Source: an uncultured virus (IMG/VR IMGVR_UViG_2061766007_000892)
Taxonomy: Duplodnaviria > Heunggongvirae > Uroviricota > Caudoviricetes
DNA length: 64,000 nucleotides
Reading direction: 5' to 3' (one strand)
Virus record (IMG/VR): IMGVR_UViG_2061766007_000892
In this document: positions 1 through 64,000 of the stretch, in pieces
How positions within the stretch are numbered: position 1 is the stretch's first letter
Layout: every line of letters begins with the position of its first letter
The notes under the pieces: model-generated
What the model was told of the DNA's origin: nothing
Database searches by the model: none
What the model saw: the letters and a program-made list of their open reading frames with translations, nothing else
Translations under genes and position numbers: made by a program

Positions 1-227
1 TCTTTTTCATTTAATTTTTCTTTATCACATTTTTCTATTATTTCAAATTTAAAATTTTCTATTCCATATTTATCCATATCTTTATATAATGGCTTTTTTA
101 ACTCATAAGCATGAGAAGGCATAGATAAAACTTCTTTATGGGCTAACCATCGCGCACTAGTATTAATACTTTGTCCTATATAAACTTTACCATTTATTAA
201 ATTCTCAATTTTATAAATTCCTATCAT
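1..227 (-). CDS. GIY-YIG endonuclease (partial, runs off window)
   Basis: Manual translation MIGIYKIENLINGKVYIGQSINTSARWLAHK...LYKDMDKYGIENFKFEIIE has the GIY/YIG motifs and conserved R, H and E. Confidence 0.9.
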   Translation of the reverse strand, partial: MIGIYKIENLINGKVYIGQSINTSARWLAHKEVLSMPSHAYELKKPLYKDMDKYGIENFKFEIIEKCDKEKLNEK

Positions 228-414
228 TTNNNNNNNNNNNNNNNNCTAGTTTTAATAAGGCGAGTTCAATATCTTGTTGATTCTTTTTAGAAATACCTTT
301 TTCTCCTCGTATCCAACGAGTAATAGTAGCAGGCACAACACGAGCCTGCTCAGCAATATAACTCATTGATACGCCATGTTCTTTACAAAAGATAAGTTTT
401 TCTAAAGTTGTCAT
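211..414 (-). CDS. small XRE-like HTH protein
   Basis: GVSMSYIAEQARVVPATITRWIRG HTH pattern; 3' end lies in an N-run. Confidence 0.7.
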   Translation of the reverse strand: MTTLEKLIFCKEHGVSMSYIAEQARVVPATITRWIRGEKGISKKNQQDIELALLKLXXXXXXNDRNL

Positions 415-501
415 ATGTTCTCACCTCTCATAAGAAAAGTAATCTTATAAGAGTTATTCTCCTTTATTTTATACTCTTTTTTTTATTTTGTATTATATTT
501 T

Positions 502-864
502 TTATAATACTTTAATCATATTNNNNNNNNNNNNNNNNNNNNNNNNNNNNTGCTTACGTTCTGTAAGCGTTTTTAAAGTACAAACTGTTTTATAAGCATT
601 TTCATATTCTATGAATATAAAATACCAATCTGACCCTCGAAAGTCACCATTTTCAATAGTGACTATGCTTTGACAACTAGAAAATGCGACTTTCCAGTAA
701 TTTTTTATTAGTTCTAATTCTTGCTCATTATGAATTTTTGCCGCGTATTTTCCTATGTGGCCGCCCATAAAAATCTCTTTAGTTTTTAGAGTTTCATCTA
801 CTTTCTTTTCCAATCGGTCAAGTTCATAAAAACCGCAATGCGCAGGATAACCAAAAATATTCAT
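502..864 (-). CDS. hypothetical protein
   Basis: ORF track, co-oriented operon. Confidence 0.6.
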   Translation of the reverse strand: MNIFGYPAHCGFYELDRLEKKVDETLKTKEIFMGGHIGKYAAKIHNEQELELIKNYWKVAFSSCQSIVTIENGDFRGSDWYFIFIEYENAYKTVCTLKTLTERKXXXXXXXXXXNMIKVL

Positions 865-865
865 A

Positions 866-1375
866 TTATAAATCCTTTTTATTTGATATGTTAAAATATT
901 CCGCTTCCTCTTGAGTAATAGGAGTATTTAACCAATTAAGAAAACTAATTTCAGTATGGTCTTTATTAAAACCTCTATAATAATTATAAACACTATGTAA
1001 CCATTCATTCCAAGTTGGAAGTTCGGGATGAGTTTGCGCCCATTCATAAACTAATTGAACTGCCTTTTCTGGATATTGTTCATCAAATTCATCGCAACTA
1101 TTAATTTTATCAAGAGCTTGATTAAAAGGACATCTTTCACAAGCACCATTCTCTATGGCACGCTTGTAAGCACACATACGAGACTTTTGCCGCAAATATT
1201 CTACCGCGTCCATAACTATTGTAGTTTCTGTCTTTTTTCGCTTTTCTGGATAAAAATCACATTTTGATTCATCTCCGCCGCATTGACATATTTCTCTTTC
1301 TTTTGTCCCATAGCAACGTGGTACGCAACCTCCAAGGCTATCTGTATCTTTTATATAACTATTACATTTGTTCAT
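866..1375 (-). CDS. Cys-rich hypothetical protein
   Basis: ORF track; multiple CxC/CxxC motifs. Confidence 0.65.
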   Translation of the reverse strand: MNKCNSYIKDTDSLGGCVPRCYGTKEREICQCGGDESKCDFYPEKRKKTETTIVMDAVEYLRQKSRMCAYKRAIENGACERCPFNQALDKINSCDEFDEQYPEKAVQLVYEWAQTHPELPTWNEWLHSVYNYYRGFNKDHTEISFLNWLNTPITQEEAEYFNISNKKDL

Positions 1376-1577
1376 TAATTATTTCTCCCATACGTTCCTG
1401 ATAAGTAAATTCTTTATTACACTCCATACATTCACAAGTATGAGTAGTAATATTTCTATCAGGATTAATATTTATTCCATTTTTATAAATAGGCGGATAA
1501 TACATTGCGGTTATTACACTATATTTTATCTTATAATAGCTTTTGCCGCAATACGGACATTTAATCATTGTACCCAT
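1362..1577 (-). CDS. Zn-ribbon protein
   Basis: CPYCG...CMEC; start set to the ATG after an AAGGA RBS. Confidence 0.65.
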   Translation of the reverse strand: MGTMIKCPYCGKSYYKIKYSVITAMYYPPIYKNGININPDRNITTHTCECMECNKEFTYQERMGEIINEQM

Positions 1578-1731
1578 TTTTAATTTCCTTATAAGTTCTA
1601 GTAATATAGAAAGGACGCTCTCGCTCTTCTGCAAGAGGCCGATTTTCCCATCGTTCCATAAAAGCAGTTATTCCACCCGCAAGAATAAAAGTTCCACCGA
1701 CACAACAAATTAACTTTAATAGAAATAGCAT
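1561..1731 (-). CDS. small membrane protein (56 aa)
   Basis: MLFLLKLICCVGGTFILAGG... follows an AAGGAG RBS and a TTGACT-17-TATAAT promoter at about 1763-1791. Confidence 0.55.
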   Translation of the reverse strand: MLFLLKLICCVGGTFILAGGITAFMERWENRPLAEERERPFYITRTYKEIKNGYND

Positions 1732-1793
1732 ATTATTTTCTCCTTTTCTTTTTCTATATCTATTATACCAAAAAATAAAAAGGAAGTCAAGAA

Positions 1794-2129
1794 TTAATCT
1801 TGACTTCCTTCATTTATTAAATGCCACGCTAAAGGAAAATCAATAGGATTCCAATTATTATCATTTATTAAACTTTCATAAATATAATTTCCTATTTTTA
1901 TTTTATCTCCTTGAGCATATGGGGTGCGCGTTTCGTCCNNNNNNNNNNTTGCTGTAAAATTAACTAAATCCTCATCAGGAGAAATACTAGATTGTATTTG
2001 ATTGTTTACTTTATAAATAGTATTATTATATACAACTTTATCATTTATAAAATAAGAAGTATTAGGAGTCCAAGTTGGAATTAAGAAACGAATTTGATAA
2101 ATATTATTATCTGATACATTTCTAATCAT
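1794..2129 (-). CDS. carbohydrate-binding (CBM5/12-like) repeat protein
   Basis: Two W-x5-Y..GDKV.Y....Y-like repeats; 5' end may lie in the N-run. Confidence 0.6.
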   Translation of the reverse strand: MIRNVSDNNIYQIRFLIPTWTPNTSYFINDKVVYNNTIYKVNNQIQSSISPDEDLVNFTAXXXXDETRTPYAQGDKIKIGNYIYESLINDNNWNPIDFPLAWHLINEGSQD

Positions 2130-2366
2130 TTGAATAAAAANNNNNNNNNNNNNNNNNNNNNNNNNNNNNNNNNNNNNNNNNNNNNNNNNNNNNNNNNNNN
2201 NNNNNNNNNNNNNNNNNNNNNNNNNNNNNNNNNNNNNNNNNNNNNNNNNNNNNNNNNNNNNNNNNNNNNNNNNNNNNNNNNNNNNNNNNNNNNNNNNNNN
2301 NNNNNNNNNNNNNNNNNNNNNNNNNNNNNNNNNNNNNNNNNNNNNNNNNNNNNNNNNNNNNNNNNN

Positions 2367-3744
2367 TTATGTGCAGAAACCAAAAATAATATATGGATTA
2401 GAAGCACTATTACCTACTGTTGTCACTATTGAATTAGAATATTGAATTGTATCTAAATAACTCGCAGTAGAGCTGCTATAATCACGAGTAACTATACCAC
2501 TTGTTGGGCGAATATTGGTTTCACCCAATTTATAATCATTTTTATTACCGGTACTGAAATAACTATAACGTTTAGATTGCGTGCTATCGTGAGTGGTTAT
2601 ACCCACTTCCGCAGCAGAGGGTATCCAAATTTTTTCTTCTGTTATAACAGTGGTGCTCACATCACCATTGTATCCAAAACTTTCTTTTTGAACTGTTTTA
2701 ATACCGTTTCTTATTGGTTCATCTATTTTTAAATATAATTCATCTAAAAAAATTTTTATAGCCGATGGTGCTTCATAATAATTACGACTTATCCCGGCAG
2801 TTAAAGCAGAACAGGGTATAGTATCAAAATAGGTAATTGTTTTACTCATCCAGGTCAATCGTACAGAATTGCCATTGGTATTAATATCTTTATTTATATC
2901 TACAATAACCATTTGAGTAGGAATACCATCAATTTTTATGGTTTTTGTTGCTCCAATTTTATAAATATTTATATTTAAATCAGAGGCAGAGTTACAATCG
3001 CTAATAATATCTCCCCAAGTTTTAATATCATCACTGATACTATCCTTATCCAAAGCTTTATCATTTTCATAACTTGTTAAAGGTTTAAACGAAGAAGCAT
3101 AAGTACTCCAGTTTGTNNNNNNNNNNNNNNNNNNNNNNNNNNNNNNNNNNTAAATCCATTTCCTGATCCAATAGGAGTGCTACCCAAACCCGCGGTTAAA
3201 GCACGATTGGGCGTTAAAACATATGGATTATATAGTCGTAGAAATTTTAAACTATAATTATTTCTAAACCATAAACCATTAAATTGATTAGTACTTGGAC
3301 TATGATTTAAAATATTTACATTTTCTCCTATAGCTACATCTCGTAACCAATAATTGTTTTGAAAGCTAGCTTGCATAGATTGCTGCTCTTCAGGTGAAAC
3401 NNNNNNNNNNNNNNNNNNNNNNNNNNNNNNNNNNNNNNNNNNNNNNNNNNNAGAAATTGTATAGGAAAAAAACTATGGTCATGTAAGAAACCATTTTGAT
3501 TCTCTATATATTGTAGACTATTTAAATCAACTTCTTCTAATTTTTCATTACCTATAAAACTAATTTGTTGCTGAACATTAGGAAATTTTATAGAGGTGGC
3601 GTTTGTATCTAATAATACTATTCCATTATAATCGGNNNNNNNNNNNNNNNNNNNNNNNTCTGGTATATTAATTTCAGTTAAATTAGAGGACTTTGAAAAA
3701 AAGTCCTCTAATTTGTTTAAACTAGTAATTGGGTCATGTATCAT
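2367..3744 (-). CDS. BspA-like LRR + DUF6273-like C-terminal domain protein (one gene split by N-runs)
   Basis: Fragments 3334-3744, 3077-3376 and 2367-3053 join across N gaps; C-terminus KIWIPSAAEVG...YSYF...IIFGFCT. Confidence 0.6.
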
Positions 3745-6700
3745 GCATTATTCGCCTCCTCAATAAGACTATTTATTGCGGCTTGGTTATTGGTAGTGAT
3801 AGGTACAATACGCTCTTTTGCCGTATTTATTAAATATGTAGGAATAGAATAATTATTTGCATTTGTAGAATTATAAATATTATCATAAATTGTTGAATTA
3901 ACATAAAGCGTATTAGAACTATTTAAGAAATTATAAAAGCTTCCTGTTGAATCGGTAGCNNNNNNNNNNNNGTGTTATAATAATGCAATTTGTTGTTCTA
4001 TAGAAACAATCTCTATTTACAATTATATGTCCAGTATTATTAAAAATAATAATGGCATTATTTATACCATAGAAACAATAATCTCCTAAAGTAATATCTC
4101 CTTCACCATCAAAAATAAAATAATTACGAATATTAGAATCAGTAAAATTAGCAAAACAATATTTTCCAATTGTTGTCGCGTTTGTTTGCAATTTTACAAA
4201 ATTAGTATTATGATAGAAAGCACCATCATTAATTGAAGCAATATCTAAATTACATTTAATTAACTTATTTAAGAAATAATTAGTATAATAATCATCAGTT
4301 TTATAATAAGTTAATAAAATATCTTGATTTCCAGTAACTCGTAAATTAACATTAGAATCAATACGTGGTTTCCAACTTAAAAATTGATATTTACGATTTT
4401 CTAATGAAGTATTTAATTCATTACTACCATCTGCCGCTAAAATATTTACAGCGGGTTTATATTGCTCTAAATTACTCATTGTCACAGTATTTCCTAATGT
4501 TGTGCCCGCAATTACTGTACGCTTTAAAACTGCTATTGGTTCTCCAACCTTTTCTCCATTAATATTAGTATTATATATAGAAATGTCATAAATAGCAGGC
4601 TCTTCATGATTATAAACGGCATACCACGCTTCTACCTGAGCTTGTTTATTTACAATATTGATAGTAGCATAAACACTTGCACGTTCATCGTCATTAGGAT
4701 AATTTTCCGGTATATTGGAATCGCTTGTCCAATGCTTTAGTTNNNNNNNNNNNNNNNNNNNNNNNNNNNNNNNNNNNNNNNNNNNNNNNNNNNNNNNNNN
4801 NNNNNNNNNNNNNNNNNNNNNNNNNNNNNNNNNNNNNNNNNNNNNNNNNNNNNNNNNNNNNNNNNNNNNNNNNNNNNTCCATCCACCGAATCCAATCCGT
4901 GTTGGATGTTCCGGTTTATTTTCTTCAGTTAAACCATTATAATTATCTAAATATTCATCAGTAAAGTATGAGGTTGGGCCATCTATACTAGCACCCTTTA
5001 CTACACTACTAGTACCAATTAATTCATTGCTAAATCCATAAAAACGCACATTATAATATTCCGCATATCCTTCTTCGGTTTTACCATAAACTTTAAAATC
5101 AAATTTTGAAGTAATATCAGATACAGTAAAGTCGGATGGCATTGCAGTTTCAAGATAAATAGTACAATTAGTAATAGAGGCATTGACATCACCTAATTTC
5201 TTAAAGAAAACGCGGAAATCTTCAGTAGTCATTCTGAAAGTTAAATTACTTAAACTACAATTAGATAAATTAGTAGCATTATTAACCATTGTTGGAATGT
5301 CTATATTTTCACCTATATTATCTAATATAATAGAAGTAATATTACTATAATCATTAACATAGTTATCAGTTGGCATATATGCTCCAATAATAAGATTTTC
5401 AAGATAAGGTTGGTTAATGATTTGAATAGAAGTAATTGTTGTTGGATATTGAATAGTTTGTAGTACACCACCGCTTGGTAATGTTACAATACTTATACTA
5501 CTTCCCGCAAGATAGGCAGTCTCTAAACTAATATAATTACTTAAATCTAATTCGGCACTATATGCCTGATAATTTCGCATATCAAAATGACGTAAAGTAG
5601 TATTATTAGTACCTAAATTTAATTGAGTCAAACTAGTATTAGTAGTTGTACCGTCACCTAAAGCCAAAGTTTCAAGTTTAGAAGCTTGTGAGAAATCAGC
5701 TTCACGAATATTTAAAGTAGCTAAACCAGTAATACTATTAAGTGAAGATGCCGGATAAATTACTGTTTCAACGCCGTCTATACCGGATGCACTTGTACTT
5801 TGTTGTGAAGTATCTGCTTCAAAACTAATAGATTCTGTAGCACCACGTAATACGCGGGCGGTTTGTGGAGTACCGTTTGCACCAATTTTAAAGTTAATAT
5901 AAGAGTCCGCGTAAGTGGAAAAAGATAAAGTATAATTATTACCAGGCTCTATACGTAAATAAATTCTATCAGTTCCTTCACCAATTTGGTATTTACTATT
6001 AAAGTATCTCGCACGATTAGATAACCACCATTGACGATGAGATTTTTTTGAACCTAATAACATATAGAGATATTCTGGACCCCAGTCAATATATTTATGT
6101 ATCATATCTTCATTAAAGATAGCTTCTGACCAAACTGCCTGATGACTTTCAAATAAAGGCTCTACATTTTCATAACTTAAATTCGCATAAATTTGTCTAT
6201 ATGTATTAGCAATTTCAGTGGCATAAGCTTTTTTAAATGCTTTCCATAATTTAGAACGCTGTCCGTTAAATACTATACTAGTACCATTTGGTTGTAAGTC
6301 ACTATCTTCATAATGATAGTCAAAACGAATACGACCATTATTATCAATACCGATACCAGTGTCAAAATCATATGGGAAAGTAAACCAACCAAAATATTCA
6401 CCAACATTTGTTCCATATTTAGTTAATTGAGTTGTATTATAGCTAGAAGGACGTTCTGATGTAATTAAATAACGGGTAAGGAACATATTCTTGGCCCTAT
6501 TATCAACCATTAAGAAATATTCAGTAAATACATAGAAGAATAGCATAGCCTGTAAATTAAAATAATTTTCAAACTCAGCCTTAAAATCGGCAATACAAGC
6601 ATCAGTAGCTTCTATATCTTTTCCATTTGTGGTTTCAGTAAGTTTTACAGTATCACTTACCCATTTAATTACTTCTTTTAAGCCCGCTGTCCATTTTTCT

Positions 6701-9700
6701 TTGTCAGCTTCGCTAACTTGGGTTATATCTTTTACTCCAGTTAATGCTTTAGAAGTATCATCTTGATCGGGAAATCTTGCCTCAAAGCCGTCAGTCCAGT
6801 TTGCCCAAGCCTCATCAGTATAATTAAAAAGAGTAAGAGGAGAAATACCATTATTTTTTACTTCCCAGCTTTGATCTTTTGCCCAAGGTTCTTTTGAAAT
6901 TTCTTCTAATCCGAATACTTCATGGGTNNNNNNNNNNAACAAAGTATTATTCGCACTTTCAGATGATGCCACATCTGCTTTAATACAAAAAGCCCATGTT
7001 GGATAAGACGTAGAACTTAATTTATATCCATCTTCACTAATACCTTCTTTTAAACGAGTAATCGGCTGTCCGTCTACTGTAATAGTTTCATAATCGTCGT
7101 CTGAAAGTACATCTTCACTTTTATGTAGGATATTATCTTGTGTAAAAGATTTAAATTTAAGTTTATAATTTTTACGATAATAATATTGTGAACTGGTACC
7201 CTGTACTTGAATTTTCATACTACCAATACCATACTGATTGATTAATTCTTGATCTTCATTAGAAGAAGAAAGCGCTCCAATACTATTTGCAGGATTCAAT
7301 GGATCGTTAAAATAAAATTGCACTGTTTTAGCATAATCACTACCTTTTTGAGCTGGCATGATAGCAGAATTATTTAAATCACCCGCGCCCATAATAACCA
7401 TATATGGAGTTTGTGGAGATTTATTTTTAAATTCTTCAAATAGTTGCGTGTCATTAGTCGCTGTATAAGTATTTTTATTATATAATGTTACACGAGTATT
7501 TAAATTACCTTCATTAGAGATCCAGTTTTGAATAATATCTCTATATCCTAATGCACGCGGATAATAACGAATAGAATAAACGTCAGTAGTACATTGATTA
7601 GAACCTAATTCAATTACACCATCGTTTAAAGATATTAAGCTATTATATTGTGTGGCACCAGAAAGTATTCCATTTATATAAATATACATTAGACTATTTT
7701 CTTTAGAATTCGCATTTCCACTAGTAGGAGTAATCACAAACGCCAAAGTCATTTTTTCTTCTTCTTTATAATAAGCGTTTAAAAGATTAATTGTACTTAA
7801 TCCTTCTTCCCCTACGGACGCGGCTGTACCAACTGCAAATTTAGCGTTTTGTGGAGTTAAAATAATACCTCGTTCTGTATCGCCACTATTTGGATTTCTA
7901 TCATAGCAAACAATACATCTTGTATCATAATTTAATACATCATTTGTGCGGAAATTAATTTCTAAAGTCATACCGCTGTTAGCAATGGTGCTTGTTTCAG
8001 CTGAAGTTCCTGGGAAAATATTAAAAGGAATGATAGCACGGGCATTATTACGTAGTCGTAAGAAATATTTTCCATCTTCATCTACTTGCCATCCATCAAC
8101 ATTACTATAATATAAGAAATTATTCAAAGTAGCCGTTGTTGGAATTGCATCTGTGGCAGGNNNNNNNNNNNNNNNNNNNNNNNNNNNNNNNNNNNNNNNN
8201 NNNNNNNGTTGTGATAGGAGAAAAATCATATAAGTTATTTTTATTCAATATGAATGTTCTTGTAATTGTGGCCTCATTAGAAGTAAAAATAATTGTTAAA
8301 TTTTTACTTTCTTCATTTTGACTAAATGGTATATTTAAACTATAAGTCCATTTTTGCGTTGTGGCGGGNNNNNNNNNNNNNNNNNNNNNNNNNNNNNNNN
8401 NNNNNNNNNNNNNNNNNNNNNNNNNNNNNNNNNNNNNNNNNNNNNNNNNNACTAAATAATTTAAAGATAATACATCATATTGTGTTAAAACTGTATTATT
8501 TTCAAAATCAGTGGCAATTCGTGTATTATTACTTGTACCACAAATAATGCCATATTTTAGAATATTTGAAGTAATAATATTTCCATTAATATTACTAGTA
8601 AAATATACTTTTAATAAATGTGCTCCCGCAGATGGTGTAGTAAAAGTAATTGATTGTAAGCGTTCAGCGGTATTACTATAATTAGAAATGGATTGTTCTA
8701 CTTCATCTATTAACACATGTAAATTCTTTGCTATGGCTGTGCTTCCTATTGACATAGTGAAAGAAAATAATATTGTGTTATTTAATTGTACTACTGATGG
8801 ATCAAAATTAGATGTTAATTGAGGTCTAATACAATTAATTGTATAATAAAATGACTTGGCTGCTGTAACATTACTTGTTACAGTAATTCTAAAACTATTT
8901 TCGCCAAGTAATAAGTAATTAGATACATCTAATAACATATAATTTTGATCGGTCTCAACTGATGTAATTGTTCCTGTATAGACCAAAATATTGTTATTAT
9001 AAACATTAATTGAGCCATTAATTCCTGCACTATCTATTCTTGTATCACTATCTTTAGTTACCCATTTATATGAAATAATATAATTACTACCATACGCGGC
9101 CGTTGGATTTTCATCAGTTCTATCTACAATGAAAGTAGAATAATAACTATATGTTGCAGCGCCTCCACCGCCACCGCCTTTTGGTAAAACTAGGAAAGTA
9201 TTATGATTATATTCATTATTTTGAATATCAGATTCTTGTTGTGGCATGGATGCTTGTAAATTACGTTGTAATACTAAATAGCTATTTTCTCCTATTTCTT
9301 CTGTAGTAGCTCCTATATAAGCTTCAGTTGCCCTTTCAATAGCTGACGAAACATTAGATATACTATTAGATAATCTATCTATCGTGTCTTCATTACTTTT
9401 AACTTTTGGATACATATCCTTTATTAAATTGGGAATGGACTGGACAATATCTTCTTCTTCTTCATTATCAGATGGAATAGTTAAGGAATAAAAATTCTTA
9501 TATAAAGTAGGATAACTATTAGTGAGAGAAAATGCATTTAAATCAGGTTTATCATATCTCGCAATTACTTGTTTCTCTATTATTTGGCCTGGATTTTCTG
9601 GATCTTCTTCTTCAGTTGTGGTAAAGGTATATCCATACAATAATGTAAGTGCAGTGTTTACATCTTGAATTAATGATGAATTATTTTCACCACTAGAGGC

Positions 9701-10621
9701 TCCACCCTCCATACCCAACGTCTCTAGAATATTTCTAATAGTTATAAGCAATGGAGTGGAAGCTATATTATCAGGAGCTGGGTCATCTTGAGTATAAGTT
9801 AATTTTCTACCCAAAGCTCGCTCTACGACAGTTAAATCTATTGTAGCATTTTCTAAATCATCTAAGCGTGCAGAAATGGAATCACCATTGCTTATGTTTA
9901 TCCAAGCATTATTATAATAATCAGTCCCTAAAATAGTTTGCAACTTATTTTTTACATCTTCTAAGCTTGAAACTCGTGAACTCAATGTATTATTACTAGA
10001 GTTATCACCAATTTCTGTTTCTAAATTATCTAAGCGAGCCCCGACTGTTTTAGTGTTATTAGAATCGTAGGTGTTTATAGCATTACCGAGCACATTTTTA
10101 ATCTTAGTAATATCATTATTTATAGTATTTATTCCTAAAGCGGTAATTTGAGCAGAAACCCAAGCTTTANNNNNNNNNNNNNNNNNNNTAACTAATGAAC
10201 TAATAGTATTATTAAAAGTAGATAATTTATTATCTATTGCATTTTGAGCATTGGTTAATTCTGTTTGTAAAGTATTACTAATACTAGCTGTTACACGACT
10301 AATCAAACCTTGTTCGTCAAGATTATTAGTACGAGTTTCTAATGTATTAATTGCAGTAATAACGTTTGCATAATTATTAAGAGTGACATTTTTACCAATT
10401 TTATTTTCTAATTCTGATATACGAACATCTGAATTACTGCCGTTTATATTATTTAATACCGTATTTATTTTTTGTAACAATGTTCTATTGTCGTTAATTC
10501 CGTTTTCTATGTTTTCAAGAGCAAGTTCTCTAATAAGTTCACCGGTTACCCAATCTTTTGCATTATAATTTTCAATTGAATTACCTACATTCCAATTACT
10601 ATAATTATTATTTATTGCCAT
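3741..10621 (-). CDS. giant (~2300 aa) protein: coiled-coil N-terminus, LamG-like, CotH-kinase-like and LRR regions; probably virion/adhesion related
   Basis: ORFs 8120-10621 and 3931-8229 overlap across an N-run, and the frame continues past the 3960 N-run to a TGA at 3741 (ATGA overlap with next gene); motifs QGTSSQYYYRKNYK, DNRAKNMFL, PYDFDTGIG. Confidence 0.7.
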
Positions 10622-10685
10622 TTTATCACCCCTCCTTCACGGGTGGAATAGTAAAATAAAAAAGAAGAAAGTTACAAACTTTCTT

Positions 10686-10907
10686 CTACCACGGATTATC
10701 GTAAGGCACCGTGAGCCATATACGATATATTTTATTATCTAAACGCTCTTTGAAATCTCGTGGATGAGCCAATATCTCATTTTGAAGAATTGAATATCGC
10801 TCATATGGTTGATTATATTCTTGATATTCAATTATATAAAATAATGCTTCTTTATTTAATCCACCATATTGTAAAAAGCTATTATAATCATTTATAAATG
10901 AAGCCAT
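10686..10907 (-). CDS. hypothetical protein
   Basis: ORF with GGAGG RBS. Confidence 0.6.
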   Translation of the reverse strand: MASFINDYNSFLQYGGLNKEALFYIIEYQEYNQPYERYSILQNEILAHPRDFKERLDNKIYRIWLTVPYDNPW

Positions 10908-11055
10908 TATGCTCCCTCCAGATTTCGCTTTTCCCGCTCAAGTGCGGCAATAAGCTTCATATTCATGGCCTCTCCACGGGCCTTCATAAGATTGATACGA
11001 TAGTTAATCAGTGCAATTGTAGTTTCCTTATTATATAGCATAATCCTTTTCCTCC

Positions 11056-11400
11056 TCAATCCCATAAGCAATCAAATGCACGCGCTATTTCCATAAAAGT
11101 ATTTTCTATTAAAGATTGTCGCTCTTTGGAAATTTCTTCCATTCTAGCAAAATAGAGATCTTTAATTTCATTATAATGATTACTTTTATTATATCCCACC
11201 ATTTTGTGTCCTAAATCATCTATGACTTCTACACGAGCTTCTTTGGATACCTTTTCCCATTCTTCCGCAAACTCATTCTTAGTAGTATACCAAAAATCTT
11301 CATCATTGAAAGTTTCTATGACATCAGNNNNNNNNNNNNNNNNNNNNNNNNNNNNNNNNNNNNNNNNNNNNNNNNNNNCTACCTGGATAAGCGCTACCAT
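11056..11400 (-). CDS. hypothetical protein (5' part uncertain, N-runs)
   Basis: ORF track. Confidence 0.45.
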   Translation of the reverse strand: MVALIQVXXXXXXXXXXXXXXXXXXDVIETFNDEDFWYTTKNEFAEEWEKVSKEARVEVIDDLGHKMVGYNKSNHYNEIKDLYFARMEEISKERQSLIENTFMEIARAFDCLWD

Positions 11401-11584
11401 AATCAGCCATATGACGAAGCATTGGCGGTAGCACTAAACAAAACCAAGTATCAAAATTCCATACATCAGTATAGCAATAACCTTTTGTCGCGCGCATCCA
11501 AGCCGCTNNNNNNNNNNNNNNNNNNNNNNNNNNNTAATAGGATGTCTAAAATAATAAGATGGACGAAACCAAAGTTTAAAAACA

Positions 11585-11842
11585 TTATTCATTTCTTATT
11601 TCTCCAAATTCTGAATCTGCTTCTTCCGCAAGCTTGCGGCCGCACACGGGACAATAATTAATTTCAATTTCGCCATCAATATCAGCATAGCCAAAATATC
11701 CACCATCTAAAGAACCCCAAATTTCAATATAGGGGTTGCCTCTTCTAGTTTCAATTGAGGCACGAAGCCGCAAATCAGAATAAACCTCTAGTTCATTAGC
11801 AGCATTTTCACAATACTTACACATACTATATTCTACTCCCAT
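11585..11842 (-). CDS. Zn-binding phage hypothetical protein
   Basis: MCKYC...INYCPVCGRKL motif. Confidence 0.7.
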   Translation of the reverse strand: MGVEYSMCKYCENAANELEVYSDLRLRASIETRRGNPYIEIWGSLDGGYFGYADIDGEIEINYCPVCGRKLAEEADSEFGEIRNE

Positions 11843-12104
11843 CTAATTGTTTTAAATATCTTATATATCCTTCCGCTTCTTCTACTGTATCATAAACACA
11901 ATAATCATCAAAGTCGTTATCTATACTTCTATCAAATATAGGTTTGCCCCATTCAAATTGTGTAATTTCTCTAATACAATATTCTAGTCCGTGAAATTTA
12001 AAAGTAGAAACAACATCTGTATTTTTTTCATAAGGAGAATATAAATCAATGATGTAGCCTGTGGAGATGTCTTGCGAAGGCTTCTTCATCCTCATATTCC
12101 TCAA
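11826..12104 (-). CDS. hypothetical protein
   Basis: ORF track, overlapping operon. Confidence 0.55.
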   Translation of the reverse strand: MRNMRMKKPSQDISTGYIIDLYSPYEKNTDVVSTFKFHGLEYCIREITQFEWGKPIFDRSIDNDFDDYCVYDTVEEAEGYIRYLKQLDGSRI

Positions 12105-12181
12105 ATTCTAAGAACACTTGATTTTCTATCCACTCTGTATAAATGTCGTCATACTGTGCTTTTCTCACTTTATTTCCTCCT

Positions 12182-12403
12182 CTAAAATCCACTTATTTTA
12201 TATACTATTGTATTGCCATTCTTATGACTTGCTTCAAACAATACACGATTAGTAACTGCCCACGCACGAGCTAAATCATATTCTCCTTCAAGTAAAGCAT
12301 AGTAGAAATAAGATTTACCCATTTCTTTTGCTTCTGCTAATTTTTCATTTAAAACATAATAGAGCGGATCAGGAATTTCTTTTTTCTTCTTAAATAAACT
12401 CAT
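12182..12403 (-). CDS. hypothetical protein
   Basis: ORF track, ATGA overlap. Confidence 0.6.
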   Translation of the reverse strand: MSLFKKKKEIPDPLYYVLNEKLAEAKEMGKSYFYYALLEGEYDLARAWAVTNRVLFEASHKNGNTIVYKISGF

Positions 12404-13122
12404 AGTTCCTTCCTTAAATATCCTTTCACAGTATTTTTCATACAGGTTGCCAAGTCATCGTTCCAAGCCGCGATTAGATTAAGTTCAAACTCAGAATGCA
12501 TAAGACGATGATAATTACGACAATAATCCGCAAAACGCTTCATATCTTCAAAAGTTGCAAAGATTGCTTCTTTTGTAGGGAGTTCCTTATCTTCATTGAA
12601 ACGCAATTCACGAGCATCAGAAAATACCTGTTTCTCTTCCCAAGTCGTATTGTCCATAGCAAAGTCATGCTCTGCTACGAAATGACAAAGATTAATAAGA
12701 TATAGTGCGCGCGAAGCGGATTTGCGATTAACCCCATAGCGTTCAAGTGAGTTCTTAATCATCCCCTCAACCGTAACAATAAACTTATCCCAAACGGAAA
12801 AAATATATCCTTCTCTGTATGCCTTCCGTACCTTATTGAGATAGAAATCAAAATAAGGGTCTTTTACTTCGCTATGCTGTGAAAAGAGAAGTTCAATAGC
12901 ATTGATATTGCCATTACGAACATTCTTATCAAAAGTAAGAATACTCATAACATTATAATGCTCGGGGTCATATCCATCAGGTAAATCATTTTTATCAACC
13001 TTATGGTAACTATAAAAGTCATTGAAATCAGGCATCATAAGGAGTTTATAGTCAAAATCAGAATCAGGACCATCCAATCTGTAATTCTGGGAACCATAAC
13101 AAATTGTTGCGACTTCTTTCAT
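12400..13122 (-). CDS. DNA pol beta-superfamily nucleotidyltransferase
   Basis: YGSQNYRLDGPDSDFD fits the GS..DxD motif. Confidence 0.8.
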   Translation of the reverse strand: MKEVATICYGSQNYRLDGPDSDFDYKLLMMPDFNDFYSYHKVDKNDLPDGYDPEHYNVMSILTFDKNVRNGNINAIELLFSQHSEVKDPYFDFYLNKVRKAYREGYIFSVWDKFIVTVEGMIKNSLERYGVNRKSASRALYLINLCHFVAEHDFAMDNTTWEEKQVFSDARELRFNEDKELPTKEAIFATFEDMKRFADYCRNYHRLMHSEFELNLIAAWNDDLATCMKNTVKGYLRKEL

Positions 13123-13544
13123 TTTGTAATCCTTTCTGCGGCGTATCCGCAATCAGTAGTATAATGAATATTTTTAATGCCAATTTCTTTTATTGCGGCG
13201 CGGCAAGCAGGGCAAGGTCTGGCCATTCCCAATTTACCATCTCTAAGTTCACGATAAACATAAAGATGAACTTTAGAAAAATCAATATCAAGATATTTAA
13301 TCTTGCGCAAAGCAGATAACTCCGCATGAAGTTTTTCAGGCAAATATTTTGAACTATCATCCTTATAACGCCATTTATTATATTTGGCTTGGTCAGTATG
13401 CGTGCGGTCGGTGTTAAAGCCTTTTGCGAGCACAGTGCCTTTATAGGATATTACCGCACCAATACGGGCTCGTCCGCAACCGCTATAATCTGATTTGAAA
13501 CTACATTCTCGTGCCAACCTAAACAAATGACTATCACTTTTCAA
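13119..13544 (-). CDS. cytidine/dCMP deaminase-like Zn protein
   Basis: HAELSAL and ARPCPAC motifs. Confidence 0.85.
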   Translation of the reverse strand: MKSDSHLFRLARECSFKSDYSGCGRARIGAVISYKGTVLAKGFNTDRTHTDQAKYNKWRYKDDSSKYLPEKLHAELSALRKIKYLDIDFSKVHLYVYRELRDGKLGMARPCPACRAAIKEIGIKNIHYTTDCGYAAERITK

Positions 13545-13614
13545 AATATTTTCTCCCTTCCTTTGATATAATCATTATATCATAAATTTAAGAGCTAGTC
13601 AAATATTGACTAAC

Positions 13615-14394
13615 TCAATAATCACTATCGGTACTATAACCATCATGATAGCCAGCATAATCAATAGCTACATAATGACCATCTATATCAGCAAAGTTAG
13701 CGCAATGGAGGTCATTAATGTCGTTCACATAAAGAAAATCAGTAACGAGTTGATACGCCTCTTCACCATACTGGCGAATAAAATCAACAGCCACAGCCAG
13801 ATTAGAATCTCGCATAGGACTTACAATCTTCTGCGCCTTATTAATATATTCGTTTTCATCCTGCGAACCCGCAACACCCATAAAATAGTGCGGCCGAGCC
13901 TTGGGATAGGCATAAAGGGGAATAGAAATGGTGATGTCATGAATCTCACCAAAACAATCCTCATTCTCCATAAAGTTCTGTTCAAACTCACGCCAATCGT
14001 AATCATACCAATTCATATTGCGCTCAATATCATCATAATCATAAAAGTGAATAGTCTTGGTATAAGTTCCAAGATAGACACATTCGGCAAAGTACTGTTC
14101 AATACCTGCGTCAATGGCCTTGTCATAAAGATACTCCTCACGCTCGCAGGCGTATCCGTTGACATCGCCCTCAATATCAAACTTAACTACATAGTCATAG
14201 TTATTATCAATGAGGCAACCGCGAGTCGCACCAAACTTCATACTAAGGTTCTCCGGGAAAGCAATATCATCTATGCTACCAGATGCACTCTCCATAGAAT
14301 ACGGAGCCTGAAAGTAAGTATTCCAGAACAAAGAATGATACAACATATCGTCAAAAATGTCAGAGAAGTGCTTGAAAACCTCATGCTTATTCAT
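13615..14394 (-). CDS. protein-kinase-like protein
   Basis: FGATRG, VVKFD, CEREEYLY, DLHCANF and IDYAG match kinase subdomains; has its own sigmaA promoter. Confidence 0.7.
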   Translation of the reverse strand: MNKHEVFKHFSDIFDDMLYHSLFWNTYFQAPYSMESASGSIDDIAFPENLSMKFGATRGCLIDNNYDYVVKFDIEGDVNGYACEREEYLYDKAIDAGIEQYFAECVYLGTYTKTIHFYDYDDIERNMNWYDYDWREFEQNFMENEDCFGEIHDITISIPLYAYPKARPHYFMGVAGSQDENEYINKAQKIVSPMRDSNLAVAVDFIRQYGEEAYQLVTDFLYVNDINDLHCANFADIDGHYVAIDYAGYHDGYSTDSDY

Positions 14395-14462
14395 ATAATG
14401 AATATCTCCTTTTCACTTTCTATATATATTATATCATAATTTTTATTTTTAGTCAAATATTT

Positions 14463-15446
14463 TTAATAATATCTTTGGACTATATATTTTTTAGCAAAAT
14501 GATTTTGAATTGCGCCTGTCGGATCAAAAAAATGCCAATTATTATTTTCATAATATTCACACCAAGCGNNNNNNNNNNNNNNNNNNNNNNNNNNNNNNNN
14601 NNNNNNNNNNNNNNNNNNNNNNNNNNNNNNNNNNNNNNNNNNNNNNNNNNNNNNNNNNNNNNNNNNNNNNNNNNNNNNNNNNNNNNNNNNNNNNNNNNNN
14701 NNNNNNNNNNNNNNNNNNNNNNNNNNNNNNNNNNNNNNNNNNNNNNNNNNNNNNNNNNNNNNNNNNNNNNNNNNNNNNNNNNNNNNNNNNNNNNNNNNNN
14801 NNNNNNNNNNNNNNNNNNNNNNNNNNNNNNNNNNNNNNNNNNNNNNNNNNNNNNNNNNNNNNNNNNNNNNNNNNNNNNNNNNNNNNNNNNNNNNNNNNNN
14901 NNNNNNNNNNNNNNNNNNNNNNNNNNNNNNNNNNNNNNNNNNNNNNNNNNNNNNNNNNNNNNNNNNNNNNNNNNNNNNNNNNNNNNNNNNNNNNNNNNNN
15001 NNNNNNNNNNNNNNNNNNNNNNNNNNNNNNNNNNNNNNNNNNNNNNNNNNNNNNNNNNNNNNNNNNNNNNNNNNNNNNNNNNNNNNNNNNNNNNNNNNNN
15101 NNNNNNNNNNNNNNNNNNNNNNNNNNNNNNNNNNNNNNNNNNNNNNNNNNNNNNNNNNNNNNNNNNNNNNNNNNNNNNNNNNNNNNNNNNNNNNNNNNNN
15201 NNNNNNNNNNNNNNNNNNNNNNNNNNNNNNNNNNNNNNNNNNNNNNNNNNNNNNNNNNNNNNNNNNNNNNNNNNNNCGACTTTCTCTATCCCAATTAATA
15301 AAACCTTGCTCTACTGCTGACTTATCATATTCACAATTTAATTGCTTCATCCATAAGAAAAAATCAGGATGACGATGGACTTTAAATGTTTGTTTTGTGC
15401 CATTTACAGTGGCACGACACGCCGCAGAAGTAATCATTCTATTCAT
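14463..15446 (-). CDS. hypothetical protein(s), largely hidden by a ~700-nt N-run
   Basis: Only the ends are readable. Confidence 0.3.
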   Translation of the reverse strand: MNRMITSAACRATVNGTKQTFKVHRHPDFFLWMKQLNCEYDKSAVEQGFINWDRESXXXXXXXXXXXXXXXXXXXXXXXXXXXXXXXXXXXXXXXXXXXXXXXXXXXXXXXXXXXXXXXXXXXXXXXXXXXXXXXXXXXXXXXXXXXXXXXXXXXXXXXXXXXXXXXXXXXXXXXXXXXXXXXXXXXXXXXXXXXXXXXXXXXXXXXXXXXXXXXXXXXXXXXXXXXXXXXXXXXXXXXXXXXXXXXXXXXXXXXXXXXXXXXXXXXXXXXXXXXXXXXXXXXXXXXXXXXXXAWCEYYENNNWHFFDPTGAIQNHFAKKYIVQRYY

Positions 15447-15705
15447 CCTCCAATAAACCCGTTCTTCGTACCATATCTTCCCATACGGGAGAAATATTTG
15501 TTGCGGTTTTCCACCACTCATTATCATAGATGTTATCTGTTCTAGTCTGGTCTTTATAAATCCATTCAGCTATTGGTGTATTTGAAACATAAGTTACACG
15601 CCTATCATTACAGTACAAACAAAAAGATTGATTTGGACTATAAATTCTATGGCATTTAGGACACTCCCATCCTTGTTGAACAAAACCATAATCAGGATTA
15701 TACAT
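15439..15705 (-). CDS. Zn-ribbon protein
   Basis: QQGWECPKCHRIYSP...CLYC. Confidence 0.7.
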   Translation of the reverse strand: MYNPDYGFVQQGWECPKCHRIYSPNQSFCLYCNDRRVTYVSNTPIAEWIYKDQTRTDNIYDNEWWKTATNISPVWEDMVRRTGLLEDE

Positions 15706-15889
15706 TTTTCTTCTCCTCCGTTATAATTCCATCATAATTTTTATCATATTCTATTTCGTTTGCGTGCTTACATAGCGGGCAATAAACCAAATTAGCACCA
15801 TAAATATCTGATTTATTGTAACTCAATAAGGCCCCACACTGTTCGCATATAAGTATGAGGCCTGGAAATGTGGGTGATAAAACTTGCAT
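15698..15889 (-). CDS. Zn-ribbon protein
   Basis: CEQCG...CPLC. Confidence 0.7.
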   Translation of the reverse strand: MQVLSPTFPGLILICEQCGALLSYNKSDIYGANLVYCPLCKHANEIEYDKNYDGIITEEKKNV

Positions 15890-15970
15890 TAGATACGGCC
15901 TCCTGGCCCATTACCATCATAAGTAGAATTATAAATTACAAAGAATATAATAAATAAACACAAAACTAAA

Positions 15971-16225
15971 CTAATAGACATCTACTATATCATCCTCATT
16001 ACAAAAACTATCTTCCATTACATCGTAATGCCAGCCTTCTTCACCCTCTGACCGCCATTCGCACCAACCACTATACCGCCCCACTTCGTCAGGAATATAA
16101 TCACTAATAAAGTAAGGACAATCGCGGCAAAAGCGAATATTAACAGGAGTGGAGTGCGCGAAAAGATACATACTTTCTATCTCACTCACTAATTCGCGCA
16201 CATCATCTTCACTATAATATTTCAT
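15971..16225 (-). CDS. Cys-rich protein, paralog of the next gene
   Basis: NIRFCRDCPYF...SGWC...SFCNEDDI. Confidence 0.7.
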   Translation of the reverse strand: MKYYSEDDVRELVSEIESMYLFAHSTPVNIRFCRDCPYFISDYIPDEVGRYSGWCEWRSEGEEGWHYDVMEDSFCNEDDIVDVY

Positions 16226-16536
16226 TCATCTTCCTCTCTAATGTCATCTTCATTACAGAAGCTATTGCTATTTACATAGACATAATACGGTTCTTCGTTA
16301 TCCATTGTTTCATAATATGATAAACGCTTACACCAGCCGCTCACCACAGAGGGGTCTTTCTGCCAATAATTAACTTGGAAACAAGGACAATCGCGGCAAA
16401 ACCGCACATTGATATTTGCTGGAACTGTTTTACCTTCTGTGAGATAAGGTTCAGTTTCATCTATAATATCTAAAATCTTATTGAGACGAGTATCTTTGAG
16501 ATATTGTTCAAGAATTTCTCTACTGTAATAAGTCAC
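16222..16536 (-). CDS. Cys-rich protein, tandem paralog
   Basis: NVRFCRDCPCF...SGWC...SFCNEDDI. Confidence 0.7.
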   Translation of the reverse strand: MTYYSREILEQYLKDTRLNKILDIIDETEPYLTEGKTVPANINVRFCRDCPCFQVNYWQKDPSVVSGWCKRLSYYETMDNEEPYYVYVNSNSFCNEDDIREEDE

Positions 16537-16539
16537 TTA

Positions 16540-17421
16540 TTAATGACTCCTTTCATCCGCATCGTGTAAAATAAGAACTTTCTTCCATAGTTCTTCGCCC
16601 AAACGCTTTTTCCACGTAGGTGCAGACTGTGAATCATAGGGACACATATGATAGTTAACTAATTGAATAGATTCTATTGACGCGCCCATATTCATAGCTA
16701 AGAATGCCCCATAGTTTTGGTGAGAATAGTAGTGTGCTACTCCCTTATCGTCATAGGAACGAGTATAAGCCTTACCAATATCATGAAGGAGAGCTGCAAT
16801 GCCGACTCTTACCCATTCCCCATCAGACAAATGCGGAGCATTGAAATTTTTTATGCAAGCGCTCAAATGATCGTACAAAGTGAGAGAATGATGCGGATTA
16901 TCCTGTGAGCCGGCCGCGCGCACATCACGCCATACATTTATCGTAAATTCTTTTACATCATATTCTGCGGGAGTAACAATTTCAATTACATCCCAACCTT
17001 CATTATAGACCGGCATCTGGAATTGCTTAATCTGCCGTTCAAAAAGCCAATCGGGCACCTGGCGCTCGCGCTTCTTATTCCACTCCTTACAAATGGAAAG
17101 AGGGGTGTTAAATACAACAACACGGCACTTAACATCAGGAAAATGACGCTTAATCTGATTGAGAGTATGAATACGATACCTCATACTAAGATTGGTAGCA
17201 CAATAAAAAACATTAATATTATGAGAAAGAGCAGACTTGGTGCGCGCGAACATTTCACTAAACACCTTATCGGGATTCTGCTGGTCATTAGCATCTTCCC
17301 ATAACTCTCTTCTTATTTCATCAGAATCCGCTACTATATCAGTAGCAATATTATGCTGGTTATAACACCAGCGGCTCTTACCGCTGCCACTGATACCTAC
17401 TGTCATAATAAACTCACACAT
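16540..17421 (-). CDS. polynucleotide kinase (P-loop) - HD phosphoesterase fusion
   Basis: GISGSGKS Walker A, DSDEIR, NKKRERQVP; HH..LYDH, LLHDIGK, HDAD. Confidence 0.85.
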   Translation of the reverse strand: MCEFIMTVGISGSGKSRWCYNQHNIATDIVADSDEIRRELWEDANDQQNPDKVFSEMFARTKSALSHNINVFYCATNLSMRYRIHTLNQIKRHFPDVKCRVVVFNTPLSICKEWNKKRERQVPDWLFERQIKQFQMPVYNEGWDVIEIVTPAEYDVKEFTINVWRDVRAAGSQDNPHHSLTLYDHLSACIKNFNAPHLSDGEWVRVGIAALLHDIGKAYTRSYDDKGVAHYYSHQNYGAFLAMNMGASIESIQLVNYHMCPYDSQSAPTWKKRLGEELWKKVLILHDADERSH

Positions 17422-17478
17422 AATGAATTATCCCCTTTCTCTTTACTATAATTATTATAGCAGAAATTAGGGATTTTG

Positions 17479-17685
17479 TCAAATATTTTTGCTGTGATAA
17501 TTTGGTATTTTTTCTTCGTTGGTTTCATAGATGAGAAGGCCATAAGTGCGACCATTATTACCATTTTTCGCGGCCGCCCATTTTATATCAATAATATCTT
17601 CTCTTCTTATATTATAAGTATTAATAAAATGTTGAAGTTCATCAGCATTAGAAAAATCTTCTACTTTAATCATTTTATTCTCCAA
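17479..17685 (-). CDS. hypothetical protein
   Basis: ORF track. Confidence 0.55.
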   Translation of the reverse strand: MENKMIKVEDFSNADELQHFINTYNIRREDIIDIKWAAAKNGNNGRTYGLLIYETNEEKIPNYHSKNI

Positions 17686-18233
17686 TTAATTTAGTAATTA
17701 TTTCTGGATATACTTCATAAACACTTACATAATAATATTGTGGTTTATAATCAGCATAAGAAACTGTATTTTTTTGGTAATAAATTTTTATTTGGCTTCC
17801 ATCATCTATTGTTAACCAAATATATTTTACATTACTATAACGTGGTTCAAGTCTATATTCTTGGCCTGGTGCAATAATAAATAAATCTTTGTTTGCTTGT
17901 TCTGAAGAAAATTCANNNNNNNNNNNNNNNNNNNNNNNNNNNNNNNNNNNNNNNNNNNNNNNNNNNNNNNGTGCTTTCTGCCGTAAGTAAAAAAGTAGGA
18001 ATAGTTTCAGCATAGATATTTTGAGCAATGCTACTTAATTTTTCAGGCAACTTTTTATATTGATACTTATTACTTAATTCATTGCTTAAAAGTTTCATTA
18101 TTCTGCTCCTTATAATTTTCCAGCAGCACAACCTCATAATTAGAGAAAAAATAACCACAAAACCAGCAGGTATCTTTAATCTCCTGCTGTTTCATGCGGC
18201 AGTTGCCGCAAATGTAGCCTGTCGGCTTCTTTA

Positions 18234-18485
18234 CTAAATGTNNNNNNNNNNNNNNNNATAATCTGCGCAATTACAATAATACTGCTCTTGTGGCGCGGGC
18301 ACAAGATGTAAACGCTCCTTATAATCAGCGGCCACCTTCATTACATGCATTAACCATTCCCAAGGATTCTCTTTTGCGGCAACCAGATTTAAAATGCGAT
18401 TATTCGCGCACTCCATAATGTCAAAAACATCATCATAGTTAGCTTGCTCAATGTAGTCTTTAATATTTTTATTCATCATCATCAT
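18234..18485 (-). CDS. hypothetical protein
   Basis: ORF track. Confidence 0.55.
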   Translation of the reverse strand: MMMMNKNIKDYIEQANYDDVFDIMECANNRILNLVAAKENPWEWLMHVMKVAADYKERLHLVPAPQEQYYCNCADYXXXXXXI

Positions 18486-18741
18486 TCTCCGAATAAGTGA
18501 GATAATTAACGATTATGCCTTCAAAATTTTTAAAGGCTTTCTCATAAGCAACCGTATCCGCAGTATCAATTACATTTTGCGCTTTTTGTAGTATTGCATA
18601 TGCAAATTCATATATCTCATCTTCATCAAAATCATAATTATAAATTAAACCATGCTCTACCATAGTATCATGAATCATACCTTCATGATTCATTGATTCA
18701 GCAAATAAATAGCAATCGCGGCGATAGATTAGTTCTTCCAT
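18469..18741 (-). CDS. acidic hypothetical protein
   Basis: ORF track, GGAGG RBS. Confidence 0.6.
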   Translation of the reverse strand: MEELIYRRDCYLFAESMNHEGMIHDTMVEHGLIYNYDFDEDEIYEFAYAILQKAQNVIDTADTVAYEKAFKNFEGIIVNYLTYSENDDDE

Positions 18742-19016
18742 TATTCCTCCACTGGCTCATAAGTCTCTTCAAATACATCGCCACGACAAGGATAATATTC
18801 GCCCATTGGGCCGCGAATAATCCAACTACCTTCTGGTGCGCGCATATCGCCTTCTAATGTAGAAAGAATAATTTCATTTTTACCAGTTATAACAATGGGA
18901 TTATTAATAACGAAATCATGTATTTCTTCAAAATTATCACCAGTCCACTGAATTGCTTCAACTGGAATAGGTTTCTTTACGTATCGCAATTCTTTTTCCA
19001 CCACCTTAATTCCCAT
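18741..19016 (-). CDS. conserved phage protein (KKP..VEAIQW / TLEG / YPC..D.FEETYE family)
   Basis: Recognisable widespread phage motif set. Confidence 0.75.
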   Translation of the reverse strand: MGIKVVEKELRYVKKPIPVEAIQWTGDNFEEIHDFVINNPIVITGKNEIILSTLEGDMRAPEGSWIIRGPMGEYYPCRGDVFEETYEPVEE

Positions 19017-19219
19017 TCATCTGGGTCTTTTTTATTCCACTCCTCTTCTGCTTCTCCTTCTTCCCATCCAGAAGCAGTATGGCCGCAAGTAAGACATTCA
19101 ATAAATTTTTCAGTTTTTTCAGTGAACCACATTTCACCATATTCATCGCGGCGTGCTAGGCCCTCTTCAAAAAAACGCATATGATTTTTGCCGCAAAGCG
19201 GACAATTTCGTAATGTCAT
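18977..19219 (-). CDS. Lar-like Zn-finger protein
   Basis: LRNCPLCG...IECLTCG...EAEEEWN. Confidence 0.6.
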   Translation of the reverse strand: MTLRNCPLCGKNHMRFFEEGLARRDEYGEMWFTEKTEKFIECLTCGHTASGWEEGEAEEEWNKKDPDEWELRWWKKNCDT

Positions 19220-19223
19220 TATA

Positions 19224-19499
19224 TTATTCCCTTTCTTTTGGTATGGTTATCATCCATTTTAAATTAGCGTTCCCAACATCTATCCAAGGACACCATTCTG
19301 GTCGTGGTAAATCCATCCATTCTTGTTGAACGTTTTTATTTTCTTTATATTCTGTCATGGTAGTTTGATAAATAGTCATATAATTACCATGACATATTCT
19401 AAACATATATATTTTTTCATTATCATTTGGTATGTCATAAGTGCCCATGCAAGGACATTCAAGACAATTCTTCGGCATTTCTCTATTGAGTGCTATCAT
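19224..19499 (-). CDS. Cys-containing phage hypothetical protein
   Basis: MPKNCLECP...RPEWCP. Confidence 0.65.
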   Translation of the reverse strand: MIALNREMPKNCLECPCMGTYDIPNDNEKIYMFRICHGNYMTIYQTTMTEYKENKNVQQEWMDLPRPEWCPWIDVGNANLKWMITIPKERE

Positions 19500-19801
19500 T
19501 ATGGTTCCCTCACATATGCTTTCGCGCGCATAATATAGCAATTAGTTAGTTCGTCATAATAAAAATCATAATAAAGTAAATTATATTTAAACATAAAATC
19601 TGCCGCTTGACAACAGAGATTATGTTTAATTGCTTCTAGTCTATCAGAATCTGGTTTTCCATATTGTGCATCAACAGCAAATGTTGCTGTTATAGGAAAT
19701 AATTGCTTTTCTATGCGGCAAAACTCTATTTTCTTTTTCTCTATGAGTTCATCTTGCGTGTAACCGCCAAGCCATTTGATAATCTTATTCTTGATCTTCA
19801 T
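19499..19801 (-). CDS. hypothetical protein
   Basis: ORF track. Confidence 0.6.
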   Translation of the reverse strand: MKIKNKIIKWLGGYTQDELIEKKKIEFCRIEKQLFPITATFAVDAQYGKPDSDRLEAIKHNLCCQAADFMFKYNLLYYDFYYDELTNCYIMRAKAYVREP

Positions 19802-20084
19802 AATTTACTCCATAAATGGCGATAGTAGGTTCTCCATCTATAATAATATAATAAGGAGATAAGCCCGAGCGATAAGTATTATTACCAATACTTAAATAAA
19901 CAATTTTTGTGTCTTTATCATACATGAGGCAAATAACACCACTAAGTCCTTTATCTTCACGTAATATTACAAATCTGCCATAAAGGTCTGTCTTGCTGCC
20001 ATCGGTATAGGTTTTGTGAGAACAGCCGCATAGCAACATTCCTATAAGAATAACCAAAATTAAAATTGAAATTATCTTTTTCAT
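19785..20084 (-). CDS. putative lipoprotein
   Basis: MKKIISILILVILIGMLLCGC lipobox; YDKDTKIVYL. Confidence 0.7.
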   Translation of the reverse strand: MKKIISILILVILIGMLLCGCSHKTYTDGSKTDLYGRFVILREDKGLSGVICLMYDKDTKIVYLSIGNNTYRSGLSPYYIIIDGEPTIAIYGVNYEDQE

Positions 20085-20088
20085 TTTA

Positions 20089-20277
20089 TCACCATAGCAT
20101 TTGGTCAAGATAGTCGGGTTCAAGATTAAGGTAAGATGCTATAATATCTTCACATTCCTGATAACTTCCGCGGGCGGCCGCATCCCAGAGTTCTTCTCTA
20201 CATTCTTCTACTAGGTTTTCTGCTTCAAGCCGCGAAATATGGTCTCGCCGCATAAGGATTTCTACGATTTCATTCAT
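20089..20277 (-). CDS. conserved small phage protein
   Basis: ILMRRDHIS...LNLEPDYL. Confidence 0.65.
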   Translation of the reverse strand: MNEIVEILMRRDHISRLEAENLVEECREELWDAAARGSYQECEDIIASYLNLEPDYLDQMLW

Positions 20278-21412
20278 CTTCTTCTGCTCCAATCTTAGTC
20301 GTTCCCATTTCTGCCATAAGATAAGAAGCCAAGGTGCGCGCACGCATATTCATCAAATAGTCGCTACCATCCTTTACCTTTTCATCTAGCCGCGCATACA
20401 AGTAAGAACGCACGATAGGCATGTAGGTGTTAGCATACATAGCGAAATCACGACGTTCTCCCATTGCCCCTACAACGCTACTAATTACCTTAAAGGCAGT
20501 CTCACATACTTCAATGTAATAGCGAATACGCTGAACTACATCATCAGTAAAGTCTTTAAACTCGGGATAGTAAGCAACGAAATCATCAAGAGTTCCCTGC
20601 TGATACATTTCTACTACGCGCAGAACAGTCAGCGGGCCATTACCGCGCATCTTATGTAATGCTATATACCAAGGGGTCTTAATTTTTACACGATGCCATT
20701 CCGCGTCCTTTACAACAAATCCTTCAAAATCTTCTTCAAATTCATTCGCGGCGGTAATACAATCTGAAAGAGAATAAAGATTATAAGTTTTAGGGTGCTT
20801 GATGTTTCCATATTCTAGGGCTTCATTATCCTCTTCAAGAGTAATCATATTGCGACGACCAAGATAATAAATACCTGCTTCATCATAACGCACACAAATA
20901 AGATTATAAGAAGATACCATTTCAAAGAAATAGCAATAATCCTTATCCAATTGATTTAATAGATTTTCATATTCTCGCTGGCCGCCAATGATGGAAATAA
21001 AAATTTCTTCAAAGTTGGTATTTGCTACATCTACATTACGAGCATATATAGTCCCATTACTAGATAATAGCCAATTATTATCAAACTTATCGTAAGCCAA
21101 ACGCATTAGACTACCATCTACCTTTTCACTGATGGTAGCAGTTTCCCAATTTAAATCATGAAGAGCAGAATACTGCTCTGCCGCGTTGAAAAACTTATAC
21201 ATGGCAATAGAAATAGGAACAAACTTATCATTTACGCGGCGGAAAATAGCACCACGCGCTTCTTGGCATAGCCGCAGACCCATATCAGAAATAAATTGCT
21301 GATATTTAAAAAGCACATAAGGGCCATCATGGGAAATTTTAAGTGAATACGGCATTTGAGAAAGTTCCTGCTCCCAATTTTCGTGAGAGTTAATATAATT
21401 TAAAAGTTCCAT
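20270..21412 (-). CDS. T4 Rnl1-like RNA ligase
   Basis: EARGAIF, KFFN, EKVDGS (motif I), FEMV, EGFVV, VKIK; has its own promoter. Confidence 0.9.
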   Translation of the reverse strand: MELLNYINSHENWEQELSQMPYSLKISHDGPYVLFKYQQFISDMGLRLCQEARGAIFRRVNDKFVPISIAMYKFFNAAEQYSALHDLNWETATISEKVDGSLMRLAYDKFDNNWLLSSNGTIYARNVDVANTNFEEIFISIIGGQREYENLLNQLDKDYCYFFEMVSSYNLICVRYDEAGIYYLGRRNMITLEEDNEALEYGNIKHPKTYNLYSLSDCITAANEFEEDFEGFVVKDAEWHRVKIKTPWYIALHKMRGNGPLTVLRVVEMYQQGTLDDFVAYYPEFKDFTDDVVQRIRYYIEVCETAFKVISSVVGAMGERRDFAMYANTYMPIVRSYLYARLDEKVKDGSDYLMNMRARTLASYLMAEMGTTKIGAEEDE

Positions 21413-21467
21413 ACTTTCTCTCCTTTCTACATATATTATATTATAATTTTAATAATTTGTCAAGTTA

Positions 21468-22490
21468 TTAAATATTCNNNNNNNNNNNNNNNNNNNNNNN
21501 NNNNNNNNNNNNNNNNNNNNNNNNNNNNNNNNNNNNNNNNNNNNNNNNNNNNNNNNNNNNNNNNNNNNNNNNNNNNNNNNNNNNNNNNNNNNNNNNNNNN
21601 NNNNNNNNNNNNNNNNNNNNNNNNNNNNNNNNNNNNNNNNNNNNNNNNNNNNNNNNNNNNNNNNNNNNNNNNNNNNNNNNNNNNNNNNNNNNNNNNNNNN
21701 NNNNNNNNNNNNNNNNNNNNNNNNNNNNNNNNNNNNNNNNNNNNNNNNNNNNNNNNNNNNNNNNNNNNNNNNNNNNNNNNNNNNNNNNNNNNNNNNNNNN
21801 NNNNNNNNNNNNNNNNNNNNNNNNNNNNNNNNNNNNNNNNNNNNNNNNNNNNNNNNNNNNNNNNNNNNNNNNNNNNNNNNNNNNNNNNNNNNNNNNNNNN
21901 NNNNNGCTTCTTAATGCTGTTGAAGCAACTTCTATGATATTTCCACATTCGCATTTACATTTACAAATTATACCGTGATTTATATTTCTTTTATTTGTCA
22001 TTTCAATAACAGTTAATAATCCAAATTTTTGATTAGTTATGTCTTTTTTATTAATTTCAGCGGCTTTTTGTTTTTGATAGCATCCACAAGAAATTGTGGT
22101 GCCATTAACCAATCCTCGTTTAGGAATAGATTTTATATTACCACATTCACATTGGCATATATAATAAAAATTATCATGTCTATTTGTAATTGAATGATTT
22201 TCATCTAATTGTAATACTGTAAGTTTATTAAATTTTTTTCCTATTAGTTCTTTTGCTTTATCTTTATAATTGTTTTTTACACTTTCTTTTGTCAATGCAT
22301 ATCGCATACAACCACAAGATTTAGGAGTGCCTTTTTTTAAACTAGTGCCGCGCACAGTTATAATATTTCCGCAATCGCAACGACATTTCCAATATGATTC
22401 TTTTTTCTTTAAAGTTGCTTCTTTTTCATAATCTCGCTCTAATACCGTTAAGTAATTAAATTTTTGCCCTACTAAATCTAAACTTTTCAT
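21468..22490 (-). CDS. putative homing endonuclease with three Cys-rich DNA-binding repeats (C-terminus in N-run)
   Basis: Repeated G.KF..LTV...C.C.CG.......L..G...SCGC. Confidence 0.7.
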   Translation of the reverse strand: MKSLDLVGQKFNYLTVLERDYEKEATLKKKESYWKCRCDCGNIITVRGTSLKKGTPKSCGCMRYALTKESVKNNYKDKAKELIGKKFNKLTVLQLDENHSITNRHDNFYYICQCECGNIKSIPKRGLVNGTTISCGCYQKQKAAEINKKDITNQKFGLLTVIEMTNKRNINHGIICKCKCECGNIIEVASTALRSXXXXXXXXXXXXXXXXXXXXXXXXXXXXXXXXXXXXXXXXXXXXXXXXXXXXXXXXXXXXXXXXXXXXXXXXXXXXXXXXXXXXXXXXXXXXXXXXXXXXXXXXXXXXXXXXXXXXXXXXXXXXXXXXXXXXXXXXXXXXXXXNI

Positions 22491-22525
22491 AATTATTCCT
22501 CCACAATCCAAAGAATTGTGGATAA

Positions 22526-22723
22526 CTATGACATAATATTCATCCACGCTTCTTTAAGTTCTATTAATGTTTTTTGAACCGCTGTTTCTACTTCTAATGA
22601 AACATTTTTAGTGCCATGAAGCCATTTATTTAATGTTGAAGGGTCTTTATTAATTTTCCTAGCAATAAAACTAATAGAAACACCTAATTTTATGGCTTTT
22701 TGTAATTCTTGTCTGACATCCAT
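22526..22723 (-). CDS. small XRE-like HTH protein
   Basis: GVSISFIARKINKDPSTLNKWLHG; similar to 211-414. Confidence 0.75.
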   Translation of the reverse strand: MDVRQELQKAIKLGVSISFIARKINKDPSTLNKWLHGTKNVSLEVETAVQKTLIELKEAWMNIMS

Positions 22724-22875
22724 TTATCTTTCCTCCATAAATTAAGTATTCTATCATCCACAATTTTATGACTTTTTATTTCATCCAAAGATTTTTCACT
22801 GGAATTATTTTTTTCTTGCCAGAAATCATTCCACCATTTCCAAAATTCATTGTCAATAGGATATTCTTTTGGCAT
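22690..22875 (-). CDS. hypothetical protein
   Basis: In-frame ATG after GGGGTGA RBS. Confidence 0.45.
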   Translation of the reverse strand: MPKEYPIDNEFWKWWNDFWQEKNNSSEKSLDEIKSHKIVDDRILNLWRKDKWMSDKNYKKP

Positions 22876-22879
22876 AATA

Positions 22880-23455
22880 TCACCCCAGATTTTGAAAACC
22901 TGACCCATTGTAATAATAAGGATTACATAATACCCAATTTGTGCCATCATAGTAATAGGCGTTACAATTTTCCCACGCATTATCATGATAATAATGGATT
23001 GGATTAATTGTTTCATATGTAGCAGTTACTGTAATTGGTTGATCTGATGTGCCTCTAAAATACAATAAATTACTACTTGCATCAGCAGGACTATATTTTA
23101 TATAACGATTTTGAAGACCTGAACGCACAGCAGCCGCCNNNNNNNNNNNNNNNNNNNNNTAAGTTTTATTAACAACATTTCCACTAAAAGCATATGTTTG
23201 TGTGCCCATAGCTATACTAGTACCATTATTCCAGTTTAAAGTGGCTGTAATATTTGTACTAGTAGATTTGTTACGAGAGTGATAAGCTCTATAAGTTAAT
23301 TGAGTTACTTTTGCGGCTTGTAAATATGTTGTATTAGATATAACATTAAAATTGCCATAAGTATTATAATTATTACCAGTAGCTTCATGACTTCCGCCTG
23401 TATTTGTGCAAGTTGTATTACTTCTTCCTGTTACTTGCCAGCTTGTTGTTGCCAT
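22880..23455 (-). CDS. Thr/Asn-rich beta-structured protein, possibly a virion appendage
   Basis: C-terminal YY.G..W repeats; GGAGG RBS. Confidence 0.6.
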   Translation of the reverse strand: MATTSWQVTGRSNTTCTNTGGSHEATGNNYNTYGNFNVISNTTYLQAAKVTQLTYRAYHSRNKSTSTNITATLNWNNGTSIAMGTQTYAFSGNVVNKTXXXXXXXXAAAVRSGLQNRYIKYSPADASSNLLYFRGTSDQPITVTATYETINPIHYYHDNAWENCNAYYYDGTNWVLCNPYYYNGSGFQNLG

Positions 23456-23458
23456 TTA

Positions 23459-23743
23459 TTATTCCTCCTTCCAATTTATTTCATAATAATTTTGGACTTT
23501 ACCAGACGCATATGTTGTAACAGATATATCAGTAGCATAATGAACATTAAAACCTAATGTTCGTAATGCCTTAATTGTAGTAGTATAGTCCAGGGTTAGA
23601 TTTAGGGAGTAGTGGCCCTGTTGTGCAGCTGCAATAATTTTATCCTTGGCATTTTCAAATTCTTTTTTTTCTAATTCATGTTGAGAATAATGAGCAAGTT
23701 TACGCATACCTATTGCGGTAAAACTTATTACACCGTTTTCCAT
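23459..23743 (-). CDS. hypothetical protein
   Basis: IIAAAQQGHY...LGF, resembles the neighbouring gene. Confidence 0.6.
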   Translation of the reverse strand: MENGVISFTAIGMRKLAHYSQHELEKKEFENAKDKIIAAAQQGHYSLNLTLDYTTTIKALRTLGFNVHYATDISVTTYASGKVQNYYEINWKEE

Positions 23744-24009
23744 TTTACAATTCTTCCTCCACCACATGATTCAGTTTCAAATCCCAAATCTTGTTCTAAC
23801 CACTCAACTGTATCCGATGATACCCAATCAATAAAAGTTTGAAATTTTCCTTGATTTGCGGCTTCGCGTATTCGCCGCATAACGATAGGGCGCTCTAATG
23901 ATGAAATTGCTTCCATCGCAATATCATTAGCTTCAGCCGCGCAAATTTCTTCTTGGTTAGTATTTTCATTAAATCGTACTAACACATTATTTAATTCTTC
24001 ACAAATCAT
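23728..24009 (-). CDS. hypothetical protein
   Basis: IREAANQGKF...LGF; has its own promoter. Confidence 0.65.
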   Translation of the reverse strand: MICEELNNVLVRFNENTNQEEICAAEANDIAMEAISSLERPIVMRRIREAANQGKFQTFIDWVSSDTVEWLEQDLGFETESCGGGRIVKWKTV

Positions 24010-24089
24010 ATACTACCTCCATTTTTCTTTATTATAACACGAAATTTCGGGAAAGTCAAATACCCAACTCATTCCTAAATCATCATTTC

Positions 24090-24335
24090 CAAATAAAATG
24101 AAATTTCGTNNNNNNNNNNNNNNNNNNNNNNNNNNNNNNNNNNNNNNNNNNNNNNNNNNNNNNNNNNNNNNNNNNNNNNNNNNNNNNGGTATAATTTCAG
24201 GACAAATGAAAATGAAATTTTAAAATGAAATTACGGGAAAAAATGAAATTGAAATTCCAGCCGCGAGTTTTAGGGAAAATGAAAATGAAATTCCAGTTCT
24301 AAAAATGAAATTGAAATGAAAATGAAATTACAATT
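24090..24335. repeat. AAATGAAA(T/A) direct-repeat cluster
   Basis: Many copies of aaatgaaa visible on both sides of the N-run. Confidence 0.85.
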
Positions 24336-24517
24336 ATAAGGAATAAGTNNNNNNNNNNNNNNNNNNNNNNNNNNNGCGCGAATTGTCAAGTTTGAATAAA
24401 ATTATTTGTATAAACTATACAAAACCGCAAACTTTGGAATAAAAAGAAAGGAGATAGGTTTCCAGCAGAATACATCCTAGTAAATAAAAGACAGGAAAGA
24501 AAGTAATCTAATGTAAT

Positions 24518-24627
24518 AAGTAGGGAGTAATATGGGGCGAATGGTAGGGCACGAAAAATTTGGTAGGGAAAATTTTGGTAGGGTAGTGTAGGTAGGGCAA
24601 AAGGTAGGGGTGTAGTAGATGGTAGTG
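24518..24627. repeat. G(G)TAGG(G) repeat cluster
   Basis: At least 6 copies of gtagg(g). Confidence 0.8.
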
Positions 24628-24716
24628 CGCCAAATTTCTACTTTTGTCAAATATTTGACTTTTAAAATTAAAAAATAGTTTTTACCTTATTTTCAAGCAA
24701 ACACTACCATTTGAAG

Positions 24717-24778
24717 ACTTGAAAAAAAACGAGTCCGGGGGTGTATATAGACACCCCCGGACCCAAATTTTTTCAAGT
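24717..24778. repeat. 62-bp imperfect palindrome
   Basis: ACTTGAAAAAA..GTCCGGGGGTGT-ATATAG-ACACCCCCGGAC..TTTTTTCAAGT; ungapped, 4 mismatched pairs. Confidence 0.9.
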
Positions 24779-24792
24779 GATTTTTACTACAG

Positions 24793-26043
24793 TCAAGTAC
24801 TTGACTTTTCTGAAATTATATGTCCATAGTTTATTCCTGTTCCAGTTTGTGTAATTGTATAGAATGGTTCTAAATCTTTTTTAAGTGAAGTCCACTTTTT
24901 AGGATACCCTATTTCTTTAATAAGTTGTTCTTTATCTTCTTTGGTTAGTCGTCTGTTTAGATACCCAGTGGGTAAATTCCATTTTGTGTTAGCTACTTCT
25001 TCTCTGGCTAGCTGCTTACGAGTAGTGCGCTTTTCATTTGTAGCGGCTTNNNNNNNNNNNNNNNNNNNNNNNNNNNNNNNNNNNNNTTTGCGCCCAGGGA
25101 ATTGAATTTGAATATCTTTGTTTCCGCTATGAACAATTACGATTTGAACATTATCATCCATAAGATTCCAGCCTGTGGCATAGGCTTCGGTAGCTATGAT
25201 GTCATCTATGTCTTGTGGATAAGCATGTTGTTGCTGTAGATATTGGATTGTATCTAACTGTCCCCCGGTTAAGGTTTTTGTTGAGTGTTTAGACCAAATA
25301 CACATTACTTTGCGTCCAGTGTTTTCTTTAATTTCGCGCGCGAATTGTTCTGCGAGTTCTATGGTGGGTGCGAAGATAAGGCGTTTGACTTCTGGGTTTG
25401 CGGCAAGTAGTGTATGGACGTTGGTGTAGGAGTATTTCTGGAATACTTCATAGGCCATCAACTGTTCCTGGATTTGGATTTCATTGATGTAAGATTTCAG
25501 TCGTGGCCATTTTTCTAAATTATCGGCAGTAGCAGTGAGACCAAACCACCAAATGCCTTGTAGTTCTGCCCAGTGAAGAAGAGTATCTATGGCTACATAA
25601 GAAAGTGATTCATGCGCGAGCAGTAGGCAAATAACATCTCGGTCACTTTCTGGATTACGACGCCAGATGTTAGCTTCATCTATTCTTACATATTTAATTA
25701 GATTATGGATTTCATCACATGCGATATAATCAAACATGGATGCGCTGATTTCACCGCGCTTAACCATTGCGGCGAATTTTTGATAGTTTAGTATATAAGG
25801 TTTATCCAGCTTCTCGCCCCACATTTGACATTCGTCAAGTGCTATTTTTTCTTCTTCGCCCATTGTGGTGTCAATGAGGATAAGACATCGTTGTGGTTGC
25901 ATGCCTAGCTGTTCTGGAATAGTATGGACCGCGGCAGTTGTTTTACCCTGGCCAGTCTGCGCTACCAAAAGATTAAGACGCCCGCGTTGATACTGTGGTT
26001 TTTCCAAGGTTAGGGCGTCGGATAAATGTAAGCCTTCTTTCAT
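24793..26043 (-). CDS. superfamily 2 DExH helicase-like protein
   Basis: AQTGQGKTT (I), DEIH (II), GLTAT (III), IATEAYATGWN (V), QFPGR (VI). Confidence 0.85.
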   Translation of the reverse strand: MKEGLHLSDALTLEKPQYQRGRLNLLVAQTGQGKTTAAVHTIPEQLGMQPQRCLILIDTTMGEEEKIALDECQMWGEKLDKPYILNYQKFAAMVKRGEISASMFDYIACDEIHNLIKYVRIDEANIWRRNPESDRDVICLLLAHESLSYVAIDTLLHWAELQGIWWFGLTATADNLEKWPRLKSYINEIQIQEQLMAYEVFQKYSYTNVHTLLAANPEVKRLIFAPTIELAEQFAREIKENTGRKVMCIWSKHSTKTLTGGQLDTIQYLQQQHAYPQDIDDIIATEAYATGWNLMDDNVQIVIVHSGNKDIQIQFPGRKXXXXXXXXXXXXXAATNEKRTTRKQLAREEVANTKWNLPTGYLNRRLTKEDKEQLIKEIGYPKKWTSLKKDLEPFYTITQTGTGINYGHIISEKSST

Positions 26044-26258
26044 TGTATTTCACCTGTTTCAAAATTTATGTAATGGTCAAATTGAAAATTATCTGGTAAC
26101 AGTTTATATCCAAAAGATTCTGGCGTAGCGTTATCATCCCAGCTTTTAGCCCAGTCTTTAATATAGTTATCTGAATAACACACATACATCTTTTTTCCTT
26201 TATAACCAATTCCAGCTTGTCCTCCAATATATCCTTTTTCTGAAATTATATAATACAT
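26040..26258 (-). CDS. hypothetical protein
   Basis: GGAGG RBS; ATGA overlap with the helicase gene. Confidence 0.65.
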   Translation of the reverse strand: MYYIISEKGYIGGQAGIGYKGKKMYVCYSDNYIKDWAKSWDDNATPESFGYKLLPDNFQFDHYINFETGEIQ

Positions 26259-26361
26259 TTTTTCGCGCCTCCGTTTTTTTATTTTCTCAAAAGAAAAGNN
26301 NNNNNNNNNNNNNNNNNNNNNNNNNNNNNNNNNNNNNNNNNNNNNNNNNNNNNNNNNNNNN

Positions 26362-26436
26362 CCAGAAAATTTCCAGCTTGCCCAGCTTCCAGCTCGCGGG
26401 CCGGTTTTCCAGCTGGTCCGTTCGTATCCAGCTTGC
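26362..26436. repeat. CCAGCT repeats (5 copies) around the first GGCCGG core
   Basis: ccagcttgcccagcttccagctcgcgggccggttttccagctgg...ccagctt. Confidence 0.75.
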
Positions 26437-26786
26437 CACGCAATATAACCCCTCCTTATCCTTTCTAAAATAATTATAACATAAATTTATAGTATAGTCA
26501 AATAGTAGGCTTTACCACTTTACCATGCTAAAGTGTGAACTTAACCTAAACTTAACACAAAAATGCTTGATTCTTAACATAAAGTGTGCTATACTGAAGA
26601 GGGGAAGTCCGAAGTCCGAAAAAGTTAGTTTATATTAACTAACCGAGTTAGTTGCGACTAACTATTGCCTCCCCCCGATATTATACCATAGTGGTGTTAA
26701 GATTTGGGGAGTGTTTATGTTGACTTTTTGTTAAATTTCGGGCCGGGTAATTCCTTAACATAGAGTTTACACTATTAACGCGGAGT

Positions 26787-27017
26787 TTACACTCCGCGTC
26801 TTTCTTTTTGTAACTCGGCATATCGCCGCATAATTCTGAAGCACTTGATGGTGTGGATGATGGGGCAAAAGTGGATGTAAAGGAACTGACCAAACGGCAT
26901 CAGCAGAACCTTGCCATCGCGGAAAAAGGTCGTAAAGAAGGCAGTGCCCCAGAACCAGAGCATAAACAGGGACGAGGTGAGCCAAACGGACAGAGCGACT
27001 TCAATGATGAACTTCAT
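26787..27017 (-). CDS. small membrane protein, paralog A
   Basis: VALSVW...YIHFCPIIHTIKCF. Confidence 0.75.
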   Translation of the reverse strand: MKFIIEVALSVWLTSSLFMLWFWGTAFFTTFFRDGKVLLMPFGQFLYIHFCPIIHTIKCFRIMRRYAELQKERRGV

Positions 27018-27097
27018 TAAGTGTATTCCCCTTTCGTTTCTTGTATATATATAATACCATATCCTATTGTTAAGAAGCAACATATTTAAGGTAAAGT

Positions 27098-27310
27098 TTA
27101 ATGGCGTATGAGATTTTGTATTACCTTAAAGCATTTGTAAGTGTTAACAATGGGGCAGAAGTGATAATACATAAACTTAACAAAGGAAAAGTTCGGCAGC
27201 GGCTCCTCTATTGTAAGAGCAAGCAGGGCGTTATGAATAGAAAAGTAAATCATAAACATAGCAGAAGTAGTCCAGACAAGCAGAGCAACTTTAACAATAA
27301 GATTGAACAT
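27098..27310 (-). CDS. small membrane protein, paralog B
   Basis: VALLVW...YYHFCPIVNTYKCF. Confidence 0.75.
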   Translation of the reverse strand: MFNLIVKVALLVWTTSAMFMIYFSIHNALLALTIEEPLPNFSFVKFMYYHFCPIVNTYKCFKVIQNLIRH

Positions 27311-27437
27311 GGCGGCAAACCCCTTTCGTTTTCTGTATATATAATATCACATTTGACTGTTAAGAAGCAACAGAGTTTGGGTAAAGTTTGTGTAAAGTTG
27401 CTGGCCGGCCCGTTTCTTAACATAAAATTAACGACCA

Positions 27438-27629
27438 TCAAAGATGGTCGTTAGAATGTATTTGATAGGGAATGGTGGTTTCAGTATATTCATATACATC
27501 TTCCCAATGCCAATCATTATCACAGTCGTGACAGTGCGCTTCATAAGTAGCATATACTTTGCTGTCATATTCCTCAAAATCCACAAAAACCACATCTTCA
27601 AAGGTCTTACCACAATTAGGGCACTTCAT
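27438..27629 (-). CDS. acidic Zn-ribbon protein
   Basis: CPNCG...CHDC; AAGGAG RBS. Confidence 0.75.
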   Translation of the reverse strand: MKCPNCGKTFEDVVFVDFEEYDSKVYATYEAHCHDCDNDWHWEDVYEYTETTIPYQIHSNDHL

Positions 27630-27648
27630 AGATTATTCATTCTCCTTA

Positions 27649-27873
27649 TTATTCACAATCGGCATCCATTATGTCATAGAGTATTTCCATCCAATAGGCT
27701 TTACCATCTTTGGTCGTAATTGTATATCTATAATTATCTTCTTCCATATAAGATACAACGTCATCATCTTCAATGACAAAGTTTTCAATCGCTTTGCGGG
27801 CGTTAAGAACGCTGGAATACGTGCCGAAAAACATGTTGTTAAAGTAATTAGAAATTACAACCCAAGTCACCAT
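27649..27873 (-). CDS. hypothetical protein
   Basis: Own promoter and RBS. Confidence 0.7.
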   Translation of the reverse strand: MVTWVVISNYFNNMFFGTYSSVLNARKAIENFVIEDDDVVSYMEEDNYRYTITTKDGKAYWMEILYDIMDADCE

Positions 27874-28003
27874 ATTGTGCTGCCCCTTTCGTTTCTTTCT
27901 GTATATAGTATACTCCCTATTGAATGAAAAGTCAAGTTAAGATTTGGTTAAGTTCTGGCCGGCCCGAAAATTAACATAGAGTTAACCTTCGGGAGGAAGG
28001 GGA

Positions 28004-28339
28004 TTACTCCCCTTCCTTTTCTGCCTTGGCGGCTTCCCTCTTGGCGCGATCCTTCGCGGCCTTTTCGGCACGCTCGGCGGCACGCTTCGCCTTGGCTTCC
28101 TGCTTCGCGTTGTAGTCCGCGATTTCGGACGCCATCAGTTCATCCGCGGTTACGTCCTCGCGTTCCTCAGCCACAATCACGCCGACGCGAGCGTAGCGGC
28201 GAGTGCCGTTCACGTCCTCAACGATGCAACCATACTGGCGGTCGTTGATCTTGTGGAAGCCTTCAATGTTGGCGACGTTCAGAGCGGAGAAGATAGCGGT
28301 GCGGATGTTGGAATCAACGATAGCCTTGCTGATACGCAT
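28004..28339 (-). CDS. K/A/E-rich-tail family protein 1
   Basis: Own promoter and conserved leader hairpin; tail AKAKRAAERAEKAAK. Confidence 0.85.
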   Translation of the reverse strand: MRISKAIVDSNIRTAIFSALNVANIEGFHKINDRQYGCIVEDVNGTRRYARVGVIVAEEREDVTADELMASEIADYNAKQEAKAKRAAERAEKAAKDRAKREAAKAEKEGE

Positions 28340-28444
28340 AGTATTTACCCTTTCTGGTGTTTGGGATTTTCCTTTCCCTTTCTTGATTATATTATAGCAG
28401 AACTGAAGGGAGAAGTCAAGTTAAGTGTCAGTAAATTTTATGGT

Positions 28445-28510
28445 TAATTTTCTTTGCTATTGGAGTGCCAATACNNNNNNNNNNTTGTAAGTGTTTTCCT
28501 TCACTTCTTG
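28445..28510 (-). ncRNA. candidate short ORF-less transcript carrying the AAGGAAAA-loop hairpin
   Basis: TTGACA(28544-39)-17-TATAAT(28521-16), then AAGTG-AAGGAAAA-CACTT and a second hairpin TATTGG/CCAATA; contains a 10-nt N gap. Confidence 0.45.
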
Positions 28511-28540
28511 ATTATATTATATCACAGAGTTTGGGATTTG

Positions 28541-28696
28541 TCAAGTAAAGAATCGGTTAATTTTCTTTCTTGCCATGCGGCGGAGTTTGCGGCGGAGATT
28601 GCGCTGGTTCTTGTTATTGGAGATAAAACGGCGGCAACCCGCGTTCAAATCCCATGCCATAGTCTCGCGATCAATGCGCTTGTAGAGTGCTTTCAT
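28541..28696 (-). CDS. small basic protein
   Basis: Own promoter and RBS; R/K-rich. Confidence 0.7.
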   Translation of the reverse strand: MKALYKRIDRETMAWDLNAGCRRFISNNKNQRNLRRKLRRMARKKINRFFT

Positions 28697-28816
28697 TTCC
28701 TTTCCCTCCTGACATATATAGTATAGCAGAAACGCCAAGCAAAGTCAATAGGTTTACAAAAACTTAACAAAACGGGCCGGGCGATTAATTAACGAAAAAT
28801 TAACGCGGAATCCGCG

Positions 28817-29083
28817 TTAATGTTCTACTCGTTTAATGCGCCAAAACCAATTCCAAGGTTCTTGACTCAAAGAAGGTTTAATAGTGCGCCAATAATAACC
28901 AACTTTCATTCCTTTGAATACCAAGTGGCCATTTTCGCGAACGTGAGAATGGTAGACAATAAAGCCAATATGCCTGTTGTCTTGTTCTACCAGTCGATAC
29001 AAATCTTCTCGGACATCTTCGGGGAGATCTTCGGGACGATACCAACCCAGTTTGTGCGTTTTGCAATACTCTTTGAAAGTCAT
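28817..29083 (-). CDS. hypothetical protein
   Basis: Own promoter and RBS. Confidence 0.75.
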   Translation of the reverse strand: MTFKEYCKTHKLGWYRPEDLPEDVREDLYRLVEQDNRHIGFIVYHSHVRENGHLVFKGMKVGYYWRTIKPSLSQEPWNWFWRIKRVEH

Positions 29084-29195
29084 ATTGTTTTTACCCCTTT
29101 CTTTTTTCTATATATATTATACTCCCACATTTGAGAAAAGTCAAGTAAAGATTTTGTTAACTACAGGCCCGGCCCGACTTTTAACACAAAATTAA

Positions 29196-29217
29196 TAGAG
29201 GGCTTTCGCCCTCTATT
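29196..29217 (-). terminator. hairpin terminator-like
   Basis: AATAGAGGGC-TTTC-GCCCTCTATT (overlapping arms) directly after the stop codon. Confidence 0.7.
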
Positions 29218-29607
29218 TTACCGCAGGGTGTAGGTGTTAGCCTTCCCCTTGGCTTCGGTCTTTACAATCTCGTCCGCCAGTTCGTGGAGCAGAATATACT
29301 GCACCTTGGCGCTAGTGAAATCTTTGGGAAGCGCATCGGCGCAACGCTCAAAGATTTCCTTGGCGGTGCCGCCTTCAGTCAGAGCATCACGCAGGATGGG
29401 GAGAACCTGCGCCATCAGCACAGCGCGCTCATTAGCACGCTTAGCCTTAGCCCTCGCCTTAGTGTCCTCGCTGACCTTGCGCGGCTTCGCGATCTGGTCG
29501 CGAATCTTCGTGAGGACTTCCACCACTTCGGTGGGGTTCTCAATGTCCATGGGGATGGAGTTGATAGCAATGTTCAGAGCGTCAACGCGGGTGATGGTGT
29601 TCTTCAT
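29218..29607 (-). CDS. winged-helix-like family protein 1
   Basis: TAKEIFERCADALPKDFTSAKVQYILLHELADEIVK...NTY. Confidence 0.8.
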   Translation of the reverse strand: MKNTITRVDALNIAINSIPMDIENPTEVVEVLTKIRDQIAKPRKVSEDTKARAKAKRANERAVLMAQVLPILRDALTEGGTAKEIFERCADALPKDFTSAKVQYILLHELADEIVKTEAKGKANTYTLR

Positions 29608-29708
29608 AATGTTTCCCTTTCTGGTTTTTAGGACTTTTCCTTGTCCTCTTGATGTATTTATTATATCAGATTCCCAACCGTTTGTCAAGTTAAGATTCTG
29701 TTATAATC

Positions 29709-29769
29709 TGGTGGAGCGAGGGGGAGTCGAACCCCTCTCACCGATCAGCAGGTGCTCTGCTCTCGCCCC
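29709..29769 (-). ncRNA. 61-nt tRNA-like RNA (acceptor stem with G3.U70-equivalent pair, T-arm, ACCA end, no D-arm)
   Basis: GGGGCGA...GGGGTTCGACTCCCCC TCGCTCC A CCA; own TTGACA-17-TATAAT promoter at 29809-29781. Confidence 0.7.
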
Positions 29770-29825
29770 TTGATGTATTCATTATATCACGTTTGTGATG
29801 TAATGTCAAGTTAAGAGTTTGTTAA

Positions 29826-29910
29826 GTCGGTTTTAGGTGGCCGATCAACTGTTGCATGTTTCTAATTACCACAACGCGCTTGCGCCTGCGCGCTCCCGTT
29901 TCCCTCACCA
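29826..29910 (-). ncRNA. candidate small RNA
   Basis: Promoter 29947-29919; GC-rich; no ORF with an RBS before the next promoter. Confidence 0.5.
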
Positions 29911-30076
29911 ACAAATATAGTATAGCAGAAATCGCGGTGAAAGTCAATACTTTGGCGTGTAAAGATTATGTTAAATCGCGGGCCGGGTGATTACTTAACA
30001 AATATTTTACATTACCCGGCCCGAGTTAGTCCTGGCTAACTCGCTCATAAAAAGAAAAGGGCTTGCGCCCTTTTCC

Positions 30077-30473
30077 TTATTCCGCAAGGCGATAGGTGTT
30101 CGCCTTATTCTTGGTCTCGGTCTTGACGACCTCGTCCTTCATCTCACGCAGAAGGACAGCCTGAACCTTCGCGGCGGTGAAGTCCTGCGGCAGACGCTCC
30201 TGCGNNNNNNNNNNNNNNNNNNNNNNNNGTCATGTCAGCGGTCATGACATTGCGCAGAATCGGCACAACCTGCGCGCACATCTCGGCACGCTTCGCGGCG
30301 TTCTGCTCCTTGCGCTTCGCAGAAGCCTTCGCCTTGGAATCCTCGCTACGCTGGGAGCGCTTCGCAAGGGTCTCGCGCAGAGCAGTCAGACGCTCCGCAA
30401 CATCGGGCATGGTGTCCTTCATGGTGTCAATGGCGGTGGACAGAGCAACGGCGTAAGTCATGGTGTTCTTCAT
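30077..30473 (-). CDS. winged-helix-like family protein 2 (frame offset across N-run)
   Basis: 3' frame reads QERLPQDFTAAKVQAVLLREMKDEVVKTETKNKANTYRLAE*. Confidence 0.8.
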
Positions 30474-30569
30474 TTTGATTCCCTTTCTGGTTTGTGAGGT
30501 TTTCCTTCCTCTGTTGTGTATTCATTATAGCACGTTTTGTGCCTAATGTCAAGTTAAGAGTTTGTTAAG

Positions 30570-30705
30570 AGTTATTCCTTTTCGTTTCTCTTAACTACGC
30601 CTGCGGCTGTGCGCTTAGTGGGAACAGGCGGTCGTAAGTTGTGGGGAGTGCTTCGCGGGCGCCACGCGGTTGAGGGGCTATCCCCTGTTCCTGTCCTCTC
30701 AACAT
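30570..30705 (-). ncRNA. candidate structured small RNA (or leaderless 36-aa ORF)
   Basis: Promoter 30738-30710; GGAACAGG/CCTGTTCC long-range pairing. Confidence 0.5.
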
Positions 30706-30754
30706 CTTTATTATACCAGAGATTTTGTCGTTTGTCAAGTTAAGATTTTGTTAC

Positions 30755-30818
30755 GATTGGGAGGGATTCCGCCGCCACGGGACGCGCACGACGCGGTTTC
30801 CCTTTCCCCTCTCGACAT
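30755..30818 (-). ncRNA. candidate small RNA
   Basis: Promoter 30852-30824; GAGGG/CCCTC closing stem; no credible ORF. Confidence 0.5.
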
Positions 30819-30934
30819 ATATAATTATAGCGGAAGTTCTGCTCAAAGTCAAGTAATTATGAGACTATTTAACACAATCTTAACAAAGCGGGCCGGGCGA
30901 GTTTTTAACATAAAATTAAAGTAGCGGCGAACCG

Positions 30935-31213
30935 CTACTCAATTTCAATACTATAATGGTCATCAGGGCAGAACCAAACATCTTCATGTCCGTCAATATA
31001 ATTCCGTTCAGTGTTGGTAATGGTTAAATCAAAACCATTGCCAAGAATTGCGCCGATGGTCTGTTGAAGATTAGCCATCAATTCCTGCCGCAAAGTTTCA
31101 CGGCGTGCTTTCTTCTCATTTTCAACCTTGGTTTGACATGCTTTTGCAAGCGCTTCCAGTTCATTTAAGTTCAACAGAGAGAGATTGGTAATCATGCCGT
31201 CAAAAGTATTCAT
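30935..31213 (-). CDS. hypothetical protein
   Basis: Own promoter and RBS. Confidence 0.75.
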   Translation of the reverse strand: MNTFDGMITNLSLLNLNELEALAKACQTKVENEKKARRETLRQELMANLQQTIGAILGNGFDLTITNTERNYIDGHEDVWFCPDDHYSIEIE

Positions 31214-31277
31214 ATTGTTCTATTCCTTTCTTTTGATGTATTTATTATAGCATGGATTTAGAAGAAAGTCAAGTTAA

Positions 31278-31481
31278 TTATTCGTTAAGTCTATATTTTC
31301 CTTGCGGTTTAAATGGTTCATCATCAACAATAACTGGATAATCAGGAAATTTGAATAATCTCCAAAAGGAAAAACGCTTATAATTTTTAGACCAAATGCG
31401 GCCCAAATACCAATTGCCGAAAAGGTGAATAATGGGATAGCCAAAATCACGCAAACGCTGGATTCTTTCTTCACGATTCAT
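31278..31481 (-). CDS. hypothetical protein
   Basis: Own promoter, AAGGAG RBS. Confidence 0.7.
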   Translation of the reverse strand: MNREERIQRLRDFGYPIIHLFGNWYLGRIWSKNYKRFSFWRLFKFPDYPVIVDDEPFKPQGKYRLNE

Positions 31482-31609
31482 AAATGAAATCTCCTTTCCT
31501 TTTCTGCATATAGTATACATCAAATCAAGAATGAAGTCAAGTTAAATTTGTGTTAAATAACAAGCCGGCCCGAAATTTAACATACATTTAACAAAGAAGG
31601 AAGTAACGG

Positions 31610-32029
31610 TTACACCGTTACTTCCCTATCAAGATACTGGTTATCATCGTCTTTATCAATCGGCTGGGACACAAGAGCCTTAAAGCCTACCGTGTTAAGG
31701 TCTTTCACAACCTTGCGCGCGGTACGCTTGCGCTCCTTTTCCTTTTCGGCGCGCTCTGCCTTTTCCTTGCGCTTCGCCGCCTTATCTGCGCGGTCGGCAA
31801 GCGTCAACTTCCAATCATCGGCGGCGGCGTAACNNNNNNNNNNNNNNNNNNNNNNNNNNNNNNNNNNNNNNNNNNNNNNNNCAAACTTTTCGTTGCCTTC
31901 GCTGTCTACGACAGGCAGAGCCAGTTCGCTTGCGCTGATAGGGAGAATGTCGCTGATGGGGTTCACGGCGTCAATGATGGTCTTGAGAACACGGTTGCGG
32001 ATTTCAGTTTCAAGAGAAGCCTTACTCAT
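31610..32029 (-). CDS. K/A/E-rich-tail family protein 2
   Basis: Leader hairpin; AAADDWK...ADKAAKRKEKAERAEK. Confidence 0.8.
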   Translation of the reverse strand: MSKASLETEIRNRVLKTIIDAVNPISDILPISASELALPVVDSEGNEKFXXXXXXXXXXXXXXXXXYAAADDWKLTLADRADKAAKRKEKAERAEKEKERKRTARKVVKDLNTVGFKALVSQPIDKDDDNQYLDREVTV

Positions 32030-32104
32030 GGGCGTTAGTCCTTTCTGGTTTGTGGTGTTTTCCTTCACCTTCTGGATATAGTATAGCAGAGTCGGGAGAG
32101 GAAG

Positions 32105-32248
32105 TCAAGTTAAGAAATCGTTAATAATTTCTTCAAGATACAATTCATCGGGTGAAATGTCGCTGTATTCAATAGAAATAGAATTATCCTCGTTGCGCGT
32201 ATAAACGGTATGCGGGTTATTGGTGTCAACTTCAATGGTGATAATCAT
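32105..32248 (-). CDS. small acidic protein (47 aa)
   Basis: MIITIEVDTNNP...EEIINDFLT*; the stop codon lies within the next -35 box. Confidence 0.65.
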   Translation of the reverse strand: MIITIEVDTNNPHTVYTRNEDNSISIEYSDISPDELYLEEIINDFLT

Positions 32249-32364
32249 TTGACTTTCTCCTTTCATTTTCTATAATTATTATAACACAAATTTCAGAAAA
32301 AGTCAAGTAAATTTTTTGTTAAATCTCGGGCCGGGCAGAGTTAACACGGATTTAACAATCCGTG

Positions 32365-32559
32365 TTAATCTTTATCTCCTTCTACAAGTATATTACAGCG
32401 GTCATCAATCATAATATCAAATCGGTCAATATTATTAGAAATAAATTCTAAAGCCCAAGTTAACCGACGAAAATATTGAGCGTCATTATCACATTTAGTT
32501 AGCACCGCAACTAAATCACTATGCAACTGGGCGCGTTCTTTTCTCATTTTAAGTGTCAT
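32365..32559 (-). CDS. hypothetical protein
   Basis: ORF track, AAGGAG upstream. Confidence 0.65.
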   Translation of the reverse strand: MTLKMRKERAQLHSDLVAVLTKCDNDAQYFRRLTWALEFISNNIDRFDIMIDDRCNILVEGDKD

Positions 32560-32700
32560 TTAATCCTTTTCTCCTTTCATAGCGTCGCGGCAAATTCGCT
32601 TGCCCTCTTTGCGTTCGTTTTTTTTGTTCTTTTTCTTCGCAGGCATTACGGAGGGGCGATAACCAACCCATAACTCACGATTCTGATTTTTCTTATCCAT
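32560..32700 (-). CDS. small basic protein (46 aa)
   Basis: MDKKNQNRELWVGYRPSVMPAKKKNKK... Confidence 0.6.
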   Translation of the reverse strand: MDKKNQNRELWVGYRPSVMPAKKKNKKNERKEGKRICRDAMKGEKD

Positions 32701-32908
32701 TTTCTTTTCTCTCCAATTCTTCTATTCTTGACCAACAAGCCATGCCGAAACAATGATTCATAAAATTATCATCAGGGGAAAAATGATTTTGCCATAGATA
32801 CCTAACTTCTTCAACATCGTTCAAACTTTTAATAAAATTATAAACGGCGGTTTCATAGTCAGGCTGATTTAATACCGCGTCATAGTAACGATTGTCTAAG
32901 GTGTTCAT
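32693..32908 (-). CDS. hypothetical protein
   Basis: Own promoter and RBS. Confidence 0.7.
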   Translation of the reverse strand: MNTLDNRYYDAVLNQPDYETAVYNFIKSLNDVEEVRYLWQNHFSPDDNFMNHCFGMACWSRIEELERKENG

Positions 32909-32965
32909 ATTATGTTCCCCTCACTTTCTGGAATTATTATAGCAGATTAGAAGATAGAAGTCAAG

Positions 32966-33046
32966 TTAAGATTTTATTATGAACCAAAGATATAATCCTA
33001 ATATGATTAAGGGGCCAATACCACATAAAATTACTTCTTTAATCAT
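32966..33046 (-). CDS. 26-aa single-TM peptide
   Basis: MIKEVILCGIGPLIILGLYLWFIIKS*; own promoter and GAGGGAG RBS. Confidence 0.55.
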   Translation of the reverse strand: MIKEVILCGIGPLIILGLYLWFIIKS

Positions 33047-33150
33047 CTTGTCTCCCTCACTTTCTGTATATAGTATACACGATTCACACGCAGAAGTCAA
33101 GTTAAGATTCTGTTAAACGACGGGCCGGGCAAATATTAAGGCGCAGTTAA

Positions 33151-33390
33151 TTACCACGCCTCATCAACTTCATACATATCACAACCCGCGTAGGGATCAT
33201 AGTTAGTTTCATCTATGTCGTCGGGGATGTCGGGGCACTCCTCATCACAAACGCGCTCATACTCATCATCAAGTTGACACACCAATTCAACAAGTATATC
33301 ATAGGCACGATCAGGTTTACCATTCTTCAACATAGCAAGAGCGTCATCGGCGAGCATCCGCAGTTCGTAGAAAAGATGAGTATTAGTCAT
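33151..33390 (-). CDS. acidic hypothetical protein
   Basis: DETNYDPYAGCD C-terminal motif; own promoter. Confidence 0.75.
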   Translation of the reverse strand: MTNTHLFYELRMLADDALAMLKNGKPDRAYDILVELVCQLDDEYERVCDEECPDIPDDIDETNYDPYAGCDMYEVDEAW

Positions 33391-33496
33391 AGTTGAAATC
33401 TCCTTTCTTTTTCTATATATAGTATACCAAAATCCAGGAGGAAAGTCAAGTTAATTCTGTGTAAATTATCTGGCCGGCCCGAAAATTAACAAAGAA

Positions 33497-34207
33497 TTAA
33501 CGGAGAGCAATTGCTCCCCGCTTAACTTTTTGCCAACAATTCCTTTTTATTCCTTTAAAGTTTTTGTCATATTCCAAACATTTTTCCATAATTTCCTTTT
33601 CAATCTTAACATCATCATAACCTTTATGTTCCTCGTGGAAGTTAGGGTCATTTGTTAAGAAAGAGTAAACAGTTTCTGCGGTGGCGCGGTAGTTTTTGCC
33701 GTGATTTGAAAAGTGGCGGTTAGTTTCGGCAAACGTCTTATATTCACTGGTTTGACAAATAGTGTCACACGCCATATTCCAAATACATACAAAATTAGTA
33801 GAGTAAGGGAAGAAATAACGATATTTAGATTTCGTTAAGAAGCGGAGCGTGGTGTTAAGGGCGTTGCGGTCAAAATTACAATTATACGCCGCAACCGTAT
33901 GGCAGTCATATTTTTCCATTAGGTTAAGAATATGACGCCGCGCCGCCATAAAATCAATCATTTGACGCTTTCCCTGTTGGATGTCCGCAATATATTCAGG
34001 AATCTTATCGGCATAGTAGGCAACCTTTACAAGTTCGCGTTCATAGACGAAAGTGTCACGAATCACAAAAGAGCCTTGCTCGCAGATTGAGTTTGTGTAA
34101 AGATCAATCAGCACAAAGCCGATGTCATAAACGATGGCGTCGGTCGTATCGTTTGCGGTTTCAACGTCAAGAAGAAGGAGGTAGCGGTCGGTGATGTTCA
34201 GAATCAT
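33497..34207 (-). CDS. DnaQ/DEDDh 3'-5' exonuclease
   Basis: LLDVET, AYNCNFD, HKGYDD motifs. Confidence 0.85.
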   Translation of the reverse strand: MILNITDRYLLLLDVETANDTTDAIVYDIGFVLIDLYTNSICEQGSFVIRDTFVYERELVKVAYYADKIPEYIADIQQGKRQMIDFMAARRHILNLMEKYDCHTVAAYNCNFDRNALNTTLRFLTKSKYRYFFPYSTNFVCIWNMACDTICQTSEYKTFAETNRHFSNHGKNYRATAETVYSFLTNDPNFHEEHKGYDDVKIEKEIMEKCLEYDKNFKGIKRNCWQKVKRGAIALR

Positions 34208-34337
34208 TTCGGTGAGTTCCTTTCCTAATTTCTGTATATAGTATACACCTGCCACGAGCGAAAGTCAAGTTAAGATTGTGTTAATTCGCGGGCCGGGCAA
34301 AAAGTTAACATAAAATTAAAGAAGGGCTGTGCCCTTC

Positions 34338-34919
34338 TTAATGAATCATTCCATAAATAGAAAGCCAATCATTAATTTTTTCATCAATAATGTCAGGGTC
34401 GATTACAATATTAAAACGGTCATTAGGAACGTGAGTATTAGGATAGTATTCGGCTAAATAATCAATCATATCAAGTTCAACGTGTTTTGGATTTATTTTA
34501 CCACAATCCCATCCTTTAATAATTTTTACTGTTTGAACATTTGAGTAAGTTCCAGAATTATTATCGGCGTGTTCTTGCGCTCGTTTTGATAAAGTTCTTT
34601 CAGTCGTGCCAACTTTAGAAAAAAGAAATTTATGATTAAAGTCATAATAATACATAAGATAAAACCATTTTGCCGCGCGGTGAATATCATAAAAAGCATT
34701 ATTTCCTTCGCTAATACGGCGAATACGATTTTTCACTTTTTGAGTTTTGTCAATAATGAAATCTTTAATCCATTTATATCCAATAACCATTCCTTCTTCA
34801 ATATATTTGACAAGTTTTGTATAAGCAGAATAAATTTTGTGATAATCTACATAAGGACTGGAATAAATATTCCACTGGGTTTCTACTGCGATTTTATACT
34901 GCTGTTCATTGCGCTTCAT
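34338..34919 (-). CDS. GIY-YIG/T5orf172-like domain protein
   Basis: WFYLM...KVGTTER...R..EH...E pattern; AT-rich relative to neighbours. Confidence 0.55.
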   Translation of the reverse strand: MKRNEQQYKIAVETQWNIYSSPYVDYHKIYSAYTKLVKYIEEGMVIGYKWIKDFIIDKTQKVKNRIRRISEGNNAFYDIHRAAKWFYLMYYYDFNHKFLFSKVGTTERTLSKRAQEHADNNSGTYSNVQTVKIIKGWDCGKINPKHVELDMIDYLAEYYPNTHVPNDRFNIVIDPDIIDEKINDWLSIYGMIH

Positions 34920-35077
34920 TTTGTTTTATCTCCTCTCAACTTTCTATATATATATTATACATAAAAAGTATCTCGGAGTCAAGTTAAATGATTGTTAAGT
35001 CCGCGCCCGGCCCGAAAATTAACGAAACCTTAACAAAATGAAATGTAAAGAAAAACCGCCCCGAAGGGCGGTTAGTC

Positions 35078-35413
35078 TTACTTCACCATGTAGGTGAAGG
35101 CGGACTTGCCGTTGTCAATCTTGACAACTTCATCGCGCCAGTAGTTCAGCAGAGCGTACTGAATCTTGTGCGCGGTGAAGCCATCGGGCAGGTCGTTCTC
35201 GCACTTGGCGAAAATCTCCTTGACCGTCATCGGCGCGGTCATCACGCCGAACACGATGGGCTTCGCGGCATCGTAGGCGTTAGCCTTTTCCGCGGACTTG
35301 GCAACCGTGCGCTCATACTCGGCGCGAATGTCCTCAACCACAGCGGACAGGTCAACGGTGTCGTCAGAGTTCACGAAGTAGTTGTACAGAGCGGTCAGAG
35401 TGTTCTTCTTCAT
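35078..35413 (-). CDS. winged-helix-like family protein 3
   Basis: TVKEIFAKCENDLPDGFTAHKIQYALLNYWRDEVVK...FTY. Confidence 0.8.
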   Translation of the reverse strand: MKKNTLTALYNYFVNSDDTVDLSAVVEDIRAEYERTVAKSAEKANAYDAAKPIVFGVMTAPMTVKEIFAKCENDLPDGFTAHKIQYALLNYWRDEVVKIDNGKSAFTYMVK

Positions 35414-35504
35414 AGTGTAGTGTCCTTTCTGGTTTGGTGGGTTTTCCTTCCCTTTGATGTATTTATTATAGCACCAATCGGCTATAATGTCAAGTTAAGA
35501 GTTT

Positions 35505-35568
35505 GTTAAAGGATTCTTCCTCAATCTACTGGGTTCTTTCAACCAGATTCGGCAAGAACCCTTTAACA
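35505..35568 (-). ncRNA. candidate small RNA with alternative folds
   Basis: Promoter 35602-35574; GGGTTCTT pairs with either AAGAACCC or AAGAATCC. Confidence 0.5.
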
Positions 35569-35616
35569 TCTTCATTATATCACGATTTCCCAACTTTGTC
35601 AAGTTAAGATTTCGTG

Positions 35617-35690
35617 AAGCTCAGGGCTCGCAAGCTCGGTGGCCATCTCCGAAGCATCAAAGGTTTTTAGCCCCTGTTTCCTTTCGACAT
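35617..35690 (-). ncRNA. candidate small RNA
   Basis: Promoter 35723-35695; CAGGG(G)CT/AGCCCTG closing stem; no start codon properly spaced from the RBS-like tract. Confidence 0.5.
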
Positions 35691-35872
35691 ATATAGTATA
35701 GCAGAAATTGAAATGAAAGTCAAACACTTAATGGGAAAGTTAACCAAATCTTAACATTGCGGGCCGGCCCGCGAATGTTAAGTTTTTGTAAAGTGCTTGA
35801 CTCTTGGCGGAATCTCTGCTATAATATTTACAGAAGCCAAGGAAAAGGCTCAAAAACCAGAAAGGGAATAAT

Positions 35873-36190
35873 ATGAACGCTAACGAAATCAAGTCCACCG
35901 CTCGTCAGATGACCATCTCTGCTATCATGCCCTCCCTGATGGACAACGATGCCGTCAAGTTCGCTGATGGCTCCTTCGCCATCCTCCAGACTGTTGACGG
36001 TCAGGAAGTTTGGACGGAAGTTACCGTCAAGTCCAAGGCGTGGAAGGACACCAAGGTGTCCAAGGCTTTTGACCCCTTCGTGGCTGCGGAGGAGTGGGAA
36101 GCCGAGAAGCGCATCAAGGCTGATGCCAAGGCTGCCAAGGATGCCGAAAAGGCTGCCAAGGTAGCCAAGGCTAAGAAGGAAGAGGCGTAA
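35873..36190 (+). CDS. K/A/E-rich-tail family protein 3 (inverted unit)
   Basis: Own promoter, leader hairpin and terminator. Confidence 0.85.
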   Translation: MNANEIKSTARQMTISAIMPSLMDNDAVKFADGSFAILQTVDGQEVWTEVTVKSKAWKDTKVSKAFDPFVAAEEWEAEKRIKADAKAAKDAEKAAKVAKAKKEEA

Positions 36191-36335
36191 GCCTCTTTTC
36201 TTTTTCTTAACAGTTAGTTGCGACTAACCGGGCCGGGAACTGTCCAAATTTTGTCATAATATAGATTTAACTTTGTCTTTGCCTTTCTTATAATCTTGTG
36301 CTATACTATATATAGAAAACAGGGAGGGTAAAACA

Positions 36336-36467
36336 ATGAATGAGAATTTTGCAAAGGTTTGGGTGCTGGGCGTTTCGGTTATGATGTTCTTGGCTTGCTT
36401 TTTTGGGAGCGGTTGGTTGTTTGGCGTTGCGGCTATGTTAATATTGGGATTTGTTAAGATGATGTAA
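36336..36467 (+). CDS. 43-aa membrane peptide
   Basis: MNENFAKVWVLGVSVMMFLACFF...; GGAGGG RBS and own promoter. Confidence 0.6.
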   Translation: MNENFAKVWVLGVSVMMFLACFFGSGWLFGVAAMLILGFVKMM

Positions 36468-36518
36468 AGCCGCGGCCCGGCCCGAAATTTAACAAAGAAA
36501 TAACAAAAGAAGGAGGGG

Positions 36519-36842
36519 TTAAACCCCTTCCTTCTCCTTGCGCTTGGCTTCCTTTTCGGCGGCCTTGCGCGCCTTCTCCGCGGCCTTCTCCGCGCGCTCT
36601 GCCAGTTCGGCATTGAACGCGGCAACCTTGGCGTCTACGTCAAACGCTTCGGTCTTTGCCGTGTTATACCAGTTGGGACAGGAAATCTCAACCTTGGCGA
36701 ACAGCGGATGTCCGTTGTCCTCTGCGGTGCCCATCGGGATGGCGTAGGTGAAATCGTCAATCTGGATGGCATTACCGAAAAACTCGGTGAACTGCTCGGC
36801 GACGGCGGTCTTAACGTTGGTGCGAATTTCCATCTTAGTCAT
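36519..36842 (-). CDS. K/A/E-rich-tail family protein 4
   Basis: Leader hairpin; AFDVDAKVAAFNAELAERAEKAAEK. Confidence 0.85.
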   Translation of the reverse strand: MTKMEIRTNVKTAVAEQFTEFFGNAIQIDDFTYAIPMGTAEDNGHPLFAKVEISCPNWYNTAKTEAFDVDAKVAAFNAELAERAEKAAEKARKAAEKEAKRKEKEGV

Positions 36843-36920
36843 GTTGTTTCCCTTTCTGGTTTGGAAGAGTTTTCCTTCTCTTATGTTCTTATTATAGCAG
36901 AAGTTGTGGAAGAAGTCAAG

Positions 36921-37082
36921 TTAAGATTTCATTAAATCTTGAATCAGTTGATGGATTTTTTCATAGTCCTCTTGATAACGATAGAGGTCAAATAAATGGA
37001 GTCGTGCGCGTTTGATGCGCGGGGACGCGGGTTGCTTTTTAATCCAATTGCGCATAGTATCAAGTTCCCAATTCCAATTCAT
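36921..37082 (-). CDS. small hypothetical protein (53 aa)
   Basis: MNWNWELDTMRNWIKKQP...; own promoter and RBS. Confidence 0.65.
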   Translation of the reverse strand: MNWNWELDTMRNWIKKQPASPRIKRARLHLFDLYRYQEDYEKIHQLIQDLMKS

Positions 37083-37183
37083 ATTGTATCCCCTCTTTCT
37101 GTAATTATTATAGCAGAATTTCGGGAAGAAGTCAAGTAAAGGTTGTGTTAAAAATCGGGCCGGCCAGAAAAGTTAAGATTCTG

Positions 37184-37621
37184 TTAAGCGAGGCTCAACA
37201 GAATCTTCATCATTTCATCGGGGTGGTAGGCGTTGCCGCCCCACGCTTCGCGGTTCGGGGCTTCGTCATCAAACAGGATACCCTCGCCGCACACGTCCCA
37301 CTTATTGCGACCATAGGCGACAATGTTAACCGCGTCCCACTTGACGGAGCCGAGATGCTTGTGGAGCCACCACAGTTTGGCGGCGGTCACTGCTTCGTCA
37401 TATTCGGGAGTGCTGGACTTGCTCAGCCAGCTGATGATTCCGAGCTTGTAGCCAGCTCGCTGGAGCTTATTCAGCGTCCGCGCCAGCTTGTTCATGTTGA
37501 CCAGCGGAGCCGCCAGCTTGTAGGGCGCGGGATTGCTATCAATCAGCATCGGGAGCCAATTTTCAACGCCGTAGAGGTTCGCAATCGTGCCATCCATGTC
37601 AAACCAGATCGTCTGCTTCAT
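37184..37621 (-). CDS. HAD-family (5'-nucleotidase-like) phosphatase
   Basis: WFDMDGTIANLY, IISW, K..W, ILFDD. Confidence 0.85.
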   Translation of the reverse strand: MKQTIWFDMDGTIANLYGVENWLPMLIDSNPAPYKLAAPLVNMNKLARTLNKLQRAGYKLGIISWLSKSSTPEYDEAVTAAKLWWLHKHLGSVKWDAVNIVAYGRNKWDVCGEGILFDDEAPNREAWGGNAYHPDEMMKILLSLA

Positions 37622-37801
37622 TTTGTTTACTTCCTTTCCTCTTTCTGTATATATTATATACCGAGCGGCGGCAAAAGTCAAGAGGTTAAAGGATGATTTA
37701 ACATGGATTTAACATGGCGGGCCGGGTGTTTTCTTAAAATGAAATTAACAGTTAGTTAGAGGAAACTAACTCACTGGCCGGCTAATAAATTAACAGGCCG
37801 G

Positions 37802-37942
37802 TTACGGGAGAATAATCTCCCGCACCGTCCATTCAACTCCTGTGCAGTTCGTTCTGAAATTGGCTGCGTTTTGCGCCTCTTCGCGCGTATGGTAAGAGGA
37901 AGAACCTTCAAAATTGCCGCAATAAATCCGATAGACGATCAT
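37802..37942 (-). CDS. small hypothetical protein (46 aa)
   Basis: Own promoter, AAGGAG RBS. Confidence 0.65.
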   Translation of the reverse strand: MIVYRIYCGNFEGSSSYHTREEAQNAANFRTNCTGVEWTVREIILP

Positions 37943-38074
37943 AAAATGAAATTCTCCTTTCGTTTCTTTCTGGAATAATTATAGCATATTGAGAATGAAA
38001 TGTCAAGTAGTTTTAGGATGTTTAACATAGAATTAACATTACTGGCCGGCCCGAAAATTAACATTAAAATAACA

Positions 38075-38243
38075 AACCGCGAGAGTTGATCAGTCTCTCG
38101 CGATGGGCAAAAACATCATTGACTTGCCCAAGGTCAATGGGGAACGGTTTTCGCATAATCGCTGGGGTCAGTTCTCCACCGCCAAGTGGTCTGTTGCCCC
38201 TTACTTTAACCCAATGGAATCACTCCCTCTTTCCTTTCGACAT
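38075..38243 (-). ncRNA. candidate structured RNA with H-type pseudoknot and 3' terminator
   Basis: Promoter 38276-38248; CATTGAC/GTCAATG plus TGGGCAA/TTGCCCA; CGCGAGAG/CTCTCGCG hairpin. Confidence 0.6.
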
Positions 38244-38346
38244 ATATATAATAACATAATTTCTGGAGGAAGTCAAGTTAATTGTTTGTTAACTTGCGGG
38301 CCGGCCGCGAATTTTACATAGAATTAAAGAAGGCATTAAGCCTTCT

Positions 38347-38499
38347 TTAATTGCAAAGTTGTTCGATGATGGTCATAATTACGCCGAAAATCAGAGGCGT
38401 CACCCAACACAAAGCACCATAGGGTACTTTGCCCATTGACCACAGAATGAAGTCAATCAAACCAGTAACTATGAGGATAAAGCTAATACCAATACGCAT
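38347..38499 (-). CDS. 50-aa two-TM peptide
   Basis: MRIGISFILIVTGLIDFILW...; variant leader hairpin. Confidence 0.65.
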   Translation of the reverse strand: MRIGISFILIVTGLIDFILWSMGKVPYGALCWVTPLIFGVIMTIIEQLCN

Positions 38500-38588
38500 A
38501 TTATTATCCTTTCTGGTTTTAAAGTGTTCCCTTCACTTGTTGTGTATAATATATCATATTAGAGTTGAGAAGTCAAGTTAAGATTTTG

Positions 38589-38780
38589 TTATATTACTTT
38601 CATTGTTTCTACTTCTCTATAAAAAGCATGGTCGCTCCAACTATTTTTATAGTGGATATTATTAAAATTTTCACACCATTTTTTCGCTTCTTCTTCTGTC
38701 GCAGTAAAGCCCATTGACGTGTCTTTTGTGCCGATATACACACCGCAATCGCAAGGAGTAGAAACAAAAAGCTGATACAT
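38589..38780 (-). CDS. hypothetical protein
   Basis: Own promoter and RBS. Confidence 0.7.
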   Translation of the reverse strand: MYQLFVSTPCDCGVYIGTKDTSMGFTATEEEAKKWCENFNNIHYKNSWSDHAFYREVETMKVI

Positions 38781-38885
38781 ATGATTTTCTCCCTTCATTT
38801 GATGTATATAGTATAGCATTTTATGAGTAAATTGTCAAGTTAATTGTGTGTTAACCCGCCGGCCGGCCAGAAAGTTAACGCAGAC

Positions 38886-39131
38886 TTAACGTCTGCGTCT
38901 TGCTTTCTGCTGGTCAAAACGCTCATATGCGCTGACCTTGCGATATTCGTTATACTCGGCTTCGGTGATTTCCTTGCCATAGATTGCCATGCGCGTGTGC
39001 TTAACACTTGGCATCCTGCGCGCTTTGTCGCAAGCATCCAGAAGATTGTTCGCCGCGATTGCGAACTTGATTTCAGTGCTGTGGCCTACGCCGCAATGAC
39101 CCCGATGGCACATGACCATGTAGAACTTCAT
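38886..39131 (-). CDS. His/Cys-containing basic protein
   Basis: CHRGHCGVG...MPSVKH; own promoter. Confidence 0.75.
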   Translation of the reverse strand: MKFYMVMCHRGHCGVGHSTEIKFAIAANNLLDACDKARRMPSVKHTRMAIYGKEITEAEYNEYRKVSAYERFDQQKARRRR

Positions 39132-39203
39132 TTGAATTGCTCCCTTCGTTCTTTCTGTATTTATTATAGCAGATTGGTTGGTGATTGTCAAGTTAAGTTT
39201 GTG

Positions 39204-39380
39204 TTAAAGCAGACCAAAGATTTTTGCTGGGATAGGTGATAGCATCATCATGCTAAGGAAAACAATCATACGCCAATTAACCTTGAAGCAATCATTTTCA
39301 TCGGCATCATCCGCATGGAGGATACCAAAGAAACCAAACAAGCAAGCAACCAACACATAAGGAATCATCAAAAACTTCAT
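39204..39380 (-). CDS. 58-aa membrane peptide
   Basis: MKFLMIPYVLVACLFGFFGIL...; own promoter. Confidence 0.65.
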   Translation of the reverse strand: MKFLMIPYVLVACLFGFFGILHADDADENDCFKVNWRMIVFLSMMMLSPIPAKIFGLL

Positions 39381-39482
39381 TTTCTTTCCCTCACTTTCTG
39401 ATATTATTATACATTATCGCGCCAGGAAAGTCAATAGTTTTTATGTTAGGATTGTGTTAAATAACGGGCCGGCCCGAAAAGA

Positions 39483-39674
39483 TGAGAGGGGCGTTTCTTC
39501 CCCTCTCGGTGGCTCCATCCTTCTAGCCTAGCGCTTCCAGAGCCCGCGCGTATGTTGCCTGCACATTTATATACCGCAAAGGAGGGCTTCGGCTTGCGGT
39601 GGTTTCATCGGTTAGGACTTACGGACGCTCTTGGGTCTCACCCGTTGTGGGCTTTGCCTTCCCTCAACCTCTGT
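39483..39674 (-). ncRNA. candidate ~190-nt multi-stem RNA
   Basis: Promoter 39707-39679; stems ACCGCAA/TTGCGGT, GGCTC/GAGCC, GAGAGGGG/CCCCTCTC. Confidence 0.55.
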
Positions 39675-39759
39675 ATATATTATAATCCAAGAGTTGCGAT
39701 TTGTCAAGTTAAGAGTTTGTTAACAAGCGGGCCGGCCAGCGGAGAGCATGTGCTCTCCA

Positions 39760-39885
39760 TTAGGCCGCGGGGCGGATGATCAGATCCGCCCGATCCGCCC
39801 AAGTTAGGCGGAGCGCCTGCGCCTCGCGCAGGGAGAGGCCCGACAGGATGACCCTGCCAGTGCTGACCTTGTAAATCTCAAACAT
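39760..39885 (-). CDS. small protein (41 aa)
   Basis: MFEIYKVSTGRVILSGLSLREA...; AAGGAG RBS and own promoter. Confidence 0.65.
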   Translation of the reverse strand: MFEIYKVSTGRVILSGLSLREAQALRLTWADRADLIIRPAA

Positions 39886-39974
39886 TTTGTTTTCTCCTTT
39901 CCTTTGATGTGTCTATTATACCAGATTGTAGCTTGCCTGTCAAGTTAAGATTTGGTTTAGTTGGACGCCCGCCG

Positions 39975-40442
39975 TTAGGCGTTAGCGTCCAACCACGCCA
40001 GCATCTTGGAGCTGGTAGCCGCGATCCGGATGACCCCGCGCTCGTTGAGCTTGGCGAACTTCCGCAGGAACCGCTCGAACTTCGTGGCATTCATCTTGTA
40101 GATGGTAGCCAGCTCGTCGGTGGTGGTCACATACCAGAACTCGGAGCTCGCCACCTGCTCGAAGTAGGCCGTCAGGCTCGCTTCGAAGCTGTCAGCCAGC
40201 TTCATGTTGGTCAGGCTTGCCTTGGAGCTCTTGATGCTCGCGCGGAACTCGGGAATATCGGAGCCTTCATCGAAGCGGGTATTAGCATCCTTGTGGGGAT
40301 CCAGCCCGTGGAGCGCCTTGGCGACAGCTTCCATGAACTCGCCGCCGTTGAGCCAGCTTTCGCCGCCGTTGATGCTATACTTGGCGCCTTTGCGCGCGGC
40401 GTTGTAGGTGTAAGTCAGGTTAATTTCACGGGTCATCTTCAT
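39975..40442 (-). CDS. possible PD-(D/E)xK-fold protein
   Basis: NGGEFME...GSD...SIKSS pattern. Confidence 0.6.
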   Translation of the reverse strand: MKMTREINLTYTYNAARKGAKYSINGGESWLNGGEFMEAVAKALHGLDPHKDANTRFDEGSDIPEFRASIKSSKASLTNMKLADSFEASLTAYFEQVASSEFWYVTTTDELATIYKMNATKFERFLRKFAKLNERGVIRIAATSSKMLAWLDANA

Positions 40443-40769
40443 TTCAAGCACCTCTCTTTCAACTGTATATATTATAACAGACCAATGTTAACTGATAAGC
40501 ATTTTTTGATGAAGTTTGTGTAAAGTTGTGAAATTCAATCTACGGTAGAATTTGCTCCAAGTTGCGCAACCAACAGTTGATTAGTTAGCCTAAACTAACT
40601 CGGCGGGCCGGTCCATTTCTTAACCTGTTCTTAACAGAAAAGTTTCATATAGTTTTAACATAGAGATAATACGTAGTTAACATTAATATGGTATAATATC
40701 GGGGGAGCCTCAAGTTAGTTATGACTAACTTTAGTTAGTTAGTCTAAACTAACTGGGCCGGCCCGTTAT

Positions 40770-41010
40770 CATTATACTGCCACTTTACTATGATAAAGTA
40801 GTGCTACTTTATTATGCTACTATGTTATCACTTTATCATACTACTACTTTACTATGTTACCACTTTACTATGCTACCATGCTACTATGCTGCTACTTTAC
40901 TATGATGCTATATTATCACTTTACCATGCTATCATACTGCTACTTTACTATGCTACCATACTATTACTTTACCATGTTACTATAAAACTACTTTACTATG
41001 ATAAAAGTCA
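40770..41010. repeat. degenerate tandem repeat of CTACTTTACTATG/CTACCATG units
   Basis: Low-complexity array beginning with the palindrome ACTTTA-CTATGA-TAAAGT. Confidence 0.85.
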
Positions 41011-41059
41011 AAAGTCAAAGAAAGTCAAATTGGCCGGCCCGTGAATTACAAAACTATTT

Positions 41060-41365
41060 AATTATTACAGAAGTATTTCATATTTGATTTTGCCGCAAAA
41101 GTCCGGTGGCCTGCGGAAGAAAAAAAGTTGCACAAAAAGTTAAGTAGAAATGTTATGGCTGTGTTAATTTGGCCTGTTGAAAACGTTTTCGTAGTGGGTT
41201 TCTTTACATGGAATTAACATTTCTTTTGTGTTGTTTGTGCACTTTTTTCGCATCGCCTCGTAGAGCCGTTTTTAAGCGATATAATCAACCGGCCGGTTGT
41301 TCTAACCGCGAAAAACGCCCTCACAGAGGAAAGCTGCACAGAGTTGTAATACTTCTGTAATAGTT
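41060..41365. other. strand-switch hub with nested inverted repeats
   Basis: TATTACAGAAGTATT (41063) / AATACTTCTGTAATA (41348); inner symmetry about 41185. Confidence 0.7.
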
Positions 41366-41492
41366 AGTTAGTCAAAACTAACTGGCCCGGCCAGCAAGTT
41401 TACATATAATTAACACTAAAAGGTATTGACAACCGGATATTTTCATGGTATAATGTAATCACAAAAGAGAGAGAAACAAGGAGGAAACAACA

Positions 41493-41753
41493 ATGATGCA
41501 CTTTGATGTTATGGTTTTCTGCTGTGATGATGACCCTGTGGTGGTTGATTCCTTTGATGCGGTTGATTTCGCTGATGCTTATCGCATCGCGGCGGATGTG
41601 CTGGATTATGATATGGGTTTGGCGCATGAGACCTTTGGCGAGGAAGGCTATTACATCCGCTTTGATGGCGGCGAGATTTGGCAGAATGACGACATGTATG
41701 CTGGTGTTGGCGATGTGCCGCGGTTCAATGTCTATATGGATGACGAGGATTGA
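41493..41753 (+). CDS. very acidic small protein
   Basis: D/E-rich; own TTGACA-17-TATAAT promoter; AGGAGG RBS. Confidence 0.8.
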   Translation: MMHFDVMVFCCDDDPVVVDSFDAVDFADAYRIAADVLDYDMGLAHETFGEEGYYIRFDGGEIWQNDDMYAGVGDVPRFNVYMDDED

Positions 41754-41844
41754 GTTCACTCAATCCTTTTTTTTGGTATAAAGTTAGTCATGACTAACTA
41801 TCTGGCCGGCCAGTTAGTTTACATAAAGTTTACATAAAAAGATA

Positions 41845-41873
41845 TTGACAAATCTGATTTGATGTGTTATAAT
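41845..41873 (+). promoter_or_regulatory. consensus sigmaA promoter with upstream TTTACA-N5-TTTACA box (example of the array promoters)
   Basis: TTGACA-17-TATAAT; boxes at 41818 and 41829. Confidence 0.85.
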
Positions 41874-41879
41874 GTATTC

Positions 41880-41934
41880 AAGAAGAGAGGAAAGGACGGG
41901 CTGAGCAAGGAACGCGGACATAAAAGCCGCGGAG
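41880..41934 (+). ncRNA. candidate short GGA-rich RNA
   Basis: No start codon before the next promoter; five GGA motifs; CGCGG/CCGCG stem. Confidence 0.4.
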
Positions 41935-42009
41935 TTAACGAACTCTTAACTTGACAGTTCGCTGAATCTCTGGTATAATAAAGACATCAAAGAGAGAGGG
42001 GTAAACACC

Positions 42010-42231
42010 ATGAAGAACATTCGCGAATACTTCCACGATCTGTATCTGCAGGCGGGCATGGACGAGGACAAGTTTGATGAGGTCATTGAACTGGAAAATG
42101 AAGTGTATGAAATGAACGATGAGGACTTTGAGACCTACTGTCACGACAATGGCATTGACCTGACCGCGAGGGATGAGCGCACTGGTGAACTGGTGGTCAC
42201 TCTGTGGGGCTGGGACATGTGCGGCGAATAA
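42010..42231 (+). CDS. acidic small protein
   Basis: Own promoter and terminator. Confidence 0.8.
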   Translation: MKNIREYFHDLYLQAGMDEDKFDEVIELENEVYEMNDEDFETYCHDNGIDLTARDERTGELVVTLWGWDMCGE

Positions 42232-42379
42232 GCCGCATTTTTTTTAGATTAAGTTAGTTTTGACTAACCATCTGGCCGGCCAGCGGTTTAACATAGACTT
42301 TACATAAAAAAGTATTGACATTCGTCTGGGTGCATGGTATAATATATACAGAAATTGAGAGAGGAAAGAGGTAATTACA

Positions 42380-42688
42380 ATGACGTATGAAGCAATGATC
42401 GCAAGAATGGATAATCTGAATTATCGTGGCAAGGCTAACCGTCCGATGAAGCGCGTTAACTACACCGCGGAAATTAAGATCGTTACGACTGAACAGACCA
42501 AGGATATTAAGGTTTTTGGCGCGAATAAACTGACGCTTATGCGGCGGACGGATGTAGCAATTTTGAACTTCGCCAATTATCGTCTTAATCGTTATGCGTA
42601 TGATGAAGAGGACGAAACCGAAGAAATCATTTCTATCACGATAAAGGAAACTGATCGCGATGGCAATATTATCATCATTGAACAATAA
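42380..42688 (+). CDS. hypothetical protein
   Basis: Own promoter; AAGCGC-GAAA-GCGCTT terminator. Confidence 0.8.
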   Translation: MTYEAMIARMDNLNYRGKANRPMKRVNYTAEIKIVTTEQTKDIKVFGANKLTLMRRTDVAILNFANYRLNRYAYDEEDETEEIISITIKETDRDGNIIIIEQ

Positions 42689-42858
42689 GCGCGAAAGCGC
42701 TTATTTTTTTATTGCTATAAAGTTAGTTAGTCATAACTAACTCTTCTGGCCGGCCGGTGACTTAACATAAAGTTTACACAAGAAATTTGAAAAAAGGGGT
42801 TGACATTTGCCCGGGCTGATGATATAATATATACATAAAGAGCAAGGGGGAAACAAAA

Positions 42859-42969
42859 ATGTTCGAGTATATGACTGTTGAAGAGATCGCCGCCACCATG
42901 ACCGATGAAGGCTGGTTTGACCTGATGACCGAGTGCTACATAGACGAGATTGTGGAAGAGGAGATTTAA
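42859..42969 (+). CDS. 36-aa acidic peptide
   Basis: MFEYMTVEEIAATMTDEGWFDL...EEEI*; own promoter. Confidence 0.65.
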   Translation: MFEYMTVEEIAATMTDEGWFDLMTECYIDEIVEEEI

Positions 42970-43052
42970 TCTCCTCTTAACACAAAAAGGTATTGACAAT
43001 CATTCCGGTCTGTGTTATAATAGTATCATCAAAGAGAGGGAGGAAACAAACA

Positions 43053-43214
43053 ATGACTATCAACGAGATGAAGAACAACGTGATTCGCACCTTCGGCTTC
43101 GAGCATCCCGCTACTATCTACTTCTTCGAGGAGTGCGAGCGCACTAACGATCTTGACATCATCGAGGTTGCCTACTGGTTCGCGATGGGCTGGAAGGACG
43201 AGGACGAGGAATAA
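43053..43214 (+). CDS. acidic small protein
   Basis: VIRTFGFEHPATIYFF; own promoter and terminator. Confidence 0.75.
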   Translation: MTINEMKNNVIRTFGFEHPATIYFFEECERTNDLDIIEVAYWFAMGWKDEDEE

Positions 43215-43384
43215 TCCTCGTCCTTTTCTATTGCCAATGAGTTAGTTAGTCTAAACTAACTCAACGGGCCGGCCAGTCCGTTAACTTAAACTTTACAGAA
43301 GAAATTTTCAAAAACCTATTGACATTTGCTTTTCTATGGTGTATAATATAGTCACAAGGTTGAGAGAGAAAGGAAGTAAAAACA

Positions 43385-43855
43385 ATGAAGAAGTTCTACA
43401 ACAAGCACCTGACCGTCACCGAGACCCGTGCCCTGATTAACGAAGGTTACAAGTATAGCGTTGATTGCGATTATACCACCACCAACACCACCGACCCGTG
43501 GAGCGGGATGCCCAACATTGACAACAACGTGGCGGTGTTCATGGACAAAGCCGAAGCCGAAGCCTATGCGGCTGAGCAAGTGTGGCCCTTCAATCCTGAT
43601 GTCCATGGCAAGGTCGAAGAACTGGTTTGGGGCGAGACCTACGCGGAAATGGACGCACGGCTGGCTCGCGAAAAGGCTGAGCGCAAAGCCAAGAAGGACG
43701 CCAAGGAAGCTGAAAAGGCCGCGGCGGCTGGTATGACAGTTGCGGAATACAGGGCTGCGAAAGCCAAAGCCGCCAAGCGGGCACGACTGGAAAAGGAAGT
43801 CGCCCGACTGGAAAATGAACTCGCCGCTGCGCGTGCGGAACTCGCCAAGATGTAA
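43385..43855 (+). CDS. protein with K/A-rich coiled-coil C-terminus
   Basis: Own promoter and terminator. Confidence 0.8.
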   Translation: MKKFYNKHLTVTETRALINEGYKYSVDCDYTTTNTTDPWSGMPNIDNNVAVFMDKAEAEAYAAEQVWPFNPDVHGKVEELVWGETYAEMDARLAREKAERKAKKDAKEAEKAAAAGMTVAEYRAAKAKAAKRARLEKEVARLENELAAARAELAKM

Positions 43856-44023
43856 GAAGGGCGCAAGCCCTTCTTATTTTTATATGTATAGTTAGTTAGT
43901 ATAAACTAACCATTCTGGCCGGCCCGCAACTTAACATACACTTTACAGAAAAAAAGATTGACAAGTGTCCGGTTATGTGCTATAATAGTATCAACGAAAG
44001 GGAAAGAAAAGGAGAGAAAAACA

Positions 44024-44206
44024 ATGAAGAAGATGGAGAAGCGTTTTGTCACTCGCCAATTTTATTGGGGCAATAATAGAGATTGGAACGTTTGGGATAA
44101 GTTGGAAAGCAAATGGATGTTTAGACTTGGGTGCTGTGGACGTGAGCGTGCTTTAAAGTTCGCTGATGAAATGAATAACGAATATTATAAAGAGATTTTT
44201 AAGTAA
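44024..44206 (+). CDS. hypothetical protein
   Basis: Own promoter, AAGGAG RBS, terminator. Confidence 0.75.
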   Translation: MKKMEKRFVTRQFYWGNNRDWNVWDKLESKWMFRLGCCGRERALKFADEMNNEYYKEIFK

Positions 44207-44371
44207 GAGCGATAGCTCTTACTTTTTTAATAAGTGGTTAGTTAGTCATAACTAACTCAGGCCAGCATAGTTAGTTTACATTAACTAATATTTCTGGCCG
44301 GCCTATAACTTTACATATACTTTACACAAAGAGGGGTTGACAAACCCCTTCTTTTTTGCTATAATATAGTT

Positions 44372-44451
44372 GCACCGGAACGGAGGGACAGGGGAGAGTG
44401 AAGGCATAGGTTAGTTATAACTAACTTATGCGGATGCCCGAATCTGCCTTT
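44372..44451 (+). ncRNA. candidate short ORF-less transcript containing a GTTAG-N6-CTAAC hairpin
   Basis: Promoter 44337-44365; GCATAGGTTAGT-TATA-ACTAACTTATGC. Confidence 0.4.
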
Positions 44452-44543
44452 GTTAAGCGTTTGTTAATTCGCAAAAAACCTGTTGACTTTGCTATTCCGG
44501 TGTGCTATAATATAGTCAAGAAATGAGAGAGAGGTGCTACACC

Positions 44544-44978
44544 ATGAAGAACCTGCTGAACGCCTACAAAGCCACCACCGCCGCGGCTGCCTACATCATC
44601 GGCTTNNNNNNNNNNNNNNNNTCCATCTACCTGAACGACCTGCCCGAGTGGCTGATCGGCATGGACAGGGAAAGCACTTCCCACGGCGGCGTCCGCAAGC
44701 TGCGCATCCGGATGAACACCATCGCCCGCCACCGCCTGATGAACATGGGCGCCGCCTACATCGGCACGGCGACCGACATCCTTGCAAGCCGCAAGAACAA
44801 AGGCGAGGCCTTTGAGCAGTGGGTTACCGAGAACGCCGGTCAGGAATGGCACAAGGACAGCGTGCCCTACTACATGGACGGCGACCTGACCATCAACGGC
44901 ACAAAGTACCAAATCAAATTTGAATCCGCAAGCCTTGCGAATGAAACCACAATAGCCAAAGCACTGGCGAGGGCATAA
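44544..44978 (+). CDS. possible PD-(D/E)xK-fold protein related to 39975-40442
   Basis: NKGEAFE...HKD...GD...QIKFESASL. Confidence 0.65.
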   Translation: MKNLLNAYKATTAAAAYIIGXXXXXXSIYLNDLPEWLIGMDRESTSHGGVRKLRIRMNTIARHRLMNMGAAYIGTATDILASRKNKGEAFEQWVTENAGQEWHKDSVPYYMDGDLTINGTKYQIKFESASLANETTIAKALARA

Positions 44979-44987
44979 AGCCCTCGC

Positions 44988-45378
44988 CTTTAACGTATGA
45001 AAGTCCTGCGGATAGGTAGACTTTTATACTTTACTATACAAAAGTCCTGTGGACGAGTAGATTTTATCACTTTATCATACTAAAGTGGGTGCGACTGTCT
45101 ACTTTAACACTTTACCATGATAAAGTAATGCCCCGGCCCGTTCTTGACACTTTCACGCTTTACTATACGAAAGTGGGGCCGACCATCTGAATCCTACCAA
45201 ATAGGTGGGCCGGGTGGGTGTCTCGCGCCGGCGGCAAAAATTCAAACACCACCACCCTACTAGGTTTTTTGCGCCCGAAATAATCCTACCCCAGTGGTAG
45301 GATTTCGCGCTTTAATATAAATTGCCACTTTACCACGGTAAAGTGGCGTCGCGTTACTACTTTAGCAGACTAAAGTGA
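44988..45378. repeat. cluster of ACTTTA-N6-TAAAGT palindromes and CCTACC motifs
   Basis: Clear copies at about 45069, 45109, 45326 and 45358; degenerate copies at about 44989, 45028 and 45157. Confidence 0.85.
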
Positions 45379-45562
45379 GTCGCCCGGCCAGACCGGGGGC
45401 TATGTTTGAGGAAAATGTTAAGTTTATGTTAATTTTATGTTAAGGGCTGCCCAAATTCCACACCTGGCCTGAAAATCCACCCTACCTAAATACTTGACAA
45501 ATCCCCCAAAATATGTTATCATCTAAAATGAAGGAAGTTGTATCCTACGGAGATGCAATATA

Positions 45563-46876
45563 ATGAAAAAAAAGTATTCACTCGACTATTCCATAGAACG
45601 TGACATAGACCGTCTTCACGCGGTAGAAGAAATCCTTGACGCGCTCGAAACCAACCCCACCAATTCTGAACTTGAACAAATGGCCTCTTACATCCTCTAC
45701 GGCAAAGATGAAGAAGGCAAAAACGCAGTCCAACGCGGCGAAACCACCGACTCCGATAAACGCTACAAATCGTTTCAACGCGCCGCGGACAAAGTTCATT
45801 CTCTTGACGAAATTTTAGATAATCCCCTAGGTGACCAACAATCACTCCAAACTCTAGAATCTCGCTACATTTATACAAAGAAAAAACCAACTATTCGCCG
45901 CCCCAAATACGACAAAACCACCGGCGAACTAATTGACCCAGGCGACAGCGATGTACCAGGCATGACTCAACTTTGGGAAACTATTGACCGCCTAGACCAC
46001 ATCAAAGCCGTCAACGAGGGCACAATCCCACCAGACGAAGATACCCAAATCTTCACCGACTCCTATCGCTTTTATCAATTTAAGCACGCCCTCATAGACA
46101 TCAAACGCCATCAATACTATCTCAAAGATAGCTACAAACCTACACTCCACTTTCTCGCCATCACGCCGCCCAAAGCCCAAACCTATAACTGGGACACCAA
46201 CTCTGCTTACTGGATGCCGTTAACCCAATGGCAATCACGAGTTAATAACGCCCTCCTCCATACCATTTCGCGCAACCTAGAAGATTACGAAACTCGCCTA
46301 AACCCCACAACCGGAGAAAAAGAAGTGAAATGGGTGGTGCGCCNNNNNNNNNNNNNNNNNNNNNNCTGCCCACATCAGGGCCCTCATCAACCATTACAGC
46401 GCCATCTACATGGAATTGGGCGAGAAACTTGATAGTTGGGGCCGCACCCTAATTTATGATTTTGACCGCTATTTTGATATGGTAGGATTTTCACCTGTGC
46501 GCGAATACATTCTTACACGCAAAATAGACAAAGCACCCTACCCTTCCATCGTGGCTGAATTACAAGAAAAATTTGGTCTAAAATACAACGAAAACCATCT
46601 CTGCACCATCCTCTCCAAGGAAATCCCCGAGAAGATGGCAGCCGNNNNNNNNNNNNNNNNNNNNNNNNNNNNNNNNNNNNNNNNNNNNNNNNNAAGCAAT
46701 GCTTCACTTGTAAACAATGGTTGCCGCGCAACAACTATTTTTTCGCTACCAATAACAGCCGCAAAGACAAATTCGCCTCCAACTGTAAAGAATGTGAACG
46801 CAAAAAACGCATAGCAAAAGGAGGTCAGTCACAATATGACAGACGCAATAAAGACTCGGCGCTGCCTAAAATGTAA
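45563..46876 (+). CDS. conserved pre-terminase protein with C-terminal Zn finger (one gene split by N-runs)
   Basis: Fragments join across N gaps; ends CFTC...NCKEC...DSALPKM*; TTGACA-17-TATCAT promoter at 45494. Confidence 0.65.
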
Positions 46877-47783
46877 GCAAGAAAAACCATCGTATGAATT
46901 TGCCCACACAGAATCACCTTTCTTCCCCGGGCATCAATCCATGATTTGCACTTCTTGCCTTGAAAAAATGGTGCGGCAAGATAACTTTAATGAAGTTGAT
47001 AAACTTTGCCAGTACCTAGACTTACCATTTGATATGGACAAATGGGCATCGCTTTATAAAATACATGGCGACCGCACGCTTTCCGCTTACTTCAATACTC
47101 TTCTTGACGAAAGATACAACTCCGTATCATGGTCTGATGAAAATGAAAGATGGCGTATTGCGCGCGAAGAACAAACAATAGACGATGAAATCAAAGAATT
47201 GAGTGAAGCCAAAATGCGCAAACTCAAAAAAACTTGGTCTCCCGCCTACACACCCGATGAATTACTCTTTCTTGAAGAATACTACAACCAGATAATTGCT
47301 ACACAGAACGTTTCCACCCCTATCCTTCAACACTACGCTCGTGACCTTTGCGAAATTGAATTGCGCATCAAAAAAGGACTCCGTAATGGTGATGACATAA
47401 AGAAGGACATGGACGCCCGCGATAACATAATTAAAATAGCAAAATTTGAAGCTTCCAATGCCAAGAATGCCGCAGACTTTGAATCGGTAGGTGAACTCAT
47501 GGTGTACTACGGCAAAAAGGGATGGCACCCCAAATGGCACACAGAACCAAAAGATGACGTTGATTTCTGTATGCAAAATATTCAAAACTACTTGCGCCGT
47601 CTAGTAGTAAATGAAGGCAATTTCGCAGAACAAGTTGAAGATAAACGCGAACGTTTCAATCTTACAGAACGACTAGAGAATATTGAAAATGAAGAAGTAG
47701 AATTTGATGAAACCGCAAATATCCAATATGAAGATGAAGATGCTCTTCTTGGTGATTTAAATGGCGGAAACGTTTATCCGTGA
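46836..47783 (+). CDS. Zn-finger protein, putative terminase small subunit
   Basis: CLKC...CTSC; position directly before the large terminase. Confidence 0.55.
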   Translation: MTDAIKTRRCLKCKQEKPSYEFAHTESPFFPGHQSMICTSCLEKMVRQDNFNEVDKLCQYLDLPFDMDKWASLYKIHGDRTLSAYFNTLLDERYNSVSWSDENERWRIAREEQTIDDEIKELSEAKMRKLKKTWSPAYTPDELLFLEEYYNQIIATQNVSTPILQHYARDLCEIELRIKKGLRNGDDIKKDMDARDNIIKIAKFEASNAKNAADFESVGELMVYYGKKGWHPKWHTEPKDDVDFCMQNIQNYLRRLVVNEGNFAEQVEDKRERFNLTERLENIENEEVEFDETANIQYEDEDALLGDLNGGNVYP

Positions 47784-48428
47784 CGGCATTGCGCTGGAAA
47801 AAGGCGTAGTTCTCACTAAACAATTTCTTGATGATAATCAAACACTTTTTACTTCTTATTTGAATTATTGGCTGNNNNNNNNNNNNNNNNNNNNNNNNNN
47901 NNNNNNNNNNNNNNNNNNNNNNNNNNNNNNNNNNNNNNNNNNNAACGTATTGCCCTTCGGGCTTCAATGCGATACCGTTATCACTATTGGACTGCTACAC
48001 GTGCTACTTCCAAGTCCTTTACAGCTTATTTAAGTTCTGTTGTGCGCGCAGTTCTACTACCTGGCTCCAACATCTTCATTTCTTCTGATGTAAAAGGCAC
48101 GGTTATTAAAATTGCCGAAGCCAAGTTCAATGAAATTTGGCGCCATTGGCCTATGCTTCAAAAGGAATTACAAACACGCGAAAGCGGCGGTCAACAAGGT
48201 GAAAAGAAGAGCGGTAACTACTATGAGCTACGTTTCCGCAATGGCAGTATGATTACTGTCGTCTCAAAAGATACAAGCCGTGGTTTGCGCGCGACCGCCG
48301 NNNNNNNNNNNNNNNNNNNNNNNNNNNNNNNNNNNNNNNGAAGTATTATTACCGCAAATGAATGTCGCAAGACGAGAGGTAGATGGTTCTTTAAACCCAG
48401 AAGAACCAACTGCCGCGCAGATTTTCAT
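47761..48428 (+). CDS. terminase large subunit, exon 1
   Basis: ATRATSKSF Walker-A-like motif, NGS.I...SRGLRA; ends ...AAQIF-I. Confidence 0.85.
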
Positions 48429-49471
<1,043 letters not shown>

Positions 49472-50573
49472 AACAACTGCTCGCGAAAAAACTGTATTTA
49501 TGTATAGCAAACTTATTGAGTGCGCGGTAAATGCTGTTTTGCGGCCAAATGAATATTTTGTTTGGGGTCTTTCATACGAAGTGCCTTTACATTATGGCTT
49601 AATTGATAAAGCCACACTAATGGACCAGCGCTACTCCAACACCATGAATGAAGACTCATTTGCGCGTGAATCTTTATCAATTTGGACTGGTAATAGTAAA
49701 GAGGCGTGGCTTGATTCTAAACGATTAAGCAAGCGCAGAACTTTATTAAAATGTGAGCGTAAAGCACAAGAAAATCCTACAAATCCAAACACATTTTATA
49801 TGATTGGGGTAGATGTAGCAAGATATTCTGCCAACACTGCGATTATGGTGGCGAAAATATTACCAAATTCGCACGGTTTTAAAAAGAATATCGTCTATAC
49901 AGAAGTTATTCATGGTGCCAACTATATTACTGAACAGGCACCGCGTTTGAAGAAACTAATACAATTATATAATCCACGAGAGATAGTCATTGACGGTAAT
50001 GGCCCAGGTATCGGATTACTTGATGCTATGGTTCTTCCATCATTTAATAAAGATACTGGAGAAAAATTTCCAGCCTACTTTACTTTTAATGATGAAAATC
50101 ATTTACCGCCCGATAAGAAAAAAGAAATGGATGAGCCTATGCCAGAATTAAATGCCATAATATATGATATTAAAGCTGGCTCATCAAATGATGACCTTAT
50201 CCATTCTAATTTTTTCGCGCAAATAAATAATGGTTCTGTATCTTTTCTTGCCAGTGAAAGAATTGTAAAGGATAAGTTATTAAAAACGATTCGCGGCAAA
50301 AAGATGTCATTATATGACCGCAGAGTTTATTTGCTACCTTATGAAATGACTTCTCGTCTTATGGATGAATTGAATAATTTGAAGTTAAAGCCTACTGGCG
50401 TTCAAAACCAATTTAAGGTAGAACGCATTTCAGCTTCCACCCCAAAAGACCGTTTTTCTGCTCTTGAATATTGCCTTTACAGGGTTAAATATTATGAAGA
50501 TAAAGAGGCACGAAAAGCAAAGAAAAGAAATTTTGGGCAATATGCCTTTTTCAGTCCTAGACATAGGGGGTGA
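49472..50573 (+). CDS. terminase large subunit, exon 2 (nuclease domain)
   Basis: IGVDVAR, IDGNGPG, KDRFSA. Confidence 0.85.
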
Positions 50574-52141
50574 ATAGTGTGAGTGCAAAAGATAGAGAAA
50601 GATATGATTTTACTAATTTTAAAGTGGCAATAAAAAATCGTGGCCCTAGACTCCCAATCGGTGAAAGAGCATATTCACGCTGGGGCTATCGTACAAGTGA
50701 TCCGGTTCGCTATGAGGATTTTACGCTTGAAGAAATTGAGCGCATAATTTGTGAAGGTGATTTAGAAGCGTTAAGAGAACTTTCCCGTTATTATTATCGC
50801 ACTAACGGTGAATACCGTAATAATATTGATTTTCTTGCGCGTTTATTTCTTTATGATACAATGGTAATACCAGTATTTGAAGAGGGTAAAGGTTCAAAAG
50901 CTCAAATTTTAAAAGCATTTTATAGTGCTTGCAGATTTGTTGATAACTTAGATTTACCGAATGCTTTAATGCGTATTACCACTGAATGGCTAAAAACTGG
51001 TGTCTATAATGGTATTTTGCGGCAACAAGGAGAAAAGGCCGTAATACATGAATTACCATTAGAATATTGCCGCACTAGATTTAAGGATATGAATAATTTA
51101 AATATCCTTGAATTTAATTTACATTATTTTGATAAATTCCTAAGTGCCGAATTAAAAGCCGAAATGGTTGAAACTTTCCCAGAAGAAGTTCAAACTGCAT
51201 TTTGGCAATGGGAAGGCAGCAATAGAAAGCTAGACCCTTGGGTAGAAATACCCGCTGGCGCGGGCGGATTATGTTTTTGTTTTTCTGGTGACTGCACACC
51301 ACCTTTAATTGCTAGTATTCCAGATTTAAAACAATTAAAGGATGCTGTAAAACGAGAAGAAAAACGTGATGAAAATGAACTTTATAAACTACTTATTGAA
51401 AGGATGCCAATAACATCTGATGGTGAACTAGTTTTCCAATTAGATGAAGTGGCGGACATTCACTCATCTGTGGCCGCAATGTTAAGTGATATAGACACAG
51501 TTGATGTACTTACCACATTTGGTGAAACCGATTTAGAAAGTTTACAAGAAACTACCGCCGCAACACAGTCTGCTGACCGCATAGAGAAGTATAAGAAAAA
51601 CGCCTATGACGCATTAGGCCGTAGTTCTATAATTTTCAATGCTGATGGCAGTTCTACACTAGCTTATGCTATTAAGAAAGACGAAGCACTAATGCAGAGT
51701 TTTCTTAATATGTATGAAACTTGGATTCGTTTTCATATTAATGAAAAATTTGCGCGAACTGGTTTAACATTTGATTTTGAGATACTTCCTACCACTGTTT
51801 TTAACCGTAAGGATTTACAGAGCACATATTTCAGCGGAGCCCAGTATGGTTACTCTAAAATGCTTGCGGGTGTGTCTATGGGAATTAAACAAATGGATCA
51901 GCTTGCTATTATGAATTTTGAAAACGACTTCTTAAAGATGTCAGAAAAGATGATACCATTACAATCATCATTTACTACTTCTGGAACCGATGTTGCTGCC
52001 GAAGGAAAAAATGGAAATTCGTCACAAAATACTTCAAGTTCTTCGCAGAACAAAGACATAAATAATAAGGGAGGTCGTCCCGAACTTCCCGACGAAGAAA
52101 AATCCGAAAAAACTCAGGCCAACATTGCGGCCGCAGGATAA
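50570..52141 (+). CDS. portal protein
   Basis: Position after the terminase; size; C-terminal PLQSSFT...GGRP. Confidence 0.8.
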   Translation: MNSVSAKDRERYDFTNFKVAIKNRGPRLPIGERAYSRWGYRTSDPVRYEDFTLEEIERIICEGDLEALRELSRYYYRTNGEYRNNIDFLARLFLYDTMVIPVFEEGKGSKAQILKAFYSACRFVDNLDLPNALMRITTEWLKTGVYNGILRQQGEKAVIHELPLEYCRTRFKDMNNLNILEFNLHYFDKFLSAELKAEMVETFPEEVQTAFWQWEGSNRKLDPWVEIPAGAGGLCFCFSGDCTPPLIASIPDLKQLKDAVKREEKRDENELYKLLIERMPITSDGELVFQLDEVADIHSSVAAMLSDIDTVDVLTTFGETDLESLQETTAATQSADRIEKYKKNAYDALGRSSIIFNADGSSTLAYAIKKDEALMQSFLNMYETWIRFHINEKFARTGLTFDFEILPTTVFNRKDLQSTYFSGAQYGYSKMLAGVSMGIKQMDQLAIMNFENDFLKMSEKMIPLQSSFTTSGTDVAAEGKNGNSSQNTSSSSQNKDINNKGGRPELPDEEKSEKTQANIAAAG

Positions 52142-52146
52142 GGAGA

Positions 52147-53457
52147 ATGACTATGGATAGACAGATACCTATTTATTTTGATAGCGTTGTAGTCTCTTCT
52201 CCCATCGAAAGAATTTCAGAGTCAAATCCTAATTTGGGCCGCCTTAAAGTGCGCGTTTTCACTAAGTATGGAAATCGCAATGGCTCATACATTACTGATA
52301 AAGTAGCCGAGCAACTTATTAATTCTGCTACTCAGGGAACCACTCCAGTAGTTGGTTTTTTCGACCCTGAAACACAAAGTTGGGCTTCTCATAGTGGCCC
52401 TACTCTCGCTAACGCTTATGGTTATGTGGAAAGTTTTTTAGGATGGGAACCATTTGAAGACACAGATGGCGTTATTAGAGAATATGCTGTATTCTCAATT
52501 ATTTTGTTCACTAATTATTTTGAAGAAGCAAATAAAGTATTTGGACAGAATCAAAGCATGGAACTAGACCCAGATTCTATTGATGGTGCATGGACACGCA
52601 TTGATAATGTAGAATATTTCGTCTATACAAAGGCAAATATGCTTGGTTTCTGTATTATTGGTGAACATGAACCTTGTTTTTCTGTATCCTCATTCTTTTC
52701 TAAGAATGATGACACATATATATCTCAACAAGAGAAGTTCTCTTCACTTCTGTTTGACCTCAAAGCACAAGTTGAAGAGGCTGAAAAAAATAATGAAGGA
52801 GGAGAACAACCAATGAATGAGTTTGAAAACCAGGAAGTTGTAGAACAGGTTGAAGAGACTCAAGTTGAGAATCCTCAAGTGGAAGAAACACCAGATTCAT
52901 TTCAGGCTGAAGAAACTGTTGAAACAGAAGAGACTGCCGTCACTGAAGAACAAACAGAATTTGCTGAAAATGAGGATGAAGCTGTTGAAGAACCCGCAAA
53001 TGACGAGCCTTCTGAATTTGAAGCCCTCCAACAGCAGTTCAACGACCTACAAAATTCCTACAATGAATTACAATCAAACTATGAGAACGCCCAATCTCGT
53101 ATCACCGAGCTTGAACAGTTCCAGACAAACGCAAATACAGAAATTGAAAATTTACGCGCTCAAAACGAGCAATTACAAACTTCTCTACAATCTTACCAAG
53201 CTCAGGCAGTAGAAGCCGAGAACAATCGTAAGAATGAATTAGTAGAAAAATATGAAAAAGTAATGAGTGAGGAAGAAATTAGTCCAATTAAGGAAGTGGC
53301 TAAGGACTTTTCTTATGATGAATTGGAATCTAAGTTAGCAATTACTTTTGCTAATTCAAAGATCACTGGCAGTGAAGAAAAAGAAATGAAAGTGCCACTA
53401 CCAGATCCTGAAGAATCACAATTCGCTCTACTTATGAAAAAGTATCGTAAAAATTAA
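52147..53457 (+). CDS. prohead protease/scaffold protein
   Basis: NRNGS, QSMEL, GFCIIG..EPCF N-domain followed by an acidic coiled coil. Confidence 0.75.
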   Translation: MTMDRQIPIYFDSVVVSSPIERISESNPNLGRLKVRVFTKYGNRNGSYITDKVAEQLINSATQGTTPVVGFFDPETQSWASHSGPTLANAYGYVESFLGWEPFEDTDGVIREYAVFSIILFTNYFEEANKVFGQNQSMELDPDSIDGAWTRIDNVEYFVYTKANMLGFCIIGEHEPCFSVSSFFSKNDDTYISQQEKFSSLLFDLKAQVEEAEKNNEGGEQPMNEFENQEVVEQVEETQVENPQVEETPDSFQAEETVETEETAVTEEQTEFAENEDEAVEEPANDEPSEFEALQQQFNDLQNSYNELQSNYENAQSRITELEQFQTNANTEIENLRAQNEQLQTSLQSYQAQAVEAENNRKNELVEKYEKVMSEEEISPIKEVAKDFSYDELESKLAITFANSKITGSEEKEMKVPLPDPEESQFALLMKKYRKN

Positions 53458-53465
53458 GGAGGGAA

Positions 53466-54119
53466 ATGGCTATGAAGAGATTTCCACTAACAAGTGCCAA
53501 TAGTTATTCTAGCAAGTATCGCCCAGGCGAGAAGCTATATGCTACTCTAGAGCTAAACCAGGTAGCTTTCCCAAAGACTGGTATGGTAGTTTCACAGACC
53601 CCACTAGGTGACGAGTTCACTCTAGCTGCTCCTTGTGAGAATGGTATGTGGGTTGTAGCTGACAAGGCTGCTGGGGCTATTAAGTCTCCTACTGCTGCTA
53701 CTGATAAGCCTATTGGTATTGTTTATACTACTGAAAAGGAATATGATATTTTCCACTATGGTCTACAGACCTTTGGTCGCAAGATTGCTGGCGACTATCC
53801 TCGTGTTGGTATTTTAGGTGTTGGTGACACTGTTACTACTAACTGCCTACAATATGATGATACCACAGATTTCCCAGCAGTAACTACTACTGGAAGTGAA
53901 AAGACTTCTGATGAAGTTCTTGATGCTTATCTAAGTGGTGATTTAACTACTAATAAGGCTTATGTTATTATTTCTAGTGGTCAGAATGATGTAAAGAGCA
54001 TTCCACGTATTGTTAAGACTCTACCAAATGGCTATACTGGAATTTATGGCCGCATTGTAAAATATTACACTGTACCTAACGGCGAAAAGGGCGTTAAGTA
54101 TCAGATTATTAGTCTATAA
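53466..54119 (+). CDS. capsid decoration/minor head protein
   Basis: Position between scaffold and MCP; strongly biased codons. Confidence 0.6.
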   Translation: MAMKRFPLTSANSYSSKYRPGEKLYATLELNQVAFPKTGMVVSQTPLGDEFTLAAPCENGMWVVADKAAGAIKSPTAATDKPIGIVYTTEKEYDIFHYGLQTFGRKIAGDYPRVGILGVGDTVTTNCLQYDDTTDFPAVTTTGSEKTSDEVLDAYLSGDLTTNKAYVIISSGQNDVKSIPRIVKTLPNGYTGIYGRIVKYYTVPNGEKGVKYQIISL

Positions 54120-54134
54120 TAGGAGGTGCGAACT

Positions 54135-55250
54135 ATGAATAATCTACAGATTTTAATGAATGGTGTTTTCGGTCGCAAAGTTCCTGCCGAGTTCGCTGCC
54201 GAGAATTATGACTATGAAGCTGCTCTACATGATGAGCTAGTTAAGTTACTATGCGATGACAAGGGCCGTTTTAGCCGCTCCAAGTATCGTCGCAATAAGA
54301 TTGAGCTATTTGAGCTACTTGAACAGAACCTAGAAGAGGTTCTACCACAGAATATCCAGAATGCCCTAGATATGTTCTGCGAAGTTATTCGCGTTCCACA
54401 GGGTTCTCGCCTAGAGTTCCGTGTAACTCGCGGCAAGCAGCGTGGCCGTCAGTTCGTTACTCGTGCCACCGAGTCTGGTAACTATGAAACCTTCCGTCTA
54501 GACCGTGATCGTTTTGACGTATATCCACAGGCTATTGGCGGAGCCGGCTATGTTGATTTTGAGCGTTATCTTGATGGCGTAGAAAGCATGACCGATATTT
54601 ATGAAGTAATTCAGCAGGGTATTACTGACCGTATCTTTGAAATGGTTCAAGAAACTCTACTAAGCTCTTGGAATCTAGCTGGTCGTCCAGCCAAGAATAA
54701 GGTTATTGCTTCTGGTTTTGATCCAGCCGCGATGGTTAAGCTTTGCAATGTAGTTGCGGCTTATGGTTCTCCAGTAATTTACTGCTCTCCAGAATTTGCT
54801 GCTGAGATGGTAAATGCTATTGTTTATACTCATGATGCAAACAATGTTGGTATTAAGATTTCTGAACAGGATATGATTGAAGTTCGTGAGCGTGGCTATA
54901 TTGGCCGCTTCCGTGGCTTCCCAGTTGTTGTAATGCCACAGTCTTACACTGACGAGAAGAATGAGAAGCTAGTTATGAATCCTTCTTTCGCTTATGTAAT
55001 TCCTGCTGGTAAGGAAAAGCTAATCAAGCTAGGCTTTGAGGGCTCTCCTTATTTCCGTGAGTGGGATGATCATGAGGGCGATAATTCCATCGTTCTACAG
55101 GGCTATCTAAAGGTCGGTATTGGCATGGTCGGTACTCCTAATTATTGGGGCATCTATTATAATGCTGGTATTGAGGCTGATGGCTGGAAGGATTATAATG
55201 ATAATCTAGATTCTGCTATTGCTTCTGCTTATAGCACTGCACATCCATAA
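54135..55250 (+). CDS. major capsid protein
   Basis: Synteny, size, AGGAGG RBS, biased codons, downstream terminator. Confidence 0.8.
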   Translation: MNNLQILMNGVFGRKVPAEFAAENYDYEAALHDELVKLLCDDKGRFSRSKYRRNKIELFELLEQNLEEVLPQNIQNALDMFCEVIRVPQGSRLEFRVTRGKQRGRQFVTRATESGNYETFRLDRDRFDVYPQAIGGAGYVDFERYLDGVESMTDIYEVIQQGITDRIFEMVQETLLSSWNLAGRPAKNKVIASGFDPAAMVKLCNVVAAYGSPVIYCSPEFAAEMVNAIVYTHDANNVGIKISEQDMIEVRERGYIGRFRGFPVVVMPQSYTDEKNEKLVMNPSFAYVIPAGKEKLIKLGFEGSPYFREWDDHEGDNSIVLQGYLKVGIGMVGTPNYWGIYYNAGIEADGWKDYNDNLDSAIASAYSTAHP

Positions 55251-55338
55251 TTTAAATATATAAATAAATCACTTCAATGGGGTGGGTGAGAGTCTCGCCC
55301 GCCCCATTTTTCTTTTAGAGTTAAAGGAGGAAAATATT

Positions 55339-55788
55339 ATGGCAAAAATTACTTTAAAGAATATTAGTTCTGCTACTGTTGTTATTGGTTCTACAAATAG
55401 TACTATACGTTCTCGTAGCTTAGCGCCCGGGCGTATCATTACTCTAACTCCAAGTGAATATGAAGATTTAATGTATGAGCCAGGTATCCAAAATATGATT
55501 CGCGGCGGCTACATCAAGATTGATGGTGTACAGGAAGAACGCGCTGTTATTGAAACTCCTACCAATGTAAAGGATAAGGATGAAATCATTAAGATGATTG
55601 ATAATAAGGATATTACAGCTTTTGCTAAGTATATCAAGATTGCGCCTTCTGCTGCGAAGGAAACCATTGTACAGTATGTAGTAGATAATAACATTACTGA
55701 TAATGCTTTTACCGCTCTAATTAAGACATATTGCGGCGTTGATGTGATTCAGGCTATTTCTGTAAAACATCAAGCTGAAGAGAAGTAA
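55339..55788 (+). CDS. head-associated hypothetical protein
   Basis: AAGGAGG RBS; synteny. Confidence 0.65.
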   Translation: MAKITLKNISSATVVIGSTNSTIRSRSLAPGRIITLTPSEYEDLMYEPGIQNMIRGGYIKIDGVQEERAVIETPTNVKDKDEIIKMIDNKDITAFAKYIKIAPSAAKETIVQYVVDNNITDNAFTALIKTYCGVDVIQAISVKHQAEEK

Positions 55789-55791
55789 CAC

Positions 55792-56280
55792 ATGGCAACA
55801 CCCTTTCTCAAGGTATATGATGCCTTTCTAGCACGAATAACCGCGGATGAATGGACTCTTGAGGAAGAACTCGCAATCGTAGAGCGGGATTGGCAAGAAC
55901 TCCTTAACATCGCAATTTTTAGGTTCAAGTATCCGCGCGTTAGTCTGGAAAAAGAAGAAATTGAACCTAGCGAAGACAGTAATCCACATGAATTGAAAAT
56001 GTATCAGTTTGTTGATGATTTGACAAATGATGAAATTCAATTACTTGCTCTTTATATGAAGCATGAATGGGTAAAACGCTGTATTGCTAGTTGGGAGAAC
56101 ATTAGACAGCTCTATGCAGATAAAGATTTTTCACAAGCAAATCATTTAGATAAATTAAATAAATTAGAGGCTGCGATTGCCAATGATGTGCGGCGCGCGG
56201 AGGGTATTTATGACCGTTCACGCGCAAAGCGGCCAGCCAATTTATTTAAGAAATTAGCTGGTAAGAAAAATGCCTTATGA
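55792..56280 (+). CDS. head-tail adaptor-like protein
   Basis: TPF..VYDAFL..IT, EIQLLA.YM..EW, DFSQANHL; synteny. Confidence 0.65.
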   Translation: MATPFLKVYDAFLARITADEWTLEEELAIVERDWQELLNIAIFRFKYPRVSLEKEEIEPSEDSNPHELKMYQFVDDLTNDEIQLLALYMKHEWVKRCIASWENIRQLYADKDFSQANHLDKLNKLEAAIANDVRRAEGIYDRSRAKRPANLFKKLAGKKNAL

Positions 56281-56542
56281 TGTAACTTTTGACGGCTATA
56301 AAAATAAGTTAAAAGGTCGTCTTTATGGAGTGCTTTGTGAAAAAGAAAAGAATGGTGAATGGGAAAAATTTCTTGATTCTATTATAATTGAACTTGAAGG
56401 ATTGGGGCCAACTTGTATTAACTATTGGCCTCTTCTTGGTAAGTTAAATTCATTGCGCCATCTATCATATGAATATTTTAGAAAAACTATTTTTGAATGT
56501 ATGAATTTGGTGGGCGCGCTAGAAATAAGGGATAGCGAATGA
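56270..56542 (+). CDS. conserved neck-region hypothetical protein
   Basis: FRKTIFECMNL; synteny. Confidence 0.65.
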   Translation: MPYDVTFDGYKNKLKGRLYGVLCEKEKNGEWEKFLDSIIIELEGLGPTCINYWPLLGKLNSLRHLSYEYFRKTIFECMNLVGALEIRDSE

Positions 56543-57726
56543 ATTATTTAGATGTATATTTTTCCCGCATTAATCATATGGGAGAAACTACTGCCGAACG
56601 TATCCGTAATGGCGGTANNNNNNNNNNNNNNNNNNNNNNNNNNNCCTCATACGATAAGAAATTTATCTGTTGAGCGTGGAATTTATTTTGATGGCATTAT
56701 CCTTACAAGTAAGGATAAAGAATATGAAAAAATTATGTTTCTTGAAGTTGCCAATAATGTTCCTCTTTTAATTGGAGACATTATGAATTGGACTCTTGAT
56801 GATGGTAGCATTGAAAAATGGATTATCATTCAAGAAGAAAAGAAAGTGAATGGCACTTTTAGAAGTTTTTGGATTGTAAGGTGTAATTATCTTATGAAAT
56901 GGATTGACGCACAAGGACATTTACAACAATCTTGGTCATATTTTGTTAGTTCATTAGATAGTAAGATAAAGGGTAATTTCCGTACTTGGAATAATCTAAT
57001 TACACCACAACCTAATAAATATGCTGAATTACTTATGCCTCGTTATCCAATAGATAGAGCAACAAATTTTATTGTTGAAAAGGAATCTTGGACAGTTGTA
57101 GAATATGACCATACAAGTGTTCCTGGTGTAATTTATCTTTCTTTGACAGAAGGTAAAATTAATTCTATCTATGATGACGTTGAAAATAACATTGCTGATA
57201 TGGATAAACTCGCAAAATATAATTTAGATATGCCTCCATTAACACAAATTTTTCATTTGGGAGATCACATTCATCCCGTATGTACACTTACTAAAAATGG
57301 TAAGCCGAGTGATGAAGAATTAGAGTGGCTAACTAGTGATAAAAAAATTGTTCGTAATATTGATGGAGAATTGATTGCGGTTGGTAAGGGCGTAGTTACA
57401 ATTATAGCGCAGCTAAAAAATTATCCAGAAATTAAGCAATCTATTGACATTACTGTTGGAGAAGTAGAAGAAGTGCAAGAATTTACTGGTTATATTGAGG
57501 GACCGGATAGCATACGATTAGATCGTGAAGCAACTTATCAATTGAAGGGCACTTCTGNNNNNNNNNNNNTTTCATTAATAATGAACTTGCTAGAATTATT
57601 TCTTCATTTGATAATGAATGTATTATTCATGCAAATGCTAAAAATAAATTGGGAACAATTATTTTAACTGCTTCTTATAATGAGCAGTTATTTACAAAAG
57701 AAATAAAAATTATTCCATTATGGTAG
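56539..57726 (+). CDS. head-closure-like protein with C-terminal Ig-like domains (split by N-runs)
   Basis: MNYLDVYFSRIN... to ...KIIPLW*; WLTSD...GELIAVGKG.VTI.A Ig-like repeat. Confidence 0.6.
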
Positions 57727-57735
57727 GTGGTTTAA

Positions 57736-58257
57736 ATGGATTTAAATAATACACAAAGACGATTTGCCATAATGGGCAATAATACTTTTAAAATTGCAAA
57801 TAAAATAATGCAAAATCCTAAGATTTGCCGTTTATTAAAATATCAAACCAAGGATCCTTTAAAGCCTATTGACCCAATTACTGGTAATACGCAGCCAGAT
57901 GTAGATGGTATAGATTTAATTCATAAGCAAATACTTATTGTTCCTAAAGTTTTTGATGACAGCACAGAAAAGATGTCATATATTATTTCTGTATTTGATG
58001 ATTTTACTGTTAATCAGCTTAATCCTGAATTTAAGGTTTCAACTGTTCGTTTTGATATAGCCTGTCCATATGATGAGTGGATTTTAAATGAACAATCTTT
58101 GCGACCATATTTAATTATGGAAGAAATTGATCGTATGTTTAATGGGCAACCATTGGCAGGTATAGGTAATCTACAATTTTATCGTGCAGATAATTTAACA
58201 CTGTCACCTTGGATTGGTGGATATTCAATGAGGTATAAAATTAATGAATTTAACTGA
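57736..58257 (+). CDS. tail terminator/neck protein
   Basis: Synteny; LRPY.IMEEID..FN...GIG. Confidence 0.6.
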   Translation: MDLNNTQRRFAIMGNNTFKIANKIMQNPKICRLLKYQTKDPLKPIDPITGNTQPDVDGIDLIHKQILIVPKVFDDSTEKMSYIISVFDDFTVNQLNPEFKVSTVRFDIACPYDEWILNEQSLRPYLIMEEIDRMFNGQPLAGIGNLQFYRADNLTLSPWIGGYSMRYKINEFN

Positions 58258-59016
58258 TGATGAAGTTTTAAAATTTCAACGCGGCTCGCCAGTTTTTTTA
58301 GATGATATATGTGCGATTTATCCTGCAAAAATAGGAGAAATTGTAGATGAGGGTTATTCAAATTTTCAAAAATATTTAAGTGTTTTANNNNNNNNNNNNN
58401 NNNNNNNNNNNNNNNNAATAAATCTGATGATGGTGAATTAAAAGATTTAATGGAACAACTTACGGATTTCCAATATTTATTAATGATGACAGCAGTTGAC
58501 CCAGAGATTAATCAAACAGTAAAAGATGCTTTTAGATTTTTTACTCATGAAAATATTGTTTTTTCTTTGGATCCCGCGCAAATCATAATAGGGCCAATTG
58601 AAGAAAAACACTTNNNNNNNNNNNNNNNNNNNNNNNNNNNNTCAAACGAATGTATTTCATAGAACAAGAAGGGGAAGAAATTATTATTTCTAAAGACGAC
58701 CCACCGGCAGTAAGAAGATTAAAAGAACAAATGCGAAGAAACAGAGAAAAAGTTCGCAAAGCAAAAGCAAAACAGGCTGCTCAAGAGGGGTCAGATTTAA
58801 AGTTCTCCGACCTTATAGGCAGTATCACAATTGATAACTGCGGTTTAAACATGGAAAATGTTTGGAATATTACATATTACGCTTTTCACGACCAGCTGAA
58901 AAGAATGGGATGGCGTGATCAGTTTAATATAAACAATCAAGCCGCTTTGGCTGGTGCAANNNNNNNNNNNNNNNNAGCATTGGATGCGTTCCATTGCGAG
59001 CTCTGACAAATCATGA
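58244..59016 (+). CDS. tail-region protein (one gene split by N-runs)
   Basis: Three fragments join; ends WMRSIASSDKS*. Confidence 0.6.
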
Positions 59017-59035
59017 TTTATAGGAGGTAACTCAC

Positions 59036-60074
59036 ATGGCTGTTAATATTTTTGATAAGTATGGTATTAAGGAAGTTGCCAACGTTTATTTTGAGGCCCT
59101 AGAGGACGATCCTAAGTCTAATGTATATGCGGGTGACATCGTTCTATTCCTAGATACCCTAAAGGTTTCTACTATTGAGACCACTGCCGAGACCACAGAT
59201 GCTACTGGTGGTTGGGGCAATCCTAAGCTAATTTCTTGGGACTATGGTAAGGAAATTACCATTACTCTAGAAGATGCTCTAATTTCTCTTGAATCTCTAC
59301 GTTTCATGCTTGGTGGTGCTATTCATCGCTCTGGTGTAAATGAAGATTCTGTTGTTGTTCGTTATACTGAAGAAATTGAAGTTAAAGAAGACGGTAAGAT
59401 TTATATCCCTACTGATCATATCACTGGTAAGAAATTTGCTCGTCCTATTGTTGCTTCTACTCAACATCCAATTCGTCTAATTAATTTGGGTGGTGGCGCT
59501 AATAGTGAAACTGCTGGTACTCGTACACAGATTACTAGTGGCACTTTGACAGATGGTAAAGCTGTCACTTTCTATAATAAGGCTATGGGTATTGGCACTC
59601 CACCAGTTGAAGCAGATGACACTGTTTCTCCAGCAATTGAAGCTGCGGATAAGGTTGGTGTTGCTCCTAAGNNNNNNNNNNNNNNNNNNNNNNNNNNAAG
59701 AGGAAGTTAGCCAAACAACTGATAAGGATTATGCTGTTGAAGTAACTATTTCTCCAGATACTTTCCCAGGCACTTACCGTGTAGTTGGCGATACCTTTAT
59801 GCGTTCACAGAAGACTGGTAAGGACGAGGCGTTCCAGTTTGTAATTGGTAAAGCCAAGGTTCAGTCTGAGGTAACTATTACTCTAGAAGCTGAAGGTGAT
59901 CCTTCTACTTTCGAAATGACTCTAAATGTTCTACGCTCTGAGGGCGATCATGGTAATGAAATGATGAAGCTAATTCGTTATGGTGGCTCTGCTGCTGATG
60001 CTTCTAACGAAGGCGATGATATTGGCTCTCTTGGCACAGCTGAATCAGGTGGCCAGCAGGGTGGCGGCAATTAA
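59036..60074 (+). CDS. major tail tube protein (split by N-run)
   Basis: YGIKEVANV, GGWGNP.LISWD, FPGTY, EAEGDPSTF; terminator follows. Confidence 0.75.
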
Positions 60075-60119
60075 TTTTGAATAAAACTAGGGGCTTTATG
60101 CCCCTAGTTTTTATTTTAG

Positions 60120-60994
60120 GTGGTGAATCAAATGATTGACCAATATTTTGGTGTAAAAGAACTTTATGAAGTTGTATTAAAAGCTAAAGTTCCTATGCAA
60201 TTTGGTTCAAGGCGCCTAGAAGAGGGAGAACCCGTTCTTTATTTTGAGAATGTAAGTATCTCTATGCTTTCTGAACGAAATTCCCCTATAATGGCGCGGG
60301 GCGGTTGGTCCAATANNNNNNNNNNNNNNNNNNNNNAGTTACTTTTTCTTTAACTGAAGGCGTTATGTCCTCTATTAGTATGGGGATATTATTAAGTGCT
60401 AATATGACTGAAAAACAAGAAGGAACTTCTATTGCGGTGCCAATGCGTGAAGGGCCTTTTGAGTTAGATACAGGCGGCGGATTTTATTTAAATCATTATC
60501 CAATTTTACCGCCACAGAAAAAAGTTTTTATTTATGAATATGAAAGAGATGTGGGGCAAAGAAAAGTTTATGGAACTATTGATAAAACGCGATATAATCC
60601 ATTAACTGGAGAAATTGAGCCCTACATAATTCTATTTGATGATAAACAAAAAACAATAGAAGCGGACGCCACCAAACATTATATGGTGGATTATTATTAC
60701 GAGTATAAGGATGAAGCGTTAATATATTTGATTCAAAAAGAACGCTTTAATGGATTGTTCACTCTTGAGGGTAAATTTTACTCCAAGGATGAAAATGATG
60801 GCTTAAATTATACCAATTTAATTTATATGCCAAAAGTAAGAGTTGTGAGTGACATTAACTTACGCTTGGGAGAAAGGGCTGATCCAACTACGTCCGTTTT
60901 TAACATCGTTGGTATGCCAGAAAAAACGGATGATAGTAATAATTTAATATTGAAAATAACACGTCTTAATCAAGATATTGATGCTGATATATGA
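60120..60994 (+). CDS. second tail-tube-like paralog
   Basis: FGVKELYEV...ARGGWSN... parallels the preceding gene. Confidence 0.6.
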
Positions 60995-61058
60995 GCCACT
61001 TTCCTGGGTGTAGGAAAGTGGCTCTTTTTTATTTTGGTGAAAAAGGAGAGTGAGATAG

Positions 61059-64000
61059 ATGGCTGAGATTACCGTTGATGTTGGTGTAAGATTGCAAGCT
61101 ATGCAATCTTCCGTGGCAGAATTACAACGAGTGTTGGATAAATTAAAGCCAAATACCGGCGGCTTTAAAGATTTACAAAAAATTATTAGTAATATTACTA
61201 ATAATATGGATAAATTGCGTCTTCAAACTGGTAAACCTTTTGGTTCACAAGGACAATTTAATCAAACAGAAAAAACCGTAGAAAAATTAGAAGAATCATT
61301 GGGCAGAGCAAAGTTAGCTATTGAGAGAATAAAATTTTCTGATTTAAAATTAGATCAAGGTCAGATCGCTCAATTAGATGGTTTTAATGACCAATTAAAG
61401 AAAATAAAACAAGAATTTGCTACTTTTAAAGATGNNNNNNNNNNNNNTTTTAATAAACAATTTGTAGAAGGAATAAATCCTAACTTACTTAATAAAAGTT
61501 TTGATGAAATAATTAAAAGCGTACAATCTAAAACTGATGCGTTAGGGAGAACTTTAGCTAATGCTACTGCTGAATTAGCAGAATTTCAAAAGGCTGCTGN
61601 NNNNNNNNNNNNNNNNNNNNNNNNNNNNNNNNNNNNNNNNNNNNNNNNNGAAAAGATGTTTTTGATAAATTTTTTCAAACTAATAGCAAAGGAGTTTTTA
61701 GTTTTAAAACTGGTGGCGGTTTGAAAAAAGGAGAAATTCAACAACAGTTTTTTGATTATTTAAAAACTGAATTTCAATTAACACCAGCACAAATTGATGA
61801 ATTAACTGGATTATCTGCAAAAGATATAAGAGCGAAATTAGCACAAACAGATTTTTTTGATCCACAAAGAACCGCGGCTGATAAAGCAAATAAAAAATTA
61901 CCGCAAGCAGGTTTAGATTTTACTGCGGCCAGTCAAAATTATGAAAATGCAGTAGCAGTTATGACCAGATTAACTCCTTTATTAGATGCTTTATCTAATA
62001 AGGATTTAGATTTAGCAGAAAAACAAAAATTAGTTAATCAAGCAATTGCAGATTTTCAACAAAAGTGCGAGGGCAGTATTCGTGGAGCAACTGCTACACA
62101 AAATGCTTTTGACGGATTAAACTCTCAATTAGAGAGTTTTAAGCAACAATTAAGTCAAGTAAATGCTCAGTGGTTAAAATTACAAAATCAACAAGCAACA
62201 TTTAATTCTATGAAAATGGCAATAACCAATTTTATGGGATTTAATCAGGTTTTGAATTTGACAAAGCGTGCTGTAAATGATGCTATGAATCATATCAAAC
62301 AATTAGATGCTACTATGAATGGTATTTCTATTGTTACTGATATGAGTACTACTGATTTATGGAAACAAGTTGATGCTTATAGTGCTCTAGCACAAAAGTT
62401 TGGCACTACTATTCAAGGTGCTTATGATATTTCAAAGATTTACTATCAGCAAGGTTTGGAAACTAGTGATGTTATGGTCTTGACTGAAGAAACTTTAAAA
62501 TTATCTAAAGTTTCTGGTTTAGATTATGCTAAATCTACTGACTATATGACAACTGCTTTACGTGGTTTTAAAATGGAGATGCAAGAAGCGTCTACTGTTG
62601 TTGATGTTTATAGTAATTTGGCGGCGAATACTGCAGTTTCACAAGAAGAACTCGCAGTTGCTATGAGTAAAACTGCTTCTTCTATGGAATCTGTTGGTTC
62701 CACCTTCCAAGATACTTCAGCTATGATTGCCACTATGGTAGCTGTTACTCGTGAATCGGCAACCAATATTGGTTCTGCTATGAAATCTATTGCTTCTCGT
62801 TATGGTGAATTAACTAAAGATCCACAAAAGTTAATTGACTCCGAAGGCGAAGCAATGAGTTTTAATAAGGTTGATGCGGCTTTGCAATCTGTTGGCATTA
62901 GTATGCAAACGGTAGATCACCAGTTCCGTGATTTTACTGATGTTATTGTAGAATTATCTGAAAAATGGGATACTTTGGATAGTACACAGCAACGTTATAT
63001 TGCTACACAGTTTGCTGGTAATAGACAACAGTCTCGTTTCTTGGCGTTAGTTAGTAATGGTGATTTATTAAAAGAGAATATGGAAACCGCCGCGAATAGT
63101 GAAGATGTAGGTACTATTCAAGCTTTGAAAGCGATGGATTCTATTGAATCTAAAATGAATCAGGTACAGGTTGCTGCACAACAATTTTATACTACTCTTG
63201 GTGCAGAAGGAGTATGGAAGAGTGCATTAGACGGTATAAATAATTTTATTACATCTTTAAATGGGCTTCCTAAATTATTTGGTAAAATACCTGTTGGTGC
63301 TATTACTGTAATTATTGATATGGTATCAACAATTAAAAATGCTTTATTTACTGGATTAACAGAAATAGCAGCCATTTGGCAAAAAGGGGTTAGTGACGCA
63401 GCAAATAAAGTTAATGAGGGAGAATATCAAGCTGCTGGTGAAAGAGCAATAGGAGCATTTAAGGCAGGAATAGATAGTAGAAAAAATGAAGTCCAACAAG
63501 CTATAAAAGATGCTACCTCTATTAAAACGGAAAAAAAAGCAGCAATAAAAGAAGGAGAAGCTCAAATTAGTCGCGCAGATGCGTATAAACAATCTATTTC
63601 TGGATTAGAAATTGATCGTATTGGAGGGCGTGGAATAGTTGATGTCTTTACAGATGAAGCATTTAATATTGATGAATTAATAGCAAAAATGCTACAATTT
63701 AAAGATATTACTACAGAACAAGCAGAAGAATTACGCAAATTATTTAGTACACCCGGTTCAGAACAAGACGTTATAAATGCTTTAAATGAAATTTGTAATA
63801 AAATACGTCAAACTGGCGAGAATAGTATAGAAGCGGCAAATAAAATTAATACTCATGCCGGTGCTTTAAAAAATCTAATTTCTTCGTCTAAACATTTAGT
63901 ATCTGATATGAATAATTTTGCCTCTGCTCTCAATATGATCGGTAATCTTATTAATGGTACTAGCAGAAGTAGTCAAAAAGCCGCGGGAGCGATTATGATG
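61059..64000 (+). CDS. tape measure protein (TP901-type core), partial
   Basis: Long helical ORF continuing past N-runs; YYQQGL...TLKLSKVSGLD...MTTALRGF...VDVYS.LAA. Confidence 0.85.

Follow-up and report, generated by a model that had tools for sequence, protein, structure and literature searches.

What is the function of a short hairpin whose stem differs from copy to copy while its purine loop hardly changes, and which stands before some of the genes of this virus? The window (the whole stretch of 64,000 nucleotides analysed here) comes from an uncultured phage of gut Clostridia, and the leader-bearing genes are early genes. An earlier note described these hairpins and read them as a CsrA/RsmA-like operator or stability element marking two paralog families, with one orphan copy acting as a decoy. 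We confirm the observation, while the interpretation is only partly supported. Every listed hairpin was found on the sense strand (before the genes at 28339, 29607, 30473, 32029, 35413, 35873 and 36842); all have AAGGAAAA as their loop and ACCAGAAAGG after it. The variant AAGTG-AAGGGAA-CACTT was likewise found before gene 38499. The window thus holds eight complete copies, plus one cut by masked bases. Each complete copy is built of a 3–5 bp hairpin with a AAGGAAAA loop (AAGGGAA in one case), then an A-rich linker, ACCAGAAAGG and a start codon, and strong sigma-70-type promoters lie directly upstream of all window copies. The features are:

28004..28339, minus strand: K/A-tail protein gene, 111 aa (ORF; GC3 0.74, AAG use 100%)
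28346..28382, minus strand: leader module GGGA-AAGGAAAA-TCCC, AAACA, CCAGAAAGG; promoter 28419-28391; model 50.3 bits; hairpin present in the minimum-energy fold
28485..28505, minus strand: 'orphan' copy AAGTG-AAGGAAAA-CACTT ACAA, then 10 masked bases; promoter 28544-28516; partial model match, 22.8 bits, model positions 5-25
29218..29607, minus strand: winged-helix-like protein gene, 129 aa (ORF; paralog of the 30473 and 35413 genes; GC3 0.72)
29613..29650, minus strand: leader module (A)GGAC-AAGGAAAA-GTCC(T), AAAAA, CCAGAAAGG; promoter 29688-29660; model 55.4 bits
30084..30473, minus strand: winged-helix-like paralog gene (ORF; end approximate because the interior is masked by N)
30479..30515, minus strand: leader module GAGG-AAGGAAAA-CCTC, ACAAA, CCAGAAAGG; promoter 30552-30524; model 53.6 bits
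31610..32029, minus strand: K/A-rich protein gene, about 139 aa, interior masked (ORF)
32037..32073, minus strand: leader module GGTG-AAGGAAAA-CACC, ACAAA, CCAGAAAGG; promoter 32108-32080; model 54.5 bits
35078..35413, minus strand: winged-helix-like protein gene, 111 aa (AF2 model pLDDT 83.3)
35421..35457, minus strand: leader module GGG-AAGGAAAA-CCC, ACCAAA, CCAGAAAGG; promoter 35493-35465; model 48.4 bits
35831..35868, plus strand: leader module AGCC-AAGGAAAA-GGCT, CAAAAA, CCAGAAAGG; promoter 35797-35825; model 48.8 bits
35873..36190, plus strand: K/A-tail protein gene, 105 aa (ORF; GC3 0.72, AAG use 100%)
36519..36842, minus strand: K/A-tail protein gene, 107 aa (ORF)
36848..36885, minus strand: leader module AAGAG-AAGGAAAA-CTCTT, CCAAA, CCAGAAAGG; promoter 36919-36891; model 53.3 bits
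38347..38499, minus strand: 50-aa hydrophobic ORF behind the variant leader (GC3 0.47, codons not optimised)
38505..38541, minus strand: variant leader module AAGTG-AAGGGAA-CACTT, TAAAA, CCAGAAAGG; promoter 38576-38548; model 40.3 bits

This arrangement is far from chance expectation. The pattern AAGGAAAA-N6-14-CCAGAAAGG occurs seven times against 0.00 expected (100 shuffles), and CCAGAAAGG occurs eight times against 0.34, with a hairpin adjoining all eight. With filters off, a covariance-model scan of the whole window returned exactly the eight complete copies (40–55 bits) and the partial one at 28485–28505, the next-best match scoring 11 bits. As the earlier note had it, the hairpin is fixed to the ribosome-binding site (RBS) and confined to a subset of genes, namely 8 of the 42 promoter-led ORFs of the window. 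From 5' to 3' the module reads: a few unpaired bases, the hairpin, a linker, CC, AGAAAGG, 7–11 nt and the start codon. Its stem is 3–6 bp long and free in sequence, its purine loop has the consensus AAGGAAAA, in which GG alone is invariant, and the linker from hairpin to CC is 4–6 nt long and about 80% A. In thermodynamic terms the hairpin is weak, the leader folds predicted with ViennaRNA giving −3.9 to −9.8 kcal/mol (z-scores −2.0 to +0.4).

The fold is strongly marked by covariation, as had been claimed. At least three stem pairs are formed in 181 of 203 viral matches to the loop-plus-RBS pattern, where about 5% would be expected by chance, and in 297 of 363 pooled matches, which reduce to 250 unique copies with 48 different 4-bp stems. 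Stem cells are paired in 96.6% of cases against 58% after shuffling, double changes are seen at all four stem pairs, and the covariation score of 0.963 (shuffled, 0.222) was reached by none of 500 shuffles. The same holds for 47 model-found copies in five related contigs (98.3% paired versus 64.9%). These compensatory stem changes show that the hairpin is selected as RNA. The earlier note called the element undescribed, and no family in Rfam matches it. The motif is real, uncatalogued and common to hundreds of mobile-element genes.

Its distribution does not fit a mark of two paralog families. Within the window the three winged-helix-like genes are clear paralogs of one another (E 2e-16 and 4e-14), and the C-terminal helix-helix-helix-strand-strand part of the 35078..35413 AF2 model weakly matches winged-helix domains (1ldd_A, TMt 0.68; Fur; CopR; E 0.04–0.2). 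The four K/A-tail proteins resemble one another less, with much of the similarity lying in the low-complexity tail; the AF2 model of the 28004..28339 protein (pLDDT 90.9) comprises a helix, three strands and a 45-residue helix, and gave no match in the PDB. The membrane-like 50-aa ORF behind the variant copy lies outside both families, and has an ortholog in G001 that is likewise preceded by a hairpin leader. In all, about 250 distinct copies were found. Their carriers are phages and further mobile elements, chiefly from Clostridia of gut and rumen, and are very diverse, from 180-kb phages to small operons of other elements; the downstream proteins fall into at least 48 unrelated clusters. For 245 of the 286 copies, the stem mostly begins 8–14 nt downstream of the −10 box; 41 of the 286 lack a promoter match within 70 nt, and some of these directly follow an upstream stop codon and precede tandem genes. 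Given the 48 unrelated clusters and the intergenic promoterless copies, the element is therefore a portable translation-start module, and it appears to be tied to translation rather than to the promoter.

The 'orphan' copy can be understood in similar terms. Because the 10 bases after its hairpin are masked (N at 28476–28485), the window cannot show an orphan lacking an RBS. In the relative G002 a homologous promoter and AAGTG hairpin precede a 60-aa ORF, and the gene cassette behind this leader, present in G002, is absent from the window. No terminator-like site was found in the window between the orphan and the next promoter. A decoy RNA is not borne out by these data; the copy looks like a leader that remained after loss of its gene cassette.

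Newly found here is that hairpin leaders never carry the core GGAG or GAGG Shine-Dalgarno (SD) sequence: GGAG, GAGG or GGGG stands within the last 20 nt of none of 51 hairpin leaders, whereas GGAG is present in 66 of 142 ordinary leaders (Fisher 1e-11). Their AGAAAGG complements the final 7 nt at the 3' end of Firmicute 16S rRNA (CCUUUCU-3'); in a Ruminococcus isolate that bears the element, the 16S gene ends GGATCACCTCCTTTCT|AAGG. Hairpin leaders have a uniform predicted SD:anti-SD energy of −9.4 kcal/mol, against −12.5 in ordinary ones. After the RBS GG the next base is A in 146 of 250 copies, and the second base after AAAGG is almost never G (about one 'AG' in 250). The coupling to the hairpin is strict. 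With 6–14 nt allowed in the search, loop end and CC lie 9–10 nt apart in 258 of 286 copies irrespective of stem length, across a linker of 79% A and 14% C; where a base other than C precedes AGAAAGG, a stem accompanies 4 of 117 matches and a promoter none. The CC is invariant, and so is the loop GG (47 of 47 loops); elsewhere the loop varies, 7 of the 47 loops in relatives reading GGG or GGC. The invariant loop GG and CC point to a specific partner or a tertiary contact.

We suggest, with a probability of just under one half, that the element acts in cis as a portable RNA module which makes up the translation-initiation region in a subset of early genes, serving as an expression module that uses the host translation and decay machinery. 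A moderate SD without the GGAG core would be paired with an upstream folded element, which would hold or recruit the 30S subunit through its SD-like loop, possibly docking beside the SD helix; placed at the 5' end, the module may also shield the message from 5'-end-dependent decay. We infer both the partner and the direction of the effect (boosting or stabilizing, not repressing). The available text of PMC5737220 reports that in Bacillus mRNAs 5'-proximal structures and initiating ribosomes protect from RNase J1. Among 102 stem-bearing loci in bacterial genome records no host housekeeping gene obviously uses the module, which is odd for a plain ribosome-recruiting enhancer. As to codon use, hairpin genes of the window have GC3 0.72 versus 0.44 (p=0.003) and AAG use of 100% versus 50%, and the EF-Tu gene of the isolate has a similar NNC and AAG preference (0.73 and 0.95). 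In two distant contigs the link is weak or absent (GC3 0.46 vs 0.49 and 0.49 vs 0.41); it holds in close relatives only and may therefore be a property of the conserved core gene families and not of the leader.

A trans-acting repressor would fit the invariant loop GG and CC as well. The module may be an operator recognized by an RNA-binding protein that is sequence-specific but is not CsrA; this protein, host- or element-encoded, would read the loop and the CCAG-RBS together and repress a sub-regulon or time its translation, much as T4 RegA acts on some 30 early messages; the invariance of loop core and CCAGAAAGG beside free stems, the fixed spacing and the restriction to few promoter-led genes are all in keeping with this, and repressors of the RegA type vie with ribosomes for initiation regions (available text of PMC3014915). 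Yet no RNA-binding family was recognized by Pfam among the 83 ORFs of the window, which covers about one-third of such a genome, and the module is found in very different elements, so that a dedicated partner must travel along or be a host protein; we regard such an operator as possible but somewhat unlikely. The CsrA dimer proposed in the earlier note, bridging the loop GGA and the RBS, is a far poorer candidate. CsrA prefers GGA in loops and binds dual sites, and the leaders do resemble CsrA/RsmA site pairs in having a short hairpin with an A(N)GGA loop at a fixed short distance from a GG-containing RBS (AAGGA lies about 17–18 nt upstream of the GG(A)), on several messages of one genome. They depart from the CsrA consensus in the GGG and GGC loops, in a second GGA that is not conserved, and in the CC and rigid 9–10 nt spacing, neither of which, to our knowledge, CsrA binding requires. 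Moreover, PF02599 passed its cut-off in only 7 of the 25 genomes that bear the element (missing from 18, among them the Ruminococcus isolate G006 and the bin G011, which holds the closest relative) and in none of five related phage contigs, one of them complete. The CsrA analogy is accordingly very improbable.

Pairing within the leader itself is another candidate, though an unlikely one: loop G3G4 could pair with the CC before the SD in an H-type mini-pseudoknot, constitutive or stabilized by a ligand or the ribosome, with the A-rich linker in the minor groove of the stem and the fold abutting the SD. This would account for the co-invariance of GG and CC (the hairpin is never seen without C), the CC being left unexplained by 16S pairing, and for the linker composition and constant spacing. 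However, the second helix would have just 2 bp, which covariation cannot test because neither side ever varies, and four loop bases would lie between the two helices. Searches with the loop G changed to A, either alone or together with C-to-T partners, gave chance-like matches only (stems in 3/117 and 3/116, none behind a promoter), and for 5 of the 8 leaders ViennaRNA pairs CC with the GG of the SD itself. The absence of GGAG, and the near-absence of G from the second position after AAAGG, could instead mean that these early messages resist an endoribonuclease which inactivates ordinary GGAG leaders, and so stay expressed longer; T4 RegB, according to the available text of PMC3014915, cuts GGAG/U in early SD regions, and structure protects. 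This we consider very unlikely, for no RegB-like protein was recognized, an SD-length optimum could also explain the avoidance of G, and the invariant loop is left unexplained. Least probable, on a par with CsrA, is a role at the DNA level, in which the repeated promoter-leader block would provide homology for the shuffling of cassettes and the RNA fold would be incidental. The cassette difference from G002 would suit this, as would an early region forming a dense cassette array with GGCCGG palindromes (n=34, all at 26.4–45.2 kb), but compensatory stem changes and an invariant loop are unexpected for a recombination site, and the element also lies between genes in unrelated elements.

Finally, the module can be set beside known systems. 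Lambda boxB/N-type hairpins share several features with it: they are short, stand in early transcripts, and combine a stem of free sequence with a purine-rich loop that is conserved; the present element differs in being locked to the RBS, in occurring also between genes, in its 8-nt loop and in showing no boxA-like partner. The preQ1-I riboswitch and other H-type mini-pseudoknots at the RBS are alike in size (about 35 nt), short first helix, A-rich tail, 3' end abutting the SD and a possible loop-to-tail second helix. Here, however, that candidate helix has 2 bp, RF00522 gives no match, and 9–11 copies per phage genome before unrelated genes form a context that suggests no ligand. In phage T4, as far as the available text of PMC3014915 goes, short signals in translation-initiation regions likewise sort early messages into classes, and the gene 32 leader combines a pseudoknot with an A-rich stretch leading to the RBS; RegA sites differ in being unstructured and A+U-rich and the gene 32 operator in being specific to one gene, and no RegA, RegB or gp32 homologue was recognized here. 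The 5'-proximal stabilizers and STAB-SD-type elements of Bacillus hbs and cry3A (available text of PMC5737220) also belong to Firmicute messages, a 5' hairpin and/or a 30S-bound SD-like sequence guarding against RNase J1, with initiating ribosomes at the SD central to protection. Unlike these, the present module has a minority of copies away from the 5' end, and places its SD-like bases within the loop of a hairpin, a fixed distance away from a core-less SD.

The hairpin in the leaders of a subset of early genes of this phage is a recurrent, covarying element, and what argues for it is conservation, not stability. The loop-plus-RBS pattern occurs seven times in the window against 0.00 expected, and CCAGAAAGG eight times against 0.34 expected, with a hairpin adjoining every one. 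A covariance model (R1) built from relatives and applied to the full window without filters returned exactly nine copies, eight complete at 40-55 bits and one, cut by masked bases, at 22.8 bits, the next match lying at 11 bits. These nine copies have eight different stems, while the loop reads AAGGAAAA in seven complete copies and in the cut (orphan) copy, and AAGGGAA in one. The hairpin is present in the minimum-energy fold of all eight complete window leaders; the folds are weak (-3.9 to -9.8 kcal/mol, z-scores -2.0 to +0.4). Among viral contigs the exact loop and RBS were found at at least 187 loci, and in 181 of the 203 matches the loop is enclosed by at least three consecutive pairs, against about 5% by chance; the 22 stemless ones among the matches listed mostly have no promoter. 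A stricter pattern gave 146 loci in bacterial genome records, with stems in 102. Among the 80 titled loci, 52 of the 56 with a stem are Clostridia and 20 of the 24 without one are from other phyla, the Clostridial carriers being Oscillospiraceae, Acutalibacteraceae, Ruminococcus, Christensenellales and 'Eubacteriales'. Pooled, and among the matches listed, 297 of 363 have stems, and there are at least 250 unique copies with 48 different 4-bp stems. In an alignment of 147 rows, preselected for three inner pairs, 96.6% of cells are paired versus 58% after shuffling, the covariation score is 0.963 versus 0.222 (0 of 500 shuffles reached 0.963), both-side changes occur at all four pairs, and a one-column shift of the partner lowers pairing to 34-50%. 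The 47 copies that the model found in five related phage contigs, free of stem-filter preselection but in an alignment fitted to the covariance model, are 98.3% paired versus 64.9% when shuffled. In every related contig 9-11 copies are gathered in a stretch of 10-15 kb; one of these contigs is a complete genome of 184 kb carrying terminal repeats.

The window is a portion of a large phage, with a portal gene, an RNA ligase, a polynucleotide kinase and a dCMP deaminase, and from about 27.9 to 45 kb it holds densely packed small genes, each behind its own near-consensus TTGAC-N17-TGnTATAAT promoter. Ordinary early leaders here are mostly 21-37 nt long, with (C/T)AGAAAG near the inferred start and then a GGAG- or GAGG-type Shine-Dalgarno (SD) sequence; the eight hairpin leaders are 47-52 nt long and are arranged thus:

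Hairpin leader, 5' to 3': a few bases, a hairpin of 3-5 bp, an A-rich linker, ACCAGAAAGG, 7-10 nt, ATG

When promoter-led genes of the window and the five related contigs were compared (51 hairpin and 142 ordinary leaders), GGAG, GAGG or GGGG was found within the last 20 nt of none of the 51 hairpin leaders, whereas ordinary leaders have GGAG in 66 of 142 and GAGG in 48 of 142 (Fisher 1e-11 and 3e-8), and SD:anti-SD pairing is predicted at -12.5 kcal/mol in ordinary leaders and uniformly at -9.4 kcal/mol in those with the hairpin (p 2e-14), all of these p-values overstating independence because the copies are related by descent. For a possible STAB-SD-type 5' stabiliser, in which the loop would pair with the anti-SD, that pairing is predicted at -4.7 kcal/mol. 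Directly after AAAGG the dinucleotide AG is all but missing from the unique copies (at least 250); of the 250 listed, 146 continue with A, 63 with G, 21 with T and 20 with C. In an element-bearing isolate of Ruminococcus the 16S gene has the 3' end ...GGATCACCTCCTTTCT|AAGG, where we presume the mature end to lie at the Bacillus-type position, and AGAAAGG is accordingly complementary to the seven final bases of a mature 16S rRNA of that type. These comparisons point to a second, sharply distinct type of RBS within one genome, which has no GGAG core and is predicted to pair only with the extreme 16S 3' tail. In the hairpin-less leaders of window 27900-45000, the 5' (C/T)AGAAAG is the complement of the extreme 16S rRNA 3' end, with GGAG or GAGG separate and downstream, so that the 5' end itself of these leaders may pair with the ribosome. 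A second word, ACAAGGTTGAGGGAA or ACAAGGTTGAGAGAGAAA, also recurs in leaders, directly 3' of the -10 box, at five genome-contig loci (L204, L221, L271, L286 and L332) and in the window at 39707 (-) and 43319 (+); in other mobile elements the hairpin module often stands about 20-40 nt further on.

The element is linked to the ribosome site, not to a promoter or a gene family. A promoter match precedes 245 of 286 copies, and since the stem mostly starts 8-14 nt past the -10 box it would lie at most a few bases from the inferred (unmapped) 5' end. For the other 41 no promoter was matched over a distance of 70 nt; some of these, in other mobile elements, come immediately after an upstream stop codon and recur ahead of every gene in a tandem of two or three. 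The 115 distinct full-length proteins downstream fall into 48 BLAST clusters, so that the two paralog families which the earlier note took the element to mark are its local users only. Of these, the winged-helix-like trio (genes 29607, 30473 and 35413) are indeed paralogs (E 2e-16 and 4e-14), modelled with a C-terminal winged helix for which structural matches are weak. The K/A-tail proteins (genes 28339, 32029, 35873 and 36842) share a layout of helix, three strands and long charged helix (model pLDDT 90.9); fold searches with their model gave nothing at an E of 0.001 or below and no solved relative, the wide search being filled by the long helix. Weak matches, among them RsmE/CsrA, SPO1 Acb4 and the N-terminal domain of the Tn916 integrase (E 0.3-1.1, probability 0.2-0.9, 27-51 columns), are not counted as evidence. 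Pfam gave nothing above cut-offs for representatives of the 48 clusters, Pfam and PHROGs nothing significant for the six unmasked window downstream proteins, and the ESM Atlas only virus clusters of 'hypothetical protein'.

Within the element, GG is the sole invariant part of the loop across the 47 relative copies (40 GGA, 6 GGG, 1 GGC), the loops being AAGGAAAA in 32, AAGGGAAA in four, AAGGAAA in three, AAGGATA and AAGGACA in two each, and AAGGCAA, GAGGGAAA, AGGGAAA and ACGGACAA in single copies; CCAGAAAGG is intact in 46 of the 47. Linker bases are A in 79% and C in 14%. The loop end and CC stand 9-10 nt apart in 258 of the 286 unique copies, where 6-14 nt was permitted and chance matches are flat over that range, and among these 286 the distance does not increase with stem length. 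With a base other than C before AGAAAGG, a stem is found in just 4 of 117 matches and a promoter in none. Pairing with rRNA as the reason for the preceding CC was ruled out, because the 16S gene reads ...CCTTTCTAAGG.

Considering the conserved parts together, we suggest that the element is a cis-acting initiation module working with the host machinery, a reading to which we give slightly less than an even chance (about 0.48). The moderate, core-less SD would form the ribosome site, the upstream fold would hold or recruit the 30S subunit, and the leader would shield the 5' end of the message; such 5'-end protection by a leader fold or ribosome would accord with passages on Bacillus messages in PMC5737220. 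A ribosome standby site is not supported, the SD of the eight leaders being open or held by just 2-3 weak pairs in minimum-energy folds. In the window, hairpin genes have a GC3 of 0.72 versus 0.44 (p 0.003) and use AAG in 100% versus 50% (p 0.02), and the EF-Tu gene of the isolate has the same NNC and AAG preference; the codon-use link is present in three close relatives and was not reproduced in two more distant contigs, so that it is a mere hint of high expression. The window is also sharply split in composition, with G+C of 22-36% in the left 28 kb (1-28000) versus 37-48% in the early cassette region (28000-46000) and 53-61% in the hairpin-led genes. Two runs labelled metatranscriptomic contained 5-6% of the words, and their contigs showed only fragments of relatives, from which no transcript starts, strands or levels emerged.

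Recognition by an RNA-binding regulator, a candidate protein other than CsrA, is a possibility to which we give clearly less weight than to an initiation module. That the loop GG pairs with the CC in a mini-pseudoknot, for which the joint invariance of GG and CC and a compatible A-rich linker and loop-to-CC spacing speak, seems unlikely; the pairing itself was not confirmed by the variant scans, since loops with either G changed to A, and AAGAAAAA or AAAGAAAA loops with YY before AGAAAGG, gave chance-like matches only, among the matches listed. As GG and CC are both invariant, no covariation between them could be counted, and uncommon variants at these positions may exist. The preQ1-I pseudoknot family (RF00522) had no match at E up to 5 in window 28000-45000 or at E up to 10 in 20 leader-bearing loci. 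A ribosome-docking form of the pseudoknot, which would complete the SD helix, is more doubtful still: here AGAAAGG would pair with 16S rRNA from its last nucleotide, and the loop GG would pair with the adjoining CC and so continue the rRNA strand past its 3' end (CCUUUCU|GG opposite CCAGAAAGG), stacking on the SD:anti-SD duplex. Such docking would account for four features: CC and AGAAAGG have no spacer between them, GG and CC are invariant together, the loop stands at a fixed distance from CC, and GGAG is absent. If true, it would constitute a new core-SD-independent, high-occupancy initiation site of Clostridial mobile elements. We think it quite improbable that the leader serves to evade a GGAG-cutting nuclease like T4 RegB (so described in PMC3014915), and a purely DNA-level role in cassette shuffling is most improbable.

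The earlier note likened the hairpin to the operators of CsrA/RsmA, and we argue against this. PF02599 was above cut-off in one of five and in six of 20 element-bearing genomes, and neither the Ruminococcus isolate nor the metagenome bin with the nearest relative of this phage has it, though the metagenome bins in these sets can be incomplete; it was found in none of the five related phage contigs, including the complete 184-kb genome, and in none of 83 window ORFs. The second GGA, over the SD, is not conserved, A following AAAGG in 146 of 250 copies and five of the eight window copies reading GGG, and loops with GGG or GGC occur in seven of the 47 relative copies, and as AAGGGAA in the window. 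Given these protein absences, the non-conserved second GGA and the GGG and GGC loops, a CsrA operator is as improbable as the DNA-level role. The orphan copy, which had been proposed to be a decoy RNA, fares no better in that capacity:

28544 to 28486, minus strand: orphan promoter and hairpin, running into 10 masked bases

In the relative G002 a homologous promoter and AAGTG hairpin, then CCAGAAAGA, precede a 60-aa ORF with its own terminator. This cassette is missing from the window, where the next promoter, hairpin and gene 28339 follow about 60 nt downstream of the orphan and no terminator-like site was found between it and the next promoter. The orphan, whose RBS position is spanned by the 10 masked bases, is best read as a leader remnant that would stand in tandem with the next unit. 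A trans-acting anti-leader RNA did not emerge in the window, where the sole complements of CCAGAAAGG are the antisense of the leaders themselves and TTTTCCTT occurs on transcribed strands within coding regions only.

Other features of the window are as follows:

29709-29769, minus strand: tRNA-like unit of 60 nt with promoter 29809-29781, a 7-bp acceptor stem, T-arm GGGGG-TTCGACT-CCCCC and encoded CCA
29947, 30852, 35723 and 38276, minus strand; 30738, 35602 and 39707, minus strand; 41845 and 44337, plus strand: promoter units without a convincing ORF
48502-49314: GIY-YIG homing endonuclease ORF, within the intron region 48502-49422
49211-49422: group I intron (Rfam, 96.8 bits)
16543-17421 and 20273-21412, minus strand: kinase and HD phosphatase-type protein (AAA_33 + HD; PHROG polynucleotide kinase) and T4 Rnl1-type RNA ligase

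The unit at 29709-29769 may be a minimal tRNA-like domain; ARAGORN reported no tRNA in the window, this unit included, and only the two ends of the Rfam tmRNA model match it (21.5 bits, E 2.8e-5, below the gathering score of 47). About ten strong promoters stand before GC-rich stretches without a convincing ORF, four of these units sharing the start ATAT(A/T)TGT(C/T)G and then a purine-rich G run; Rfam gave no match on them, and they could be small RNAs of the phage that belong to one family. GGCCGG occurs 34 times, always within 26399-45208 (the early-gene region), and most copies sit between cassettes in (C)GGGCCGG(C/G)CCG palindromes with TTAAC-word flanks. Degenerate tandem repeats at 40802-41029 (periods 8, 16, 24 and 48; unit like TACTATGCTACCACTT) lie at the junction from which the early gene arms run leftward and rightward, and are a candidate origin or regulatory iteron field. 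ORFs 46836-47780 and 49581-50570, which flank the intron just upstream of the portal gene and match PHROGs without known function, would at a guess, from position only, be two halves of a terminase gene. The kinase/HD phosphatase-type protein and the RNA ligase are an RNA repair pair.

Finally, were the element to boost or stabilise expression, it would mark genes that phages need in bulk early and provide a portable expression part for gut anaerobes that are hard to engineer; were it an operator, it would define a phage sub-regulon and point to an RNA-binding regulator. That it is undescribed, as the earlier note supposed, agrees with the Rfam check, in which neither the leaders of the window nor 20 others had a match to any Rfam 15 family, whether at the gathering threshold or in permissive mode, the sole match at the gathering threshold in the window being the group I intron. 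In addition, a word search of open-access full text returned no description of the motif, and the GenBank phage collection no near-identical DNA. With 9-11 copies per phage of about 180 kb, and hundreds in all among phages and further mobile elements, most of them belonging to Clostridia of gut and rumen, the element takes its place beside the structured leaders already known at ribosome-binding sites as one that is uncatalogued, very small and very common.

Follow-up and report, generated by a model that had tools for sequence, protein, structure and literature searches.

What is a strong early promoter for when no gene follows it? The question is raised by a 64-kb stretch of DNA (the window) from an uncultured gut phage – a novel lytic phage, whose listed runs are bovine-gut contigs, probably of DNA. 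The pattern TTGACW-N17-TAYAMT has 50 exact matches in the window where 0.14 would be expected, a count reached in none of 100 shuffles, and 43 of them lie in an early region at 27907–44511. With a looser pattern, 51 promoters are found in 26–46 kb, 36 of which have a Shine–Dalgarno (SD) sequence and a start codon 23–52 nt away. The other 15 comprise eleven units, U1 to U11 (Table 1), described in the original prediction as ORF-less transcripts behind consensus promoters, and four that were left out here: 32249+, 33274+ and 34807+ (antisense within genes) and 41018− (in a repeat array). Both parts of that description hold: an exact match precedes ten of the eleven units – the exception, U8, having TTGACT-17-TATTAT with a TG extension – and all eleven lack a ribosome-binding site (RBS) with a reading frame, no properly spaced SD being found in them for any ORF of at least 10 codons. 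Given the promoter excess and the absence of RBS and ORF, the observation stands, and we lean, if not strongly, towards most of these eleven promoters making short non-coding RNAs instead of proteins.

Table 1. Predicted orphan-promoter units and winged-helix family genes, by position in the window.
Feature	Coordinates	Strand	Content	Basis or remark
U1	28420..28544	−	promoter 28544–28516, 5′ hairpin, ~60 nt	no RBS/ORF; masked N run
Winged-helix family gene behind U2–U3	29218..29607	−		AlphaFold, fold matches, family profile
U3 tRNA-like minihelix	29709..29769	−	61 nt	Rfam tmRNA match, fold, family analysis
U3 promoter	29781..29809	−	TTGACA-17-TATAAT with TG	consensus
U2	29810..29947	−	promoter 29947–29919, 87-nt RNA	first in array before gene 29607
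Winged-helix family gene behind U4–U5	30075..30473	−		family profile
U5	30553..30738	−	promoter 30738–30710, ~150-nt RNA	three conserved hairpins
U4	30739..30852	−	promoter 30852–30824, 64-nt GC-rich RNA	first in array before gene 30473
Winged-helix family gene behind U6–U7	35078..35413	−		family profile
U7	35494..35602	−	promoter 35602–35574, 64-nt long hairpin	fold z −5.9
U6	35603..35723	−	promoter 35723–35695, polypurine 5′ leader, payload, trailer	sequence
U8	38066..38276	−	promoter 38276–38248, ~170-nt RNA	own terminator
U9	39478..39707	−	promoter 39707–39679, ~190-nt RNA	own terminator
U10	41845..41950	+	promoter 41845–41873, 55 nt, one small hairpin	followed by promoter 41951
U11	44337..44482	+	promoter 44337–44365 reading into palindrome	weak terminator-like hairpin

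On its sequence, U3 is of the TLD-only tmRNA type – the tRNA-like domain of tmRNA without the tag-coding part – of which mycobacteriophage DS6A supplies an earlier reported example. After a 5-nt leader (AUCAA) comes a 7-bp acceptor, GGGGCGA/UCGCUCC, with a G3:U70 pair, discriminator A73 and an encoded CCA; an insert of 26 nt with a small hairpin separates it from a T arm (AGGGG-UUCGACU-CCCCC, with a UUCGA-type 7-nt loop) that adjoins the 3′ strand of the acceptor, and acceptor, hairpin and T arm together make up the minimum-energy fold. Nowhere else in the window is a T arm joined to a CCA end. The Rfam tmRNA model aligns to U3 end to end, 21 nt standing for 324 nt of the model, at 21.5 bits (E 2.9e-5), which is below the RF00023 gathering threshold of 47 bits, on a model that gives ordinary tRNAs 22–29 bits. 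A canonical tRNA was considered and rejected: the 61 nt form no cloverleaf, and ARAGORN finds 0 tRNAs in the window. The 3′ flank of U3 is common to 25 distinct sequences, and all 23 complete ones have the leader, a 7-bp acceptor, an insert of 26–123 nt, the T arm, A73 and the CCA, which reads CUA in one of them. Their acceptors are of seven complementary types, three of them with G3:U70; G3:C70 variants also occupy related slots, so alanine charging is not universal.

The excerpted reports on DS6A (PMC4131195, PMC11915505) class its tmRNA as ‘TLD only’ and describe strong inhibition of tmRNA by a TLD-only-like molecule, perhaps by titrating SmpB; we located the element at 28478–28560 of JN698994. 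Like the DS6A element, as far as its description extends (Hudson, Lau and Williams 2014, PMC4131195), U3 is phage-encoded, has a G3:U70 acceptor and a T arm, lacks a tag frame and pseudoknots, and would be expected to compete with host tmRNA. It differs in length (61 against 83 nt) and score (21.5 against 43.2 bits), in its encoded CCA and its own consensus promoter, in sitting within a tandem RNA array of a low-GC Firmicute-type phage, and in lacking the D-loop analogue (GGAUUCGA-like) and helix 2 stub, which appear as gaps in its Rfam alignment and are retained in DS6A and L004. Because the D-loop analogue kept by DS6A is missing, SmpB binding by U3 is uncertain. Even so qualified, U3 imitates the tRNA-like end of the ribosome-rescue RNA and would probably block its action: it would be trimmed by RNase P, to judge by its identity elements and by reports on such molecules, would probably be charged by AlaRS (on the same elements and PMC4131195), and would vie for SmpB and EF-Tu with the host's own tmRNA, dampening ribosome rescue. 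The decoy role suggested for the units at the outset has a precedent here, in the DS6A TLD-only tmRNA, and for no other unit.

Six units directly precede, two each, the genes beginning at 29607, 30473 and 35413, as had been noted before, and all three genes match one family profile; two are paralogues (40% identity, E 1e-15). The first encodes a product modelled by AlphaFold at pLDDT 87.6, for which winged-helix proteins head the fold matches, at a weak E of 0.04 or above; in the second, a masked N run breaks the frame and the 3′ end was set by homology. Besides U3, the arrayed units – U2, U4, U5, U6 and U7 – are predicted payloads with closing stems in tandem promoter arrays. The terminal helix of U2, GUUGGU/ACCGAC, becomes GUCGGU/ACCGAC in homologues of 96–98% identity (L021, L022 and L028, among the related loci). 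In U5, 5′ GUUGAGAG pairs with 3′ CUCUUAAC, and compensatory change is seen at 4 of 23 predicted pairs across four family members; a CGCG/CGCG hairpin of the window reads CACAC/GUGUG in the L021 alignment. U6, as read from its sequence, has a payload closed by the stem CAGGGGCU..AGCCCUG and a trailer, CUUCACGAAAUCUUAAC, while U7 has a 15-bp terminal helix, the longest 5′–3′ helix of the set, and one homologue, of 98% identity (L023). For U4 and U6, blastn found no homologue in 16 related loci, and the U4-equivalent position in L030 is occupied by tRNA-Lys.

U8 and U9 are predicted stand-alone RNA genes, running from promoter to terminator (hairpins at 38102–38078 and 39507–39484, each with a U tract). 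Most protein genes have terminators, too. Eight sequences of U8 show compensatory change at 9 of 40 predicted pairs, six of them in the terminator, and three single-base indels within 90%-conserved sequence; U9 has two homologues, which at 96–97% identity are too close to give a structure test. Covariation thus argues for kept folds in U5 and U8, with counts that are not independent events, as the homologue sets are small and related. That the transcripts are structured proved true, in comparison with shuffled sequences, of U7 (z −5.9, with none of 200 shuffles equally stable) and U11 (z −3.4), but not of the other eight of the ten units compared (z −1.1 to +0.9), U1 having been left out for its masked N. 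Their mutual dissimilarity holds overall, except for a 19-nt 5′ leader common to U6 and U8. A signal of a different kind comes from the pairing of 5′ and 3′ ends, which, in 84 distinct tandem units, averages 7.10 bp against 5.84 ± 0.12 with permuted partners (the highest of 200 permutations being 6.18). Helices of at least 9 bp are found in 21 of the 84, against 4.9 expected, and with G·U pairs the helices are longer on the transcribed than on the opposite strand (37 versus 22 units, p 0.02).

The arrays also admit a reading – possible, if doubtful – in which U2–U7 are cis parts of the winged-helix gene transcripts, the stacked promoters boosting early expression and the segments between them being long leaders that serve as processing sites, stabilisers or sites bound by the encoded protein. 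Across the window and 13 related loci, at least one orphan unit stands before each of 33 winged-helix family genes, and 26 of 27 multi-unit arrays precede such a gene; no terminator-like site was found within the three window arrays, the gene product has a predicted nucleic-acid-binding fold, and the terminal helices resemble processing sites, with the RNase III sites of SP82 early RNA as a parallel. Yet the payloads include complete tRNA-Lys and minihelices of acceptor, T arm and CCA, which are trans-acting types, and they are freely swapped between gene subfamilies: U5-type units stand before the 30473-type gene in the window and before 35413-type genes in L021, L025 and L030. Long leaders, the alternative offered with the original prediction, therefore stay in play for the six arrayed units, where no terminator intervenes and every family gene has its array, but not for U8 and U9, which end in their own terminators and have no winged-helix family gene behind them. 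Cis leaders and RNA genes are not mutually exclusive.

A second alternative, which we consider improbable, sees in the units neutral debris left by promoter-mediated recombination, duplicated promoters with remnants of sequence in between, for which the shuffling at repeated early promoters in PeSL (promoter-early stem-loop) regions is a precedent (PMC2839356, in the part available). The fold energies are mostly unremarkable, as just described, and the units are patchily distributed among relatives, whose equivalent slots are either empty or filled by tRNA-Lys(UUU) or other tRNA-like RNAs. Four of 16 related loci have tRNA-Lys(UUU), the target of anticodon nucleases, as their sole tRNA, and in L025, L026, L030 and L031 its place is inside the early arrays; the cluster-11 units of L019, L020 and L022 are tRNA-Lys cassettes without the tRNA. 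U1, whose 5′ hairpin has the loop AAGGAAAA, is a probable recombination scar or tandem promoter, a duplicated promoter with a leader stump, because the homologue of gene 28339–28004 is transcribed straight from this promoter and leader in L019, L022, L024 and L025. Some units, as U1 and such empty cassettes make plain, are recombination by-products. As an account of the whole set, however, debris fits poorly with payloads of 88–100% conservation, in which the loops do not vary and the stem changes are compensatory; with terminal helices beyond permuted controls and biased to the transcribed strand; with tRNA-like payloads that retain all identity elements across seven acceptor types; and with the absence of remnant protein similarity, none being found in translated comparison with 379 promoter-driven genes.

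That the units encode micro-proteins, either leaderless, from an AUG where transcription begins, or from weak starts further inside, is very unlikely. U4, U5 and U7 do have an ATG 5–6 nt past the −10 element, and the frames that follow from it run to 27, 36 and 24 codons, but neither ATG nor frame is kept in homologues: homologous or similar units read ATTGTT, ACGTT or GGTGTT instead, and a 1-nt indel shifts the frame of U5 homologues. The frames of U6 and U8 stop after 7 codons, and the indels of U8 and the lack of a spaced SD speak against translation as well. Two further roles raised originally, as RNA anti-CRISPRs that mimic a solitary repeat or as repeat RNAs like type III antitoxins, are suggested by position, the units being short and promoter-driven in an early region of the counter-defence type. 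They are just as improbable, since no Rfam CRISPR-DR match lies inside a unit (the sole match to a catalogued repeat has E 3.2 and lies at 35793–35829, outside all units), and since the units have no direct repeats within them and share only the 19-nt leader, ToxI-like RNAs being ~36-nt tandem repeats by a toxin gene.

We somewhat favour the reading that genuine non-coding RNA genes, organised as shuffled cassettes, lie behind most of the orphan promoters. A cassette would open with an early promoter of consensus type, followed by a purine-rich 5′ end and an end-paired payload, and would close with a constant trailer (UUCAC..AAAUCUUAAC) leading into the promoter after it. Transcription by host sigma-A polymerase would start right after infection, and the payload RNAs would gain stability from their terminal helices and purine-rich 5′ ends; comparison of related phages shows that payloads are shuffled through recombination at the repeated promoters and trailers, and each of the 20 homologues that blastn found for the units has retained a promoter. 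Because relatives put tRNA-Lys(UUU) in the same slots, the arrays resemble an arsenal, deployed early, of RNAs that mimic or replace those of translation, in which U5, U8 and probably U2, U7 and U9 would be further structured RNAs. The set of small RNAs proposed originally is thus borne out in part – by the U3 minihelix, the compensatory changes in U5 and U8, the terminators of U8 and U9, the kept promoters and the relatives’ tRNA-Lys – but not for U1, or for U11, whose promoter reads into a palindrome. More tentatively, and with a smaller chance of being right than the cis-leader reading, the arsenal may be modular: interchangeable mimics or spares of host translation RNAs (tRNA-Lys, tmRNA acceptor domains and other folds), each with its own promoter and always with a winged-helix protein that would attach to them or to their closing helices, forming decoy ribonucleoproteins that would act against RNA-targeting defences or quality control of the host. 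Such modules, if real, would form a new class, using RNA for host takeover or counter-defence.

ORF-less early transcripts near tRNA genes are familiar from T4, as its stable RNA species 1 and 2. In large Gram-positive phages, the lnc and snc RNAs of phage K – non-coding, from early promoters and likewise near tRNA genes – are described in the excerpted report (PMC9241854). Both are single loci, whereas here there are about a dozen cassettes with one promoter per RNA, tied to one protein family. The PeSL cassettes of T4-type phages (Arbiol et al. 2010, PMC2839356, in the part available) resemble ours in their many strong sigma-70-type early promoters, which flank tiny cassettes whose content recombination shuffles among close relatives; they hold small protein genes instead of RNA, and their stem-loop is a terminator, whereas here it is the two ends of the payload that pair in the helix, in arrays without terminators. 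A virus-encoded tRNA-Lys is reported to rescue infection from the tRNA-cleaving defence PARIS (PMC11464382, in excerpt), to which the single tRNA-Lys(UUU) in relatives’ arrays is similar; the window itself has no tRNA. AcrIIIA1 of the staphylococcal phage Twillingate, a small protein, counters host nucleases together with pieces of tRNA and tmRNA (PMC11662646, in excerpt). By description, this parallels tRNA/tmRNA-like RNAs encoded beside a small predicted nucleic-acid-binding protein, except that the AcrIIIA1 RNAs are host fragments and ours would be phage-encoded.

U10 and U11 are doubtful as RNA genes. U10 has an unremarkable fold (z −0.8), and its homologues (L019, L023) keep the stem while the loop varies. 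The stability of U11 is due to the palindrome GTTAGTTATAACTAAC at 44410–44425, a recurrent intergenic element whose family has 23 occurrences against 0.31 expected.

Promoters of the form TTGACW-N17-TAYAMT occur 50 times in the window, against 0.14 expected, and 43 of the 50 lie within 27907–44511. With a looser pattern, 36 of the 51 promoters between 26 and 46 kb are followed 23–52 nt downstream by a Shine–Dalgarno sequence and a start codon, and 15 are not. These 15 are exactly the eleven units (U1 to U11) singled out in the original prediction as promoters without a credible ribosome-binding site and reading frame, plus four others, which were excluded – three sit within genes on the opposite strand, and the fourth belongs to a repeat array. 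No reading frame of at least 10 codons with a suitably spaced Shine–Dalgarno sequence was found in any of U1–U11. Given the promoter excess, the 15 of 51 promoters lacking translation signals and the missing frames, the observation holds and greatly exceeds what chance would give. That the transcripts are structured held for a minority: of the ten units folded, two are more stable than their shuffles (U7 at z −5.9, U11 at z −3.4) and eight are not.

Many units share a common layout, which runs TATAAT, about 6 nt, GUUGAGAGGG, the payload (the RNA part of the cassette), CCCUCUCAAC, UUCAC-AAAUCUUAAC and the next −35 element, with the two ends varying as matched pairs (GUUAAAGGGAA/UUCCCUUUAAC, GUUCCGAAGG/CCUUCGGAAC and UCAAGGGGC/GCCCCUUGA). 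Across 84 distinct tandem units – whose mutual relatedness means that these statistics overstate independence – the longest helix between the 5′ and 3′ ends averages 7.10 bp, compared with 5.84 ± 0.12 bp for permuted partners, and reaches at least 9 bp in 21 units (4.9 expected). Tolerance of G·U pairs in these terminal helices favours the transcribed strand. With such a cassette format – a promoter, a payload closed by its own ends and a constant trailer – phages can swap RNA genes as easily as small reading frames.

Sixteen related loci carrying a gene for a 236-aa exonuclease-like protein mid-region (95–47% amino-acid identity) were recovered, each with 4–17 orphan units, i.e. promoters without ribosome-binding site and reading frame. 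The window's own units recur patchily among them (see table), the promoter being kept in all 20 unit homologues; a wider scan for U9 homologues returned the same two contigs only. Slot content is interchangeable among relatives: upstream of one and the same gene stand three units in L021 and a different first unit in L019, four relatives carry tRNA-Lys(UUU) in an array as their sole tRNA, and three others have the leader and trailer of the tRNA-Lys cassette with the tRNA absent. Three bovine-gut runs, labelled metatranscriptomic but probably DNA, contain 5–6% of sampled words, and their contigs over the early region are relatives' mosaics only, without ends or strand information.

Locations of the units and other features, with recurrence among the 16 related loci where applicable (positions refer to the window unless a contig is named)
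Feature	Position	Strand	Observation
U2		minus	homologues in 3 related loci
U3	29709–29769	minus	homologues in 2 related loci
U4		minus	homologues in 0 related loci
U5		minus	homologues in 2 related loci
U6		minus	homologues in 0 related loci
U7		minus	homologue in 1 related locus
U8	38066–38276	minus	homologues in 7 related loci
U9	39478–39707	minus	homologues in 2 related loci
U10		plus	homologues in 2 related loci
U11		plus	homologue in 1 related locus
Group I intron	49211–49422		96.8 bits; between ORFs 48493–49317 and 49440–50573
GTTAG(TTAG)..CTAAC palindromes (examples)	40734–40753, 43241–43260, 44237–44256		
Repeat arrays	40814–41003, 45000–45400		
Masked N runs	28481–28490		in U1
	~30199–30222, ~31880–31930, 44607–44622		inside early genes
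Acceptor/T-arm/CCA minihelix	L004 1483–1560		78 nt, 35.6 bits; unrelated viral contig
Acceptor/T-arm/CCA minihelix	L017 1501–1557		23.2 bits; unrelated viral contig
Acceptor/T-arm/CCA minihelix	L013 246–297		52 nt, own TGcTATAAT promoter, no Rfam match; unrelated viral contig
Longer tRNA-like members	L022, L023, L026, L047, L052, others		119 nt
Longer tRNA-like members	L059, L064, L051		109–112 nt
Longer tRNA-like members	L020, L050, L065		158 nt

Eight sequences of U8 (mean identity 90%) show compensatory change in 9 of 40 predicted pairs – six in the terminator and three in internal hairpins – with no broken pairs outside the terminator, mostly invariant loops and three single-base indels. 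Four sequences of U5 show such change in 4 of 23 predicted pairs, and a further U5 hairpin goes from CGCG/CGCG to CACAC/GUGUG. Intrinsic terminators close both U8 and U9.

The arrays U2–U3, U4–U5 and U6–U7 precede genes 29607, 30473 and 35413, respectively, all of one winged-helix family. In a survey of the window and 13 loci, comprising 379 promoter-driven genes, at least one orphan unit lies ahead of every one of the 33 family members, and 26 of 27 multi-unit arrays stand ahead of such a gene. In the predicted protein model (pLDDT 87.6), the winged-helix domain comes after three helices; structure comparison yields weak matches to generic winged-helix proteins (FOX, PadR, Fur, Z-alpha and ROQ, each with E of at least 0.04), and the protein has no Pfam or PHROG family and no sequence relative in the PDB. 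There are no terminators inside the arrays, and their units are therefore also part of the winged-helix genes' long leaders. Both a cis role and a protein–RNA partnership are possible for the array units, and the strict tie to this family gives a way to search for partners of the other, unclassifiable RNAs.

Outside the arrays, U1, U10 and U11 are probably not RNA genes. In four relatives, the U1 promoter and 5′ hairpin sit immediately ahead of, and drive, the homologue of gene 28339; the window has an inserted second promoter and leader. U10 amounts to 55 nt with a single small hairpin, and the U11 promoter reads into a palindrome of the GTTAG..CTAAC type, elsewhere intergenic. As to other readings of the units, antisense regulation of the phage's own genes was rejected (complementarity never exceeds 14 nt within the 64-kb window), as were mimicry of antitoxin repeats, decayed protein genes (blastx and tblastx add nothing past the nucleotide homologues) and micro-ORFs, given the lack of Shine–Dalgarno-spaced frames of at least 10 codons and the U8 indels. 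Mimicry of CRISPR repeats is unlikely, as no Rfam CRISPR-repeat model matches inside any unit. At E-value thresholds, the only Rfam family matched is of the tmRNA type, in the early region and three related loci.

This match is U3, which aligns end to end with the tmRNA model (21.5 bits, E 2.9e-5, no higher a score than ordinary tRNAs obtain on it), 21 nt standing in place of the model's 324-nt middle. In U3, the acceptor stem is 7 bp long and includes G3:U70; A73 is present and CCA is encoded, the T arm carries the loop UUCGACU, and a 5-nt leader follows the predicted start site. AlaRS charges G3:U70 minihelices. U3 was rejected as a tRNA (the window holds no tRNA genes), and it is the window's only tRNA-like unit. 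A scan of viral and metagenome contigs for the U3 3′ flank recovered 25 distinct sequences. The 23 complete ones all parse like U3, with inserts of 26–123 nt and seven mutually complementary acceptor types (three with G3:U70 and four without, three of the latter G3:C70). The longer members keep the G3:U70 acceptor and the T arm, and their inserts (74–123 nt) share a hairpin with the loop AUCRGGGNA, GGUAA and UUGCAAAAG; they may be miniature tmRNA-like RNAs.

Mycobacteriophage DS6A is classed as 'TLD only' – a tmRNA tRNA-like domain without the tag reading frame – by Hudson, Lau and Williams (PMC4131195), and a similar molecule is credited with strong tmRNA inhibition, perhaps via SmpB titration (PMC4131195, PMC11915505; Hudson, Lau and Williams cite Mao et al. 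2009). We located the DS6A element (83 nt): it resembles U3 but keeps a D-loop analogue, which U3 lacks, and scores 43.2 bits against 21.5. Comparable minihelices occur in the unrelated L013, L004 and L017, and TLD-only RNAs therefore seem commoner in phages than the one published case. A genome scan for the host by tmRNA 3′ end yielded five matches; the one examined, in an Acutalibacteraceae bin (L038), was rejected as a host tmRNA, its contig being a related phage, and the bin's own tmRNA differs from U3. A directly testable prediction is that U3 would serve in nature to block trans-translation or to sequester enzymes acting on tRNA acceptor ends.

Several of these elements are already known: besides the DS6A TLD-only tmRNA, these are shuffling at repeated early promoters, termed PeSL (PMC2839356), tRNA-Lys with an anti-defence role (PMC11464382), ncRNAs from early promoters in phage K (PMC9241854) and a protein–RNA anti-CRISPR employing t(m)RNA fragments (PMC11662646). 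The literature searched does not describe arrays in which each RNA has its own promoter and which accompany a single protein family. The finding is real, and the most fitting reading of the units is a set of early RNA cassettes that includes a mimic of the tmRNA domain; they may form an RNA–protein counter-defence module, which can be tested. Work on how phages counter defences and take over hosts has dealt almost entirely with proteins; here, a widespread clade devotes about one-fifth of its early promoters to RNAs, and the linked protein family, which carries no annotation, by itself numbers 538 metagenomic members.

The window belongs to a novel tailed phage, whose portal protein is ~30% identical to those of Enterococcus and Phass-type phages; 28000–35900 (7.9 kb) has no nucleotide match among 50,697 phage records. 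The divergent early region (~27.9–45 kb) has minus-strand genes up to 40.5 kb and plus-strand genes from 41.4 kb, and the tiny genes packing it match no Pfam or PHROG family. Its G+C content is 45–49% (28000–46000), compared with ~30% elsewhere (19–40% in the structural and replication regions), a compositional split inside one phage genome. Gene 30473 is not continuous in frame across its N run.

The mRNA leaders of genes 28339, 29607, 30473, 35413, 36842 and 38499 begin with a common 5′-terminal hairpin, in which the loop reads AAGGAAAA and the stem covaries (GAGGAC/GUCCU, GAAGUG/CACUU, GGG/CCC and others); AAACCAGAAAGGG and the start codon come next. The hairpin may stabilise the 5′ end or help to load ribosomes. 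Palindromes of the family GTTAG(TTAG)..CTAAC (23 occurrences against 0.31 expected, at ~16 sites, all in the early region, 26624–44425) usually lie right after a terminator, with a GGCCGGCC/CGGGCCGG motif plus repeats of GTTAA/TTAACA following, and suggest a common site for protein binding or recombination. Repeats of 16/24/48 nt (CTACTTTACTATG-like) form arrays between and beside the divergent early units, together with ACTTTACCATGATAAAGT elements in inverted orientation; these could mark an origin, or else a terminal or packaging region.

Follow-up and report, generated by a model that had tools for sequence, protein, structure and literature searches.

Phage tRNAs counter tRNA-cutting defences. 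Phage RNAs that consist of nothing but the acceptor half of a tRNA are almost undescribed, and our literature searches gave one published phage case, the Mycobacterium phage DS6A. According to excerpts of PMC4131195 and PMC11915505, DS6A encodes a message-less tmRNA for which a decoy role was proposed, and a TLD-only RNA inhibits tmRNA. Another group of comparable molecules is formed by tRNAs with an 8/4 division of the acceptor branch. The partial text of Mukai et al. (PMC5389517) reports such tRNAs from phages and from bovine rumen Clostridia; those with G3:U70 were chosen for an in vivo test with alanyl-tRNA synthetase (AlaRS), and 8/4 or 9/3 tRNAs inserted alanine in E. coli.

Here we describe a locus in a 64,000-nt stretch of DNA (the window), which is part of a large phage. 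The original prediction placed in it a 61-nt mini-tRNA with alanine identity elements. The quoted letters are present as the reverse complement of positions 29709-29769, hence the gene lies on the minus strand (Table 1). It is a real and conserved early gene, and what its RNA retains of an alanine tRNA is just the half that accepts the amino acid. Among the tRNA-like RNAs found at one swappable, promoter-flanked early slot, which form a family, it is the shortest allele. In the following we refer to it as the 61-mer.

Table 1. The 61-mer with its parts and neighbourhood in the window, and its full-size relatives on MAG contigs
Feature	Position	Strand	Basis
61-nt tRNA-like RNA, whole	29709..29769	-	sequence, fold, tmRNA-model alignment, frame scan, conservation
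Acceptor stem 5' strand GGGGCGAG, RNA 1-8, G3 in wobble pair	29762..29769	-	fold and alignment
Hairpin AGCAG-AGCAC-CTGCT, RNA 9-23, 5-bp stem, 5-nt loop	29747..29761	-	fold
Unpaired linker GATCGGTGAGA, RNA 24-34, 11 nt	29736..29746	-	fold
T-arm, 4-bp stem GGGG/CCCC and T-loop TTCGACT, RNA 35-49	29721..29735	-	fold, motif
Acceptor stem 3' strand CTCGCTCC, RNA 50-57, T at RNA 55 = U70 equivalent	29713..29720	-	fold and alignment
Discriminator A and encoded CCA, RNA 58-61	29709..29712	-	sequence
11 nt from -10 hexamer to G1	29770..29780	-	sequence; putative transcription start
Promoter P1, TTGACA-17-nt spacer-TGnTATAAT	29781..29809	-	12/12 consensus positions, TG before -10
Promoter P2, starts 20 nt past CCA, drives 129-aa gene (29607-29218)	29660..29688	-	promoter scan
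First terminator-like hairpin downstream of P1	29194..29217	-	terminator scan
Upstream cassette, promoter P0 (29947-29919) and ORF-free structured RNA of ~95 nt running into P1	29815..29947	-	scan, conservation
8/4 cloverleaf-like gene	L101:451-525	-	
8/4 cloverleaf-like gene	L102:451-527	-	
8/4 cloverleaf-like gene	L103:404-477	+	
8/4 cloverleaf-like gene	L105:403-477	+	

In the minimum-energy fold, the acceptor branch of the 61-mer is built of 8 bp and 4 bp with G.U as the third pair, and the 5-bp hairpin directly abuts the acceptor stem. A 7-bp acceptor stem with a 5-bp T-stem had been proposed, and this division has to be corrected: the fifth T-stem pair would be an A.C mismatch, whereas the 8+4 reading pairs all positions, including G8-C. 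The same applies throughout types A to D of the alleles described below, where G-C forms pair 8 and a 49:65 pair would be mismatched. The other predicted elements are confirmed: the G3.U70 pair, A as discriminator, the encoded CCA, the T-loop TTCGACT and the hairpin AGCAG/CTGCT. As far as sequence can tell, the alanine identity set of G3.U70, A73, G2-C71 and 3´ CCA is complete. As for the decoding half, the fold contains neither the 7-nt anticodon loop of a canonical tRNA nor a decoding anticodon arm as in 8/4 tRNAs. Its place is taken by one 5-bp hairpin with a 5-nt loop, alignable with either the D-arm or the anticodon arm of the full-size relatives, so that the original 'no D-arm' may or may not hold; the 7-nt anticodon loop is the part that is certainly missing. 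The GG that normally docks on the T-loop is absent from the hairpin loop, which counts against reading the 61-mer as a tRNA mimic.

By folding energy alone the 61-mer does not stand out: z is -1.38, and 23 of 200 shuffles reach as good a fold, which is not significant by itself. The case for the 61-mer rests on motif and conservation. The T-arm/ACCA motif was seen once in the window against 0.04 expected, with a match in 4 of 100 shuffles, and a scan of the window for the whole tRNA-like frame gave one hit. The expected lack of a canonical call was borne out in the 64-kb window, which has masked stretches: ARAGORN reported 0 genes, and Rfam at gathering score gave no tRNA call and no call for the 61-mer, its only hit being a group I intron elsewhere.

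The (8/4) allo-tRNAs share with the 61-mer the 12-bp branch split into 8 and 4, and some of them also G3:U70. Unlike the 61-mer with its one hairpin, they are full cloverleaves with anticodons and often with long variable arms, as far as the excerpt of PMC5389517 goes. The synthetic minihelix-Ala is alike in that the acceptor/T-arm stack, G3.U70, A73 and CCA are its whole alanine identity. By contrast, the 61-mer is a natural gene, in which a further hairpin and 11 nt of linker separate the 5´ strand of the acceptor stem from the T-arm.

A specific link with tmRNA was also part of the original prediction. The Rfam tmRNA model (RF00023) is indeed the best-scoring family for the 61-mer and aligns with it end to end, at 21.5 bits (E 1e-6 for 601 nt searched). 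This is below the gathering score of 47, below the 43.2 bits of DS6A and even below an ordinary phage tRNA-Lys with 26.6 bits. The score thus reflects general tRNA likeness, and membership in tmRNA is not supported. In the model alignment, the D-loop analogue (GGnUUCGAC), helix 2a and the GGAC segment, which form the SmpB contact region, are deleted from the 61-mer; the same positions are present in DS6A and in the viral contig L021.

These comparisons bear on the possibility that the 61-mer is a true TLD-only tmRNA homologue as in DS6A, which would bind SmpB and block or short-cut the tagging by host trans-translation. Such a homologue would be expected to have the same identity set and to have its body inserted at the same place as in tmRNA, and both apply here. 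There is a published precedent in DS6A together with an inhibition experiment (PMC4131195 and PMC11915505, in excerpt), and clear TLD-only forms exist in other viral contigs (63.4 bits in L021, 43 bits in L005). We nevertheless hold this to be quite unlikely. Apart from the low score and the deleted segments, which leave no SmpB-binding signature visible, the geometry is 8/4 and not 7/5. The MAG that carries a copy of the 61-mer has a true tmRNA with different ends. Moreover, an SmpB gene was found in none of three related genomes (0 of 3, G001-G003).

The likeness to DS6A concerns a phage-encoded, small RNA with no anticodon and no tag frame, located outside a tRNA cluster and having G3.U70, discriminator A and a T-arm (excerpts of PMC4131195 and PMC11915505). 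On the other side, DS6A keeps the D-loop analogue and helix 2, both absent from the 61-mer, while the 61-mer has 8/4 geometry and its own consensus early promoter, and is one allele of a swappable-core series.

Clearer message-less tmRNA domains than the 61-mer were encountered during the search. One of them, L021:914-976 (-), is 63 nt long, has its own promoter and exceeds the tmRNA gathering score. Another, at 43 bits, is L005:1501-1562 (-), with L007, L018 and L022 alongside. We also considered the core of the 61-mer (RNA 9-34) as an antisense to tmRNA and rejected it, the longest complementary run being 5 nt (in the MAG tmRNA), less than the shuffled mean of 6.0. Antisense to other window transcripts was rejected as well, with a longest run of 9 nt, which is chance level.

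To follow the slot through related DNA, loci were collected by the promoter sequence just downstream of the 61-mer. This gave 30 loci in addition to the window, some of which are the same contig present in two collections. Five types of slot alleles were distinguished among these 31 loci. Type A, the 61-mer itself, has 61 nt (8 entries including the window); type B has 119 nt (13 entries and 3 truncated ends), type C 158 nt (3 entries), type D 109-110 nt (2 entries) and type E 73 nt (2 entries). L104, on a MAG contig, adds a ninth copy of type A, which stands behind a different class of promoter. The nine copies (the window, L051, L053, L059, L060, L063, L073, L077 and L104) thus come from viral, metagenome and MAG contigs. 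Eight of them are identical, and L060 has two changes, both at unpaired positions (A>G at position 14 in the hairpin loop and G>A at position 33 in the linker). When 8 type A copies are aligned, the spacer of P1 varies at 8 of 17 positions and the RNA at 2 of 61. The cassettes upstream and downstream differ among the copies. The P2 promoter region is about as conserved as the 61-mer among the aligned copies, so that part of the identity may stem from recent recombination that spread the entire module.

Fourteen of 15 distinct full-length slot sequences, belonging to types A to D, keep G1-C, G2-C, G3.U, A73 and the 8+4 geometry. Thirteen of these 14 end with CCA and one, of type B, with CTA. 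At the same time, acceptor pairs 4, 5 and 7 and two pairs of the T-stem have changed on both sides. The G3.U wobble was kept while neighbouring pairs were rebuilt, which we take as a sign of selection on alanine identity; judged by sequence comparison, the identity set looks to be under selection. Type E is the exception, having a bulged stem and no G3.U70. The predicted tRNA-shaped RNA gene with neither decoding nor message part stands. Structure is conserved in the bodies of the longer alleles, too: in an RNAalifold analysis of 9 type B and D sequences, 10 of 40 pairs show compensatory change, including hairpin 1 and a GNRA-capped hairpin. Rfam assigned the longer alleles to no family at E up to 5, apart from tmRNA hits of 12-14 bits. 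A tag reading frame in them was considered and dropped, as no consistent frame with a stop was visible by eye.

The exact 3´ 27-mer of the 61-mer occurs 5 times in the genome collection. One of them lies in the type A copy on a MAG contig of Acutalibacteraceae, a lead to the host that is weak because it depends on binning. The remaining four are within 74-77-nt genes in three MAGs of ~1 Mb (Table 1), which have G3.U70, an acceptor stem and T-arm identical to those of the 61-mer, and their own D-arm and anticodon-like arm. The anticodon-like loops of these genes differ (by eye U-NNN-CA). Rfam returns only weak tmRNA hits of 17-23 bits for the four genes and ARAGORN calls one of them; each of the three MAGs has a separate true tmRNA. 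Among viral contigs, a search for full-size relatives with the same 3´ 27-mer yielded only two known type A contigs. Given the longer RNAs at the slot and the full-size MAG genes with identical acceptor stem and T-arm, the 61-mer is probably a shortened but conserved derivative of an 8/4 alanine-type tRNA-like gene, as judged from sequence. Just upstream of all four MAG genes there is a GGTGG, which could pair with their CCACC end.

The same relatives might be taken to mean that the 61-mer is a deletion remnant, left over without function from a longer tRNA-like RNA or an 8/4 tRNA-like gene and kept within a recombining promoter module. The longer alleles have CGGTRAG right after hairpin 1, and CGGTGAG in the linker of the 61-mer resembles their CGGTAAG; the acceptor stem and T-arm recur in full-size genes on four MAG contigs, and the flanking P2 is equally conserved. 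A mere remnant is improbable, though, in view of nine copies in at least six contexts with 2 changes in a single copy, both unpaired, next to a spacer so much more variable. In G002, which is complete with terminal repeats, the 61-mer is the only allele, and its consensus promoter has been kept. According to the original prediction, full-length tRNAs as homologues would mark the 61-mer as a decayed copy. What holds of this is the existence of longer RNAs at the same slot and of cloverleaf-like genes in MAGs; the slot RNAs of 73-158 nt are not canonical tRNAs, however, and the mini form is conserved. Decay of the phage's own tRNA-Ala was rejected because the two sequences are not alike.

The RNA was also predicted to be self-promoted. 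A consensus promoter does precede it, with G1 at 11 nt after the -10 hexamer, from which we predict a 5´ leader of ~4-5 nt to be removed by RNase P. On the other hand, 44 near-consensus promoters were seen in the window against 1.12 expected, so an own promoter is the rule for every cassette and not special to the 61-mer. From 1.7 to 40 kb, the minus strand of the window carries tiny genes, each behind a strong promoter. Such a setting of strong early promoters and tiny genes, in which the 61-mer lies, resembles a host-takeover region. The cassette of P0 upstream of the 61-mer is conserved in L053, L059, L063, L073 and L077. No terminator-like site was seen between 29947 and 29217, including the intervals between P0, P1, P2 and the gene end. 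Transcripts from all three promoters are thus expected to be nested and to include the 61-mer, those from P1 running through P2 and the 129-aa gene before reaching the terminator-like hairpin at 29217-29194. It follows that the 61-mer must be cut out of a longer RNA, or it could equally be a leader element.

The spacer of P1 (29785-29803, -) holds a 5-bp inverted repeat, found at the same place in L051, L053, L059 and L060. The repeat varies by compensating or G.U-compatible changes (ATCAC/GTGAT, AGCAC/GTGCT, AGTGC/GTGCT). Its role would be that of an operator or, within read-through RNA, of a hairpin.

Sequencing runs give a weak hint of transcription. In one RNA-seq library, the region 29685-29904 is covered by a single contig of 222 nt, which extends without a break from the upstream RNA across P1 and the 61-mer; the 61 nt are unchanged and all differences fall in the promoter region. 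This contig is a weak sign of transcription and says nothing on ends. Three more runs labelled as metatranscriptomic, which are probably DNA, also cover the 61-mer. In five runs, 7-10% of sampled words were present; four runs were mapped as contigs only, a form that carries no starts, ends, strand or level. No conclusion can be drawn from gaps in contig cover, such as 28833-29064 in all four runs or the coding region in X5.

Given such a layout, the main alternative is that the 61-mer acts in cis, as a signal for processing or stability. Attracted by the tRNA shape, RNase P together with a 3´ nuclease would cut read-through transcripts there, so that the upstream ORF-free RNA would acquire its 3´ end and the downstream mRNA its 5´ end; or else the fold would shield transcripts from P1 at their 5´ end. 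The freed 61-mer would then be a by-product. The absence of a terminator between P0, P1, P2 and the gene end agrees with this, as does the contig unbroken across the upstream RNA, P1 and the 61-mer. Plant mitochondrial t-elements offer an established precedent (excerpt of PMC1920247): they are tRNA-like folds within longer transcripts, with no terminator of their own and with possible cuts by RNase P or RNase Z. We consider such a role of the 61-mer unlikely for several reasons. Firstly, RNase P does not need G3.U70, yet the wobble is kept in 14 of 15 sequences through compensatory change elsewhere in the stem. Secondly, for a pure cutting signal a consensus promoter 11 nt upstream would be superfluous, and so would the 50-100 nt of conserved covarying structure in the longer alleles. 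Thirdly, the same 61-mer stands not only before the 129-aa gene but, in L059, also before an unrelated one. The difference from t-elements is similar in nature: these need no aminoacylation identity and no own promoter, according to the excerpt, while the slot of the 61-mer conserves G3.U70, A73 and CCA together with a promoter.

The array as a whole resembles PeSL cassettes of T4-type phages, where strong sigma-70-type early promoters flank variable cassettes and recombination shuffles the content (PMC2839356, in excerpt). Repeated strong early promoters around variable cassettes are found here as well, and a terminator per cassette is not. A PeSL, as described in that excerpt, is a promoter with a terminator stem-loop and the cassettes hold protein genes, whereas here there are no terminators in between and ORF-free RNAs are included too. 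Further cassettes of a promoter with an ORF-free, GC-rich structured RNA of ~70-150 nt were seen at 29815-29947, 30739-30852, 30553-30738, 35603-35723, 35494-35602 and ~39560-39707 (all on the minus strand). Each of these runs straight into the next promoter, and related phages have other RNAs there.

The explanation that we tentatively favour, with slightly less than even confidence, is that the 61-mer comes from an independent early gene and is a small, stable and abundant, RNase P-matured, probably alanine-chargeable, non-decoding tRNA mimic that acts as a decoy. Host RNA polymerase would start at P1. RNase P, which reads the 12-bp acceptor/T stack, the T-loop and RCCA, should then cut the leader of ~4-5 nt at G1, and the 3´ side would be cut and trimmed to the encoded CCA. 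Charging by host AlaRS is to be expected, as G3.U70 with A73 suffices even in minihelices; in 1989 Francklyn and Schimmel reportedly observed alanine charging of minihelices carrying this wobble pair. EF-Tu binds charged acceptor branches. Without an anticodon loop the 61-mer cannot decode, which is why we read it as trans-acting. It might serve as a decoy or competitor for a host factor that recognizes the acceptor branch or the CCA end of (alanyl-)tRNA or tmRNA. Candidates for such a target are a defence toxin directed at the acceptor end and the trans-translation machinery.

A role in T-box regulation or the stringent response had been suggested as well. Both need codon or specifier pairing with an anticodon, so that such a role is unlikely.

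Another use of a charged RNA would be as an alanine donor outside translation. The 61-mer would feed a transferase acting on a cell-wall cross-bridge, a lipid or a protein N-end, and would spare the decoding tRNAs. Non-proteinogenic tRNAs serve Fem-type transferases in Gram-positive bacteria, and the conserved alanine identity set standing without a decoding part is the only point in favour. We regard this as very improbable, because FemAB-family genes were found in 0 of 3 genomes (G001-G003) and Pfam scans of 99 window ORFs yielded no transferase candidate.

The decoy explanation can be extended to the slot as a whole, and here we are far more doubtful. The slot may encode a new class of early RNA effectors that have an alanine-chargeable 8/4 frame and swapped central domains (from none to ~100 nt). 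Produced in large amounts as infection begins, they would neutralize host factors at tRNA acceptor ends or stalled ribosomes, the 61-mer being the bare frame. Such effectors would amount to RNA-only counter-defence by tRNA mimicry, an idea we rate as rather unlikely.

To the published DS6A case, the present locus adds an allelic series showing selection on the G3.U70 wobble, with swappable cores. It further adds an unusual 8/4 frame exactly common to cloverleaf-like genes in small-genome MAGs, and a place in a shuffled early-promoter array resembling PeSLs. Should the 61-mer be charged and trans-acting, it would offer a simple testable system for the use that phages make of aminoacylation identity outside translation. 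As nothing more than a cutting signal, it would represent tRNA punctuation of phage early transcripts.

As for the phage itself, its portal protein is ~30% identical to those of Enterococcus EF1-like phages and Phass-1 and matches PHROG 2739. A near-match DNA search of the phage collection with the window gave nothing, and a distant one yielded no relative either, only 9 short matches, of which six fall on annotated tRNA genes. Two complete relatives were available, G001 with 181 kb and G002 with 169 kb and terminal repeats. Each has one distant cluster of canonical tRNAs (18 in G001 and 14 in G002) and exactly one tRNA-like element of the present kind, ~50-60 kb away from that cluster. With a single element so far from the tRNA clusters, and with no likeness to the phage tRNA-Ala, the 61-mer is not a stray tRNA. 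A search for a CCA-adding enzyme in G001-G003 was negative (0 of 3). One of the tRNAs of G002 has the amber-reading anticodon CUA (L080:19294-19370). Both genomes also contain a gene of 134-135 nt (G002:80085-80218 and G001:149587-149721) that resembles a tRNA but is extended near the anticodon by a long insert; the insert could be an intron or a decoy.

The 129-aa gene downstream of the 61-mer was examined as a possible partner and belongs to no Pfam or PHROG family, only unnamed viral look-alikes being found. It falls into a family of small early genes (105-139 aa) at 29218-29607, 30144-30473, 35081-35413, 36522-36842 and 31610-32029 (-) and at 35873-36190 (+). They have in common the motif AACCAGAAAGG ahead of the start codon and a 5´ leader that contains a short hairpin. 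This family, too, has no Pfam or PHROG match and gave only unnamed viral look-alikes and weak HTH leads. Other early genes encode a dCMP/cytidine deaminase (13119-13544, -) and a small protein with carbohydrate-binding module 5/12 (1794-2129, -).

Elsewhere in the window there are a T4 Rnl1-like RNA ligase (20270-21412, -) and a P-loop kinase (AAA_33) fused to an HD domain (16540-17421, -). As a pair, they resemble a heal-and-seal system for the repair of tRNAs attacked by anticodon nucleases. Finally, the group I intron mentioned above (49211-49422, +; 96.8 bits) overlaps the 3´ end of a GIY-YIG endonuclease ORF (48493-49317) and precedes an ORF at 49440-50573, so that it probably splits a packaging or structural gene.
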